DNA of 64,000 nt from Squalus acanthias (Eukaryota): NCBI GenBank assembly GCA_030390025.1, contig CM059430.1:74648001-74712000 (forward strand). The letters are read 5' to 3'. The notes beneath the pieces are model-generated. The model was not told where the DNA came from. It worked only from the letters and a program-made list of their open reading frames with translations, and made no database searches. Below are positions 1 to 64,000 of this stretch, piece by piece (the first letter of the stretch is position 1; each line of letters starts with the position of its first letter). A program made the translations under genes and the position numbers.

Positions 1-1370
1 TCAGAAATTCTTCCCCCTGTCTACCCTTTACACTATTACTATCCCAGTCTATATTAGGAAAGTTGATGTCCCCCATTATCACGACTCTACAGTTCTTGCA
101 CGTATCTGTAATTTCCCTGCACATTTGCTCCTCTGTATCCTGCCCACTACTTGGTGGCCTATAGAATATAACTAGTAGTTTATTGGCACCTCTATTATTT
201 CTTAACTCTAACCAATTAGATTATGTCCTTGAACCAAACAGGACATTCTCTCTCTCCAGCACTGTAATGTTCTCCTCAATCAACACTGCCAGCCCTACTC
301 CTTTCATTCTTTCCCTATCTTTGCTAAACACCTTATAACCAGGAATATAAGTACCCAATCCAACCCTTTTTTGAGCCAGTTCTACGTTATCGCCACGACA
401 TCATATTCCCATGTGGCTATTTGTACCTGCAGCTCACCAACATAATTTACCACGCTTCATGCGTTGACAGACATGCACTGTAAACCTATCTTTGACCTTG
501 TTGTATTCTCTCTTAGCCTGACTCCACCTAATACCGAATTATTTCTTGCTCCTGTGCTATTTATCTCTCCCAATCCGTTGTGCACCCTTTTTCTGCTTTC
601 TACTGCTACAGCTTAGTTCCCAGCCGCCTGCCAAATTAGTTTAAACGCTCCCCTACATCACTAGCAATGTCTCCCCCACCCCGCGAGGGTATTGGTTTCA
701 ACGCTGTTAAGGTGCAAACCGACCGGCCTGTACAGCTCCCACCTCCCCCAGAACCGGTCCCAATGTCTCAGGAATCTAAAGCCTTCCCTCCTGTACCATC
801 TCTCCAGCCATGCATTCATCTGCTCTAAACTCCTACTTCTATACTCACTAGCTCGTGGCACCGGGAATAATCCAGTGATTACTATCTTTTGAGTTCCTGC
901 TTTATAAACGCTTTCCTAGCTCCCTAAAAACTGCCTGCAGGACCTCATCCCTCTTTGTACCTATATTGTTGGTACCGATATGAGCCACGACCTCTGGCAG
1001 TTCACCCTTCCTCCTCAGTATGTTCGGCAGCAGCTCAGAGACATCCTTGACCGTGGCACCTGGGAGGCAACATACCATTCTGGAATCACGTCTCCAGCCG
1101 CAATTAAGACTGTGTTCCACCAACTATCGAATCCGCTTTCCCTATTGCTTTCACGATCTTCCTCCTCCTGCCCTGCACAGCGGAGCCAGACATGGTGCCG
1201 TGGACTTGCTCTTCTTGGACCCTTCTTCTTGAATCCCAGAGGTTGAGCTTCTCCAGCTGACGACACTTCCGGCACACGTGGATGTCCAAGACAGAGGCAG
1301 CATCCTGGAGTTCCCACATGGCACAAGATGTACATTTCACGGGACTGAGGTACCCTGCAATGCGTCTATT
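1..1370 (-). mobile_element. CR1-type LINE 5' portion (ORF1 Zn-finger/SGNH esterase, start of APE endonuclease), degenerate
   Basis: Fragments CTSCAMWE..HVCRKC, CCLPGATVKDV..HIGTNNIG and MNAWLERW..GFRFLRHWDRFWGR are typical of CR1 ORF1. Stops and frameshifts present. Confidence 0.85.
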
Positions 1371-2063
1371 TTATAGGCTATTAACTGGCTTAACAGAAAT
1401 AAACGCAGGACTTTAAAAAAAACAATCACCAGCTACTCACCAATTTGCCCCTTCCTTTGTGCTGAAGTCACTTTTGTTTTCTTTGCCTCACTCCCTGTTG
1501 CTCTCATTCCCTTCAGGCTCTCGGGCCTATCTTTATCTCCTCTCGCTCCTCTCGTTCTCCTAAATTTCCGCTCTTGGTCCTATCAGCTTAGAGTCAAAGT
1601 TTTCTGTGGCTCCACTCCTCCTTTTCAGTCAGACGGCTCACCCACTTTCCTCCTCTCCACCGATTTCCTATGTTCACCAAACTCTTCCACTCTGCTTGTG
1701 ATCCACTGCGATTGCATTCACCCAGCTCTGTCTCCAAGCTTCTTGCTCAAGCTCTGTGCTTTTGCAAACTAGTATCTAATAGATACCTTTTGAGAGTCAA
1801 AAAACTTACAACTGCTCAATCAGTTGAAAGCTCACAGCTTTTAACACCTAATCAATCAACCACATACAGCTGATAGCTTTTAATTGCAAACTGCAACTGA
1901 CCAGGCAGTTTCTTTTATGTTTCAAGACAAAGCTAAATTCCAATCTGATGATTACTTACCTAACTAACCTTATACCGACCAGTGACTTTCTTCCATTTTG
2001 CTTGAGATCAACTCGTTTGTATTCACCCAGCTCCGTCTCGAAGCTCTGTGCTCAAGCTGATCC

Positions 2064-2985
2064 TTCATCAATGAACGTCCCTCCATCATAAGGTCAGAAG
2101 TGGGGATGGTTGCTTATAATTGAACAGTGTACAGTTCAATTCGCAACTCCTCAGATAATGAAGCAGTCTATGGCCGAATGCAGCAAGACCTGGACTACAT
2201 TCAGGTTTGGGCTATTGAGCGCCAAATAACATTTGCGCTGCACAAGTGCCAGGCAATGACTATCGCCAACAGAGAGCGTCTAACCACCGCCCCTTGACAT
2301 TCAACGACATTTACATCGCTGAATTCCCCACCATCAAATCCTGGGGCTCACCACTGACCAGAACCTTAATTGGACAAGCCACATAAATACTTTGGCTAGA
2401 AGAGCAGGTCAGAGACTGGGCATTCTGCAGCGAGTGTCTCACCTCCTGACTCCGCAAAGCCTTTCCACCATCTACAAGGCACAAGTCAGGAGTGTGATGG
2501 AATACTCTCCACTTGCCTAGCTGAGTGCTGTTCCAACAACACTGAATAGGCTCTAAACCATCCAGGCCAAAGTAGCCCGCTTGACTGTTGCACCAGCTAT
2601 CACCTTAAACATTCACTACTTCCACCACTGGCGCAGTGTGTACCATCTACAAGATGCACTGCAGCAATTCTTCGACAGCACCTCCCGAAGTCACGACCTC
2701 TACCAACTAGAAGGACAAGGGCAGCAGGCACATGTGAACACCATCACCTGCAAATTCCTCTCCAAGTCACACACCATCCTGACTTCGAAATATATCGCCG
2801 TTCCTTCATCGTCGCTAGTTCAAAATCGTTTAACTCCCTCCCAACAGCACTGTGGGAGTACTTTCACCACGTGGACTGCAGCGGTTCAAGAAGACGACTC
2901 ACAACGAGCTTCTCGAGAGCAATTTGGGTGGGCAACAAATGCTGGCTTTGCCAGCGACGCCCACATCCTAGGAACGAATAAAAGT
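2064..2985 (+). mobile_element. CR1/L2-group LINE 3' fragment, degenerate
   Basis: RT C-terminal coding remnants and a 3' tail (gctggctttgccagcgacgcccacatcc..gaataaaa). Same family as 59370-60560. Confidence 0.75.
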
Positions 2986-3028
2986 AAAATTCCGTAAAAA
3001 GAAAATCGGTTGGGCTCATGGCTGACCA

Positions 3029-3720
3029 ATGTTTTCTATTATCTGTCTCCGAATACTGATTCCATTCTCCCTCATCAAAGGTAAGTATTGTGTATCTATT
3101 AATACGCTGTTATTCATTCCTTTACATTCATATGTTTGGCTTGTTTAGTTTCAAAGATGTGTTTCCTTTTGGTGCGTTTCTACGGGTTTCCTGGTAACAT
3201 TTGCGGAATCTCAGGGTAAAACCCGCAGAAATTGCAGAGATGCTGTACACACCCTTGCTCCCATAGGTCTCCTCATGTCACTGAATTATTTGTTCTGTTT
3301 GTTGTTATTATTACCTCTGCTCATGTATGTATACTTAAATGATAAGATACAAGGAATCTTATTCCAATCTTCTTGCATACATTCTCGGCTTCAGCCTCTC
3401 AGGGTGCAATCCTGCCGATAACACAGTCAGAAAAGTCCCAATCACGGTGCTGAGGCAAAACAATTTCAAGCTTGGCACTCGGAGATAAAATGGATCACTT
3501 CGTGCCTTGAATCAGAAGGAGGGATTGAATTCATTAAAGGTATCTTTGGTAGGCGTGTTAAAGTCGTATCTGGTTGACATCTGTGCTTGAATATGTTGTC
3601 GTGCAAATGCACTGTAGAAAAAAACCGCACTTCACCTAGTACTTGGTTTTGAAGTAATCTGTATTGAAGGTCTGCAATTTACGGACTGTAGGAGCAGGAT
3701 GCAAGCAAATCTCCATGAAG
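3029..3720 (+). pseudogene. Possible decayed leader + Ig V exon
   Basis: The leader-like exon 3029-3080 reads MFSIICLRILIPFSLIK with a phase-1 donor AAG|GTAAGT. An acceptor at 3394 is followed by ASQGAILPITQSEKSQSRC*GKTIS...FVP*IRR, and ~275 nt later by AIYGL*EQDASK. Stops and a frameshift are present. Confidence 0.4.
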
Positions 3721-4070
3721 AAAATATAATATTACACGAATATACGTTTTAAGAAGGAATCTAATAACTGAGTACTACTAAGTTAAGATTTAAATTTGGA
3801 CCGAGTGAAAAACTATCAAGGCACAATGTGCAAATGGCACGGATTTTACAGACCTGTTTGAATAATTAAGTGACGAGCTTCAACAAAATTAGCATTAATA
3901 TAGAGCCTGTAACGCAGAGGAACGTCCGAACGGGGTTTCCATTAATGTAGTCAACAAAAAAAAGTGACACACAGCTAAAACAAAGGGAATATTAGGAGTG
4001 AGGCGAAAGACTTTGTCAAATAGAGAGGTTTCAAGCGTTATAATAAAGGTCGAGGTGTGCAGACGCTGCA

Positions 4071-7000
4071 TAAGAACATACTAATATAAGAAATGAGAGC
4101 AGGAGTAGGCCATACGGCCACGCGAGCCTGCTCTGCCAATCAATAGGATCATGGCAGATCATCGAAATTATCCCAACTTTCCCTCCCGATCTCCATATCC
4201 CTTGATTCCCCTAGATACCAAATATCTATCTATCTCAGCCTTGAATATATTCATAGACTCAGCATGCACAGCCCTCAGGGGTAGAGAATTCCAAAGACTC
4301 AAAACCCTCTGAGTCAAGAAACACCGCTTCATCTCAGTTTTAAATGGCCTACCTCGTATCCTGAGACTATGCCCCCTTGTTCTAGACACTCCAGCCAGGT
4401 GAAACAACCTCTCAGCATCTACGCTATCAATCCCCTTCAGAAACTTGTATGTTTCAATGAGATCACCTCTCATACGTCTAACCTGCAGAGAGTATTGTCC
4501 CATTCCATACAATCTCTCATCATAGGACAGCCCTCTCATCCCAGCAATCAATCTAGTGAACATTTTTTGCACATCCTCAAAGCAAGTATATCCTTCATTA
4601 GATAAGGAGACCAAAACTGTTCAAAGTGCTCCAGGTGTGGTCTCACCAGGGCCCTGTGCAACTGTAGCAAGACTTCTTTACTCTTATATTCCAACCCACT
4701 TGCAATAAAGGCCAAAATGCCATTTACCTGCCTTATTGCTTGCTGTACATACATGCTAGCTTTCTCTTGTTCTTGCAACAGGGCACCCAGATCTCTCTGA
4801 ACACCAACATTTGAAAGTTTCTCACCATTTAAAAAATATTCTGTTTTTCTATTCTTCCTACCAAAGTCAATAACCTCACATTTCCCTACATTATACGTCA
4901 TCTGCCAACTTACTGCCAACTCACTTAATCTATCTATATCCCTTTGCAGAATCTTTGTGTTCTCCTCACAGCTTACCGTCCCACCCAGCATTGTATCATC
5001 AGCAAACTTGGATACATTACACTCGGTCCCTTCATCTAATTAATCAATACAGATTGTAAATTGCTGAGTGCCCAACACTGATCCTTGTGGCACCCCACTA
5101 GTTACAGCCTGCCAACCAGAAAAAATATCTGTTTATCCCTACTCTCTGTTTTCTGTCAGTTAACCAATCCTCTATCCATGCTATTATATTGCCCCCAATC
5201 CCAAGAGCCCTAATCTTGTGTAATAACCTTTTATGTGTCACCTTATCGAATGCCTTTTGGTAACCAAATATACTACATCCACTGGTTCCCTTTTATCTAC
5301 CTGCTAGTTACATCCTCAAAAATCAATACTTTTGTCAAACACGATTTCTATTTAATAAAACCATGCTGACTCTGCCTAATCATGTTATGATTTTCGAAGT
5401 GCCCTGATCCCACTTCCTTAGCAATGTATTGCTGCATTTTCCTGACGACTGATGTCAGGCTAGCTTGCCTGTTGTTCCATGTTTTTTCTGTCCCTCCTTT
5501 CTGGAATAGAGTTTCTTCATTTGCGAGCTTCCAATCCGCTGGGACCATTCCAGAAACTATGGAATTTTGAAAGACTAAACCAATGCATCCACTATCTCTT
5601 CAGTAACCTCTTTTACAACCCTTGGATGTAGGCCGTCAGGTCTAGGGGATTTGTTGGCTTTTAGTCCCATTATTTTCTCAAGTACTTTTTCTCTAATTAT
5701 ATTAATTACGTTAAGTTCCTCACCCTCATTAGACCCTTAGTCCCCCAGCATTTTTGGTATGCTTTATGAGTATTCCACCGTGAAGGATAATACAAATTAA
5801 CGTTTCTGCAATTTCCATATTCTCCATAATAATTTCTCCGGTCTCAGCCTCTAAGTGACCAACGTTTACTTTTGGTTATTTCTTAATCTTTACATACTTG
5901 TAGAAGCTCTTACAATCTGCTTTTATATTTCTTGCTAGATTTCTCTCATTTTACTTTTTTCCCTTTTAAACAATTTTTTGTTCAACCTTAGCTGGTTTCT
6001 GAAACTGTCCCTATCCTCAGTGTTACTATTATTCTTTTCAACACTATAAGCTTCTTCTTTCAATCTAATGTTATCCTTAACTTGTTAAGTTAGCCTCGGT
6101 TGGATCACTTTTCCCGTGGAGTTGTTGTTTCTCAATGGAATGTATTTTTATTGAGAATTATGAAATGTTTCTTTAAAAGCTAGCTGCTACCTATCTACCA
6201 CCATACTTTTAAATCTACTTTTCCAATCTACCTTAGCCAACTCGCCCCTCATACCTATCTAATTTGCTTTATTTCAGTTGAAGATTCTAGTTTCGGACTT
6301 AGACAAGTCACTCTCTAAATTACATTGAAATATTATCATATTATGTTCACTCTGCCCCAGCGGATGCTTTACTGTGAGATTGTGTATAAAGCCTCTCTCA
6401 TTACACAATACAAGATCTAAAATAAACTGTTCCCTGGTTGGTTCCATAACATATTATTCTAGGAAACTGTCCGGAATGCATTCCATGAACTGTGTCTTCA
6501 GACTAACTTTGACAATTTGATTTGTCTAGTCTATATGAAGATTAAAGTCGCCCAACATTATTGCATTATCTTTTTTGCAAGCTCCTACTATTTCTTGATT
6601 AATATTCTGCCCAACAGTACAGCAACTGTTAGGGGGCCTATATATTACTCCTATCAGTGTTTTCTGCCCCTTGTTATTCCTTATCTTCACCTATACTGAT
6701 TCTACTTCCTGATCTTGCGAGCCGAGATCCTGTTTCGTTACTGTCCTTATGTCATCCTTTATTATCAGGGCTATTTCCACTCCTTCTCCATTCTGTCTGT
6801 CTTTTGGAAACGTCAAGAACCCTCGAACATTTAGTTCCCAACCGTGGGCACCTTGCAACCACATCTCTGTAATGGCTATTAGATCAAACCCATTTATCTC
6901 ACTTTGATCCACTAGTTCATCTATCTTGTTACGAATGCTTCATGCATTCAGATAAACTGCCTTTAATTGATTTGTTTTACCACTGTTCCCTGCTTTGACC

Positions 7001-7450
7001 TTATTCTCTGCTGCACTGCTACCGGTACACTCTCTATCCCTTCCTATCACATTCTGCTTAGTTTTACCCAAATCGCTACACTGCTCTAATGCCTTGATCT
7101 TTCTCTTTAGCTTTCTAAATTTACCGTCACCTGACCTCCACTCTCTTTTTCACTTTAAAGCCCTATCTTCAGCCCTAGCTATTCGATTCACCAGGACGCA
7201 AGTCGCAGTCTGGTTCAAGTGGAGCCCGTCCCGAAGCAACAGCTCCCTCTTTCCCCAGTACTGGTGCTTGTGCCCCATGAATTGCAACCCCTTTTTTCCA
7301 CACCATTCTTTAAGCCACGCATTTAACTCTCTGTTCTGCTTGACTCTATGCGAATTTTCTCGAGGCTCAGGTAGTAATCCACTCATTATCACCCTTGTTG
7401 TTCTGCTTATTAATTTAGACCCTAGCTCCTGAAACTCCCTCGAGAGAACC
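4071..7450 (-). mobile_element. CR1 LINE, near full-length, degenerate
   Basis: ORF1 esterase remnant (7150-7392), endonuclease AITEMWL, RT remnants (..QSQHGFIK; LVRPHLE; RRMRGDLIETYK) and the CR1 3' tail near 4071. Confidence 0.9.
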
Positions 7451-7744
7451 TCATTGTTAATTTGCGGGTAGTTTTTGCAGAGCTTAGTGCCTCGACGCCT
7501 AAAGGCACGGTTTCAATGGTGGGGCAAAGGGAGTGGGGATGCGTAAAAGGCCATAGTTGCTGGAACCCATAGTTTTTCGGCGTTTATAGTGCTGGGGAAC
7601 TTTTCAGAGTTAGAGAGTGTCGAAGCCAATAAGCGAATGGAACCCGTGGAAGAGACTTTAAATTTTAGGCATGGGGAGATCGAGATGCAAATTTGAAAGA
7701 AAGGTCGTAATAACAACGATATGGGTCGGAATTTTAGCGTTAGA

Positions 7745-8495
7745 GGTGACTCCGTGGGATGCACTCTCGCCTCTGAGTCAGACAGATTAAGTTTCAAGTC
7801 CCAGTCCAGGAACTTGAGCGCAAAAATCAAGGCTGACACTACAGTGCAGTGCTGAGGGAGTGCTGCACTGAGGTGCTGTCTTTCGGATGAGACATTAAAC
7901 CGAGACCCTGTCTGCTCTCATCTGAACGTAAACGATCACATGGTACTATTTCGATGAAAAGCTGGGGAGTTATTATTTTTTCTTTCTTTTGCCAAGCGCC
8001 AGACAATTGCTAAAGAACCACAACATGAGTGAGCGACATCTTAGCTGATTCAGCAGAACATCGCGAGTTTTTTTATTTTGTTCAGTAGCACAATACTTGT
8101 TGTTTTGCATGAAATATGTTTCCGACTGGATGGGCAATTGATGCTTGAGCATCTGCTGGCGTACCATTTCCGGTCAGTTAGCGCCTCGGTGTTGACGTGC
8201 AGTTCAATTACTGGCCAGCCGTCTGCTCTCTCAGGTGGACGTAAAAGATCCCATGGCACTATTTCGAAGTAGAGCACGATAGTTATCCACAGTGTCCTGG
8301 GCAATATTTATCCCCCAATCAACATAACAGAAACAGATTATCTGGTTAGTATCACATTTCGGATTGTTGGAGTTTGCTGTGCGCAAATTGGCTGACGTGT
8401 TTCCTACATTACTGCACTCTAAAGTACTTAATTGGCTATAAAGCGCTTTGTGACGTCCGGTGGTCGTGAAAGACGCTGTATAAATGCAAGTCTTT
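7745..8495 (+). mobile_element. Deu-domain SINE (SacSINE/AmnSINE-like), interrupted and partly duplicated
   Basis: Deu core (gctgacact.cagtgcagt.ctgagggagtgctgcact..gtctttcggatgagac.ttaaaccga) and 3' tail (aagcgctttg.gacgtcc..gtgaaagacgctgtataaatgcaagtctttctt). Confidence 0.65.
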
Positions 8496-8547
8496 CTTTC
8501 TATTTTTTTCTGCCAAACAACAGACCATTGCTAAAGAACCACAACAC

Positions 8548-8978
8548 GGGCAACACGGTGGCATAGTGGTTAGCACTGGTGCCTCACAGCGCCAGGGACC
8601 TGGGTTCGAATCTGACCTCGGGTGACTGTCTGTGTGGAGTTTGCACATTCTTCCCGTGTCTGCGTGGGTTTCCTCCGGGTGCTCCGGTTTCCTCCCACAG
8701 TCCAAAAATGTGCGGGTTAGGTTGATTTGGCTACGATAAATTGACCCTTAGTGTTAGGGGGGGATTAAATATGTGGGGTTATGGGGATAGGATGGGATAT
8801 GTTAGGGGGAATTAAATACGTGGGGTTACGGGGGTAGGGTGGGATATGTGTACTGTGGGGATTAAAAAAGCAGGGACAGGGTACTGGATTTGGATGATCA
8901 GCCATGATCGTATTGAATGGTGGAGCAGGCTCGACGGACCGAATGGCCTACTCCTGCTCCTAGTTTCTATGTTTCTAT
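8548..8978 (+). mobile_element. HE1-like V-SINE (tRNA head, V-domain, CR1-derived tail)
   Basis: A-box/B-box head (ggtggcatagtggttagc...gggttcgaatc), V core (tgtgtggagtttgcacattct.cccgtgtctgcgtgggtttcctccgggtgctccggtttcctccca) and CR1 3' tail (gaatggcctactcctgctcct..ttctatgtttcta). Confidence 0.85.
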
Positions 8979-10504
8979 AAGAATGAATTGCCAGCCAGCA
9001 TAGCTTCTCTGGGGCGGTGGAGAAATGTTCTGATCATTTGCGAGATATGTCAGATATACAGGTTGCAAAGAAATTAAGGATAATTAAAGTGGATGTCGCA
9101 GCTTCTCTTTTTATGAGTGAGAGCAGAGTAAATTGAACAAGCAGGCAAATATAACTTGTATGTCTAAGGAAAGAGCCTCTGCCTCCTTGCTTTTGGTAAA
9201 ATATATTTACGAATAGGTCATTTCTATTTTATTCTTGAATAATGCTTGGATCATTTTTGTTGAACTTTCCACTCATGAGGGTAATTCTGAGGGACGTCAG
9301 GGTGCTGCTGTTGTCGCAAACCATTTTCTGGTGTTCAAATGAGAAATCACTAGATTTAAGCTAACGTTTGGTGATTGCTTTTCTTTGTAACAGAAAACAT
9401 GAGGGATTCCTTCCGAGTTAGTGATGTATTTGACGCGTGTATTGTTATCTATTCATACACGAGCTAACATCCCTTTAATGATACTAGAAGCGTGTTTGAT
9501 AGCTAACTTCACTGTCGTGAATTGTAGTTGCATGAATTGCCAAGTGGACTGGATATATTTACGATCATCCCCAGTCCCATGGTAAGTCAGTGCCCTGATT
9601 TTCTAAGAATCCTTTCGGCATGACTCTTAGCTCTGCTTATCCATAAATGGATTCCTTGCAGGTCCCCCCACCCCCATGGACCCTTGTCGTTTGATTGGCT
9701 TCATAGTTTAAGATGGGGCTTATGCTGAGGGTATCACTACCATTTTCTGTTCTGCTGGATAGCTCTGAAGAATCAAAAGAATTAGTTACTGCAACAATTG
9801 CCACTACTATTGTGGTTCTATGGATCATATAATATGTAGGTAAAAATTACTGAACTATTGATCCTTCTGAGAGCAGATATCACACACTAGAGTACTGAAA
9901 CTCAAAAAAAACATCCGGGGAGAATTTCTCCGGGGTTTTGGATCTGCCGCCATAACAGTGGCGTAATATCGGCGTAAACCCGACATAAGCTACGTTTATT
10001 ATTACTTGTTTACGCGGCTTCTCCGAGTGTCCCCCGATTTACCGCCAATGTTATTGCAGACCAGTAAAGCTTTCGCATAAATTCCAGGCGTCTCTAATCA
10101 GAGTTTGGGAAATACCCCTCGGAATACGAGATTTCATATGGATTGTAACTGAGATCACTTACAGATGGCCTGTGAGCCAACCTATAATCTCGCATCACAA
10201 TCTTCTGTACAGCGCTGCAGGCAGAATTAAAAGAGCTTTGATCATCCAGATGGACACGTATGCTGCTAAGAAGTAATATTGAAATATGTTGTAGTGGTAA
10301 GGGTGATCCTTGAAAATGAATCTAAGCAACATTTTATAACACTCCCGTACAGCAGAAGACATATGGAAGAAATAACATATGTTGCTGCGAATTCATCAGG
10401 TACGTTTTAAGCTGCTATGAAGAAGTATAATCATCCTGAATGTGATTTTTGATCCTCAATAGAGTGAGAATGATGTCAACTAATTCGTGCATTTTTGGGA
10501 AGAA

Positions 10505-11124
10505 ATGCATGTGCTGAAAACCGGCATTTCCGACCTGTCACGAATGCTCTTGACAGATCGGCCGCCTGCCCTGGAGAAAGGTCTCTGCGGGCTGATAGTT
10601 CCGCTTTCTGGAAAACCTTAGCTCGCAGAAAACCCTTAGAAATCTTACGCCCGATAAAAGCAGGGTGAAAGGCCTGCTTTTAACAGCATAAGATTTGAAA
10701 AAAGTGAAGAAAAACTTTTTTTCACTCATTTATCATTTAATAATACTTTAAAAAGGTACATTTATTTTTAGTCCGTAAGAAACTTTAATTATTTTTTTTC
10801 AAAAAAAATAAATTTTTGTTTAAAATATTTATATTATTGTAATTTCAACTCATTTTAAAAATGTGATTAAAAATAAAACATATTTAATGATTTACAGTGT
10901 TTTTCGGGTGATCTGCATTCATATATTTGACAGGTCTACCTTGTTCCCAGGGACGCTTGCGAACCGCATGCGCCTCTGGGATCCGTGGTTCCTGCATATT
11001 TCGAGTTGGAGAGGCCCAGGAGCGAAAGTGGTACCGGACCTCGGGAGCCCTCAGGTTAGTCATTAGATTTTCTCCAGATTGGAGTCCTCCGCACGCGGGA
11101 AGCCTCCGATCGGAAAATACGGCC
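10505..11124 (+). mobile_element. TIR non-autonomous element (MITE family), 5'-truncated
   Basis: Shares the internal blocks gcatg.gctgaaaaccggc, the AT-rich centre, cccagggacgc and gcgggaagcctccga, plus the right terminus, with the copies listed below. Confidence 0.65.
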
Positions 11125-11425
11125 GTATGTTCCTTGTGAATGTGCAAGGCTAATACTCGAAATACTTGATATCCTAAGTATTAAATGTTGTTAATAAATT
11201 CAATTTAATTGAATGATGGAAATATGTCATATCTTCTAGGATCAGTAAACAGTACATAGTAAAAGAAGAACTACTGCTATGATTATTACACTGTATTAGC
11301 ACATACACAGAATGAGGCCACACAGTTCTTCACGTTGCGGTGACGCTAGAGTCATTCCACGCCAGAAAACATAGATAAATAGGTCCAGCATCTTCCAGCT
11401 AACATACTACGATGCGTATCTGAAA

Positions 11426-11599
11426 TCATTGGACTATTGGTTCTCTGTAGGCCAGTCGTGCCTCTCTTTCATGCTGCTCTAACCTGATTGCGGCATATTC
11501 GGTATTCTTTCCCTTCTGTTTGTGCATACCTCTTTTCTCTGAACCAGTCATATTTAGAGCAGCGTAAGTCAACTTTTTGTCATCTGTTCGTTCCATGGT
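11426..11599 (-). CDS. Exon 6: terminal cytoplasmic exon with ITIM and ITSM
   Basis: Acceptor tttactcttacag|, phase 0. Translation: TMERTDDKKLTYAALNMTGSEKRGMHKQKGKNTEYAAIRLEQHEREARLAYREPIVQ*. ITIM LTYAAL at 11555-11572, ITSM TEYAAI at 11486-11503, TGA at 11426-11428. Confidence 0.88.
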   Translation of the reverse strand, partial: TMERTDDKKLTYAALNMTGSEKRGMHKQKGKNTEYAAIRLEQHEREARLAYREPIVQ

Positions 11600-13055
11600 C
11601 TGTAAGAGTAAAGTATATGATCAAATAATTTTCGTCATCAGTTTGCATGATTGCAACATAAAACATTTTTTGGTTCGAAAGTGTATTGCAGGATTATGAT
11701 ATCTTACTTAATGTAATTGTGAATATCAGTGTGATATCGATATTAAAACTTGTGATTTATTATATATATTGGCACTGCCCTATACAATATGCAAAATATG
11801 GGATCTGGTGAAGCCACTGCTTTACATTTCACGAGCACTGAAATGTAGTTTTCATTCTCGCGCCGTAACCAGAGATGCTGCCATCTGGTTGTGTACCTCA
11901 AACATGATGTGCCTGATATGTAAACATAGGTATTGACAGCACCGGAAGACCTCTAATAACCATCTCTTAACCCCTGCTTTTCAGAAGACATATGCTGATA
12001 TATTCCTTTCATGTCTAAATCGAATGATCCACTTAAAAACAATACTTACCCTTCTTTAATTCACCCAGACTGTCGAGGCCTGAGTTTCCCTTTGCATACA
12101 CACCCTATAGATTTTTTCAACGCTTTAAAATAATTGACAGAAAAGGTTAGGCAAGTAAAGGCAGAAACAGAAAACCATTTGGAAAGCTGGCGCTGGAATT
12201 CTGTGAAGGTTCTCCCGATCTTTCAAATCTTCGGCGGGAGATGGCTGGACCTCAGAGAAATGTTGTGAATGCTGATTTACAGTATTTATTGTTGGACCAG
12301 CTATCTTCACGCGAGGTTAGAGCAAGACATGGGAAGATGCACCGTGTAATTTCAGGGGCTCGCTATTTTCCCAACATTCATCTGCTCTCTTGAATTTAAA
12401 ACCATTCAACGTCACATCGTTACACCCAAAATTTATTTTGATTTTGTTTACGATTCCCTCTTAGAATATTGAAGCCCTTGAGTCTTCCTTTCACTATCTC
12501 AAACATCTGGCGCTGACTTAGTGCCTCCGTCTGCCCTAGCTATGGAGCATTGATACTAATCTAGTGCTTTTCCTCTATACCGTCTCCCACCCGGATGTCC
12601 ACTTTATGTTTACATGAACGCAACCACGCAAAAAACAGCAAACTAGTGGGATCAATATATGTCTCATCCAAAATCACTGATGACAAGATTAGGAGTACGC
12701 TTTTGTTTTTCTGATTTAATAATGACAGAATGCACACAGGTTTTCCTATTGCTGCCTCCTACCTGTTTCTTAAAGGATTTCAGGGTTTTTATTCTGAACG
12801 ACATCACCGAGATCGCTATACCATGCATTGAACGTTTTTTTGTGTGGAGGATATCACCCTGATATCAGCCAACAATTTCCTTTTTGAAGTTTTGCATCTG
12901 TCGACCCTTATACTACTCCTGCAATTTAGTTGAATTTAATTTAATTTTCCGGAATTTCCGTTTTCACACTAATTCGAATCAAGCATAAACCATAATCCCA
13001 CCATCCAGATGCGTCTTTTTAAGAATGCAAACCCCGAGTTTCTTACTATTTCGAT

Positions 13056-13799
13056 GGGCCGAAAATTGATCCCGGGACGCGAGAGTACGCACTGCGTACT
13101 CTCGCGTATTCCCACTCCAATTGCCGGTTTTCTGCATGCCCTGCGCATGCGCTGAAAACCGGCAATTGCTCTTCCGAAAAGGGGGCGGGGCCGGAGTGCA
13201 TCGCGTGCGCGCTACAGGCTGCGCGCACGCTGTGCACTTCATGCTTTGGACGCGCAGGTAAGTACTGAAGATTTTGGAAATGTAAAAAGGAGGAGTAAGA
13301 CCCGCTTTTAAGAAGGTAAGTAGTGAATTAAGTATTTTTTTGAATTTTTTTTTACAGGTATATCTATTTTATAGACTTTAAAGACAGGTAAGTTTATTTT
13401 TATAAGTTTTTAAAAGATTTTAAATTTTTTCAAAAATTTAATTTTTTTTTTAAAATGGTTAATTTAATTAACTATACTTATTTTATTAATGTGATGGTTT
13501 TTTTTTTAAATTTAATTGAGGTTTAGCTGTTATTTTGGGGGGGTGTAAGATTCATAAGTCTCTCAGCCATGCTGTGAGACTTATGAATGGAAGATGGTGT
13601 GCTGCCATTGGCTCTAACTGAGTCACGTGATCCCACAGCTCGCACGAATTAACTACGCCGCTGGGATACGCAAGCCCAGCACAGCTGATGTCTGGAACAT
13701 CAATTTCGTGCGAGCTGGATCAGAAAAAGCATAAGCGAGGTGAGACATCGCGGGAAAGGCTTACCCCCGCGGGAACAGAGCGAGATCAATTTCTGGGCC
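13056..13799 (+). mobile_element. ~740-bp TIR non-autonomous DNA element
   Basis: TIRs gggccgaaaattgatc / gatcaatttctgggcc, with AT on both flanks. Confidence 0.75.
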
Positions 13800-14705
13800 A
13801 TTATAACTCGAAACTCTAACACTAGCGATTAGCCTTGTGTTCTTCGACGTGTTACCTTCAATGATTGACTTTCTCCAATATTTGTAGGTTTGGGCTAAAT
13901 ACTCAGGATGTAATCTAATTGAAGGACCAAGAAGTTTTATTATGGCTTCCTACAACTTGTCTACTATTGCTTTGACTACATAGTTCAAGAGCGTTTTGGC
14001 ATAATTGAGAGATTCTCTGGATTGATTGACCGTATTGAGCATCAAATCAAATAAGACTCATGTCTTTCAGCTCATCTTCAGTTATTTCAACACAATTCAT
14101 GGGGAGGTATGTTGCCTATGTTTGTTCTTATGTGCAGTAGAATATATTTGTGAGCCTTAAATTTCAACTGATATTATTTTACCTACTAACATACGTCAGC
14201 TAAACCATTTATAATTTCTGCTGCTTCGTCCAATTTCAATGTTCCTGCGAGTTTGGTGTCATCTGTAAATATGACCAATTTCAATTTTATTTCTAAATCC
14301 AAGCCATTAGCGCTCGTAATTATTGTCCGTCCTTCTTGGCTGTAAATGAAATATCATATTTTCTTACTTCATTACTAATAAATACTATCATCAACAACAA
14401 TCCCAAAGCATCATCTATCTGAAACAGAAAGACACTCAAATATAAAATAACAGATCGCATTTGCTGATATCACCTAAATTCAACGAGTAAATCATCTCAA
14501 AATTCCACAGCAATTATGTGGCGGAAGATTGGCGGAACCCCAGTAAAGGGCGTAAATGGCAAAAAAGAACGGACATTGATGCCGTTTCTTCAGTATCCCA
14601 GTCGATTTTCCGTCAAAATTATCACGGGAAGTGTAGATTCGCGCCATAACTTTCCTACACTTGTTCCTCTTTCTCTTTATTTTTCTCACCCTATTGTGTA
14701 ACATT

Positions 14706-16171
14706 GGCCAGAATGTTGCGTTAAGAATAACGACGACGCCATCATTGCACATCGTTGTTATGAAGTCAACCGGACAGCAATTCCCGGCCTCCGCACATGT
14801 GCAGTAAACCAGGAAATCACGAAGTTGTTGTCCAAATTGCGCTGCTGCTGTCCAAGATTTGTGACGTTTCCGATAGACTCGGCATTGAAATGTATGTAAG
14901 GGCGTGAGGTTGCGGTACCCACCACGGGTACCTAATAAACACGGCAGAAAAAGTTAGGCCTTGTGAATTCAGGTATAATTGATTTTTTAACGGCGTGATA
15001 TATGTTTGTTACTGCCGAACAAGCACACTGGCACCGAAAATTTAATTTTAAATGGGCTGGAGATGAAACAAATAAAAATTAATATATTTTTTACTTTTTC
15101 CTTCTGTCTCTTTTAGCTCTCTCTCTCTTAATCATATCTTTCTTTCCCTCTCTTTATTATTCTTGCTGTGCATGATTGTACATTAACTTAAATATTGGCC
15201 AGGAATTTACGGGTCAATGATGGTGCCATCGTACGCACCCCGCAAGTTCCAGGATTCCGCATGCGATGCGTATGCGCGAAAACATGGAAATTGAGATCTC
15301 TCCTTGACAGATCGTAACCATCCGCTACAAATTCACTTACGCCGGTGCAGATTTGGGCTATTTGACCAACTACTGCCCAGGAAACACCCACCAAAATCTT
15401 ACACCTGGAAAAAGAATGCGTAAGGGTTAAAATAAATGTTGACACGAATTTGTTTACATGATTTAAACATTCAGTTACATTTAAAATTAATTTAGGTTAT
15501 TTCTGTCCCATTTAAAAATGTTTACGTTTCTTTTTCAAAAATTACATTTTTATTTTAAATGTTTAATTAAATGGTATTTAAATTAATGTTGAACCTGCGA
15601 TCATTTATTTTTATTTCAGTTTTATGAAGTTGTATTTATTAGGTGATTTCTATTATGCTTATGGCGATTCCGCTCGTAAATGGAATCCTCTTAAGCATAA
15701 TACGAATTCCCCTTTTTCAGTTGTTGGCCTGCTCCATTTGATCCCAGGGACACTTGCGAACTGCATGTGCCCCTGGGATGTGTAGACCTTTAAGCAGGCA
15801 TATGCCTGCAGGCCCAGGACCGCATGTGCCTGATGCTCCGCAGCCATCAGGTAAGTGCGGAGTTTTCTTGCAGTTCAGTGGCGTACGTTGATGGCAAACC
15901 TCTGACTGCAATTTGCTGGCCATTATAACTGACACTTCCTGGTTTAGACTCTGCGTACCTCTGTAATGATTCTTCAGTCTGATTGATTCAAGAGACACGC
16001 CCGTTGCTTCCCCTGTCCACACACGCCATAGATAGCATGTAGATGGTGCTGCGCTGAAAAAGTTCTCCCTTCACATTAAATTGCCTCGTAAAAGCCCAGG
16101 AAACGTCTGTGGGCTGTAAGTGCAATGAACGGCAATCGCCGTTCCTTCACGCTCACCGAAAAATCCAGGCC
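14706..16171 (+). mobile_element. TIR element (related to 36482-37267) carrying a nested TIR element
   Basis: Ends ggccagaatgttg / aaaatccaggcc. Internal homology with 36482-37267 (tttagactctg.gt..ctc.gt.a.gattcttca.tctgattg) resumes after the insert at 15197-15921. Confidence 0.65.
15197..15921 (+). mobile_element. ~725-bp TIR element nested in another
   Basis: Ends ggccaggaattt / aatttgctggcc, with the same internal blocks as 18731-19457 and 63007-63728. Confidence 0.7.
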
Positions 16172-16595
16172 AGTAAATCTGCTTGGTTAATCTCAACCTA
16201 TATGGAAGATGCAGGTAAAGGTAGTACGATAAGCAATTTAACACTAATAAGACAGGCTTTCAATTTTGCACCTATGGTCCAAAGTGTCTGAAGTGAAAAT
16301 CGCGGAACTACAGTGGCGTGTGAGTGTTTCTCCATCTTGGACTTCGTACACATAATCAGGACAGAGTTGGTTTGTTTTTCAGTTAAAACACTGTACGAGG
16401 ATACAGAGAAAGGAGACTAAAGTAGATTTTTTTCCTCCTCTAAATCTCACGTCATTCATCAGAATGAACATATGTACATCATCAAACATAAAAGTGTAAA
16501 CATTTAGTTAAACCTCTATAACATAAATTAATGTTTATTCAAACACAGCACCATCGCTTTATTCTTCAAACAAGGGGTGAAATATATAAACATAC

Positions 16596-16633
16596 CGGTT
16601 CTTCACAATGATGAGATCCATCTTGATTAATCT
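16596..16633 (-). CDS. Exon 5: short cytoplasmic exon
   Basis: Acceptor ttttattttgctggacacag|, donor CCG|GTATG, 38 nt, (E)INQDGSHHCEEP. It starts in phase 1 and ends in phase 0, which is the change needed to join the TM exon to the ITIM exon in frame. Confidence 0.75.
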
Positions 16634-17134
16634 CTGTGTCCAGCAAAATAAAAAATGCAGAAAAAACTGTGAATTTCTTGGTTACGGTGCAAGTGAGCAA
16701 GTAGAGATAAATGCAACTTCGACTCAGCCTACTGTCTGCCAGTATTTGGTGATGCCAATTCCACATATATTTCCAATCGCCGTGCATCTGAATCGTCCTG
16801 TATCATAATTACTGTCATGCACTTGAATTACTACATGCGAAAAATCACATAACCTAAATTGTACCTATATTAACAGTAACCATAACATGTTGTGATAGAA
16901 TTCAAAGTTAATTTGAATTATACATTCATCTTAGCTGCGTAAAAATACAAACATATATCTTGCATTAGCGGACGAAAAACGATTTCTGTATTTAAGTTAT
17001 CAGATGTCCATTCCAGTCCCACTAAAACATTATCATTAATGCCAGTGACAATAACGCCGCGTTTCTCGATCTACTGAGGATACCTTCCTTTTTTATTGAG
17101 GTTATTAAACATAAACCATTGAGCCGTTGCTTAC

Positions 17135-17248
17135 CTATGCGATTCCGCAACTGGCATCGTTTCCCAATTATGATCCCCAGCACGAGACATACGAGTCCAC
17201 TGACTACACATACAGCCGTCAGTAAGTATTCCAGTTTAATGCCAATGC
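17135..17248 (-). CDS. Exon 4: transmembrane segment
   Basis: Acceptor ttaattttacag|, donor G|GTAAG, 114 nt, phase 1-1. Translation: (G)IGIKLEYLLTAVCVVSGLVCLVLGIIIGKRCQLRNRI, a ~22-aa uncharged hydrophobic helix followed by basic stop-transfer residues. Confidence 0.9.
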
Positions 17249-18169
17249 CTGTAAAATTAATAAATATAACTGGAACGCTGTGCAATGTAGGAGTTACCAT
17301 ACACTCATGACTCCAAAAAGACTGTTTTTTCGGTACTGGAACATTATTCGTTAACTTGAACCATGCATTTAAAATCTACATTCATGAACTTTTTTTCACA
17401 TAGGCGCAACTAGAATGCGTTTAAAATTATAACAAATAACATTTTGATGAGATTAAGCTTGATTGTTGGTATTTTATCAGGCAATTCACCAGTGCCTGTT
17501 TCTTTGAATTTGTGTTCCTTTGTTCTGTTTTGTTTGGATAGCGCCAGTCAAAGCACACAAGCTAGCTGCGCCGTGCAATTGCTTGCGCCTATCTCAGGAC
17601 GACATACAGCAGACAGTTCGCAGTTTCAATCTTTTCCGCCAATAAGAAATATTGATCCAACTTTAAGAAGCTGTACCTCTACATTGACCTGAGGTCTGGG
17701 GCAGCCGACGTGTTCGGGACCGGGTGTGAACAGTGCAAGCATCATAGGAATGGAGACCCGGGTGAGCGGGAATAATACATACTGGAAGCTCTAAAACTGG
17801 AAAAGGATATCTGAGGGCATTGGCCCTGCAGGATCAGCAGGACCTGGGATTACGACAATTAGAACAGTTTCAAGGTAGTTGGAGACTGCAATCGGTCGCA
17901 GAGTCAGAGACAAACACAGTACGAGGAGAGATAGAGACGAGGTCACAGGAAGCTGAAGTGAAATAACACTCAATCAATTACTTTTAAATCGCTTTCGCGG
18001 CAAATTTCCAAACGTCAAAATTTAAAATTTAAAAGCGTTTGAAGAACTTACAAAGTCCAGATTGGAGAAATGATGTGACAGGCGAAGAGTTAGATCGAAA
18101 GTTAAAGAAACACTATTGGTGTGAGAAAGAATCTTGACAGGTAGCTCATGGAGTTAACAAGGGATATAG

Positions 18170-18660
18170 AGGCACAAGAGAATGTGCAAACACGATTTAC
18201 ATAATGATTCCAGAACTGAGAGGGTGTAACTATCAAAAACAATGAAGTGACTTTTCTTTTCTCAAGAAAAGACAAGACTGAGAGGTGAACTTATAAAGGT
18301 GTTTAACATCATGAAGGGGTTCGATTGGGTAGGCATAGATCAGGGGTTTTCACTTTTTGGGTAATCGGAAACAAATGGCCGTCAATATAACATAGTCACT
18401 GATTAATCCAATAAGACATTCAGCTGAAATGTCTTTTCTTAGTGATTCGTGACAATGTGGAACTCGCTACCATATGGAGTGGTTCAGGTGAAGAGCTAGA
18501 TGCATTTAAGCGGTATCTAAAGAAGCACATGAGGGAGAAAGGAATACAAGGCGATGTTGATAAGGTGACATTAAGTTAATAGACTGGGAGTAGGATCATG
18601 TGGAGCATAAACACCGGCTGTGCGGCCAAAGCCGTGTTTCTGAGCTGTAAATTATGTGTA
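18170..18660 (+). mobile_element. CR1 3' fragment
   Basis: Remnant RLRGELIKVF..MWNSLP and a CR1-type 3' tail. Confidence 0.75.
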
Positions 18661-18730
18661 ACATTGAAATATCTGATGGGGTACTACTTGTCGATACTAG
18701 ATGGGAACTTGAGCGGTAAATAGGGATAAC

Positions 18731-19457
18731 GGCCCTGAAATTCCGTTCCCTACGTGTGAGTAGACGCTGTGTACTCACCCGTAGGGCCAATGGAAGTGCC
18801 GGTTTCGCGACGGCACAGCGCATGCGCTGGAAAACGGAACTTCAACCGCGTGCGCCTGAGAGGCAGCGCCTACGCATCGAATTTCCGTGTTTTTTTCATT
18901 TGATGCAGTGCGGGTAAGTCCCTAGCAGCTGCGCGTGGAAAAAGCAGGTGCAAGGCCTGCGTTTAACAAGGTAAGAGGTGAAGTAAAAGTAAAATATTTT
19001 TTCCACAGGTTTATCATTTTAAAATACTTTAAATAAAGGTAAGTATATTTTTGGCCCCGTTAAAAATATTGAATTATTTTTTTTAAAAAATTTAATTTTT
19101 GTTTAAATTCGTTAATTTATGTAATTTATAGTTATTTAAAAAAATAATTTTTTAATAATTTATTTGAAGTTTTACTTTGGTTTTGGGGCCGATCTCTATT
19201 CATAGATTTGATGGGTCTTCCTGTCAAATCTATGAATAGAGATTCCCTGTTCCGATTTGCTCCTCATGGCCCACGTGATCCCAGGGACGCTGAGAACTAT
19301 CTGCGCCCCTGGGATATGCGTGCCCTGCCCGCCGGCAGCTGGAGCAGGCACAGGAACGGAATTCTGCGCGGGCCCAGAGCATAACGGTAGGCGCGCTTCT
19401 TAAGTGCAGCTCGGGGGCTTGCGTCCGCGGGAAGCCTCCGACCGGAATTTCTGGGCC
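18731..19457 (+). mobile_element. ~727-bp TIR non-autonomous DNA element
   Basis: TIRs ggccctgaaattccg / cggaatttctgggcc. Confidence 0.75.
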
Positions 19458-20929
19458 ATTATTTCTTTGACATTACCACAAACATATGTCTACAGGGGGA
19501 GTTTTCAATGTAGAATGGCATCAGCATGAGAATTACTAAATATAATAGTTTTTTTGGCATTCATTTACATAATAATTGTTAGTTCACAATGAAGCAATTT
19601 GCTTTTGTATCAGTAACCAGTTACTTTTTATTTGCGTTTTGATTCCGATTTCAGGGCTTTGACCTGGTGTGAAAATCTAAGGTCACAGATTCACTTGCGT
19701 CCTCGCTATCGAACGCAACCTCTAATTTTCAGACGGAACAAATGGTTTCAAATTTTAACGAGTTGGGAGGTAATTCCAACTCTTAACGATAGTGGAAAAC
19801 GAGCAATGTCAGAACTGACTCTCGTTGCACACCTCTGATATCCTTTATCACACACTATCGCCAAAAGTTACATCCAACTCCGTGGAATTCTACTGCAGTG
19901 TTTATAAGTTTTGCCTAATCTCCCACCAAAACGTCTGCAGGAGACCGGAGGACCCTGCTCGCAAATTAGAGGCGGGTGTTACAATTTAACTTGAATCTGC
20001 ACCGAACAGATATGCGGCGTTCTTCATAGGATCTTCGCACACGGATTTGGTTTGACACAGCTGGGAGTATATATCTAGTGCGATGATAAATATCTTGAAT
20101 CTCTCGCACAATTTGCAAACCTACTAAACTTGATTCTAAATATCTGGCGACCGGAGATGTTTTCTATCAGTTCCATCAATATTTATAACTTGATTTATTG
20201 GGAGACAGTTTCCCCCATGCTTGTATCCAGATTCCTGTACATTTCGTGCCGTCAAATATTTTTACGCGGGTGGTCCCCTATCTCCCGCCGTAAATTCGGC
20301 GGTAGATTACCGGCAACTCCGGTGAAACTGCGTCAAACACTATTTCTTGTGATTTCCACCTATCTTCCGCCAGTTTATAGCGGTAGATCAACAGAAATTT
20401 GCAATTTCACCCCTTGCTATTTCGAACAAACGCAGGAACCAGACAATTGGCCCGTGGCGTTGCCAGTATGGAACCAGAAACTGCAATTACTGATGAAGAA
20501 CTATTGCATTAGATTTTGATATGCATTACATAACAATGGACCAGATTTTGCTCTCAGCGGGGTACGAAACGCCCACCGAAAAGCATGAAGCCTGCTACAG
20601 TGTATCTGGGACCCGTGTGAACAGGGCAAACAACTGTATATCTCCTTAATCAATCAGATTCAATAATCTTTCATGAGAAGCGCAGAGTCTGGTGCAGGAA
20701 GTGTCAGTTAGAAAATTGAAAACAATGTCAACTAAATATATACATTTGTTAAAAGTTTAAATCTCAAACAATAACTACAATCTGAAGGAATGAGACTCCA
20801 CACTTGTAAAAGTTATTTTTCATTGCCAGAGAAGTTGTTTGTCAGTCATTGAGACTTACCAGACCTTTAACAGGGTACTTATATGGAATCGAAAAGCCCT
20901 AAGAGTTTACACAGAATTCTGTAGATTAT

Positions 20930-23900
20930 GCAGCACAGGAACCGGCAATTCTATCCAACTACTCTCTGCTGGTGTTCATACTCCTGACAAATCTCCCACA
21001 ACCCATTCCATCTATCACTTCTCAGCCTTTCAGCATAACTTTCCATTCCATTTTCTCTCATCTATTGGTATGGTTTCCTTTTGAAAGCATCTAAGCTATG
21101 TGCCTCAATTATTTCTTGTGGTAGTGAGTTCCACATTCTAACCACTCGTTGAGGAAAGACATTTCGACTTATTTCCATATTGGATTTATTAATAACTATC
21201 TCGTATTTATGGCCCTTAGTTTTGGATTCTCCCACAAGTGGAAACATTATCTCCAAATCCAGCCTTCCAACCATTCATAATTTTGAACACTTCTATCAGG
21301 TCTCCTCTCAGTCTTCTCTTTTCTAAAGAAAAAAGCCCAACCTGTTCAATCTTTTTCAATAGCTGTATTCTCCCAGTTTTGGTACTATCCGTGCATGTTT
21401 TGTCCTTTTCCCAGTGCTTCCCTATTATTTTTGTAGCATGGAGACCATAACTGTGCAACGTACGTTAAGCGTGGCCTGCTCAGGGTCCTATACATGTTTA
21501 AATAACTTCCCTACTTCTGAATTCTATACGCCAGGAAACAAATCCCTGTGCTTTGTTAGCATTTTAATTGTTTTTCTGACATCCCATGCTGCTTCTAATG
21601 ATTTGTGCTCCTGTATCCCGATATACTTTCGCTCTTCTACCCCATTCAATTAATTATTTTGCAAAGTGTAGGTTAGGTTTCTGTTTTTCCAACCAAAGTG
21701 TTTCATCTCACAATTATCTTACATTTATTATGTTCAAGTTCATTTGCCACTTAACTGCAAGTTTTCTAATACATTATTGTATTAGGTTGCATTCTTCCTG
21801 TGTTAGCTGTACCTCCAAGTTTGGTATCATCTGTCAATTTTGATGTTCAGTTAGTTATTCCTAAGTCACAATCATTAAGGTAAATTATCAATATCAATGG
21901 CCCCAGGACTGATCCTTATACAAGACGACTTTCTACCTTTCTCCAATCTGAATAACTACCCTTTACCCCATCTCTCTGCTTTCTGTTTTTTCAGCCAATT
22001 TGCTGTCCATTCAGCTATTTTTCCCCTGTCTCCTCATACCCTAACATTTGTCATGAATCTACTGTGTGGTACGTTATCAAACTCGTTTTTGAAAATCCAA
22101 TATGTGACATCTACTGCAATAAACATTGTCTGCTCGTTCTGTTCCTTCTTCAAAGAATGCTATCGGGTTAATTACCTTGACTTAGACGTTTGGAATCCAT
22201 GCTGTCTATTTTGTAGGATATTTTCTGTCTCTAAATGCGCTCTATGGTTGATTTTAGTATAGATTCCAGTACCTTACCTATCACTGACGTTAAGCTCACT
22301 GGTTTTGCACAACGATCGATGATGTGACGAATGTTGCTCACCATTTCTACAAACGATTTGGACTCGGGAAGCGGAAGTTCTATTTTAAAATTTGCAGATG
22401 TCCTAAAATTGGGGGTGTACTTAATACGGAAGAGGACTGTGACAAAATACAGGAAGACATTAAGTAACTTGCATAATGAGTGCGTAATTGCCAAATTGAC
22501 TTCAACATAGATAAGTGCGAGGTAATAGACTTTGGCAGGAAGAATAAAGGGGCCACATACTCCTTTGGAAAATAAGTGTCTAAATGCGGTAGAGCAGCAG
22601 AGGGATCTGGGGATACAGATAGACAGATCACTAAAAGTAGCGATGCAGGTAAATAAAGCCATAGAAAAAGCAATCAATGCACTGGGGGTCATTTATAGAG
22701 GGATAGCATTGAGAAGCAGGTCAGTTATTTTAAATGTGTATAGAACCACACTTGGAGCACTGTGAACAATTCAGCACTCCATAATATAAAGAGGATATAG
22801 AGGCACTGGAGAAGGCTAAACAAAATATATTTACTGGAATGATATCACAACTGAGAGGTTATACATATCAGGAAAGAGTGAACAGGCTTGGGCTCCTTTC
22901 TCTGGAAAAGAGAAGACTGAGGGATGACCTGATGGAAGTCTTCAAGATTATGACAGAGTTTTATAGGGTAGACGTAGAGACGCTGTTTCTACTTGCAGGC
23001 GAGACCAGAACTAAGGGCCATAAATATAAGATAGTCACTAAGAAATTACAAAAGCTATTCAGGAGAAAGTTCTTTACCCAGAGAGTGGTGAGAATGTGGA
23101 ACTCGCTACCACAGAGAATAGTTGAGGCGAATACCATAGAACCATTCAAGTTAATGCTAGGTAAGCACTTGAGGGAGAAAGCATTAGAAGGATATGTTGA
23201 TGGTGTTAGATGAAGAGGTGTGGGGGGAGGCTTTTCTGGAGCATAAACACTGGCCAGAACCTGTTAGGCCGAATGGCTTGTTTCTGTGTTGTAAATACTT
23301 TTGCAATTTTATTAAACTAGTGCGTCTGCTATCTCCTCTCTAAATTACTTGAGTATGCGTGGGTGCATAGCATCCGTATCTGTGGTTTTATCATCTTTCA
23401 GTTTTCCTAGTTATTCAACTATTTTCTCCGTTTCTGTCCCAACTTTATTAATATTCTTGTTAACTCATCCTCTCGTGACGTGTCTATTTCGTTATCTTCT
23501 TCAGTAACAACTGAGGCGAAGTAATTATTCAATAGTTCTGCCATTTCTCTGTCATTACCCGTGAGTTAATGTTAGTAATCCTTTAGGGGCCCTATCGCTA
23601 CTTGAATTTTAATTTTGTTATTTGTATGTCTATAGAACATTTTGTTATTACTTTTTATATTCCTTGATAATTTGATTTGGTAATTTCTCTTGGTGTTCTT
23701 GCTGTTATCCTAACTTCTCTCCTTCGTATAGGGTTTTGACCTCCCCACCCCCTATTTATTACCCAATACTTCTTATGTGTCCTTTTCTTTAAGATTCACT
23801 GTTCTGATCCTTACTGCAAATTATTGCCTCCAGTTAATCCATCATGTTTCAAGTACTACTTACATTGCTATGCTAACAGTTTAACTTATTATTCCTCTCT

Positions 23901-24900
23901 CTTTGTTTTTAATATATATTTTCTGTTTAACGTTGATGACTTCATCCGATCTCTGGCCATTCGTGTTATCTTTATTCTATCCTTTAGTTTGTCCTTTAAT
24001 ATATTTCCCTTGTTCTTTTATTGTTAGTTTTCTGTAATTTCGAGCAGTTCCTTCCTCCCTTGTTATGTGTGTAAAGTGTTATTTACAGTCCATTTATCCT
24101 TTCCGCTCGGACCTTGACCTGCTCGGTTCAGATGCAAACCAGCCCAACGGTACAACTCCTTCCTGTCCCAGTACTGGTGCCAGTGACCCACTTGCTGACA
24201 CAAATCTTTTAGCCACGTGTTGACATTCCTAATCTATTCTTCCCCGTGCCAATTTGCACGTGGATCGGCAATAATCCAGAGATTATTACCCTTGATATCT
24301 TGCTTTTCAATCTTTCCTATATCATTGGTTCCGACATAGATTACAACAACTGGTTCCCACCCCTCACTTTCCAATTTTTTTCCAGCAGTTTTGAGATTTC
24401 CCTTATCCTTGATCCTGACTGCAAAGAATACTATCTACCACTAATTATTAAAAACCTACAACTATAACCATTCTACTCTACTTCTCCTCCCCTTCGACAG
24501 CCTACAGCTCCACAGTGTGTTGATCGACATTTTAGTTGACCTTCCCACAGTCTCACTTACTTTCCTCACATGTATCGTGTAAGTTATACCTGTTGGGCAG
24601 CGGCACTGTCTGCTGGGCCTCCTACACCAACTCGCCAACGTTCCCATTACCCGGCAGACAGACAGCCACACTCTCCCCTTACTGCACCTGTGCTGGCCTT
24701 TGTTGTTTGAATTTCCTCTGCAGTAAATTATCCAATTATTCCTCCTCGACCTCCTCCTTATTTGTCTCGAGGCAGAGAACTTTCTTGGAGATGTCGCAGT
24801 CTGGGTCACTGTCGATGTCCGCAAACACCCTCGTACTACAATTCCGGCATACAGCCTGCACTGCCATATCATTATTAATTAATTCATTGATTTATTTGTT
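20930..24900 (-). mobile_element. Old CR1 (minus strand) interrupted by an opposite-strand CR1 3' fragment
   Basis: Minus-strand RT remnants at 21062-22300 and ORF2/ORF1 remnants at 23310-24900 flank the plus-strand insert. Confidence 0.7.
22310..23300 (+). mobile_element. CR1 3' fragment nested in an older CR1
   Basis: QRDLGIQID..., LEKRRLRDDLMEVFKIM..FFTQRVVRMWNSLP and a 3' tail. Confidence 0.85.
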
Positions 24901-25601
24901 GGTTATACGTAGTTTATTTCTTGAAATATTTGGTCACTTGAAGTCTAGATTTATTAAATAGGTGGAGTTAGCTTATGTTAAATAAATTAGTATTTTTAAC
25001 GTGATTAATTACGTAGTTATTCATCAGCTATTAGCGTCTTTAAGTGGAGTTAGAATGTAATCACATAACCACTTTGAATTAAACTTTCTTTCAATAATAT
25101 TAAATCCGTACTAAGTCAAGTTTAACACTAACCACTGAGGATAACAAACACACAAAGTGATATCTAGATACTTTCCGATATACTTATTTTAGTTTTCCTC
25201 GAGTTCTGCTGATCCTCTTTGTGTGTTGATTATGACATCGCGTTTTCTATTTCCACTGGTGCGATTATTTACCTATTTACTGTTGCCCCTTGGTTTAAAG
25301 CACTTCGCACCTCTTTCCCCCGATGCACCGAATTCACACTCTCGACAAATTCCCGTTGCTACTCTGTTTAGTAAGCCACTCTCTTCAGCATATATTCCCA
25401 GCACTTTTCGTATATATTACTTAAGTACAACAACTTCCCATCGGCAGACAAACGGGACGATACGAGACCAGGGCATCTCGGACAGCAATTTACTGATTTC
25501 CACATTTAACTTCGCATGTACGGTCCCCGGAATTTGGCGGCCGATTTCCACGTAAATAACGGTGAGCGCTCTTAATAAAGACTTACTCCTTGGCATCTTA
25601 C

Positions 25602-25913
25602 CTGGGTTACAATTGGAGACCAAATAAACAGCTAATTTCGGTGTTTGAAGGGTGGGGTGAGATACCAAACAAGTGTAAGGGGTCCCTTTCTGGACTGACT
25701 GTGTCTGTTGCAGAATACTTGACGCTTCATATAGTCCCGCTGAGTTCAGCTGCTTTGTGGTTGTTATCCCGGTTACAACGTTGCTTTTATTTTTGTACCA
25801 GCTGAAGGTGATCGTCTTCGGGTAAAAGTCAACCGTTTCACAAACGAGAAGAGGATAATTGTTTGAATTCCCGTCAGGTGTTATGGAGACAATCGTCGGG
25901 TTAGCTGGCGGAG
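25602..25913 (-). CDS. Exon 3: Ig C1-set domain
   Basis: Acceptor cccctctgtag|, donor G|GTAAG, 312 nt, phase 1-1, open frame. Translation: (A)PPANPTIVSITPDGNSNNYPLLVCETVDFYPKTITFSWYKNKSNVVTGITTTKQLNSAGLYEASSILQQTQSVQKGTPYTCLVSHPTLQTPKLAVYLVSNCNP. C1 hallmarks: C-x4-FYP-x2-I-x3-W and YTC-x-V-x-H-x2-L. Confidence 0.93.
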
Positions 25914-26949
25914 CTACAGAGGGGATCAGGGAAAATCATATATACGTTCAGCATTTTACATTTATAACATTTTTATATCCCAATTCCAAGTAAATTGAGA
26001 TAATTCATAAGTTGCATTTAACTGAATTGAAAAAAAAATGAACTTGACGGCCATCCTATACTTTTCCAAATACTCAAGGAACAGCCGCAATAATGGACCG
26101 TTTCTTCACAGCTATCACAAAAGTCTCACATACAGTGAATAATTTTCAAATGCAATCATCTGTGCGATGTGGGTAAATGATGCTTCAACCAACAAATCCA
26201 AACAATTACAGTGCGATTAATGACCAGTTCATTGTTTATAGTGATATTGATTAGCGGAGGAATGTTGGGCAGAACACTTGGGGAACAGTTTTTTTTCTTT
26301 CCAGCAATGCTGTGGGGATTTTAACTCCATAAAGAACAGCAGGCAGGACTTGGTTGGATTCTGACCTGAAATACAGCAGGTCCAACAGAGCAGTAATCCC
26401 TCTCTACTGAAGTAAACAGCCCAGTTTAATTGTGTAAATCCTAGATATTAGCTTGACTCCAGAGTCTTTTACGAACGTACCAATAGGCGAGACATGACGG
26501 ATAGATAAAGACCTTCTGGCTCACACACCGCACCAACGGCAGCCTGTTGCAGAGTTCCACTATTCTGTGGAAAAAAGAGCCACCTCCTTGCATCTAACCC
26601 AGATCAAGCCTTATACAACTTAGATTTGTTAGCCCTGGTCCAACCTAACCTATTCAATTAAAACAAACTGTCAACTGGAACAAAATGTGTTCCCTTCATT
26701 ATCTTATAAACCTTAAGCAGATCACTTGTATGTTTACGCTTCTCTAAAGTTTAGCGTCCCAACTCTTTTAGCCTTTCTTCATCACCTTCGTAGCTTTAGG
26801 GGAAGACCGGCGTAAACTCCAGAGAAACGGGTAAAAATTACTGTTTATGCCGTTTCATCAGGGTATCCGCAGATATATAGTACTGAAGGCATGACGGAGA
26901 ACACTACATAATTTCTCACCACAATTATTCACAGAAAAAGAGCTCGGAT

Positions 26950-29745
26950 AAGAACATAAGAACATACGAAATAGGAGCAGGAGTAGACCAATCGGCCCCT
27001 CGAGCCTGCTCCTCCATTCAATGAGATCATGGCTGATCTGAACCAACCTTAACTCTAAAGAACACAAGAAGCAGGAGCAGGACCAGGCCACTCGGCCCCT
27101 GGGCCCGCTCTGCCACCCACAGGGCCTTGACCGATCCGAACTCAAACTCATGTCCAATTTCCAGCCCGCTCCCCGTAACCCCTGATACCCTTTACTTCTA
27201 GGAAACGGTCTATTTCTGTTTTAAATTTATTTAATGAAGTAGCTTCCACAGCTTCCTGGGGTAGCAAATTTCACAGACCCACTACCCTCTGAGTGAAAAA
27301 GTTTCTCCTCATCTCAGTTTTGAACGAAGAGCCCCTTATTCTAAGATTATGTCCCCTAGTTCTAGTTTCACACATCATTGGGAACATCCTCACCATGTCC
27401 ACCCGATCAAGCCTCTTCACAATCTTATATGTCTCAATAAGATCGCCTCTCATTCTTCTGAACTCCAATGAGTAGAGTCCCAATCTACTCTACCTCTCCT
27501 CATATGTCCACCCCCTCATCCCCGGAATTAACCGAGTGAACCTTCTTTGTACTGCCTCGAGAGCAAGTATGTCTTTTCTTAAGTATGATCACCAAAACTG
27601 TATGCAGTACTCCAGGTGCGGTCTCACCAATACCCTATACAACTGCAGCAATACCTCCCTGTTTTTATATTCTATCCCCCTAGCAATAAAAGCCAACATT
27701 CCATTGGCTTTCTTGATCACCTGCTGCACCTGCATACTAACTTTTAGATTTTCTTGCACCAAGACCCCCAGATCCCTTTGAACAGCAGTACTTTCAAGTT
27801 TCTCGCCATTAAGATAATAACTTGCTCTCTGATTTTTCCTGCCAAAGTGCATAACCTCACATTTTCCAATATTGTATTGCATCTGCCAAATCTCTGCCCA
27901 CTCACCCAGACTGTCTATATCCCCTTGTAGGTTTTTTATGTCCTCTTCACTCTCTACTTTCTCTCCCAACTTTGTATCATCTGCAAACTTTGATATGTTA
28001 CACTCGGTCCCCTCCTCCAAATCGTTAATATAGATTTTAAAGAGTTGGGGACCCAGCACCGACCCCTGCGGAACACCACTGGCTACTGGTTGCCAGTCCA
28101 AGAATGAACCATTTATCCCAACTCTCTGCTTCCTCTTAGATAACCATTCCTCCACCCATGCCAGAATATTACCCCCAATCCAGTGATTTTTTATCTTGAG
28201 TAATAATCTTTTATGTGGCACCTTGTCGAATGCCTTCTGGAAGTCTAAATACACTACATCCACTGGTTCCCCTTTATCCACCCTGTACGTTATGTCCTCA
28301 AAGAACTCGAGCAAATTTGTCAGACATGCCTTCCCCTTCATAAAGCCATGCTGACTTTGTCCTATTAAATTATGTTTATCTAAATGTTCCGTTACTGTCT
28401 CCTTAATAATAGACTCCAAAATTTTACCCACCACAGATGTTAGGCTAACTGGTCTATAATTCCCAGCCTTCTGCCTACAACCCTTTTTAAATAAGGGTGT
28501 TACATTAGCAGTTTTCCAATCTGCCGGGGCCTTTGCTGAGTTCAGGGAGTTTTGGAAAATTATTACCAAAGCATCCACAATTCCTACTGCCACTTCTCTC
28601 AAGACCCTAGGATGTAAGCCATCAGGTCCAGGGGATTTATCCGCCTTGAATCCCATTATTTTACTGAGTACCAATTCCTTAGTAATTTTAATCGTATTTA
28701 GCTCCTCCCCCGCTAGAGCCCCCTGTTTGTCCAGTGTTGGGATATTCTTAGTGTCCTCTACCGTAAATACTAAAACAAAATATTTGTACAGCATTTTTGC
28801 TATCTCCATGTTTCCCACCATTAATTTCCCGGTCTCATCATCTAAGGGACCTACCTTTACCTTAACCAGCCTTTTTCTTTTTAAATAACTATAGAAACTC
28901 TTGCAATCTGTTTTTATATGTTTTGCTAATTTATTTTCATAGTCTATTTTCCCTTTCTTAATCAATCCTTTAGTTACTTTTTGTTGTCTTTTGAAGACTT
29001 CCCAATCTTCTAAACTTCTACTAACTTTGGCTAACTTATATGTCCTTGTTTTTAGTTGGATACTTTCTTTAATTTCTTTACTTAGCCATGGATGGCTGTC
29101 ATTTCTTTTACACCCTTTTTTCCTCAGTGGAATATATTTATTTTGAAAGTTGTAAAATAACTCTTGAATGAACACCACTGCTCATGTACCATCTTACCCT
29201 TTAATCTATTTTCCCAGTCCACTTTAATCAATTCTGCTCTCATGCCATCATAGTCTCCTTTATTCAAGCTCAGCATGCTTGTTTGAGAACCAAGCTTCTC
29301 ACCCTCTAATTGCATATGGAATTCAACCATGTTATGGTCACTCATTCCAAGGGGATCCTTAACTAGGACATTATTAATTAATCCAGACTCATTACACAGT
29401 ACCAGGTCCAAGGTTGCTTGCCCCCTTGTAGGATCAGTTACATACTGCTCAAGAAATCCATCCCTAAGACACTCAATAAACTCTTCCTCAAGGCTGCCCT
29501 GCCCAATTTGATTTGTCCAGTTAATATGATAGTTAAAATCCCCCATAATTATAGCTGTTCCCTTATTATATGCCCCAACTATTTCCTGATTAATACTTCT
29601 TCCAACAGAGTTGCAACTATTACGAGGCCTATAAACTACGCCCACCGGGGTTTTTCCCCTTATTATTCCTAATCTCTACCCAAACTGTTTCATTATCCTG
29701 ATCTTTTTTGACCCAATATCATTTCTCTGTATTACAGTGATTCCT
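26950..29745 (-). mobile_element. Young 5'-truncated CR1 LINE in intron 2 of the receptor gene
   Basis: 529-aa RT ORF at 27589-29178 (KSPGPDG, NYRPVSLTS, QHGF, YLDFQKAFDKV, GVPQGSVLGP, FADD), an endonuclease ORF at 29124-29645, and few frameshifts. Confidence 0.95.
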
Positions 29746-30926
29746 TTCTCCGCCAAGATAACATCATTAGCTGGATATGTGATTCACGTAGAAATGTATT
29801 CACTGTATAATCTGAGGAATTAAATACCCTCTCAAAGGATACTCCAGCAACTTTTTTCTGCAAATTTTCTCCTTCCAACTCACTGTTCGTTACAAACAGC
29901 GCTATGTGCCAAAAGCAAACTCAAATTAAATCTCATGCCATGGCCACAGCTTTTCATTAAACACTGTTCAAGAAAAGTAGTCGCTTTAATCTATAACAAA
30001 TAATTAATTTAACTGATTTAATTAGTAATCCGTAATATTCATTAAAATAATTATGAATATGAATAGCTATCGGAATCTTGGAGCGGCTTCAGTGGGGATA
30101 GAAACTTCAAACATCAGTGAATACACATCAATCCTAACGATTTCCTGTGAAGCTCTCAGCGACATACTGAGGATCCACAAGGTGCAATTCAATCGATCTT
30201 ATAATAATAAAGTCTTTATGCAGCAATTGCTGAAAATCGTAGTTTGTATCAGGTCCGGGATATGTTTAAACGTATTTCTCATTAATATTTTTGAGAGATT
30301 GCGAGTTGCGTTGCTTTATTCACGGGACTGAGATGTGCCGTTTACTCAGAATCCTTAAAGTACACCCGTCGTTTGGGGAATTTCCTATTAACTACTTACA
30401 CTGGAGAACGGCTGGAACTCATTTAACGATACCAGAATTTTTTGGGACGTGTTTGACATTAATGCTTGCTATCAGTATTAGAATTGTACTAGATCTCTAT
30501 ACTCGATTATTAAACGATCAAACTTGCAGCCTTTAGGACCGCCAAAATGTACCGAATATAACATTTCTAAGAAAGGCATCATTACAAACGTAGTACCAAT
30601 CAGAGCGGATTCAGATAGTTTGAGTCGAAAAGTTATTAACCCATTTTCAAATAATTTCTCAATCTCCATAACTTGGCCAGAGCTTCAATAACAGAACACA
30701 TTTAAAAAAAATATAAATATTGCTCTTCCAATTTATGATTACATCGTGTACGTTGAAAGCATTTCATTTAGAATTGTATCGTATATATTGAGGATTAATA
30801 TACAGGTGACGAAACGCAAACGATTCACGAGAACAGTCATATAAGGCACCAATCATTCTGCCTTACTTATTCATATTTTCAGTTATTTTAATTATCTGTG
30901 AGAGAAATCCCTGCAATGCCACCTAC

Positions 30927-31244
30927 CGTGGACAACAATCGTTGATCCAGTTCCGTTTCTGATCGAGTTTCTCTGTTGTTTGACTCCGCAGTAATAAACC
31001 CCAGCGTCCTGGAAACGGACATCAAGGATCTGCAAGGAGCCCCGTCCTTTCCTCAAGAAATGTTGTTTCCTCGTGTCTGAGCTGGGTTGCAGAAATATAC
31101 TTTCGCCTAGTTTCCACCAGATAACATTCACTTCTGAAGTATCTGGAAAAGGAGGGAACGAACAAGCGAAGGTAATGTTTGCACCGATCGTAACAATCTT
31201 GTGTTGGGGGCTTTGGGACACTTTGAACACAGCATCGCCAAAAA
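30927..31244 (-). CDS. Exon 2: Ig V-set domain with germline-joined J-like G strand
   Basis: Acceptor ttttcttccacag|, donor G|GTAGG, 318 nt, phase 1-1. Translation: (I)FGDAVFKVSQSPQHKIVTIGANITFACSFPPFPDTSEVNVIWWKLGESIFLQPSSDTRKQHFLRKGRGSLQILDVRFQDAGVYYCGVKQQRNSIRNGTGSTIVVH. Canonical C, W, LxI..DxGxYYC and GxGS/T motifs are present. Confidence 0.95.
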
Positions 31245-31365
31245 CTGTGGAAGAAAAATAAAAACATACAGCCATCAATTAAACATATCAAACCTGCCGG
31301 GAAATTGGTGATAGGCAAACATATATAGACGGATAAGAGTGGACACAAAGAAGGAAAAAAAATAC

Positions 31366-31420
31366 TTGTTGAGATAATCCCCAGGATCGCGGTGCACTGA
31401 TGCACAGCGCGCACAGACAT
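31366..31420 (-). CDS. Exon 1 (signal peptide) of VJ-C1-TM-ITIM/ITSM IgSF receptor
   Basis: ATG at 31420 encodes MSVRAVHQCTAILGIIST+A. Phase-1 donor A|GTATT, a 121-bp intron to the V exon, and a TATAAAA box 53-59 bp upstream. Confidence 0.8.
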
Positions 31421-31472
31421 ATTGAACAAAGGAAATAACTATTTTCTGGCAATAAACAGGGAACACTGATGC

Positions 31473-31567
31473 TTTTATATAGATATGTTTGCAACTAAAC
31501 TGCTATGAACGATGAAGCAATGACGTGTGAAACCACACGTTGAAATCAGCCGTACAATCAAGGAAAT
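31473..31567 (-). promoter_or_regulatory. Putative core promoter of the receptor gene
   Basis: TATAAAA on the minus strand at 31473-31479. A RUNX-type TGTGGTT (31531-31537) sits inside the inverted repeat acgtgtg-aaac-cacacgt. An ETS-like AGGAAAT is at 31561. Confidence 0.55.
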
Positions 31568-32669
31568 GAAGAGATGCAACGTGTCGTTGTAACTGTGACC
31601 TTTGTATGGTTTGAAACATCACAAGCGGCAGGAATTGGACAAAATAAAACAACGGCCACAGCGGTCAACCCTATTTCCTGTATATCGGTTAAATACGGTT
31701 TCTATATCAAACAGTTGATCAAAATAATTGTTTTGGAAATTTAAATGTGTTGGTTATGGACTGGAAATTCCAGCAGGCCTCCCACTGTATCTCAGTGACA
31801 GGAATAACATTATTCAGCGAACTGGACAATTTGTTAACGCAAAGTTGGCGTTTGTGACCATAGAGAGGATTGGGAAAGCAAAGGAGTTGAAATGGGAAAG
31901 TGGTTTCTGGATATAATCGCCAGTTCAAACGACATGTAGCAAGACAAGACAGAGAAAGGTTTTGGGCGAGTCTGGACGTCCTTCGTTCCAACGCGCTCTG
32001 TTTCTATTTGATTTGCTATGTTGTTTAAGATTGCAAAGCAAATATACGAACAACCTTTTAATGCGATCTCATTGCTTTTAATACAAATTATGCATGGAGA
32101 TTTGTGCAGCCTGAAACAAAAATGAACAGGTAATCTAGCAGCAAGTGACCAACAAAGTGAAACCAGCCAGGGTAATGCGGCGTAAACTTCAGTGTGGCCA
32201 ATGTTGCTTTTCCACTCATTTATTTCACCAGATTTAGTCTTTCGTTTAATTTTCTTTTTCTGTTCAACTCTGGGAACTGCTGGAAAAGTGTTTTTACTCT
32301 GGACTGGCTTGAGCTGGTAATAGATTAATGAAATGACTCAGTAGGTTGTGCGATCAGTAGGTTGTGCGATCAGCTGTGATCTAATTATCTTAACATTCCT
32401 GTGGCATCTTGGACCTTTAACAAAATTAAGAGATAAAACTTTCAGCTTGGTTGATAACCTTCAGCGTAGCAGCGAGAGAATAGTATAGACCAGGGTCAAA
32501 ACAATACACTGCGTAGAGTGAGTAGAGAACCAGTCACCGGCGGAGTTCAGATTTGGGTTCAATTGGTTCAAAGTTATATCTTAAAGTGATAAACCATGAG
32601 TTTATGTTTCATTTTATTGATGTTTTGATAAACTGCTCAGTTTTTTCTGCGCGACCGCTGAAACTTGTC

Positions 32670-35600
32670 ATGTCTGATCTCTGTGCAGTGTGGAGTGCCT
32701 GTATATTTCATGCGTTCCAGATGATCACATATGCAGCATGGATCCACAGCAGCTTGCATTCGAGTTGAACATATCTGACCATGAGGAAAAGCTTGGACCT
32801 GCAATTGCATGCAGTAAGGTAAGATTTTCTGTATTGTAGCGCACATACCAGGATGTTGTCACTCCAAAGACACAGCGAGTTAGTGAAAAGGGAAATAGTG
32901 GCCTTTCCTTTCAGTTAGAAAGAGAAGAGACGAGGCAGTGTAGGCAGTGCCAGAGACTGTTTAATTGACAGACAGGCATTAACCGGCTAAAGTCAGCTGT
33001 TGCCCATTCGGGACCAGATGAATTGCAGATTCGCAGTTAGCATATGGGATTCCCCATTGTTCGGTTATAGCCGTGCCCCAAATGTTGTCTTGTCTCTCCC
33101 TGGTCATTGTAAACGATATTATGGAGCTGCAGCAAAATATTCTGGAGAAGGAAGACCAGAAGCTAGAACTCAGAATATCATGAATTCGGTGCCGATTAAA
33201 AAGCGGAGCCTCAAATACAGTAATTTACTAATGACTCCTGGTGCCATGCACGATGTGGCAATAATAAAATATGAGACCTATGTGCAGATTGATGCAGAAG
33301 GTATAAATTCAGAATTAGGCATTTATTATAAGCAGTTCTTGCACTGAAGTGGGATGTACAGGCCAAATGGGCTACACCAGAACAAGGCTGTGGTGTATAT
33401 CTTCGCTGGCAGAGCAAGTCGCGTTGTGAGTAGATTTGCACTAATGTGTGGGGAGGGGAAAACCAGACATTGAAGCAGAAATTAGAGTAACATTTTGACA
33501 GGGTGTAAGAAGCATAAATAAGAACATTGAAAAATGCAAGTACATCAAAACAAGCAGACATTACCTATAAGTTTGCAAAACACACGGCTTCAGCGGTAAG
33601 TTGTTAATACATACAATTTCAATAAAATTGGATAAATGAGTCACAAATTTCTTAAGGGTGTATGATAAATTAACATGTCTAGACATGTTGTCATCACTAT
33701 CGCAAGGCTCAGAGATAAACATTCTTGGCAGTTTAATGAAGTATTCCACTACAGCACGAGAGTTTATGGTTGATGTCGAAATGCTGTAACAATTACTGGA
33801 AGCGATATTTTGTGATTAGAGAAAATATAGCAAAAACAGGGACGTGCTGAGTGGTGACTTTAATTACGTAAACACCCTTAGCAGTGAAAGTAATTTAAAT
33901 GGAAAAGAAAGATGGAATTTTCCACAATGTGCCCAAGACTATTTTCCACTTCAGTCTGCTTTACTCCAACAATGAAAGCGTTCAATGAAAGCGTCAATTC
34001 CACATCTGGAAGAAAATACATTAAGTGAGGCAAGAATGCAATATAAGGGGAAGGGAGCAGCGACTATAACTAAATTGGACTTGACATTATAACTGAAAAC
34101 CATCTAACATAATTGCAATTTATTTTTTGAGAACATCGCAAATTTCAAGAAGATACAGCCAGTAACTAGACCAGTTAATTAGAAAGCGCTATATAAAATA
34201 TGTGACGTATGGGAATCATCATAACGACTACTGCTCAATTCGGTTTATATATTTATTTACTCTGGACTAGAGTCTCAGGTAAAACAATAATTGAGCAATG
34301 AGAGACCTTCAAGGAGGACATACATAGGGTACAGACTAAAGACATTCCCATCAGGAGGAAGGAACGGAATACAAAGCTAAAGCTCTCTGGATCTCTAAAA
34401 GAACTGCAATTAAAATGAAACAGAAAAAAAAGACCGCGGATTAATACCACGTTCAAAATACAATAATCAAGCAGAATATAGACAGTGCAGAGTAGCACTG
34501 GAAAAGAAAATAAGAGGAACATAGAGATTACTTAGAGATTAGCGGGTAACATGAAGTGTTTTATAAATGTATGAAGAGGAAAAGGATGGTCAAAAGAAGG
34601 TAGTGATGATTTAGGACCAAAAATGCAATCTTCTTGCGGAGTCAGAGGGCATAGCTGAGGTGCTGAAGGAGCATTGTTCATCTGTCTTTACTGGAGAAGG
34701 GGATGCTGCTAATGTAGCAATAAAGGCCATAAAGCGTTGGATGGGACAGAAATGCATAAAGAATAGATTCATAAAAAGTTTGGCAGTGCTCAAAGTAGAA
34801 AAGTCACCCGGTCCAGATGAGATGAATCCTAGGTTGCTGAGGGAAGTAAGGCTGAGGCTGTGACCGAACTATTTCTATCCCTTTTTATATGGGAGAGCTA
34901 ACAGAGGACTAGACGATTACAATATTACACCCCTGAGGGAAGAGAGATAAACCAGGTTACTCCAGGCCGGTCAGAGTAACGTATGTGGTGGGGAAACTGC
35001 TAGGCAATATAATCCGGGACAAAATTAATTTTCACTACGAAAAACATGGGTTAGTTAATGACAGCCAAGACGGATTGTTAAAGGCATGCTGATTGAGCTT
35101 TTTCGATTAAATAAAGGAGGGGTTTAATGAAGGTAATGAAGTTGACGCTCTGTATATGGAAATTCAAAAGACGTTTGGCAAAGTGCCACATAATAGAATT
35201 GTTAGCCAAATTGAAGACCGTTTGATTAAACAGGCAGTGGCAGCGTGGATTCGAAATTGGCCAAGAGACAGAATGCAGAGAGTAAGGTTGAATTGATGTT
35301 TTTCAGACTGAATAGACGTATACAGTGACGCCCGCAGGCGTTAATATTCAGGCCACTACTTCGTCGATGCAATTTAATTACCTGGAATTAGTTACGGGGG
35401 CAATATTTCAAAGTTTGAAATGGCACAAAAATTGGAAATGTAGCAAATAATAAGGAGGATAGCAGCAGACTGCAGGAAACATAGACAGACTTGGAAATGG
35501 GCAGATATGTGCCAGATTAATTTTAATACAGGGAATTATTCTGCGATGCATTTTGTGAGGAAGAATGAACGGAGCTAATACAAACAAAATTGTACAATTT

Positions 35601-36250
35601 TAAAGGGGTGGAAGAACAGAGAAACCTGGTAGCTTTCATACACAAGTCTTTGCAGTTGAAAGGCAATGTTGCTGAGATGTTAAAACGCATTTGGGCGTCT
35701 TGGAATTACAAATAGAGGGATAGAGTACAAAAGCAAGGTCGTTATGCTGAACCATTCTTAATTACTGGTTAGCCTTCAGCTGGAGTATTGTGTCCATTTC
35801 TGGGCACCGCACCTTAGGAACGATTTCAAGGCCTTGGACAGGTTGCAAAGGTGATATAGCAGAATTGGACCTGGTATGAGGAGAAATTCAATAGAGCTGA
35901 TCAAAAATTATGAGTGGTTTTGCTTGAGTAATTAAGTTGAAACTGTTTCTACTCGCTGGAGGGTTAGTAACAAGACAACATTGATTTACGATAATTTGCA
36001 AATGAACCAGAGGGGAGATGAGGAGGACGTTTCTTGTATGGCGAATTGCTATTGTCTGCAATGCACTGCCTGAAGGGATGGTGCAAGCAGATTCAATAGT
36101 AACTTTCAAATACGAATTGGATTTTTGCATGAACAGGAAAAAAAATGCAGGGCTGTGAGGAATGTGTACAAGGGTGGAACTAATTGTATAGTTCCTTTAA
36201 AGAGCTAGAAAAGGCATTTCGAGCCGAATGGCCTACATGTGTGCTGTAGA
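32670..36250 (+). mobile_element. Ancient, heavily decayed full-length CR1
   Basis: ORF1-like VECLYISCVPDDHICS near 32690, then KSPGPDEMNPRLLREV and RT and 3'-tail remnants with many stops. Confidence 0.75.
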
Positions 36251-36481
36251 TTATTCCATGATATACACCATTAGTAAAGGCTGTGACATGAATATATGAC
36301 ATTCACGCCCCTGGATTAAAATATTGGATTGAATTAATAATGTTTTCACCATAAACGCCACGTAATTTAATGAAAAGTCTCGCCATCATTTTCCGTGTGG
36401 GATTTGTAATAAATTCAGCCGTGTCAGAATATCCCAATCCAAGGAACAACGTTTTAAAAGTGCATTAATCGAGAACATGAT

Positions 36482-37267
36482 GGCCCGGATTTTGCAATAG
36501 GAATAACGATGAGGCTAACAGCAATCTCCGTTATCATAGAATAGATCAATCAGCAAATTCCAGAGTGCAGACTTGCGCAGTTTAAACACGGAAATCTGGA
36601 AATTGCTGCCAAATTTAAACTGCTTCTCCACAGGTTGCGCTATACTGGTGTCCCTCCGATAGACTCAGCATTTGTATGCACGTAAATGGCGTGAATTTTC
36701 CGTATTACCCAGGAGTTACCCATTAAACATACCAGACAAATTTAAGCCTGGTACATTCAGGTTTAAGAGAACATTTAATGGCGTGAAAAGTCATAATTAC
36801 TGCAGAGCAACGCTTCTGTCATTGACAATTTAATTTTACAAGCAAGGCAACTCATTCATTAATAATTTGATTACTATTGGAGATTATTCTAAAAAGGGAC
36901 TTTTTTTCTTTTTCTTTCTGGTTCTTTTATATATCTCTCTTAACCCCATCTTTCTGGCCCTCTCTTTATTTTGTTTTCAGTGCATGATTTTTCAAACAAT
37001 TAAGTCTAATTTATATTTCCTTGATGATGCTTCCTTGTTTAGACTCTGTGTGGCTCAGTGAGGATTCTTCAATCTGATTGGTTGAACAGCCTCACTGTTT
37101 CTTACACTGCTCACAGACGCTGCAGATTTCTGTACAGGCGACACGCTGGAGCAGACTCCTGAAGACAGCAAGTTGCTGCTCAAAAGCCCGCGAAAATTCT
37201 GAGGGAAGCTTTCAGCGTGATGAATGGAAAATGCCGTTCCTTGGCCGCTGACCAAAATATCCGGACC
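36482..37267 (+). mobile_element. ~785-bp TIR non-autonomous element
   Basis: Ends ggcccggattttg / caaaatatccggacc with AT flanks; homologous to the outer element at 14706-16171. Confidence 0.65.
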
Positions 37268-38087
37268 ATTTTGAGATGAAACCACTGAAGATACAGGTGC
37301 ATACTTATAATAAGTTTGAAAGTAATTATGCGACAAGAGTGGTCACTGTAAAATAAACAATTAGTTCATACGATGAACGAGAACGTCGAAGAAAATCAAA
37401 CTTAGTTTTACTTTATTCCACTCATTCCCCCCGCCCCCAAGAATTAGTGAGTATCCTGCGTTCATTTGCTTGCTCGATCTGACTTTTGCAATGTGAACGC
37501 GTAAATCGGCATTTTGCAGTTTCTGGTCCTTCAAATAAAGAAATTTACTTTAAATTACATGTCGCCTTGTCAAGTTTCAACATTTCCAATTCTTGACACC
37601 ATTAATTAGTTATGCACCGCAGTGACTACTGGTTTTACGAGAGACATAATCCTCCCAAAGACAGCAATATGGAGCATTGCCGGTTAATCTGCTACTTAAT
37701 TGGTAATATAGATAGAGCAATGATGAATAGAACAGCCAAAAGTGCTCTGGGATCTATAACGACGTTTGAACAGACAGAAGGAGTCGCCTGAATATTTCAT
37801 GTAAAGAGCTCCGCCTCATACATTCTGAGTACCGCATCGGAAAATGCGCTAAGATCCTGAATGTGGGGCTCAAACAAATATCTTCAGATCGGGAGACGGG
37901 CGCAATACCAATACTGATATCGCACATGGCCAGATTCAATTTGGTGCACCAACTTACACATAATTCCACTCAGGATAAAAGTGTTCCGATATTCTGAATA
38001 ATTTTGTTTTGGCTTGCCTAGTCGGTCATTAACTCATCGTGCTCGCTTAACGGCATTAAATGCGTAATTTCAGATATTGATGTTCAT

Positions 38088-38530
38088 AGAAACATAGACT
38101 TATACAGCACAGAAATATACGATTCGCCCGATGGTACCTCTGCCGGCTCTTTCAAAGACTTATCCAATTCGTGGCACTCCCCTGGACTTTCCACAAATTC
38201 CTGCAATGTTGTTCCTTTTCGTGTATTTATCCAATTCACTTGTGAAATTTACGATTGAATCTACTTCCATCACCTTTTCAGGTAGTGCATTGCAGATTAT
38301 ACAAACTCGCTACATAAATGTTTTTCCTCATCTCACCCCTGGTTCTTCAGCCGACCCTCCTGCCAGTGGAAACAGTTTCTCCCTATGTGCTCTATCAAAA
38401 ACCTTCAACATTTTGAACACCGTTACTGAATTTATTGAATCTCCCCTTAACCTTCTCTGCTCTAAAGAGAACATTTCCAGCTTTCTATTCTCGCCACATA
38501 ACTGAAGTCCATCATTCCTGGTACCATTCA
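38088..38530 (-). mobile_element. CR1 3' fragment
   Basis: LEQRRLRGD..KLFPLAGGS remnant and tail. Confidence 0.75.
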
Positions 38531-40029
38531 ATATATATAGAATGGAAGATATGGAACAAATATTCTGGAAGTCTCGATCACATAGAGTAGGTTTCATAAC
38601 TGAAACAGAAATTGGAAGGAAAACGGGAATGTTAAACATGATTATTAGTGGACTCGGTGCAAATTATGGCCCAGAAAATACTAAAATCCTACTCCATAAT
38701 TAAAGGAATTAAGGCGAACGATGTTATGATTTTCACTCGAGCAGTAGTATGTTCGTTTATAAAGAGTAAAAACGGGCTCACCTGTTTTTCATTCCTAATA
38801 ATGCACGTTTATTTTTTCTTTGCAGCAATGAAGCATGAAGTAATTCAATGTGATAAGCTTCACCTTATTTCCATTGTTCTGATACTTTGAATAGTTGTTT
38901 CGAATATATCTGAGAAAACCATATAACAATTTATATCTTGTTCAACATGTATTCCTATAGCAATTACTTCCATTCTAAGAAATGCAAATTCTATTAGAGA
39001 ACAAATTGTACTCAGCAGTTGCCCTGTTATTACCTTGCATAACACATCTTCGGTTAGCCAGTAAAAAAAACGTAGTTCAATTGCTGCACAAAACGACGAA
39101 CTGAGGAGGCGATAAGAAAGCGATGAAAACCCGAAGGATGGTGTGGTATAATGCAATTTCGAGCGTTATAAAAGTGTGGGAGATTTGAAGAATGGTGGGA
39201 GCAAGGGAGTTCGGATCTGAAGCAAGTGCAAAGCCCGTACTTTACAGGCGGTGAGTCATGGAAAAAATTACAAAGCAATAGGGTCGCTATTAAAGTGCGG
39301 TGATATCTGTGCTGTCACATAATGAGTAATCGCCAAACGATATTTTTCCATTATGTTGCAACGAACGGGTCTAAATTTATACTTCGAATGCTAGTGCAGT
39401 GGGGTGAGGTAATAAACCATTTCCTTTGCTTATCACAAAGCGCGCGTTGTTTAATCAATAATTGGTAAGACTTACAAGCATAGCGGAACAAACAACACAC
39501 TGGAAAGGTCATTTACTTCCTGTTGGTATATTACTGCAGAATAGGCCAAGAGCCGTACGCCCACACATTAAGTTTCGCATTGCTGAATATGATTTAGGTC
39601 ACATTGTGCTAATCAGTTAATTGTTTGCAGGGTTATTCGGCCAATATTCACAGTGATGCGTTTCTATTGGGCGCTAAAATGCAATGCAATTATTAATTTA
39701 AAATCTGGCAGATAAGACATGCTGAACAGTTTCTCTTGTCGCGTTTGTCTCACATTGTGAACACACGGCCGATGTGATTTATTCATGAAGTAAACACTGC
39801 TGAGGGAATTAGCATGTTTTAATTTTTCTCTCTAAAACGTTTATAATGCCCCACTTCCATTTTATCTAGCGTTCCATGTTAATAAGGAAAGCAGAACGAT
39901 GAGAGAAACAATTGCTAATGGCTTGGGAAACATTGTAATTGTCGATATTAGCTAGTTGAGCCGTTAATTTTGCATGGAAATAGTTGATGCTTTATTTAAA
40001 TTAGAAATAATTTTTAAAAAAGGAAATAT

Positions 40030-40160
40030 TAGGCAGCATCGATGGAGAGAGCAAGGCTCGGTTAACTTTTCAGGACCATGAACTTCCCATCTCCACAGAT
40101 GCTGCCTCACCTGCCGAGCGTTTCCAGAATTTACTGTTTTATTTTCAGATTTGAAACTAC
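40030..40160. repeat. Inverted pair of Penelope pLTR-derived fragments
   Basis: aggcagcatc.atggaga...tctccacagatgctgcct match 43995-44014 in both orientations. Confidence 0.5.
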
Positions 40161-40704
40161 TGTAGCCTTTTGGTCATTGGAAAGGAGTCTATTATCGTTC
40201 AATCTAGCCCGGTGGTAAGAATTAATCTGGTCGTTCTGTAAAGCGGGATTATACATGCATTCATCAATATATCCACTGTTCATATCTATTGAATTATACA
40301 TGCGCTCTGCAGAATAAATCTATACTTTTGCTAGAAATTCACAGCAGGCAAAGGCATCAGTAAAATATTTTTAGGATGGAGCTACGTGAAGCCAGTAAAT
40401 CATTCTGTTTTGGTCTGGTCACAACTTCTGAATACTGAAAGGAGATAATATTTTTGTTTGATATATTTATAAAAATAAAGAAGCAAATGCGTTCTAAACC
40501 TCTACCAGTTTAGTTGAAAATATCATTCAGATGCAAAGGAATATCAACCTTAAAGCCTCAGGACAGCATTATATGTGATGCCCATTCTCCGATCCTAAAC
40601 GGATGTCCTATAAAATCCTGTTACCTGCTTGACTCGACCAATATTTTTTTTAATTGGACCTCTATGAGGGGAATGATCTACCGGCTTGAGAATAATAAGG
40701 CTTA

Positions 40705-40858
40705 GAAGATAATTAGATAGAAAGAGAGATGATAGATAGATGTATAAATAGATAGATGTATAGTTAGTAATATTGATATGTAGATAGATAGATAATAGAT
40801 AGCTAGATGTATATATATAGAAAAATACATAAATAGGGAGATTGAAGGAAGGATGGCT
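40705..40858 (+). repeat. Degenerate (GATA/TAGA)n microsatellite abutting the gap
   Basis: Repeated agat/taga units. Confidence 0.7.
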
Positions 40859-40859
40859 G

Positions 40860-41154
40860 NNNNNNNNNNNNNNNNNNNNNNNNNNNNNNNNNNNNNNNNN
40901 NNNNNNNNNNNNNNNNNNNNNNNNNNNNNNNNNNNNNNNNNNNNNNNNNNNNNNNNNNNNNNNNNNNNNNNNNNNNNNNNNNNNNNNNNNNNNNNNNNNN
41001 NNNNNNNNNNNNNNNNNNNNNNNNNNNNNNNNNNNNNNNNNNNNNNNNNNNNNNNNNNNNNNNNNNNNNNNNNNNNNNNNNNNNNNNNNNNNNNNNNNNN
41101 NNNNNNNNNNNNNNNNNNNNNNNNNNNNNNNNNNNNNNNNNNNNNNNNNNNNNN
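40860..41154. other. Assembly gap (295 N)
   Basis: Run of n. Confidence 1.
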
Positions 41155-43069
41155 ATGTCTGATGGTTTTATGATTGGCATGCAGGTGTTATAGGAAGAGG
41201 CATAAAACGTTTTCGCACTCAGCTCTAAAATGCCTATTTGGATAATAGATTTCCTTCAACTTTGTCGCAACGTGTATCTAACCAGTTTTTAGGGAGTGTT
41301 ACAATCTATACGAGCCATATGAACCTAATTGATCAATGTGCGAGAAATTCTGATAGTAGTGAAACCTTCTACTTTTTACTATTAACCGCTTGTCATACTC
41401 CCATCGTATGTTTCCCCAACGCCTTGCTATTTCAGGCCTATTTTTCTACTTTTCCCCTTTCTCTTTTTAATGAGTAGTAACACTTTTAGGAGCAGTATAT
41501 TACCGGCTTTCAAAAGGAACAATAACATCATATATCATTCTGGCCCTTGTAAGATTAAATACCATAAGCAGTATAGCCATATAAACATTAATGCTCACCA
41601 TAATACATTTGTAGTAGTTGCATGGGTTCAACCGGACAAGCTCACAAAAATGTTAATATTTGTTTAATTGTGACACGCATAGATACTTAAAAATAAATAA
41701 AAGGGAATTTAACTGTTTTCAATCAGCAAAGTTTTTTTAAGTTTACTTGTAATCTGTGTGATTCTGCAGCTGGTCAATCTGATCCGCTCTCGTTTGGAAT
41801 AAAGGCTGCAGAAAAGTTAACAGACTGCGAGACTTGTTTTCCCTCTCTGTGCAATTACCCTATTCGTATATCTCAAGAAGAACCATAATGGGCTCAATTT
41901 TACAGTTAACAGTTGACCATGATTTCCGGGGCCACACCAATGTTGATGGCGCAGGAATACCTCAAGGAATTATTTTACATGAAGGTAGCTTCACAAAATT
42001 AAGCAGCAGCCTTCGCTGCAAAGGTGTTGTTGCAAAGAGAAATCCAGTGGTGTTAAAAAAATTAGATGAAATCTGCAGTCATCAAATGATCCTCATCATA
42101 GGTTACTAAATGGTGGCACACTGTTTTACGACTTTGTCTCTCAAATCATCGGCGGTAACCCATTCAGTGTCATTTCTCATCTTCAGGGACAGAATGCTTG
42201 AGCTGGGAGAAATGGAAGTTACCTCGAATATTAATTGCAAGCACTCCCGTCTCCAGTATAAAGCCGCCAAATCTGGGTATTTTGTTTCTGAAATTGAAAT
42301 TGAACAGTTATATTGATATGAGTTGCTGTTCAAGCACTCGAGAATGATTAATTTACCTAAAAGGTTAACAAAGGATTATATATGTATATGTATATATATA
42401 TACAAATAAACATTAAATGTCTGGTATTGTGGATCCTGCCCAATGCTGTGTAACTTTATTTGTTTGGAAATAAAATTGAACATTGACAATTAATGTCCCT
42501 GGTATCGCGGGAGGAAGATTTTTGTTAAAGTTAACAAACATCTCTCATCTTGCAGACTGGACTGCTCTTTGGAATTGAAATACTTTGAAAAGATAAAATG
42601 GTCTCATGCACAATAGTGCGCCATATTTAAAAGAAAGTTCTAAGAAGAGTTTCAATCAATTGAACGAAAATGTAATTTTTACATTGGGCAAAACTGGGAA
42701 CTTTTAACTTATGTTTCTGTTAAAATTATTTTTAGTTTATTGGACAGTATGGTTCCGCCGGGACTCATGAATGAGAATTATATAAGTCTGTGAAAATTGG
42801 ACGAGAGGACGTGACTGAGGGTATAAGATAGAAACAGAACGATTACACCACAAATGGGTTTTATGGTCAGGTGATTATAGAACCCGAACTCAATAGGTTA
42901 GGGAATGATGTGCGGGTGCAGCCACGACTGATATAAATCACCTGGGCACAATTCACCAAAGATATCAATCTAGTATCAATGTAAAATCTAGTGAAAGTCA
43001 GGAAATTGAAGTTAAGAATATATCATTGATAGCTTTCGCTTGGAGTTGCCTGCATCCTTGCCTATACTG

Positions 43070-43620
43070 AAGAATGAAGCAAAATTATATTTGGAAGGTT
43101 GCCCACTACCCAAGACATCGGAATTATGCAGGGGGAAATAAACACACAACTCCAGACATCACCAATCTTTTGATAAGATAGCTTGAAGGCTGACTGGCCA
43201 GTAGTTTCCTGCTTTATCCCACTTCCCTTTCTTGAATAGTCGTATAATATTAGCAATCTTCCACTGATGATTGAAAGATTGTGACCAATACCTCTGCTAC
43301 TTCTAACTGTGTTTCCTTCAGAAACCTAGGATGAATTCCATCTGGACCAGGTGACTTGGCAACTTTCAGTAATATTTATCCTTTTACTACATCTTCTCTA
43401 TCTATATCTAAGCTGTCCATACCTTCCTCTCCTCCTTCAGTATAACTTTCACAACACCCCTTTGAAAAGACAGATGCAAATTCATCATTTAATACTTTAG
43501 CCATGCCCTTTGCCTCGACATGAAGATTTCCCTTTGGTTCCTCAATTTCTTTGTTTGTCAGTAACTTTTTACACTTAAATTTTCCCTAGTTCCATTCAAA
43601 TGCCCAAAAAACAGCCTTTT
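43070..43620 (-). mobile_element. Degenerate CR1 ORF2 fragment
   Basis: The minus strand encodes a KSPGPDGIHPRFLKE-like remnant. Confidence 0.65.
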
Positions 43621-44022
43621 ATTTGCCGATTTATTAAACTGGTCTTTGTCTTACTTATCTCCTGCTCCATCTTTATCTTAATCCTGAAATAAACCATAAT
43701 TTGTGGACATCGGCGAAGCAAAAGCTGTTGCGATTAGCCCCAAGTAAGCTTCGCTCAAAGATCTTTCGCTCTCTGTGGCGAGGAGTTCGGCTTTTCCGAC
43801 GTGTAATTGAAATCAACACAATTCAATGAGGATTCCCAGTGACGAGCTACTGACACCAACAAGCTATCTAACCAGTCAACCTAAACGCAGAATTCTCACA
43901 GATAGCGAACCAGGAAATGGGTTACGATAGCAAAATACTGCAGATGCTGGAAATCCGAAATAACAACAGAAAACGCTGGAAAAACTCAGCAGGCCAGGCA
44001 GCATCCGTGGAGAGAGAAAGAG

Positions 44023-44059
44023 AGTTGACGTTTCAGGTCGATGACCTTTCATCAGAACT
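44023..44059 (-). ncRNA. Minimal type I hammerhead ribozyme in pLTR (copy 1)
   Basis: Minus strand reads AGTT-CTGATGA-AAGGTCATCGACCT-GAAAC-GTC-AACT. It has the CUGAUGA/GAAA core, stem II AGGTC/GACCT, a minimal palindromic stem III (ACGT), a GUC cleavage triplet and stem I AGTT/AACT. Confidence 0.8.
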
Positions 44060-44335
44060 GGGAAGAGCTGGAAATCAAATAGATTTAAGGCCAGGGTAAA
44101 GCTGGGAAAAGGGGGAGGGGATAAAGGAACAAAGGAGGAGATGAAGAGACATTCAGAGACATTAAGAGATATGCAAGGCTAGAGGTGGTGTTAATGTGAC
44201 AGATTAAGGCTGAATGAAGTGTGAAATCTACTGGCAGAATGAAGGACAGCTGCCAGCTTCTAGGAGGAAAAAAAAGGTGGGGGGGACAAATAAAAGGGTA
44301 GATAAAATAAAATATAAATGTGATTGGAGCTGAGG

Positions 44336-47251
44336 TTATGATCTAAAATTGTTGAACTCGATATTGAGTCCAGAGGGCTGTAGCGTGCCTAAACGAAAGA
44401 TGAGGTGCTGTTCCTCGAGCTTACGCTGAGCTTCCGTGGAACAGTGTATTAGGCCGAGGACGGTGAGGTCAGAGTGGGAGTGAAGCGGTGAATTAAAGTG
44501 ACAGGCCACCGGGAGCTCGGGGTCCCCCTTACGGACTGAACGGAGGTGTTCCGCAAAGCGGTCACCCAATCTGCGTTTGGTCTCCCCAATGTAGAGGAGT
44601 CCACATCGTGAGCAGCGAATACAGTATACTAAATTGCAGGAAGTACAAGTAAATCGCTGTTTCACCTGGAAGGGGTGTTTGGGGCCCTGGACAGTGGGAA
44701 GAGGGGAGGTATAAGGGCATGTGTTGCATCTCCTGCGCGTGCACGGGAAGGTGCCGGGCGAAGGGGAAGGGGTGCTGGGGGTGGTAGAGGAGTGGACTAG
44801 GGTGTCGCGGAGGGAGCGGTCCCTGCGGAATGCTGAAAGGGGAGGTGAGGGGAAGATGTGTTTGGTGGTGGGATCACGCTGGAGGTGGCGGAAATGGCGG
44901 AGGATGATCCGTTGAATGTGGAGGCTGGTGGGGTGAAAGGTGAGGACAAGGGGAACCCTATCGTGGTTCCGGGAGGGAGGGGCAGGGGTGAGGGCAGATG
45001 TGCGGGAGATAGAACGGACACGGTCGAGGGCCGTGTCGACCACGGTAGAGGGGAATCCTCGGTTGAGGAAAAAGGAAGACATGTCGGAAGCACTGGTATG
45101 GAAGGTGGCATCATCAGAGCAGATGCGGCGGAGACGGAGAAACTGGGAGAATGGAATAGAGTCCTTACAGGAGGCGGGGTGGGAGGAAGTGTAGTCCAGG
45201 TAGCTGTGGGAGTCGGTGGGCTTGTAGTGAATGTTAGTCAATAACCTATCCCCAGAGATGGAGATGGAGAAGTCGAGGAAGGGAAGAGAAGAGTCGGAGA
45301 TGGACCATGTGAAGGTGAGGGAAGGGTGGAAATTGGAAGCATAGTGAATGAAATGTTCTAGTTCAGGGCGAGAGCAGGAGACGGCACCGATACAGTCATC
45401 AATGTACCGGAAAAAGAGGTGAGGGAGGGGACCCGAGTAGGACTGGAACAAAGAGTGTTCCACATATCCCACGAAAAGGCAGGCATAGCTAGGACCCATG
45501 CGGGTACCCATAGCAACACCTTTAATTTGGAGGAAATGGGTAGAGTCAAAGGAGAAGTTGTTCAATGTGAGAACAAGTTCAGCCAGGCGGAGGAGGGTGG
45601 TGGTGGATGGGGACTGGTTGGGCCTCTGTTCAAGGAAGAAGCGGAGCGCCCTCAGGCCATCCTGGTGGGGAATAGAGGTGTAGAGGGATTGTACGTCCAT
45701 AGTGAAGAGGAGACGGTTGGGGCCGGGAAACTGGAAACTGTTAAAATGGCGGAGGGCATCGGAAGAGTCGCGGATGTAGGTGGGAAGAGACTGGACAAGG
45801 GGAGAAAAAATAGAGTCGAGATAGGAAGAGATAAGTTCCGTGGGGCAAGAACAGGCTGAAACGATGGGTCTACCGGGGCAGTCCTGTTTGTGGATCTTGG
45901 GAAGGAGGTAGAAGCGGGCTGTGCGGGGTTGGGGAACTATGAGGTTGGCGGCCGTGGGGGGAAGATCTCCAGAGGAGATGAGGTCAGTGACAGTCTTGGA
46001 CACGGTGGCTTGATGTTCGGTAGTGGGGTCATGGTCCAGGTGGAGGTAGGAGGAGGTGTCAGAGAGTTGGCGTTCAACTTCCGCTAGGTAGAGGTCGGTT
46101 CGCCAAACAACAACAGCGCCACCCTTGTCAGCAGGTTTAATGACAATGTCAGGGTTGGATCGGAGAGAATGGAGTGCTGCAAGTTCAGAGGGAGGTAGGT
46201 TGGAGTGAGTGAGGGGAGCAGAGAAATTGAGCTGGCCGATGTCACGGCGGCAGTTAGCAATGAAAAGATCAAGAGAGGGTAAGAGGCCAGAGGGAGGGGT
46301 CCAGGTGGAACGAGAATTCTGAAAGCGGGAGAAAGGGTCAGCCGTGCGGGGGGAAGACTCCTGGCCAGAGAAGTGGGCACGGAGACGGAGGCGGCGGAAA
46401 AAGAGCTCAGCATCGTGCCGAGCTCGAAATTCATTGAGATGGGGGCGTAAGGGGATGAAGCTCAGGCCTTTGCTGAGGACTGATCGTTCGGAGTCAGAGA
46501 GGGGAAGGTCAGAGGGGATAGTGAAAACGCGGCAGGGGGTGAGATTGGGAGAAGGGGGGTCAGAGGAAAGTGAAGGGGAAGAAGGTTCCGGAGGGGCTTT
46601 AGTGTCCAAGAGTTGTTGAAGCTTGCGATCCTTGACATCGGAAAGGAAGAAGAAAAGTTTTTTGTTGAAGCGTCGGATGAGTCTAAGGATGAAATGGAAC
46701 TGTGGACCCGGACAGCTTTGAGATAGAGTGCGTCGGTGCTGCTGAAGAGAGATGTCGAGAGTGTTCATGTGGCGCCGCATGGCATTGAGCGTGGATCTCA
46801 AGATGCGGCGAGAGCAGTAGTTCGAGGAACGATGAATATCTTGGAGATATTTGTAATCCTGGGTGGATCCGAAACACGAAGGGTGGAAGTTTAGTTGGAA
46901 TCCACGTGGGATAAGTCGGAACCGGAGACAGTTGCTGAGGAAAGTAATGTGGCTGTGAAACCGAGTCTTGGCAGATACCTGATCAAACACGAGAAGGGAA
47001 ACTGAAATCAATGAAGATGAACAAGGTTGAAGAGCCAAACGGAAATCCCGTCGAAGAGAAGAGCAGAACTTCTTCAAGGTAGGCATTCCAAGAAGAGAGG
47101 TGGCAGTGAACCAAACACTAATACGATAGCAAAATACTGCAGATGCTGGAAATCCGAAATAACAACAGAAAACGCTGGAAAAACTCAGCAGGCCAGGCAG
47201 CATCCGTGGAGAGAGAAAGAGAGTTGACGTTTCAGGTCGATGACCTTTCAT
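44336..47251 (-). CDS. Penelope-like reverse transcriptase + GIY-YIG endonuclease
   Basis: 971-aa uninterrupted ORF; the real start may be MPTLKK at 47086. RT motifs KPADKGG, GRPIVS, MDVQSLYTSIP, GVAMGTRMGPSYA and RYIDD. Cys linker CTRRRCNTC. Endonuclease motif VYCIRCSRCGLLYIGETKRRLGDRFAEH. Confidence 0.95.
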   Translation of the reverse strand: MKGHRPETSTLFLSPRMLPGLLSFSSVFCCYFGFPASAVFCYRISVWFTATSLLGMPTLKKFCSSLRRDFRLALQPCSSSLISVSLLVFDQVSAKTRFHSHITFLSNCLRFRLIPRGFQLNFHPSCFGSTQDYKYLQDIHRSSNYCSRRILRSTLNAMRRHMNTLDISLQQHRRTLSQSCPGPQFHFILRLIRRFNKKLFFFLSDVKDRKLQQLLDTKAPPEPSSPSLSSDPPSPNLTPCRVFTIPSDLPLSDSERSVLSKGLSFIPLRPHLNEFRARHDAELFFRRLRLRAHFSGQESSPRTADPFSRFQNSRSTWTPPSGLLPSLDLFIANCRRDIGQLNFSAPLTHSNLPPSELAALHSLRSNPDIVIKPADKGGAVVVWRTDLYLAEVERQLSDTSSYLHLDHDPTTEHQATVSKTVTDLISSGDLPPTAANLIVPQPRTARFYLLPKIHKQDCPGRPIVSACSCPTELISSYLDSIFSPLVQSLPTYIRDSSDALRHFNSFQFPGPNRLLFTMDVQSLYTSIPHQDGLRALRFFLEQRPNQSPSTTTLLRLAELVLTLNNFSFDSTHFLQIKGVAMGTRMGPSYACLFVGYVEHSLFQSYSGPLPHLFFRYIDDCIGAVSCSRPELEHFIHYASNFHPSLTFTWSISDSSLPFLDFSISISGDRLLTNIHYKPTDSHSYLDYTSSHPASCKDSIPFSQFLRLRRICSDDATFHTSASDMSSFFLNRGFPSTVVDTALDRVRSISRTSALTPAPPSRNHDRVPLVLTFHPTSLHIQRIILRHFRHLQRDPTTKHIFPSPPLSAFRRDRSLRDTLVHSSTTPSTPSPSPGTFPCTRRRCNTCPYTSPLPTVQGPKHPFQVKQRFTCTSCNLVYCIRCSRCGLLYIGETKRRLGDRFAEHLRSVRKGDPELPVACHFNSPLHSHSDLTVLGLIHCSTEAQRKLEEQHLIFRLGTLQPSGLNIEFNNFRS

Positions 47252-47258
47252 CAGAACT
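47222..47258 (-). ncRNA. Minimal type I hammerhead ribozyme in pLTR (copy 2)
   Basis: Identical to 44023-44059 at an offset of 3199 bp. Confidence 0.8.
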
Positions 47259-48924
47259 GGGAAGAGCTGGAAATCAAATAGATTTAAGGCCAGGGTAAAG
47301 CTGGGAAAAGGGGGAGGGGATAAAGGAACAAAGGAGGAGATGAAGAGACATTCAGAGACATTAAGAGATATGCAAGGCTAGAGGTGGTGTTAATGTGACA
47401 GATTAAGGCTGAATGAAGTGTGAAATCTACTGGCAGAATGAAGGACAGCTGCCAGCTTCTAGGAGGAAAAAAAAGGTGGGGGGGACAAATAAAAGGGTAG
47501 ATAAAATAAAATATAAATGTGATTGGAGCTGAGGTTATGATCTAAAATTGTTGAACTCGATATTGAGTCCAGAGGGCTGTAGCGTGCCTAAACGAAAGAT
47601 GAGGTGCTGTTCCTCGAGCTTACGCTGAGCTTCCGTGGAACAGTGTATTAGGCCGAGGACGGTGAGGTCAGAGTGGGAGTGAAGCGGTGAATTAAAGTGA
47701 CAGGCCACCGGGAGCTCGGGGTCCCCCTCACGGACTGAACGGAGGTGTTCCGCAAAGCGGTCACCCAATCTGCGTTTGGTCTCCCCAATGTAGAGGAGTC
47801 CACATCGTGAGCAGCGAATACAGTATACTAAATGGGTTAGCTCCTTTTACTCTAACTTTTAAATTTTTTTAGAGAGAGCCAAACGAAGATTGAGGCACTG
47901 ATATGGGGTAAAGGCAAACCTGAAATAAAGAAGAACAAACCTTAAAAACTATAAAGTTGCTTCAAAATTTTAATTTTGAATAAAATGGATACATTAAACA
48001 CACCAAATAATTTTAAATAATTTTTCTGGGTCATAATCTTTGTTTAGAAGTCAATACGCTGTTAAAACGTCAGTTACAGCGAATCCAAAAGGGTCTAACT
48101 TTTAATCGATTATGTAAGAGCGTAATTACCGCAGAAGAGCTGGAGATTTCATCAGTTTCCGTGATTTAACAGATTACACTGATTGCCGCTCTGGTTCGGT
48201 GGAGGGTGGCGGGGCGGCGGGGGCGGGGGGTGGGGGACGTTGGAGGGGCACAGCGCAACCTGTGGAGCAGCAGGGAATGACAGACCGCCACATCAGGATT
48301 TACACCTCAGGCAGCGCTTGCGCTAAATCCTGAGGTTGCGGTCAGTTTCAAAGGCCAAATGATGGCAAATTCCGGGCTAATATGCGTAGATGTCCCCTGA
48401 CGCTTAATTTTCTCATCAGTTTAGTTCATTTCCCATTACTGGATCCAGCAGTGCTTCCTCCTTGTTTGGCTTTTTGCATACTGGTTAAGAAACGAGTCCT
48501 ACACACAGTGGGCCTGAATTTGTGATCGGCAGCGAACCTGAGGAGTACATCATCGATATCGCGAGTTAATCCACAGCTACCTTGTGCAATTCAGCCCTTT
48601 GAGAACTTCCTTTAAAACGGTGCAGAGTTTCACGCAGCATACTACCCCATGGAGCCTAGTAGTGCACCATTTTACGTATGCGGACCTGGGTTCAGGATGC
48701 AGTGGTTATTTTACTTCCTGATTCTTAGCCTATAAGCTATTCATTCGTGCCTCATCAGCTTTAATGCCGCCTATGGCTGGTGTATCTGTGCTTTGATTCA
48801 GCTAGTTGCTAACTTTGATTACAGATATAAACAAGCAACACGTTTTCATTTGATCTACACCGCTTAATAAAGTGGCTGGAATAATCATTACCAGCGCCTG
48901 TCTCAGAACTGTGGTGAGCTGACA

Positions 48925-51900
48925 TAGGATCATAGAATCATAGAAGGTTTATAGCACAGAGGGAGACCATTCGCCCCGTCGAACCGGTGCCGACGCTCTG
49001 CAAAAGCACTTAAGCTAGTCCCACTCACCCGCCCTTTCCCTGTTGCCCTGCCATTGTTTTTCCTTCAGGTACTTATCCAAATCCCTTTTGAAAGCCACTA
49101 TTGAGTCTGCCTCCACAACCTTTTCAGGCAGTGCATTCTAGATGCTAACCACTCGCTGCGTAAAAAAGTTTTTCTTCATGTCGCCATTTGTTCTTTTTCC
49201 AATCACCTTAATTCTGTATCTTCTGGTTTGCGAACCTTCTGCCAATGGGAAGAGTTTCTCTCTATATACTCTATCTCGACCCCTCTTGATTTTGAACACC
49301 TCTATCAAATCTCCTCTCAAGCTTCGCAGCTCGAAGGAGAACATCCCCAGCTTTTCCAGTCTATCTACATAACTGAAGTCCCTCACCCCTGGAATAATTC
49401 TGGTTAATGTTTTCTTCATCCTTTCTAATGCCTTCAGATCCTTCCTAAAGTGCGGTGACCAGAATTGGACACAATACTGCAGTTGAGGCCGAACCAGTGT
49501 TTTATAAAGGTTAATCATGACTTCCCTGCTTTTGTACTCTTTGTCTCTATTTATGAAGCCCAGGATCCCGTATGGTTACTTAACTGCTTTCTCAATCTGC
49601 AATGCCACCTTCAACGATTTGCGTATATATAGCCCCAGGTCTCTCTGCTCAAGCACTCCATTTAGGATGATACACTTTAGTTTATATTGCCTCTCCTCGT
49701 TTTTCCTACCAAAATGTATCACTTCGCACTTTTCTGCGTTAGATTATATCTGCCACATGTCCATCCATTTCACCAGCCTGTCTATCTCCTCTTGAAGTCT
49801 ATCACTATCCAATGTATCACTGTTCATTATACTTACAAGTTTCTTGTCATCTGCAATTTTTAAATTTTGCCGTTTACCCCCAAGTACATAGCATTGATAT
49901 ATATCAAGAAAAGCAGTTGTCCTAGTACAGACCCCTGTGGAACATCACTGTGTATCTTCCACCAGTCCAATAAACAAGCGTTCCCCACTACTCTCTGTTT
50001 TCTGTCACTTAACCAATTTCGTATCCATGCTGCCACTGTCCTGTTAATTCCATGGGCTTCAACTTTGCTGGCAAGCCAATTATGCGGCACTTCATAAAAC
50101 GCCTTTTGGAAGTCCATGTACATCACGTCAACCGCATTGCCCTCATCAACCATTTCTGTTACCTCATCAAAAAAGTCGATCAAGTTAGTTAAACATGATT
50201 TTCTTTAACACATTCGTGGTGGCTTTCCTTAATTAAACAATGCTTGTCCAAGTGACTGTTAACGTTGTCCCTGATTATCGTTTCTAAAAGCTTCCCCGCT
50301 ACCGAGGTTAAATTGACTGCCCTGTAGTTGCTGTGTTTATCCTTACACATATTTTTGAACAATGTTGTAACATTTGCAATTCTCCAGTCCTCTGGCACCA
50401 CCCCCGTGTCTAAGGAGGATTGGAGAATTATGGTCAGTACCTCCGCCATTTCCACTTTAACTTCCATCAGCATCCTAGGATGCATCCCAGCCGGTCCTGG
50501 TGACTTGTTAACATTAAGTACAGATAGCCTTTCTAGTAACACCTCTTTATCAATTTTTATCTTATCCAGTATCTCCACTGCCTCCTCTTTCACGATGACT
50601 GTGGCAGCATCTTCTTCCTTGGGAAAGACAAAAGCAAAGTACTAATTTAGTAACTGAGCCATGCCCACTGCCTCCATGCGTACATCTCATTTTTGGTCTC
50701 TAATTGTCCAAGCCCATCCTCTTACTACCCGTATATTATTTATATGCTATAGAAGACTTTTGAATTCCCTTTTATGTTAGCTGCCAATCTATTATCATAA
50801 TCTCTCTTTAACAATCTTATTTTCTTTTTCACTTCCCCTATGAACTTTCTATATTCTGCCTGATTCCCACTTGTATTCTCAAATTGACGTCAGTCATATG
50901 GGCTCTTTTTCTCCATTATCTTACTCTCTATCTCTTTCATCATCCAGGAAGCTCTGGCTTCAGTTGCCCCACCGTACTCACTCGTGGGAATGATCTCGAC
51001 TGTATCCAAACCATCTCCTAATTAAAGGCAGCCCATTGTTCAATTACAGTTTTGCCTGCCCATCTTTGTTTCCAATTTAACTGGGCATGATCCATTCTCA
51101 ACCCACTGAAATTTGCCATCGTCCAATTAAGCTTTTTTTACTCTAGATTGCTCCCTGTACTTTTGCATAGCTAATCTTAAACTTATGGTACTATAATCAC
51201 TGTTCGCCAAATGTTCTCCTACTGACACTTACTCCACTTGACCCACCTCATTCCCCAGAACCAGATTCAGCAATGCCACATTCCTCGTTGGGCCAGTAAC
51301 ATAATGTTCAAGAAAGTTCTCCTGACCACAATTCAGAAATTCTTCCCCCTCTCTGCCCTTTATACTATTACTATCCCAGTCTATATTTAGATAGCTGAAG
51401 TCCCTCATTATCACTGCACTATAGTTCTTGCACTTCTCTGTAATTTCCCTGCAAATTTGACCTCTATATCTTCCCCACTAGATGGTGACCCATAGAATGC
51501 ACCTAGTAGTGTAATGGCACCTCTATTATGTCTTAACGCAAAACAAATAGATTCTGTCATTGACTAATCCAGGACATCCTCTCACTCCAGCAGAGTAACA
51601 TTCTCCTTAACCAATAATGCCACCTCACCTCCTTTCTTTCGTTATCTATCTTTCCTGAACACATTATGTCCAGGAATATTAAAATCCCGATCCTGCCCTT
51701 TTTTGAGCCAGGTCTCCATTATCGCTACGACCTCATAATCCCATGTAGCTATTTGCACCTGCAGCTCAACAACCTTATTTACCACCCCCGGGCTGTAAAC
51801 CTATCTTAGTCCTTGTATTTTCTCTTACTCTGACCCCACTTAATACCGTACTGTTTCTTACTGCTGTCTGTCTTTCCCAATCATTTGTGCACGTTGTTTC

Positions 51901-53150
51901 TCCTTTCTAATGCTACATCCTGTTGCCTAACCCCTCTGCCAAATTAGTTTAAACCCTTTCCAGCAGCACCAGCAAACCACCAGCGATGACATTGCTCCCC
52001 GCTCTGTTGAGGTGCAACCAGTCCAGTCTGTCCAGTTCTCACATTCCCCAGAACTGGTCCCAATAGCAACCTGAAGCCTTCCCTGATGCACCATCTCTCC
52101 AGCTAGGCATTCATTTGCTCTATCCTTCTATTTTAATAGTCACTAGCTCGTGCCACCGGGAGTAATCCAGAGATGATTACCTTTGAGGTGCTGCTTTTTA
52201 ATCTCTTTCCTAGCCCCATAAAATCTGCCACAGGACCTCATCTCTCGTTCCCCGCATGTCGCTGGTACCGATATGGACAACGACCACTGGCTGTTCACCA
52301 TCACCCTCAGAATTTTCGGCAGCAGCTCAGTGACATCCTTGACCCTGGCATCAGGGAGGCAATATAACATCCTGGAATCACGTCTGCAGCCGCAGAAACG
52401 CCTGTCTGTTCCCGTAACTGTCGAATCCCCGAGAACTATTGCTTTCCCGCACTCCCTCCTCTCCCCCCACCCCCTGCAGCTTAGCCACCCGTGGTGCCGT
52501 GGACTTGCCTTGTCTGTACTTCCCAGAAGAAACATTACCCTCACCACCTGTTGGAGAGCGAGATGCACTCAGGGGAAAACTGCACTATCTGTCTGGTCCT
52601 CCTTGTCTTTCTGGCACCTACCCATTTCTTCTCAGCCTGCGCACCCTTATGCTGCAGGCTGAGCAACTCCTGAAAGGTGCTTTCCACATAGCTCTCAGCC
52701 TGGCTACGCCAGCGGCTGCACAAGTTCTAAAACCTGCAGCTTGAGCTCCTCCAGCTGACGACACTTCCTGCACATGTGGTTGTCCAGGACATGGGACGCA
52801 TCCTGGATATAACACATGGCATATGATGTGCATTCCACGGGACTGAGGTGTTCTGCCATGCCTCTATTTAATAGATTCTTAACTAACTTAACAGACATAA
52901 AATCGAAGGAATATTCACATGTTACTCGCCAATTTGTTTTATTTTTTCTTCAGCTACTTCCCTGGTGCTGACGACACTTACCTCGCTCCCTGACGCTCGC
53001 ACACGCTCTGGACTTTTGGGCGTACATTTTTCTCCGACTAGTCCTCTCGCTCTCTCCTCCTTCTACCTCTGCTCCGAATTCTTACTTCTCCATATTCCCA
53101 ATTTAGCAATCTCTCCGTTTAGAATCACTCTGTGCAGCCCACTCTCATTT
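48925..53150 (-). mobile_element. Near full-length degenerate CR1 LINE
   Basis: ORF1 (VECTSYAMC..HMCRKC; CLPDARVKDV), endonuclease, RT remnants (MDFQKAF, VPQGSVLG) and a 3' tail (catagaatcatagaa). Confidence 0.9.
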
Positions 53151-53859
53151 ACTACTGTTCCATACAGCAACGGATTCTGAAACAAAGATTTGCACACTCA
53201 CTGAGCAAACAGCTTTAGCATCATGCTTCAAACTTGAACTGAAATAGAAAAAAAGTTAATGTTCTGACTTTAAATCATTCTGTGATGTGGTTGGATTACT
53301 ATAGATAGCCCAAGACAGAAAATGTCCTCGGTGGCGTATATTCTACAACATATTTAGTTCAACTTCCTCAGTAATTACAAAACTAAACGTACTGGGCAAC
53401 ATTTTTAGGACATCTAAAAATAAAATGCTTCTGTTCTCATGATTTAAATTAAAACAAAAATGGCAATCTACAATAATTGTTATAAATTGGCATTTGCTGA
53501 ATGTAAACCATTTTCTTGCAGGATACACAGCAGATCAGGGTTATGTACAATATACAATCTATGTTGATTTATTTGTTGGAACTTCATTTCGAATAAAAAA
53601 AACATTTTTCTTGTTCCGTTACACTGTGCAAAGGATTCCTTCGCCTGCTTGCACAAAGCATAACAATTTAAAACGTAATTACTTCGGTGTAGTTGGGCAA
53701 TTAGCCCAACTTTTCGCCAGCACGTTGATTTCTATCAGGAGGTGAAAGACGCAATGAAGTGGCTGTGCATGTGTAATTTGACAGACCGCAAGTTCGGGAT
53801 TGCACACGCCGCTGTGCGGACCGCAAATTCAGGGACATTGTAAAATACTCTATTCCGTT

Positions 53860-55380
53860 TACCCTTTTCACATCCTCTTCTTGCCAGTTATTTGGGGCTG
53901 GTTAAAACCTCCCAAGATTATTATTCCATCTCCTTTACTCATTTCAAATATTTGCTTGCATATTTCTTCCTCCACCTCCTTTCCACTATTAGGCGGTCTG
54001 TTTTATGCCCCTATTAGCGTGATCAATCCCCTTTTATGTGTTATTTTATCCCATATGGATTCTGTTTCTGATCTTTTAGATACTTGCCTTTTCTCTACTG
54101 CCACTCTGTTATCTCAAATGAGTACAGCTACACCAACCGCTTTCTTCCTTCCTTATCCTTTCTGTTTAGGTTATAACCTGCAATATTCAGTTGTCAGTCC
54201 TGTTCTTTATGTAGCCATATTACATTTATTCCTACTGCATCTGGATCCTCGCTACGGATTAATGCCTCCAGTTCCCTGTTTCATTTTGTATGATGTACTG
54301 GCAGTTTATTTTTATCTGCAGCAGTTGCTCCTTTTAATTAATCTTCAAAAGTGCGTCTATACTTCCGCTTTATAACTGCGTCTGTTCCCTGACCGTTTAT
54401 GTTCCCCTTGTTCTTTAACTGGGTCTGACCTTTGCTCTCATCTGCTATTTCTATTATCTCCAGTCTTATGTTATTTTCAATATAACCCTGCAGCCGTCTT
54501 ATTACTTTAACGTTCTACCGACAGCCCTAATTTTCCTTGATTCCTTGATTCTAGGACACTGGGCCCACTCCGGTTGGGCGAAGTCGGTTCTAGTGGTACA
54601 GTTCCTTCCTGTCCCACTGCTGGTGCCAATGTCCCATGAAACAGAACCACACCTTCCCACACCAGGCTTTTTGCCACGCATTCACCTTCCTGACTTGACT
54701 ATCCCTATATCAATTAACGCATGGATCTGGTAGCAATCCCGAGATTACCACCTGTGATTTCCCGCCTTTTAATTTAGTTCCTAATGTCTGATATTCCCTT
54801 TGCAGGAGCTCCTCATTTTTCTTCCCTATGTCATTGGTCCCAATGTGGACCAGTACTACAAGATTATATCCCTCCCTTTTCAATTTTCTCTCCATTTGTT
54901 CTGAGATATCCTTTTCCTTTGCACCCGCTAGGCAACATACACTTCAGGACTCTCGATTGCGAAAGCAGAGGACGCTATTCCCCCTAATTACCAAATCCCC
55001 GATGAATACAATCTTTCAAGACATCTCCACCAATCCCCCCCCCCCCCCCCCCCCCGCCCCTTGGACTGTCTCCTGTTCCAAGATGCCATGGTTAGCATTC
55101 TGGCTGTTTACCCCGCAGCCTGCATCCTTAACATAACAGGTAGCAAGTATCTTGTACCATTTGGACAGGACTAGTGTCTGCATGACCTCCTTCTCTATCA
55201 CCCCTTTCTGCCCCTTCCCCTGCTGACTCACAGTTACGCTCTACCCTTCCTGCACCTGTGCTTTCTTCTAAATTGTGACTACACTCTGGATGCAATTCAG
55301 CAGATGTGGCAATCTGGGACAGTGTTTCTGTACACAAACTCACATATATTACAGTCTCGACACATAGCTTGCCCTGCCAT
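53860..55380 (-). mobile_element. CR1 5' portion (ORF1 esterase/endonuclease), degenerate
   Basis: VHIGTNDIGKK..VVISGLLP remnant. Confidence 0.75.
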
Positions 55381-57029
55381 ATCTGATTTTTAGTTATGCA
55401 TTTACGTATTTATTTATTATTAATTCAGTTCTAGATATAGTACAATTATTTGAGGTACGCATCATATGTACATATTTGAAATAGTTTGATTTCAGGTTAA
55501 TTTGGAGCTTATCAGACTTGTTTTTGTTTATTGAATTCTTTATGTTATTATTCACTTAACTCCTATTTATTATTTATATATACCATATTTTAATATAATG
55601 AAATGCAGAATCTTTTAATGTTAGTATCCTCTATTTAGTTAATTGTAATGTTATCCCCCTTAAATCTGATTAATTATATAAACATTGTTTTAATTATATA
55701 ATAAATTAAATATTTAGATTGAATTACTTAAGCGCCACCGCTATTCTGACTTCACGTTTTCGGATTCGAAGTTATTTTTAGAATCTTCCTTGCATCACCA
55801 AGTGAACTCCCCTCACAACCGCTTCCCTCGTGAGTTATGCCTCTCCGTACAACCGCTTCCTTCGTGCTTTATAGCCTGACAATTAAAAACACACACAATG
55901 CCAGTCCTATGATACGTTAGCGGCAGTTGCGTTCTTCTGGACTTGTTTATTTTCAACCAAGTAACTATTTCTGCAGAGTAATTATCAAGTAGGTGCTCAG
56001 CTGCATGTAAATGTGGTTAAAGGGCACCGGGAGGTTGGCATAACAGCCTCCGGTGCAAAATGGCCTACTTTATATCCCTCCATTTGCCATCCTCCGTAGT
56101 CCCACTTAGGAAACCCATTTCTTCATGGAATATGCTGCCTTTATGCCGGCTCTTCCACGATAATTGAGCTGAAAAGCTGCTCGAGCGAATGCCTAAGAAG
56201 AAGAATGGTAGAAACAACGCATGCGTTCCGCAATTATGCGCCGTAATAACAGAGGAAGACCAACGGGAGCCCGCTTGGAAAATGCGTAAAAAGACCATTT
56301 ACAGAGTTCCCATGGTTTTCTAACGAATCTTCCAACATTTTATCCCCATGTATTACATCGCGTATGATTCTTTCGTAATCCCTTAAATAGAATTCTAAAT
56401 CTCACATTATGCACTTACCGATGTTATTTCATGGTCAAGCAACCTTTAATAATCATGTGGACAACACATTGATTTTCCACTCGGCGTTGACCGAGCCGCG
56501 ATTTTTACCTATTATAACGCCATGACGAAAGCATGTAAGGGATGAGCACAAAATAAATGATGAGGCTGTAGCTTATTAATGCCAAGTATCTGTTTGATAA
56601 TCTATGTAATTTCCAATGTTAAAATACGTTCTCTTTGAGTACAAAAATATTAAGCAGGCAGTGATGTAAGACTTCTTCGATTGACTTCTGTCAATGTCGC
56701 TCTTGGCCATAACCTGAATATATAAACGGTCTCTGTTGATAATTAAATTTGACCAGGACCTCCATGTTTGTGCAGCAGGAGACAACGCATTGGAGCAAGA
56801 CAATCACGCTAAAAGGTGCTAAATATCTGTTTGCGTTATGTCTTATTGCTGACAAAACTGAAGCATACAGAACAACAAAGCTAAAATTACAATCTTCAGT
56901 TAAAATATCTTTCTTCCGAATTTACATCAGGGAATTCATATAAATGTTGTATCGAAGATACATGTTATAATTCTATGGATTCAGTAAGGAAACATGATTC
57001 TAAATTAATTAACAGGATAACCAAAACAC

Positions 57030-59150
57030 TAGGACATTTCTCCTCATCTCAGAACTAAATGTCCTACCCCGTGTCCTGAAACTGTGAACCTTCGTTCCAG
57101 ACACCCCAGCCAGAGAAATATCCTCCCTGCTTCAAGTCTGTGTAGCCCTATCAAAATGTTATGCGTTGCAATGAGATCCCTTCTTATTCTTCTAAATTAT
57201 AGTGAATACAGGCCTAGTCGACCCAATCTCTGCTCATACGACAGCCCTGCCTTCCCAGGAATCAGTCCGGTCTACCTTCGCTGCAATCCCTCTATGGGAA
57301 GTATATCCTTTCTTAGGTAAGGAGACCAAAACTCCAGGTGTGGTTTCACCAAGGCCCTGTATATGCAGTAAGACATCCTTGCTCCTGTACTCAAAGCCGC
57401 TTGCAATGAAGTCCAAACTTCCATTTGCCTTCCTAACTACTTGCAGAACCTGCATGTTTGCTTTCCGTGACTGGTGTACAAGGACAACCAGGTCCCTTTA
57501 TACATCACCATTTTCCAATCTATCAGCATTTAACTGATACAGTACCTTTCTGTTTTTTTCCTACGGAAGAGGATAAGTTCACATTAATCTACGTTACACT
57601 GCATCTGTCATGAATTTGCCCCCTCACTCAACTTGTCCAAATCGTCTTGAAGCCTCTATGCATCCTCCTCACAACTCACAATCCCACCAATTTCTTGTCG
57701 TCAGCAAACTTGGAAATATTACATTTGGTTCCCTCATTCAAATCATTGATCTATATTGTGAATAGCTGGGGCACAAGCAGTGATTCCTGCCATAACCCAC
57801 TAGTCATCGCCTGCCACACCAAGAAACACCCATTTAGTCCTACTCTCTGTTTCCTTTCTGTTAACCAATTTTGAATCTATGCCAGTATATTACCCCCAAT
57901 CCGAGGTGCTTTAATTTTGCACACTAGCCTCTTATGTGGGACTTTATCAAAGGCTTTCTCAAAATCCAAATGCACCACATCCACTGGTTCTCCCTTATCT
58001 ATTCTATCAGTTACATCCTCAAAAATACTCCAGTAGGTTTGTCAAACACGATTTCTCTTTCATAAATCCATGTTGACTTTGTCTAAACCCGTTGATATTT
58101 TCTAAATGTCCTGTTATCACATCCTTTATAATAGACTCCAGCATTGCCCCTACTACTGATGTTAGGCTAACCAGTCTGTAGTTCCCTGTTTTCTCTCTCC
58201 CTCCTTTTTTAAATAGTGGGGTTACATTTGCCACCCTCCAATCTGCAGCAACTGTTCTATAATCTACAGAATTTTGGAAGATGAAAACCTTTGCATCCAC
58301 TATTTCCACGGCTACCTCTTTTAGTACTCTGGGATGCAGAGTATCAGGCCCTGGGGATTTATCGGCTTTCAGTTCGATTAATTTCTCCAGCACTATTTTT
58401 ATACTTATACTAATTTCCTTTACTTCCTCCTTAGCACTAGGCCCTAGGTTCCCTAGCATTTCTGGGAAGTTATTTGTTTCGTCTTCCGTGAAGACAGAAC
58501 CTAAGTATTAGTTTAATTACTCCACCATTTCCTTGTTTCCCATTATAAATTCTGCCGTTTCTAACTGTAAGAGACCTACATTTGTCTTCATTAGTCTTTG
58601 TCTTTTTAGATCCTTGGAGAAGCTTTTGCAGTCCGCTTTTATGTTCCTTGCATGTTTACTCTCATACGCTATTTCTCCCCTCTTAATCAATCTCTTGGTC
58701 CTTTTTTTGCTGAATTCTAAACTTCTCCCAAACCTCAGGCTTTCTACTTTTTCGGGCAACTTTATATGACTCCTCTTTGGATCTAATATTATCCTTAATT
58801 TCTTTTGTTAGCCATGGTTGGGCCACTTTTCCTTTTCTGTTTTTGCGCCAGAAAGGAATGTAATACTGTTGCAATTTATGCATTAGTTCCTTAAATGTTA
58901 GCCATTGCCTATCCACCGTCATTCCTTTTAATGATGTTCCCCAATCTATCATAGCCATCTCACTCCTCATACCTTCGTAGTTTCCTTTGTTTAGATGCAG
59001 GACCCTAGTTTCAGAATGTCCTTCTTCACTTTCCAGCTTAATGAAGAATTCTATCATGTTACGGTCAATCTTCCCTAAAGGACACCACGAAACAAGATTA
59101 TTAATTAACCCCTTCTCATTGCAAAATAGCCATATCAAGGACACTCTTAA
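57030..59150 (-). mobile_element. CR1 ORF2 fragment
   Basis: KADKSPGPDTLHPRVLKE..NYRLVSLTS..QHGFMKEKSCLTNLLE; same subfamily as 4071-7450 and 26950-29745. Confidence 0.9.
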
Positions 59151-59369
59151 ACAGCTGTAGTGAGTAATCCCACGGCTATGAATAAACAACTCTTAAATTA
59201 ATAACGTTCTTGTAAAAATCTCGACAATACACAGCAGAACAGTAGATTACTTTTAAGCCTGTTATTCTAAACTCACTTCGGTAATAATATTATAATAAAC
59301 GCATGTACCAACAGGCAAACATTGCAAACAACTTAGCAATTCAGGAATAATGATAATCAAAATGTTTTT

Positions 59370-60560
59370 GGGAACCAGGGGGGATACCCTACACTGGCTG
59401 GATTTGTACCTAGCACAAAAGAAGATGGTTGTGTTTGTTGTCGATCAATCATCTCAGCCCCATGACATCGCTGTAGGAGTTCCTCAGGGTAGTGTCCTTG
59501 GTCTTGGTATGGGGAGAGAGCAGGAATGTGGTATTTAGATAAAGGTTTAACCATGATCATATTGAATGGCAGAGCAGGTTCGAAGGGCCAAATGGCCTAC
59601 TCCTGCTCCTATTTTTCTATTCTATGTTTCCATGTTCAACTATCCTCAGCTGCTTCATCAATGACCTTCCTTCCATCATAAGGTCAGGACTGGAGATGTT
59701 CGCTGATGATTTCACATGTTCAGTTCCATTCGCAACACCTCAGACAATGAAGCAGTCCATGCCCGCATGCAGCAAGACCTGAATGACTTTCAGGCTTGGG
59801 ATCGCAACACACAAATGCCAGACATTGACTATGTCCAACAATCGAGTGTCTAACCACCGCCCCTGGTCATTCAACGACATTGCCATCGCTAACTCCCCCA
59901 GCATAAACATCCTGGGGACACAATTAATCAGAAACTTAACTGGACGAACCACATAAATACTGTGGCAACAAGAGCGGATCAGAGGCTGGGTATTCTGCAG
60001 CGAGAGTCTCACCTCCTAACTCCCAAAGTCTTTCCACCATTTACAAGGCACAAGACAGGAGTGTGATGGGATACTCTTCACTTTCCTGGATGAGTGCAAC
60101 CCCAACAACATTCAAAACGCTCGATACCATCCAGGACAAAACAGCCCGGTTCATTGGCAGATCATCCACCACTTTAAACATTAACTCCCTCCACCACCGT
60201 CGCACTATGTCTGCAGTGTGTACCATCTACAAGATGCACTGCTGCAACTCACCAAGGCTTCTTCGGCAGCATCTCCCAAACCCGAGATCTCCACCACCTA
60301 GAAGGAATAGGGCAGCAGGCACATGGGAACATCAAGTTACACAACATCCTGACTTGGAAATATATTTCCGTTTCTTCAACGTCGCTGTGTCAAAATCCTG
60401 GAACTCACTCTCGAACAGGACTGTGGCAGTTCCTTCACCACAAGGACTGCAGCGGTTCAAGAAGGCGGCTCACCGCCACCTTCTCAAGGGCAATTAAGGA
60501 TGGACAATAAATGCTGTACTTGCCAGCGACGCCAACATCCCAGAAACGAATAAGAAAAAT
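59370..60560 (+). mobile_element. CR1/L2-group LINE 3' fragment with a short CR1-tail insert at ~59505-59635
   Basis: GVPQGSVLG..FIND..FADD remnants, homologous to 2064-2985. Interrupted by gatcatattgaatggcagagcaggttcgaagggccaaatggcctactcctgctcct. Confidence 0.8.
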
Positions 60561-61489
60561 CAAATCTGTCATGTTAACAGTAAGCGGTGCGGTACAAACA
60601 TTTGGATATTCAGTATCAATAAAGCTGTGAGATCAATCTTCAGAACAGTGGAAGAATAGCAAACACTGTAAGAATACAACAAAGGCATGGAGCCGAAGAG
60701 TACGTTAAGAAGAGTACCTTTAGAAAGTAACAGAGTCGGTTCAGTTTGAAATGGAGCGAATGGATGCTTGGCTTTTAACGAGAAAACAAGAGTGAAAAAC
60801 AAACAAGAAAGCAAAAATCATTCTTTAGAAAGTAAAGGGCGGGGCATGCATTACAACGCATGTCGAACCCCCAAAGAATGGGAGCCGAAAAGGAGAGGAG
60901 AGCAAATAACTGCGAAAACTCACGTTCTACAAACGGGGAAACACTTTTGTATTGAATAAGGATCTATACCGCAGTATGATGAAGGGAAGGATGGCTCCAG
61001 AACTTTTGGATTTTGAGATGGAGTAAATATATCAGTGTCTATGATTGAACTATTTTATCTTGGCCAAATGGGGGAGCGAGGGTAATATTTTGATCTGCAC
61101 TGAAGAAGCGAGGGATATTTCATAATTCAACAGGTGTATGAGGTTCCTGTGTTTTGGGGAGGGGTAGGCAGGGGTGATCTCTATACAATTTATTGATGAT
61201 TTGGTCAACCGTATTATAAGAAAGTCTCCCTAACTAATAGATAGAGTTTTGACTTGATGAGGTGGGTGATGGACGGAGTTAAACGAACGCCCTCCCAGCT
61301 CGGGGACCAAACCATTTCCAACATCGGACTTCATTGAGATGATTGAGGCAAGCAGTCAGCGGAGTTTGTATGTATGTGTCTGTCGAAGGCGGATTAATAG
61401 AGACTGCTTTTTATGACTACTCAACAACTTCATTATCATTGTATCATGCGACTACCAGGATGAAAAATGGTGAACTACATGGACCTTAT

Positions 61490-62480
61490 TTCGTTTCATA
61501 ATTTCAATGCTTCTACTTTTCCAAACGAGCCCTGATAGATAACTGGTCGATAGCGAGCAGGGATGCAAGATAACTAGGATGTCCACTAGCCTATTTACTG
61601 AGAAGATCAATTAGAGGACTCTTAGAGGGACATAGCGGGGTGGTTCCTGGGCGAGGGCGGAAGTTAGGAAACCTTGAGGAGCATTTATTATTCTCGTACT
61701 GCAGAGCTGCACTACTTATCCTAACGAATCCCGCCCACTCCACAATAGTTCCAGAGATGATCCAACAACATTTCTATGAGTTGTTTATCATCGGGGTTGC
61801 ACTTATTCAGCGTTTGAACAGTTAAGAGCTGATCAAAGAGAGTCAGAATGGATTTGTGAAAGGCTGGGACATGTGTTTGAGGAGAGTACTAGCATGGTGG
61901 AAACGGGAGTGTCCATGGATGTTATCCATATGGACTAACAGAAGACATTTCATAATCTTCCGCACAAGAAATTATGAGCAAAAATCAAAGTGCAGAGAGT
62001 TGGAGGTAATTGATTGAGAGACAGGCGATAAAGAGCAGCAACAAAGGGAATGTACTGTGATTGGTGGGATCCGACATATGGTGCTCCCCAGCAATCTGTG
62101 TGGAAAATCAGCTTTTCACGTTATAAATCAATCACTTGAGTCATGGAATAGAGAGATGTATATCCAAGTCTGCAGGTCACACTAATGAAGGAGACACGGT
62201 TAATTGTGTAGCTGACAGCAGTAAGTTAGAAAGACACATACACAGGTGAAGTAGGTGGACAACATTGTTGCAGATGATGTTCAATGTGGAAAAGTGTGAG
62301 ATCATCTGCTTTGCAACTAAGAATGCCAAATCCGAATTTATGACACCTATCTCAAATTAACCCATTAAGCCCCAGTATCATTCTCGAAAACGTGCACTGT
62401 ACCTCCTCCAAGGCCTATATACCTTTCCTGAGGAGCGTTGCCCAGAACTGGAGGCAAAATGTAACAAGGTGTCTGCCTAT
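61490..62480 (+). mobile_element. Decayed CR1 RT fragments
   Basis: gagtcagaatggatttgtgaa, atatggact..cagaagacattt and ttcaatgtggaaaagtgtgag remnants. A short minus-strand piece lies at ~62390-62480. Confidence 0.6.
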
Positions 62481-63006
62481 GTCCCTACCTTTGCACTTTC
62501 CTTAAACATACACCGGTTTATTGCGGTTAACTGAAGCTGATTTGGTATTGCAGTCAATGGTGTCATGAAGATACCGCAGACGTATTGCACACAATAAGGT
62601 CCTACACATATTAAATGTGATAATCTGACAGAATCGGTTAATCTACCAGATCTGTATGCGTACTGACTGGGACCGAGCGATAGTGCCAAGATATATGATA
62701 ATTTCGCAGTGATTTCAAACCAGTAAGAATTCATTTCCGCAAATGGGAACTTAACAATAGTTGGGCAACAGAAAATGTTGCTGGGAAATTGTTATTGAGA
62801 TAAGAGAGGTTATTGGCACTGACGTCAAAATTGGAATAATCCAGTCTGCTTGAACAAGTAATGATGAAAAGGCTTTTGAAAATTTACTAATAAAAGGGAT
62901 AGAAATGCAGCTGCCATGGTTTGGAAATAGAAAATGCTGTTATATTTAGGTGCTCCAGGGCTGGTTTGATACTTCACCGAAGACTGGAAATTAGACGAAA
63001 CGAAAT

Positions 63007-63728
63007 GCCGGATTTTGCGAACCCTACGCGTGCGTAGGAGGTGTGTATGCGTCCGTAGGGGCCTGGCAAGTTCTGAGTTTAGGCATGCGAAGCGCATGCA
63101 CCAAAACCCGGCCCTTGAGATCTGTCAAGCATCTGCTTCACAGATCCTTCCGATCCCTTGGAGAAGGGCCTCTGCGGGTGGAGAGTTGCGCTATTTGCCC
63201 AACTGCCGGCCATTGAATGCCTGTGCAATTCTTCCGCCTGGTTAAAACAGACATGTGGCCAGTTTAAAAAAATAGAAAAATAATATTTTAACACCCATTT
63301 ATACATAAAAAACCCTATCCAATAAGGTAAGTTTATTTTTAGACCCGTTAAAAAATTTGTTTTTCCAAAAATTACATTTTCGTTTGAATATTTAATTAAA
63401 TGGCATTTCATTAATTTTAAATATGTTTTTTAATGTATTTCATGTGTTCGTGTATTTTTTAAGTGATCCACATTCATACTTTTGGGAGTTCCGTCCATCC
63501 GTATGAATGGGGATTCACTTCTATTATTGGATGGGCCTCCCCACGTGATCCCAGGGGCGCTTCCGAACCGCCTGCACACCTGGGTAACGTGGACCTCTGC
63601 CCGCGCGTACCCGGAGAGGCCTCGGATCGCAAGCCTCCAGAACTCCCGCGCCACCAGGTAAATGCGTAAATATTTTGCTGGTTGGGGGCATCCGGCCGCG
63701 GGAAGCCTCCGATCGCAAATTTTGGGCC
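63007..63728 (+). mobile_element. ~720-bp TIR non-autonomous DNA element
   Basis: Ends gccggattttgcga / tcgcaaattttgggcc with AT flanks and the internal blocks shared with the other copies. Confidence 0.75.
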
Positions 63729-64000
63729 ATTCTTGGAGTCCTGTCCAGCACTTTCGGCTTAGCATCGACATTATACCTGCGATTTCTACCCTGGGGTTGA
63801 AGACCCGATCTGGCTCCGACAACAAGCCGGGTGGCTCTCTCCTTATCGCCTCCGTTGAACAGGTTTGGTCCTGACACCGGATTGCGGCTGCATTTAGAGT
63901 ATTATCTGTTTCCACGGATATCCTGCGCCAAGGCAGTATAGCGAAGAAACCAGTTAGAAAACAGCAGCAGTCGCCATCAGGGTGTCAGAAAATGTTACAT

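What the first reader, a model, noticed from the sequence alone, without database searches (positions are those of the whole stretch)
11426..31420. Non-rearranging VJ-C1 'antigen-receptor-shaped' inhibitory receptor (336 aa) hidden among transposons
Seen in the sequence: six exons (55+318+312+114+38+174 nt = 337 codons) with GT-AG junctions and compatible phases, forming one open frame, L-V(J)-C1-TM-cyt. Established: a V domain with a J-like GxG strand joined to a C1-set domain is the layout of a TCR or Ig light chain, and C1 domains are largely confined to Ig/TCR/MHC/B2M/tapasin/SIRP-type proteins. Mammalian SIRPs are V-C1-C1, while PD-1 and NKp30 have a single V. Non-rearranging VJ-C1 genes in sharks and amphibians have been discussed as models of the pre-RAG receptor. 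Inference: this gene has one V, one C1 and an ITIM+ITSM tail, so it may be a cartilaginous-fish inhibitory receptor that bridges antigen-receptor and SIRP/PD-1 architectures. It could be an unannotated family or a member of the UrIg2/VJC1-like group; orthology cannot be determined from this window.
Basis: partly seen in the sequence, partly recalled or inferred. Interest (0 to 1): 0.9.

Follow-up and report, generated by a model that had tools for sequence, protein, structure and literature searches.

The report
Shark VJ-C1 inhibitory receptor gene
This is a real, transcribed shark gene for a cell-surface receptor that looks like one antigen-receptor chain but needs no gene rearrangement and carries an "off-switch" tail; it belongs to a large, poorly named receptor family found only in sharks, rays and chimaeras.

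Summary
Six minus-strand exons of 55, 318, 312, 114, 38 and 174 nt, all with GT-AG introns, encode leader, V, C1, transmembrane and tail. Pfam calls V-set (9.8e-10) and C1-set (2.6e-14). One RNA contig joins V to C1 exactly at the predicted junction. The other four junctions rest on colinear orthologue proteins.

The gene is not a hidden or unannotated family. RefSeq already models orthologues in nine shark species, under inconsistent automatic names: SIRP-alpha-like, Ig-lambda-like, CD276 homolog, B7-H6-like and tapasin-related-like. V and C1 trees both place the window in one starred clade with one row per species.

That clade sits inside a cartilaginous-fish family of VJ-C1 receptors. Among the 84 proteins I held, 34 have ITIM/ITSM tails and 13 have short tails.

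It is not UrIg or UrIg2, not NKp30, and not demonstrably a SIRP orthologue. SIRP-alpha, B7-H3, UrIg2 and Ig chains all match about equally well.

The most likely function is an inhibitory receptor that recruits SHP phosphatases, with a conserved unknown ligand. This is inferred, not shown.

The scan noted many similar genes elsewhere in this genome.

The parts
31366..31420 (-). Exon 1: ATG plus first part of a split leader (18 codons + 1 nt), GT donor at 31365-31364
   Evidence: Sequence read. It is 11 of 18 identical to the N-terminus of orthologue P0158 and 8 of 18 to P0156. No RNA contig covers it.
30927..31244 (-). Exon 2: end of leader plus a V-set domain that runs straight into a J-like G strand (germline-joined VJ)
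   Evidence: Pfam V-set 9.8e-10 and family V HMM 138.9 bits. RNA contigs end exactly at 30927. It is 74% identical to Pristiophorus P0161.
30928..30957 (-). J-like strand N-G-T-G-S-T-I-V-V-H (G-x-G bulge; N-G-T is also an N-glycosylation sequon), with no intron or RSS before it
   Evidence: Translation. N115, G116 and G118 are invariant or nearly invariant in 30 family proteins. No heptamer or nonamer occurs in 30850-31300.
27592..29675 (-). LINE remnant (endonuclease + reverse transcriptase ORFs) inside intron 2; not part of the gene product
   Evidence: Pfam RVT_1 2.4e-30 and Exo_endo_phos_2 2.8e-10. Very high word depth in all four runs.
25602..25913 (-). Exon 3: C1-set immunoglobulin domain plus stalk with one cysteine
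   Evidence: Pfam C1-set 2.6e-14 and family C1 HMM 131.5 bits. The RNA contig begins at 25913 and joins to 30927. It is 78% identical to P0161.
17135..17248 (-). Exon 4: juxtamembrane, transmembrane helix without charged residues, basic stop-transfer
   Evidence: Sequence and translation. tblastn hits from 6 of 9 orthologues.
16596..16633 (-). Exon 5: 38-nt cytoplasmic exon (phase 1 in, phase 0 out)
   Evidence: Best splice score among 183 candidates. The same core gives the three best homology scores to orthologue tails. AG and GTATGT were read. The exact boundaries are inferred.
11426..11599 (-). Exon 6: cytoplasmic tail (57 codons) plus TGA stop
   Evidence: Sequence. It is 86% identical to P0161 and 67% to P0158.
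11555..11572 (-). ITIM-type motif L-T-Y-A-A-L
   Evidence: Translation. The motif is present in 7 of 8 orthologue tails (degenerate in P0151).
11486..11503 (-). ITSM-type motif T-E-Y-A-A-I, with its tyrosine 23 residues after the ITIM tyrosine
   Evidence: Translation. A T-x-Y-A-A-[IV] motif occurs at the same spacing in 8 of 8 orthologue tails.

Best explanation
The locus is an intact, transcribed gene for a 336-residue type I membrane receptor of the immunoglobulin superfamily. It has a split leader, one germline-joined VJ-type V domain, one C1-set domain, a short stalk, an uncharged transmembrane helix, and a cytoplasmic tail of about 79 residues with an ITIM followed 23 residues later by an ITSM.

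It is the orthologue, in this probably squalomorph shark, of a single-copy gene conserved across sharks. That gene sits inside a large VJ-C1 receptor family found so far only in cartilaginous fish. The family also has short-tailed members, some with basic residues in the membrane span, so it looks like a paired inhibitory/activating receptor family in the manner of SIRPs.

Proposed mechanism (inferred): the V domain binds a conserved, probably endogenous ligand. Src-family kinases then phosphorylate the two tail tyrosines. The tandem SH2 domains of SHP-1 or SHP-2 dock on the ITIM-ITSM pair and damp activation of the cell.

Shown here: gene structure, V-to-C1 splicing, domain types, orthology and family. 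Inferred: surface expression, ligand, phosphatase recruitment and cell type.
For: - Exons and splice sites were read directly.
- Pfam calls V-set and C1-set.
- A spliced RNA contig joins 25913 to 30927, and depth is confined to exons.
- Orthologues of 311-337 residues with the same layout exist in 9 shark species and map onto the window exons.
- V and C1 trees each put the window exon in the same starred 11-row clade (99 and 98 SH-aLRT), with a topology like the species tree.
- Within the orthogroup, V (mean 62.1% identity) is about as conserved as C1 (65.9%). This argues for a conserved ligand.
- The ITIM is kept in 7 of 8 orthologue tails and the ITSM in 8 of 8, at fixed spacing.
- Family census of 84 proteins: 80 are V1C1. 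Of 64 with a predicted TM, 34 carry ITIM/ITSM-type motifs and 13 have tails of 30 residues or fewer, several of them with R or K in the span.
- AlphaFold model of orthologue P0158: both Ig domains mostly above pLDDT 90, a TM helix and a disordered tail.
Against: - Only one junction is seen in RNA, in one contig of one run, with 30 letters on the shorter side. The runs are labelled 'RNA?' by guess.
- The leader exon is not covered by any contig.
- ITIM and ITSM are short motifs, and no binding data exist.
- Tissue and cell type are unknown.
- The TM and tail census used a crude hydropathy and regex script on gene models that include isoforms and fragments.
- Restriction to cartilaginous fish rests on 30 names looked up among the top 150 of 517 hits and on a word-filtered profile search. 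Distant bony-vertebrate relatives could have been missed.
Confidence: 0.72

Rival explanations
1. The gene is a true SIRP family member: the cartilaginous-fish counterpart of SIRP-alpha that has one C1 domain instead of two.
For: - NCBI's pipeline names many family members 'tyrosine-protein phosphatase non-receptor type substrate 1-like', including the Rhincodon orthologue P0157.
- SIRP-alpha 2wng_A is among the best PDB matches: 1.8e-32 for the family profile and 59.4 bits for orthologue P0158.
- SIRP-alpha aligns colinearly over V-C1-C1 with the two-C1 relative P0059 (57.5 bits, residues 15-297 against 8-304).
- Two of 84 relatives have V-C1-C1.
- The family combines ITIM tails and short-tailed forms, as SIRP-alpha and SIRP-beta do (recalled).
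Against: - SIRP-alpha scores no better than CD276 (66.7 bits), a chimeric Ig chain or UrIg2.
- No SIRP is among the best 60 PDB matches for the window V exon, the window C1 exon or the V-only profile.
- This gene and all of its orthologues counted in the census have one C1.
- Synteny was not tested, and no tree with SIRP sequences could be built.
Confidence: 0.2
2. The gene belongs to the shark 'NCR3 (NKp30) family' described by Kinlein et al. 2021, whose members would then include forms with a C1 domain.
For: - In Pristis pectinata the V-only isoform of a family gene (P0060) is named NCR3-like by NCBI, while its V-C1 isoform (P0207) is named SIRP-alpha-like.
- V-only proteins lacking the C1 domain occur in relatives: 3 listed as isoforms (P0122, P0144, P0108) and 1 as a separate gene model (P0079).
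- The J-like strand carries an N-G-T sequon. NKp30 has the same (recalled).
Against: - NKp30 is not among the best 60 PDB matches for the V exon or the V profile.
- This gene has a C1 domain and no charged TM residue.
- Unchecked scan notes place NKp30-like single-V genes and MHC genes on other pieces of the assembly.
- I saw the paper only as a citation in two reference lists and could not read it.
Confidence: 0.12
3. The gene is a B7-family member (like B7-H3 or B7-H6), that is, a ligand rather than a receptor.
For: - CD276 is the best PDB sequence match of orthologue P0158 (66.7 bits, colinear V-C).
- PD-L1 V domains fill much of the best-60 list for the window V exon.
- In the structure search, B7-H6 4zso_E has the highest identity among the two-domain matches (26% over 192 residues, rmsd 4.3, Z 15.0).
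- NCBI names several members 'CD276 antigen homolog' or 'NCR3 ligand 1-like'.
Against: - All Z scores are tied within about 1.5.
- The V domain has a J-like G-x-G strand.
- The V-only profile matches TCR, IgNAR and CD79b V domains over the whole domain.
- The conserved ITIM-ITSM tail is a receptor feature.
- The next non-family hit in the profile search, a PD-L1, scores only 9.5e-14, against 5e-48 or better for the family.
Confidence: 0.06
4. The gene is a relic close to the pre-RAG antigen-receptor chain, a sister of UrIg/UrIg2 and Ig/TCR.
For: - The VJ-C1-TM order with a split leader is that of a TCR chain.
- The V-only profile's best whole-domain PDB matches are a TCR scFv (52.7 bits), shark V-NAR (52.6) and CD79b (49.9).
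- The C1 exon's best matches are Ig constant domains, UrIg2 and MHC class II beta.
- UrIg2 is the second-best match of the family profile (1.3e-36).
- Unchecked scan notes place relatives among Ig light-chain clusters on other pieces.
Against: - No rooted tree was made.
- The similarities are generic for V and C1 domains.
- UrIg2 gains score from its three C domains.
- The N-G-T sequon replaces the aromatic residue of antigen-receptor J motifs.
- Linkage to the MHC or the antigen-receptor complex was not tested.
Confidence: 0.1

Closest known systems
SIRP-alpha / SIRP family (mammals, birds)
   Same: Both are non-rearranging V domains with a J-like strand, followed by C1-set domain(s), a TM and a tail with ITIM-type tyrosines. 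Both families have short-tailed partners. SIRP-alpha is among the best PDB sequence matches.
   Different: This gene has one C1 domain, not two. It has two tyrosine motifs (ITIM + ITSM), whereas SIRP-alpha has four (recalled). Its sequence is no closer to SIRP than to B7-H3, Ig or UrIg2. The ligand and synteny are unknown.
UrIg and UrIg2 (elasmobranch non-rearranging Ig-like genes; PMC12227049)
   Same: Both have a single-exon VJ domain with a split leader followed by C1-type domains. Both are found in cartilaginous fish. UrIg2 (PDB 9dmx) is a top match.
   Different: UrIg has three C domains and is secreted. UrIg2 has 9-11 C domains. Neither paper section I read mentions an ITIM tail. This gene has one C1 and an inhibitory-type tail and belongs to a multigene family.
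NKp30 (NCR3) and the shark NCR3 family
   Same: Both are non-rearranging VJ-type V domains. V-only isoforms of relatives are auto-named NCR3-like.
   Different: This gene has a C1 domain, an uncharged TM and an ITIM/ITSM tail. NKp30 is not among the best 60 PDB matches. I could not read the shark NCR3 paper.
B7 family (CD276/B7-H3, B7-H6, PD-L1)
   Same: Both have a V plus C ectodomain with phase-1 exons. The predicted two-domain geometry is extended. These are the best sequence and structure matches of the orthologue.
   Different: This gene has a J-like strand in V, a true C1-set call by Pfam, and a conserved ITIM-ITSM tail.
PD-1 / BTLA-type checkpoint receptors
   Same: All have a membrane-proximal ITIM followed about 23-25 residues later by an ITSM (spacing of PD-1 and BTLA recalled).
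   Different: Those have a single Ig domain and no C1. No specific sequence similarity was seen: they are absent from the best-60 lists.
TCR and Ig light chains
   Same: The V(J)-C1 order is the same, and for TCR the TM position too. Foldseek's best matches are Fab light chains.
   Different: This gene has no RSS and no separate J segment. The superposition has rmsd 9-10 A, meaning a different inter-domain angle. There are no charged TM residues, and the gene has its own signalling tail.

Membership tests
Cartilaginous-fish VJ-C1 receptor family (unnamed; RefSeq models under mixed automatic names) | V and C1 domains match family profiles and carry the invariant residues (W-W after strand C, D-x-G-x-Y-x-C, N-G-x-G strand, C1 cysteines and C-x-V-x-H) | tested here: met
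   The window V exon scores 138.9 bits and the C1 exon 131.5 bits against HMMs cut from alignment A1. Invariant columns are listed.
Cartilaginous-fish VJ-C1 receptor family (unnamed; RefSeq models under mixed automatic names) | The gene falls in a supported clade with named members in both domain trees | tested here: met
   It falls in an 11-row clade, SH-aLRT 99 for V and 98 for C1. These are quick IQ-TREE searches on about 100 columns, with only two outgroup rows.
SIRP family | N-terminal V domain with a germline J-like strand | tested here: met
SIRP family | Two membrane-proximal C1-set domains (V-C1-C1) | tested here: not met
   The gene has one C1 exon, and no second one lies in the window. 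Eighty of 84 family proteins are V1C1 and 2 are V1C2.
SIRP family | Sequence groups with SIRPs rather than with other V-C1 proteins | tested here: inconclusive
   SIRP-alpha scores 59.4 bits, against 66.7 for CD276 and 48.7 for UrIg2. SIRPs are absent from the best-60 lists. No tree with SIRP sequences was possible.
SIRP family | CD47 binding, SHP-1/2 recruitment and conserved synteny | not testable with these tools
No binding data can be computed.
UrIg / UrIg2 | VJ exon followed by three (UrIg) or nine to eleven (UrIg2) C1-type domains | tested here: not met
   PMC12227049, sections 4 and 7, against the one C1 found here.
UrIg / UrIg2 | Linkage to the MHC (UrIg) or to the IgH/TCR-alpha-delta complex (UrIg2) | not tested
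   Only unchecked scan notes are available: MHC genes lie on other pieces.
NKp30 / NCR3 | Single VJ-type V domain with no C domain, and a charged TM residue for adaptor pairing (recalled) | tested here: not met
   A C1 exon is present and spliced to V. The TM has no K, R, D or E.
Rearranging antigen-receptor chains (TCR, IgL) | Separate V and J segments flanked by recombination signal sequences | tested here: not met
   V runs into the J-like strand in one open exon. No CACAGTG or ACAAAAACC occurs on either strand in 30850-31300.
B7 family | V-C ectodomain whose sequence groups with B7 members | tested here: inconclusive
   CD276 is the best PDB match of P0158, and B7-H6 shows 26% identity in the structure search with tied Z scores. 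However, the V-only profile prefers TCR, IgNAR and CD79b.

The most novel reading that the evidence does not exclude
The cartilaginous-fish VJ-C1-TM family, of which this conserved single-copy gene is the slowest-evolving member seen here, descends directly from the non-rearranging, TCR-chain-shaped receptor that existed before the RAG transposon split a VJ exon. It would be a membrane-bound, self-signalling sister of UrIg/UrIg2 and of Ig/TCR. SIRPs, NKp30 and perhaps B7-H6 would be its reduced or rearranged derivatives in other vertebrates.
Probability: 0.1. Interest if true: 0.85.

Novelty: new variant of a known kind. Interest (0 to 1): 0.45.

Why it matters
V(J)-C1 receptors that do not rearrange are the main candidates for what antigen receptors looked like before RAG. 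So far the discussion rests on SIRP, NKp30, and UrIg and UrIg2.

Here the same chain layout as a TCR chain (leader, VJ, one C1, TM) occurs in a large family across sharks, rays and a chimaera. The family has inhibitory and short-tailed members, and includes at least one gene kept single-copy across sharks.

Public annotation scatters the family under five unrelated automatic names, so it is easy to overlook. Naming it and placing it relative to SIRP, NCR3, B7 and UrIg would add a data point to the origin of antigen receptors and of paired inhibitory/activating receptors.

If it turns out to be simply the shark SIRP or NCR3 family, the finding is ordinary.

Tried and rejected
Things that led nowhere:
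- A second V or C1 exon hidden in the 8.3-kb or 5-kb introns. None was found by tblastn with the window's own exons or with 18 family proteins.
- RSS-type heptamer or nonamer around the V exon. None was found.
- Reference sequences of SIRP, NKp30, B7-H6 and UrIg for rooted trees. The word-indexed homologue search did not return them: one search gave only a bat PD-L1 and a nurse shark TCR-gamma outside the family, and one search had only 148 candidates and 5 hits. PDB chain ids are not accepted by protein comparison. The trees therefore contain only two weak outgroups.
- Foldseek against the PDB is swamped by Fab light chains. VIA-align gives tied Z scores of 14-15 for many Ig proteins. Structure therefore does not discriminate between families.
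- Literature. Ten searches found no paper describing a cartilaginous-fish VJ-C1-ITIM family. The corpus lacks most subscription journals.
- Five papers were not held: PMC10530332 (UrIg 2023), PMC6761025 (Ohta 2019), PMC3709836 (Flajnik 2012) and Kinlein 2021, the last tried by DOI and as PMC8273117. A prior description, especially in Kinlein 2021, cannot be excluded.
- Supplements of PMC12227049 (fig. S1-S2, table S1) were not seen and may list related genes.
- Pseudogene reading: rejected. The frame is intact, the splice sites are canonical, the V and C1 exons are transcribed and spliced together, and orthologues are conserved.
- Two separate genes (V in one, C1 in another): rejected. The spliced contig and the identical clade in both domain trees argue against it.

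Full report
**What is in the sequence**

The gene lies on the minus strand. I read each boundary directly.
- Exon 1 is 31420-31366. It starts with ATG, holds 18 codons plus one base, and is followed by a GT donor.
- Exon 2 is 31244-30927. It follows a pyrimidine tract and AG, and ends at G|GTAGGT.
- Exon 3 is 25913-25602, from AG to G|GTAAGA.
- Exon 4 is 17248-17135, from AG to G|GTAAGC.
- Exon 5 is 16633-16596, from AG to CCG|GTATGT.
- Exon 6 is 11599-11426, starting after AG and ending in TGA.

The first four junctions are phase 1, as is usual for immunoglobulin-superfamily exons. The last is phase 0.

Each exon was translated and searched on its own. Where a whole protein was needed I used natural orthologues returned by the tools.

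**Domains**

- Pfam calls exon 2 a V-set domain (9.8e-10) and exon 3 a C1-set domain (2.6e-14).
- The V exon runs without interruption from the Y-Y-C of strand F into N-G-T-G-S-T-I-V-V-H. This is a J-like G strand with the G-x-G bulge.
- No RSS heptamer or nonamer consensus occurs on either strand in 30850-31300. The VJ unit is therefore germline-joined.
- The TM exon has no charged residue in the membrane span.
- The tail exon carries L-T-Y-A-A-L (ITIM pattern) and T-E-Y-A-A-I (ITSM pattern), with the tyrosines 23 residues apart.

**Transcription and splicing**

The one sequencing-run search, using leader, intron 1 and V exon, found four small runs from two studies holding 24-45% of the sampled words. 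Their kind is only guessed as RNA.

Laid on 25550-31450, all four runs have contigs on the V exon. X1 and X3 also have contigs on the C1 exon. Apart from the transposon, the intron bins are empty, except a depth of 1.06 in one bin of X4.

In X1 a 177-nt contig (depth 11.5) covers 25767-25913 and continues for 30 letters at 30927. It skips 5013 nt bounded by CT..AC on the plus strand, which is GT..AG for the gene. Another X1 contig ends exactly at 30927.

This confirms the V-to-C1 junction and shows the runs behave as RNA. It is one contig in one run. The leader exon is not covered in any of the 4 runs.

**Orthologues support the rest of the model**

An exhaustive phmmer search with the V exon against 1.84 billion representatives gave 517 hits at E of 0.001 or less. 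Among the giant multi-Ig proteins were many single-domain matches of 40-65% identity in proteins of 230-420 residues.

The best such match, P0003 (Mustelus asterias, 335 residues), has the same leader-V-C1-TM-tail order. Searching with P0003 returned orthologues in Heterodontus, Rhincodon, Heptranchias, Stegostoma, two Scyliorhinus species, Pristiophorus and Chiloscyllium.

Mapped back on the window by tblastn:
- all 9 orthologues hit the V and C1 exons;
- 8 of 9 hit the tail exon;
- 6 of 9 hit the TM exon;
- nothing else in the window is hit.

The closest is Pristiophorus P0161, at 74.5% identity in V, 75% in C1 and 86% in the tail. The window therefore comes from a shark not among these species, probably a squalomorph.

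The leader is 11 of 18 identical to that of Heptranchias P0158. For exon 5 there are 183 frame-compatible AG..GT candidates in the intron. The three with the best similarity to orthologue tails all share the core 16633-16596. The 38-nt version also has the best splice score. Its boundaries remain an inference.

**The orthogroup**

I cut V and C1 segments out of all stored proteins with HMMs built from alignment A1 and built quick IQ-TREE trees. The V tree has 106 rows and 102 columns. The C1 tree has 93 rows and 98 columns.

In both trees the window exon sits in the same starred clade of 11 rows (SH-aLRT 99 and 98), with one gene per species plus one fragment. The branching order resembles the species tree:
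- Heptranchias branches first;
- the window pairs with Pristiophorus;
- Heterodontus follows;
- then the orectolobiforms and the carcharhiniforms.

These trees have few columns, only two long outgroup rows (a bat PD-L1 and a nurse shark TCR-gamma) and a short search. I trust the clade, not the deep order.

Within the orthogroup the V domain (mean 62.1% identity over 45 pairs) is about as conserved as C1 (65.9%). The ITIM is kept in 7 of 8 orthologue tails and is degenerate in P0151. The ITSM-type motif is kept in 8 of 8 at the same spacing.

**The wider family**

A profile of 30 members (A1) found 43 further or same proteins at E of 5e-48 or better. All came from sharks, rays or skates, or Callorhinchus. 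After these came only a bat PD-L1 (9.5e-14) and a nurse shark TCR-gamma (1.2e-11). That search is word-filtered, so it can miss distant relatives.

I looked up names for 30 proteins.
- Twenty-two are V-C1 or V-only family-type proteins with a named organism, and every one is chondrichthyan.
- Four are unnamed fragments from Logan or ENA, whose organism is not given.
- Three come from two turtles and a viper. These, and Heterodontus P0095, are multi-V proteins without C1.

NCBI's automatic names for family members are inconsistent: SIRP-alpha-like (PTPNS1-like), immunoglobulin lambda-1 light chain-like, CD276 antigen homolog, NCR3 ligand 1-like, tapasin-related-like, TCR beta-like and MHC class II beta-like.

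In a crude census of the 84 stored proteins scoring at least 75 bits for V and 70 bits for C1 (isoforms and fragments included):
- 80 are V1C1, 2 are V1C2, 1 is V2C1 and 1 is V2C2;
- of the 64 with a predicted TM, 34 have ITIM/ITSM-type motifs, 17 have long tails without them, and 13 have tails of 30 residues or fewer, several with R or K in the span.

This is the pattern of a paired inhibitory/activating receptor family. Some gene models skip the TM exon (P0161, P0162). Others lack the C1 domain (P0122, P0144, P0079, P0108, P0060). Both skips keep the reading frame because the exons are phase 1.

**Comparison with known families**

| Query | Best PDB matches |
|---|---|
| Window C1 exon alone | Ig constant domains, UrIg2 (9dmx), MHC class II beta, CD276 |
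| Window V exon alone | Multi-Ig adhesion proteins; as single domains, PD-L1 |
| V-only profile (A2) | Whole-domain matches: TCR scFv 52.7 bits, shark V-NAR 52.6, CD79b 49.9 |
| Orthologue P0158 | CD276 66.7 bits, chimeric Ig 63.5, SIRP-alpha 59.4, SIRP-gamma 56.9, UrIg2 48.7 |
| Two-C1 relative P0059 | UrIg2 58.4 bits; SIRP-alpha 57.5, colinear over V-C1-C1 |
| Family profile A1 | Chimeric Ig, UrIg2 (1.3e-36), SIRP-alpha (1.8e-32) near the top; chains with several C domains gain score |

No SIRP, NKp30 or PD-1 appears in the best-60 lists for the V exon or the V-only profile.

The AlphaFold model of P0158 has mean pLDDT 77.5, with both Ig domains mostly above 90. In Foldseek it matches Fab light chains only at rmsd 9-10 A.

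In the representative-wide aligner it gives tied Z scores of 14-15 for many Ig proteins:
- B7-H6: 26% identity, 192 residues, 4.3 A;
- SIRP-gamma: 6.2 A;
- UrIg2: 10.2 A.

The family is therefore roughly equidistant from B7, SIRP, UrIg2 and antigen-receptor chains at the level these tools resolve.

UrIg has three C domains and is secreted. UrIg2 has nine to eleven C domains (PMC12227049; sections 4 and 7 read). This gene is neither.

It fails the V-C1-C1 criterion of SIRPs and the single-V, charged-TM criterion of NKp30 (the latter recalled). In one sawfish gene the V-only isoform is auto-named NCR3-like and the V-C1 isoform SIRP-alpha-like. That shows how the labels depend on which domains are present.

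**Function**

The most likely function is an inhibitory receptor. The steps from ligand binding to phosphorylation of the two tyrosines and docking of SHP-1 or SHP-2 are inferred from the motif pair, its fixed spacing and its conservation. Nothing here tests them.

Similar conservation of V and C1 in a single-copy orthogroup suggests a conserved, probably endogenous ligand rather than pathogen-driven diversification. This too is inference.

**Prior knowledge and novelty**

Ten full-text searches found no description of such a family. Several key papers are not held, above all Kinlein et al. 2021 on the shark NCR3 family. I saw that paper only as a citation.

The gene models themselves are public. 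The first-stage scan noted many similar VJ-C1 genes elsewhere in this genome, on the same piece from about 12.5 Mb before to 2 Mb after the window and on other pieces. Those notes are unchecked.

I rate this a real and well-supported gene. It is a new variant of a known kind (SIRP-like non-rearranging VJ-C1 receptors) and of moderate interest.

Noticed in passing
window 27592-29675 (minus strand): A LINE remnant with endonuclease and reverse-transcriptase ORFs (529 and 173 aa) lies in intron 2, on the same strand as the gene. Its words have very high depth in all four runs.
   Followed up: partly
window 44336-47251 (minus strand): An uninterrupted 971-aa ORF lies in a G+C-rich, strongly skewed stretch. 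It has weak reverse-transcriptase (2.4e-05) and GIY-YIG (4e-04) matches, both below Pfam's cut-offs. It looks like a Penelope-like retroelement.
   Followed up: partly
window 25603-25620 (minus strand), end of the C1 exon: The stalk of the window's protein has a cysteine (V-S-N-C-N-P) where 7 of 8 orthologues with a stalk have serine. It is a lineage-specific change that could allow a disulfide-linked dimer.
   Followed up: no
relatives P0161, P0162 (no TM) and P0122, P0144, P0079, P0108, P0060 (no C1): Some gene models in other species skip the TM exon, giving a possible soluble form. Others lack the C1 domain, giving an NKp30-like single-V form. Both keep the frame because the exons are phase 1.
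   Followed up: partly
relatives P0059 (Amblyraja), P0062, P0163 (S. torazame), P0164 (Callorhinchus): Some family members have other domain counts: V-C1-C1 (the SIRP layout), V-V-C1 and V-V-C1-C1.
   Followed up: partly
proteins P0094, P0111, P0133 (two turtles, a viper) and P0095/P0199 (Heterodontus): These proteins have three or four tandem V domains, most with a J-like G-x-G strand, and ITIM-bearing tails but no C1. They are auto-named FcR-like 5, pIgR-like, otk-like and SIRP-beta-2-like, and appear to be a different family.
   Followed up: no
window 40860-41154: This is a run of 295 N (assembly gap or masked stretch). I left it untouched.
   Followed up: no
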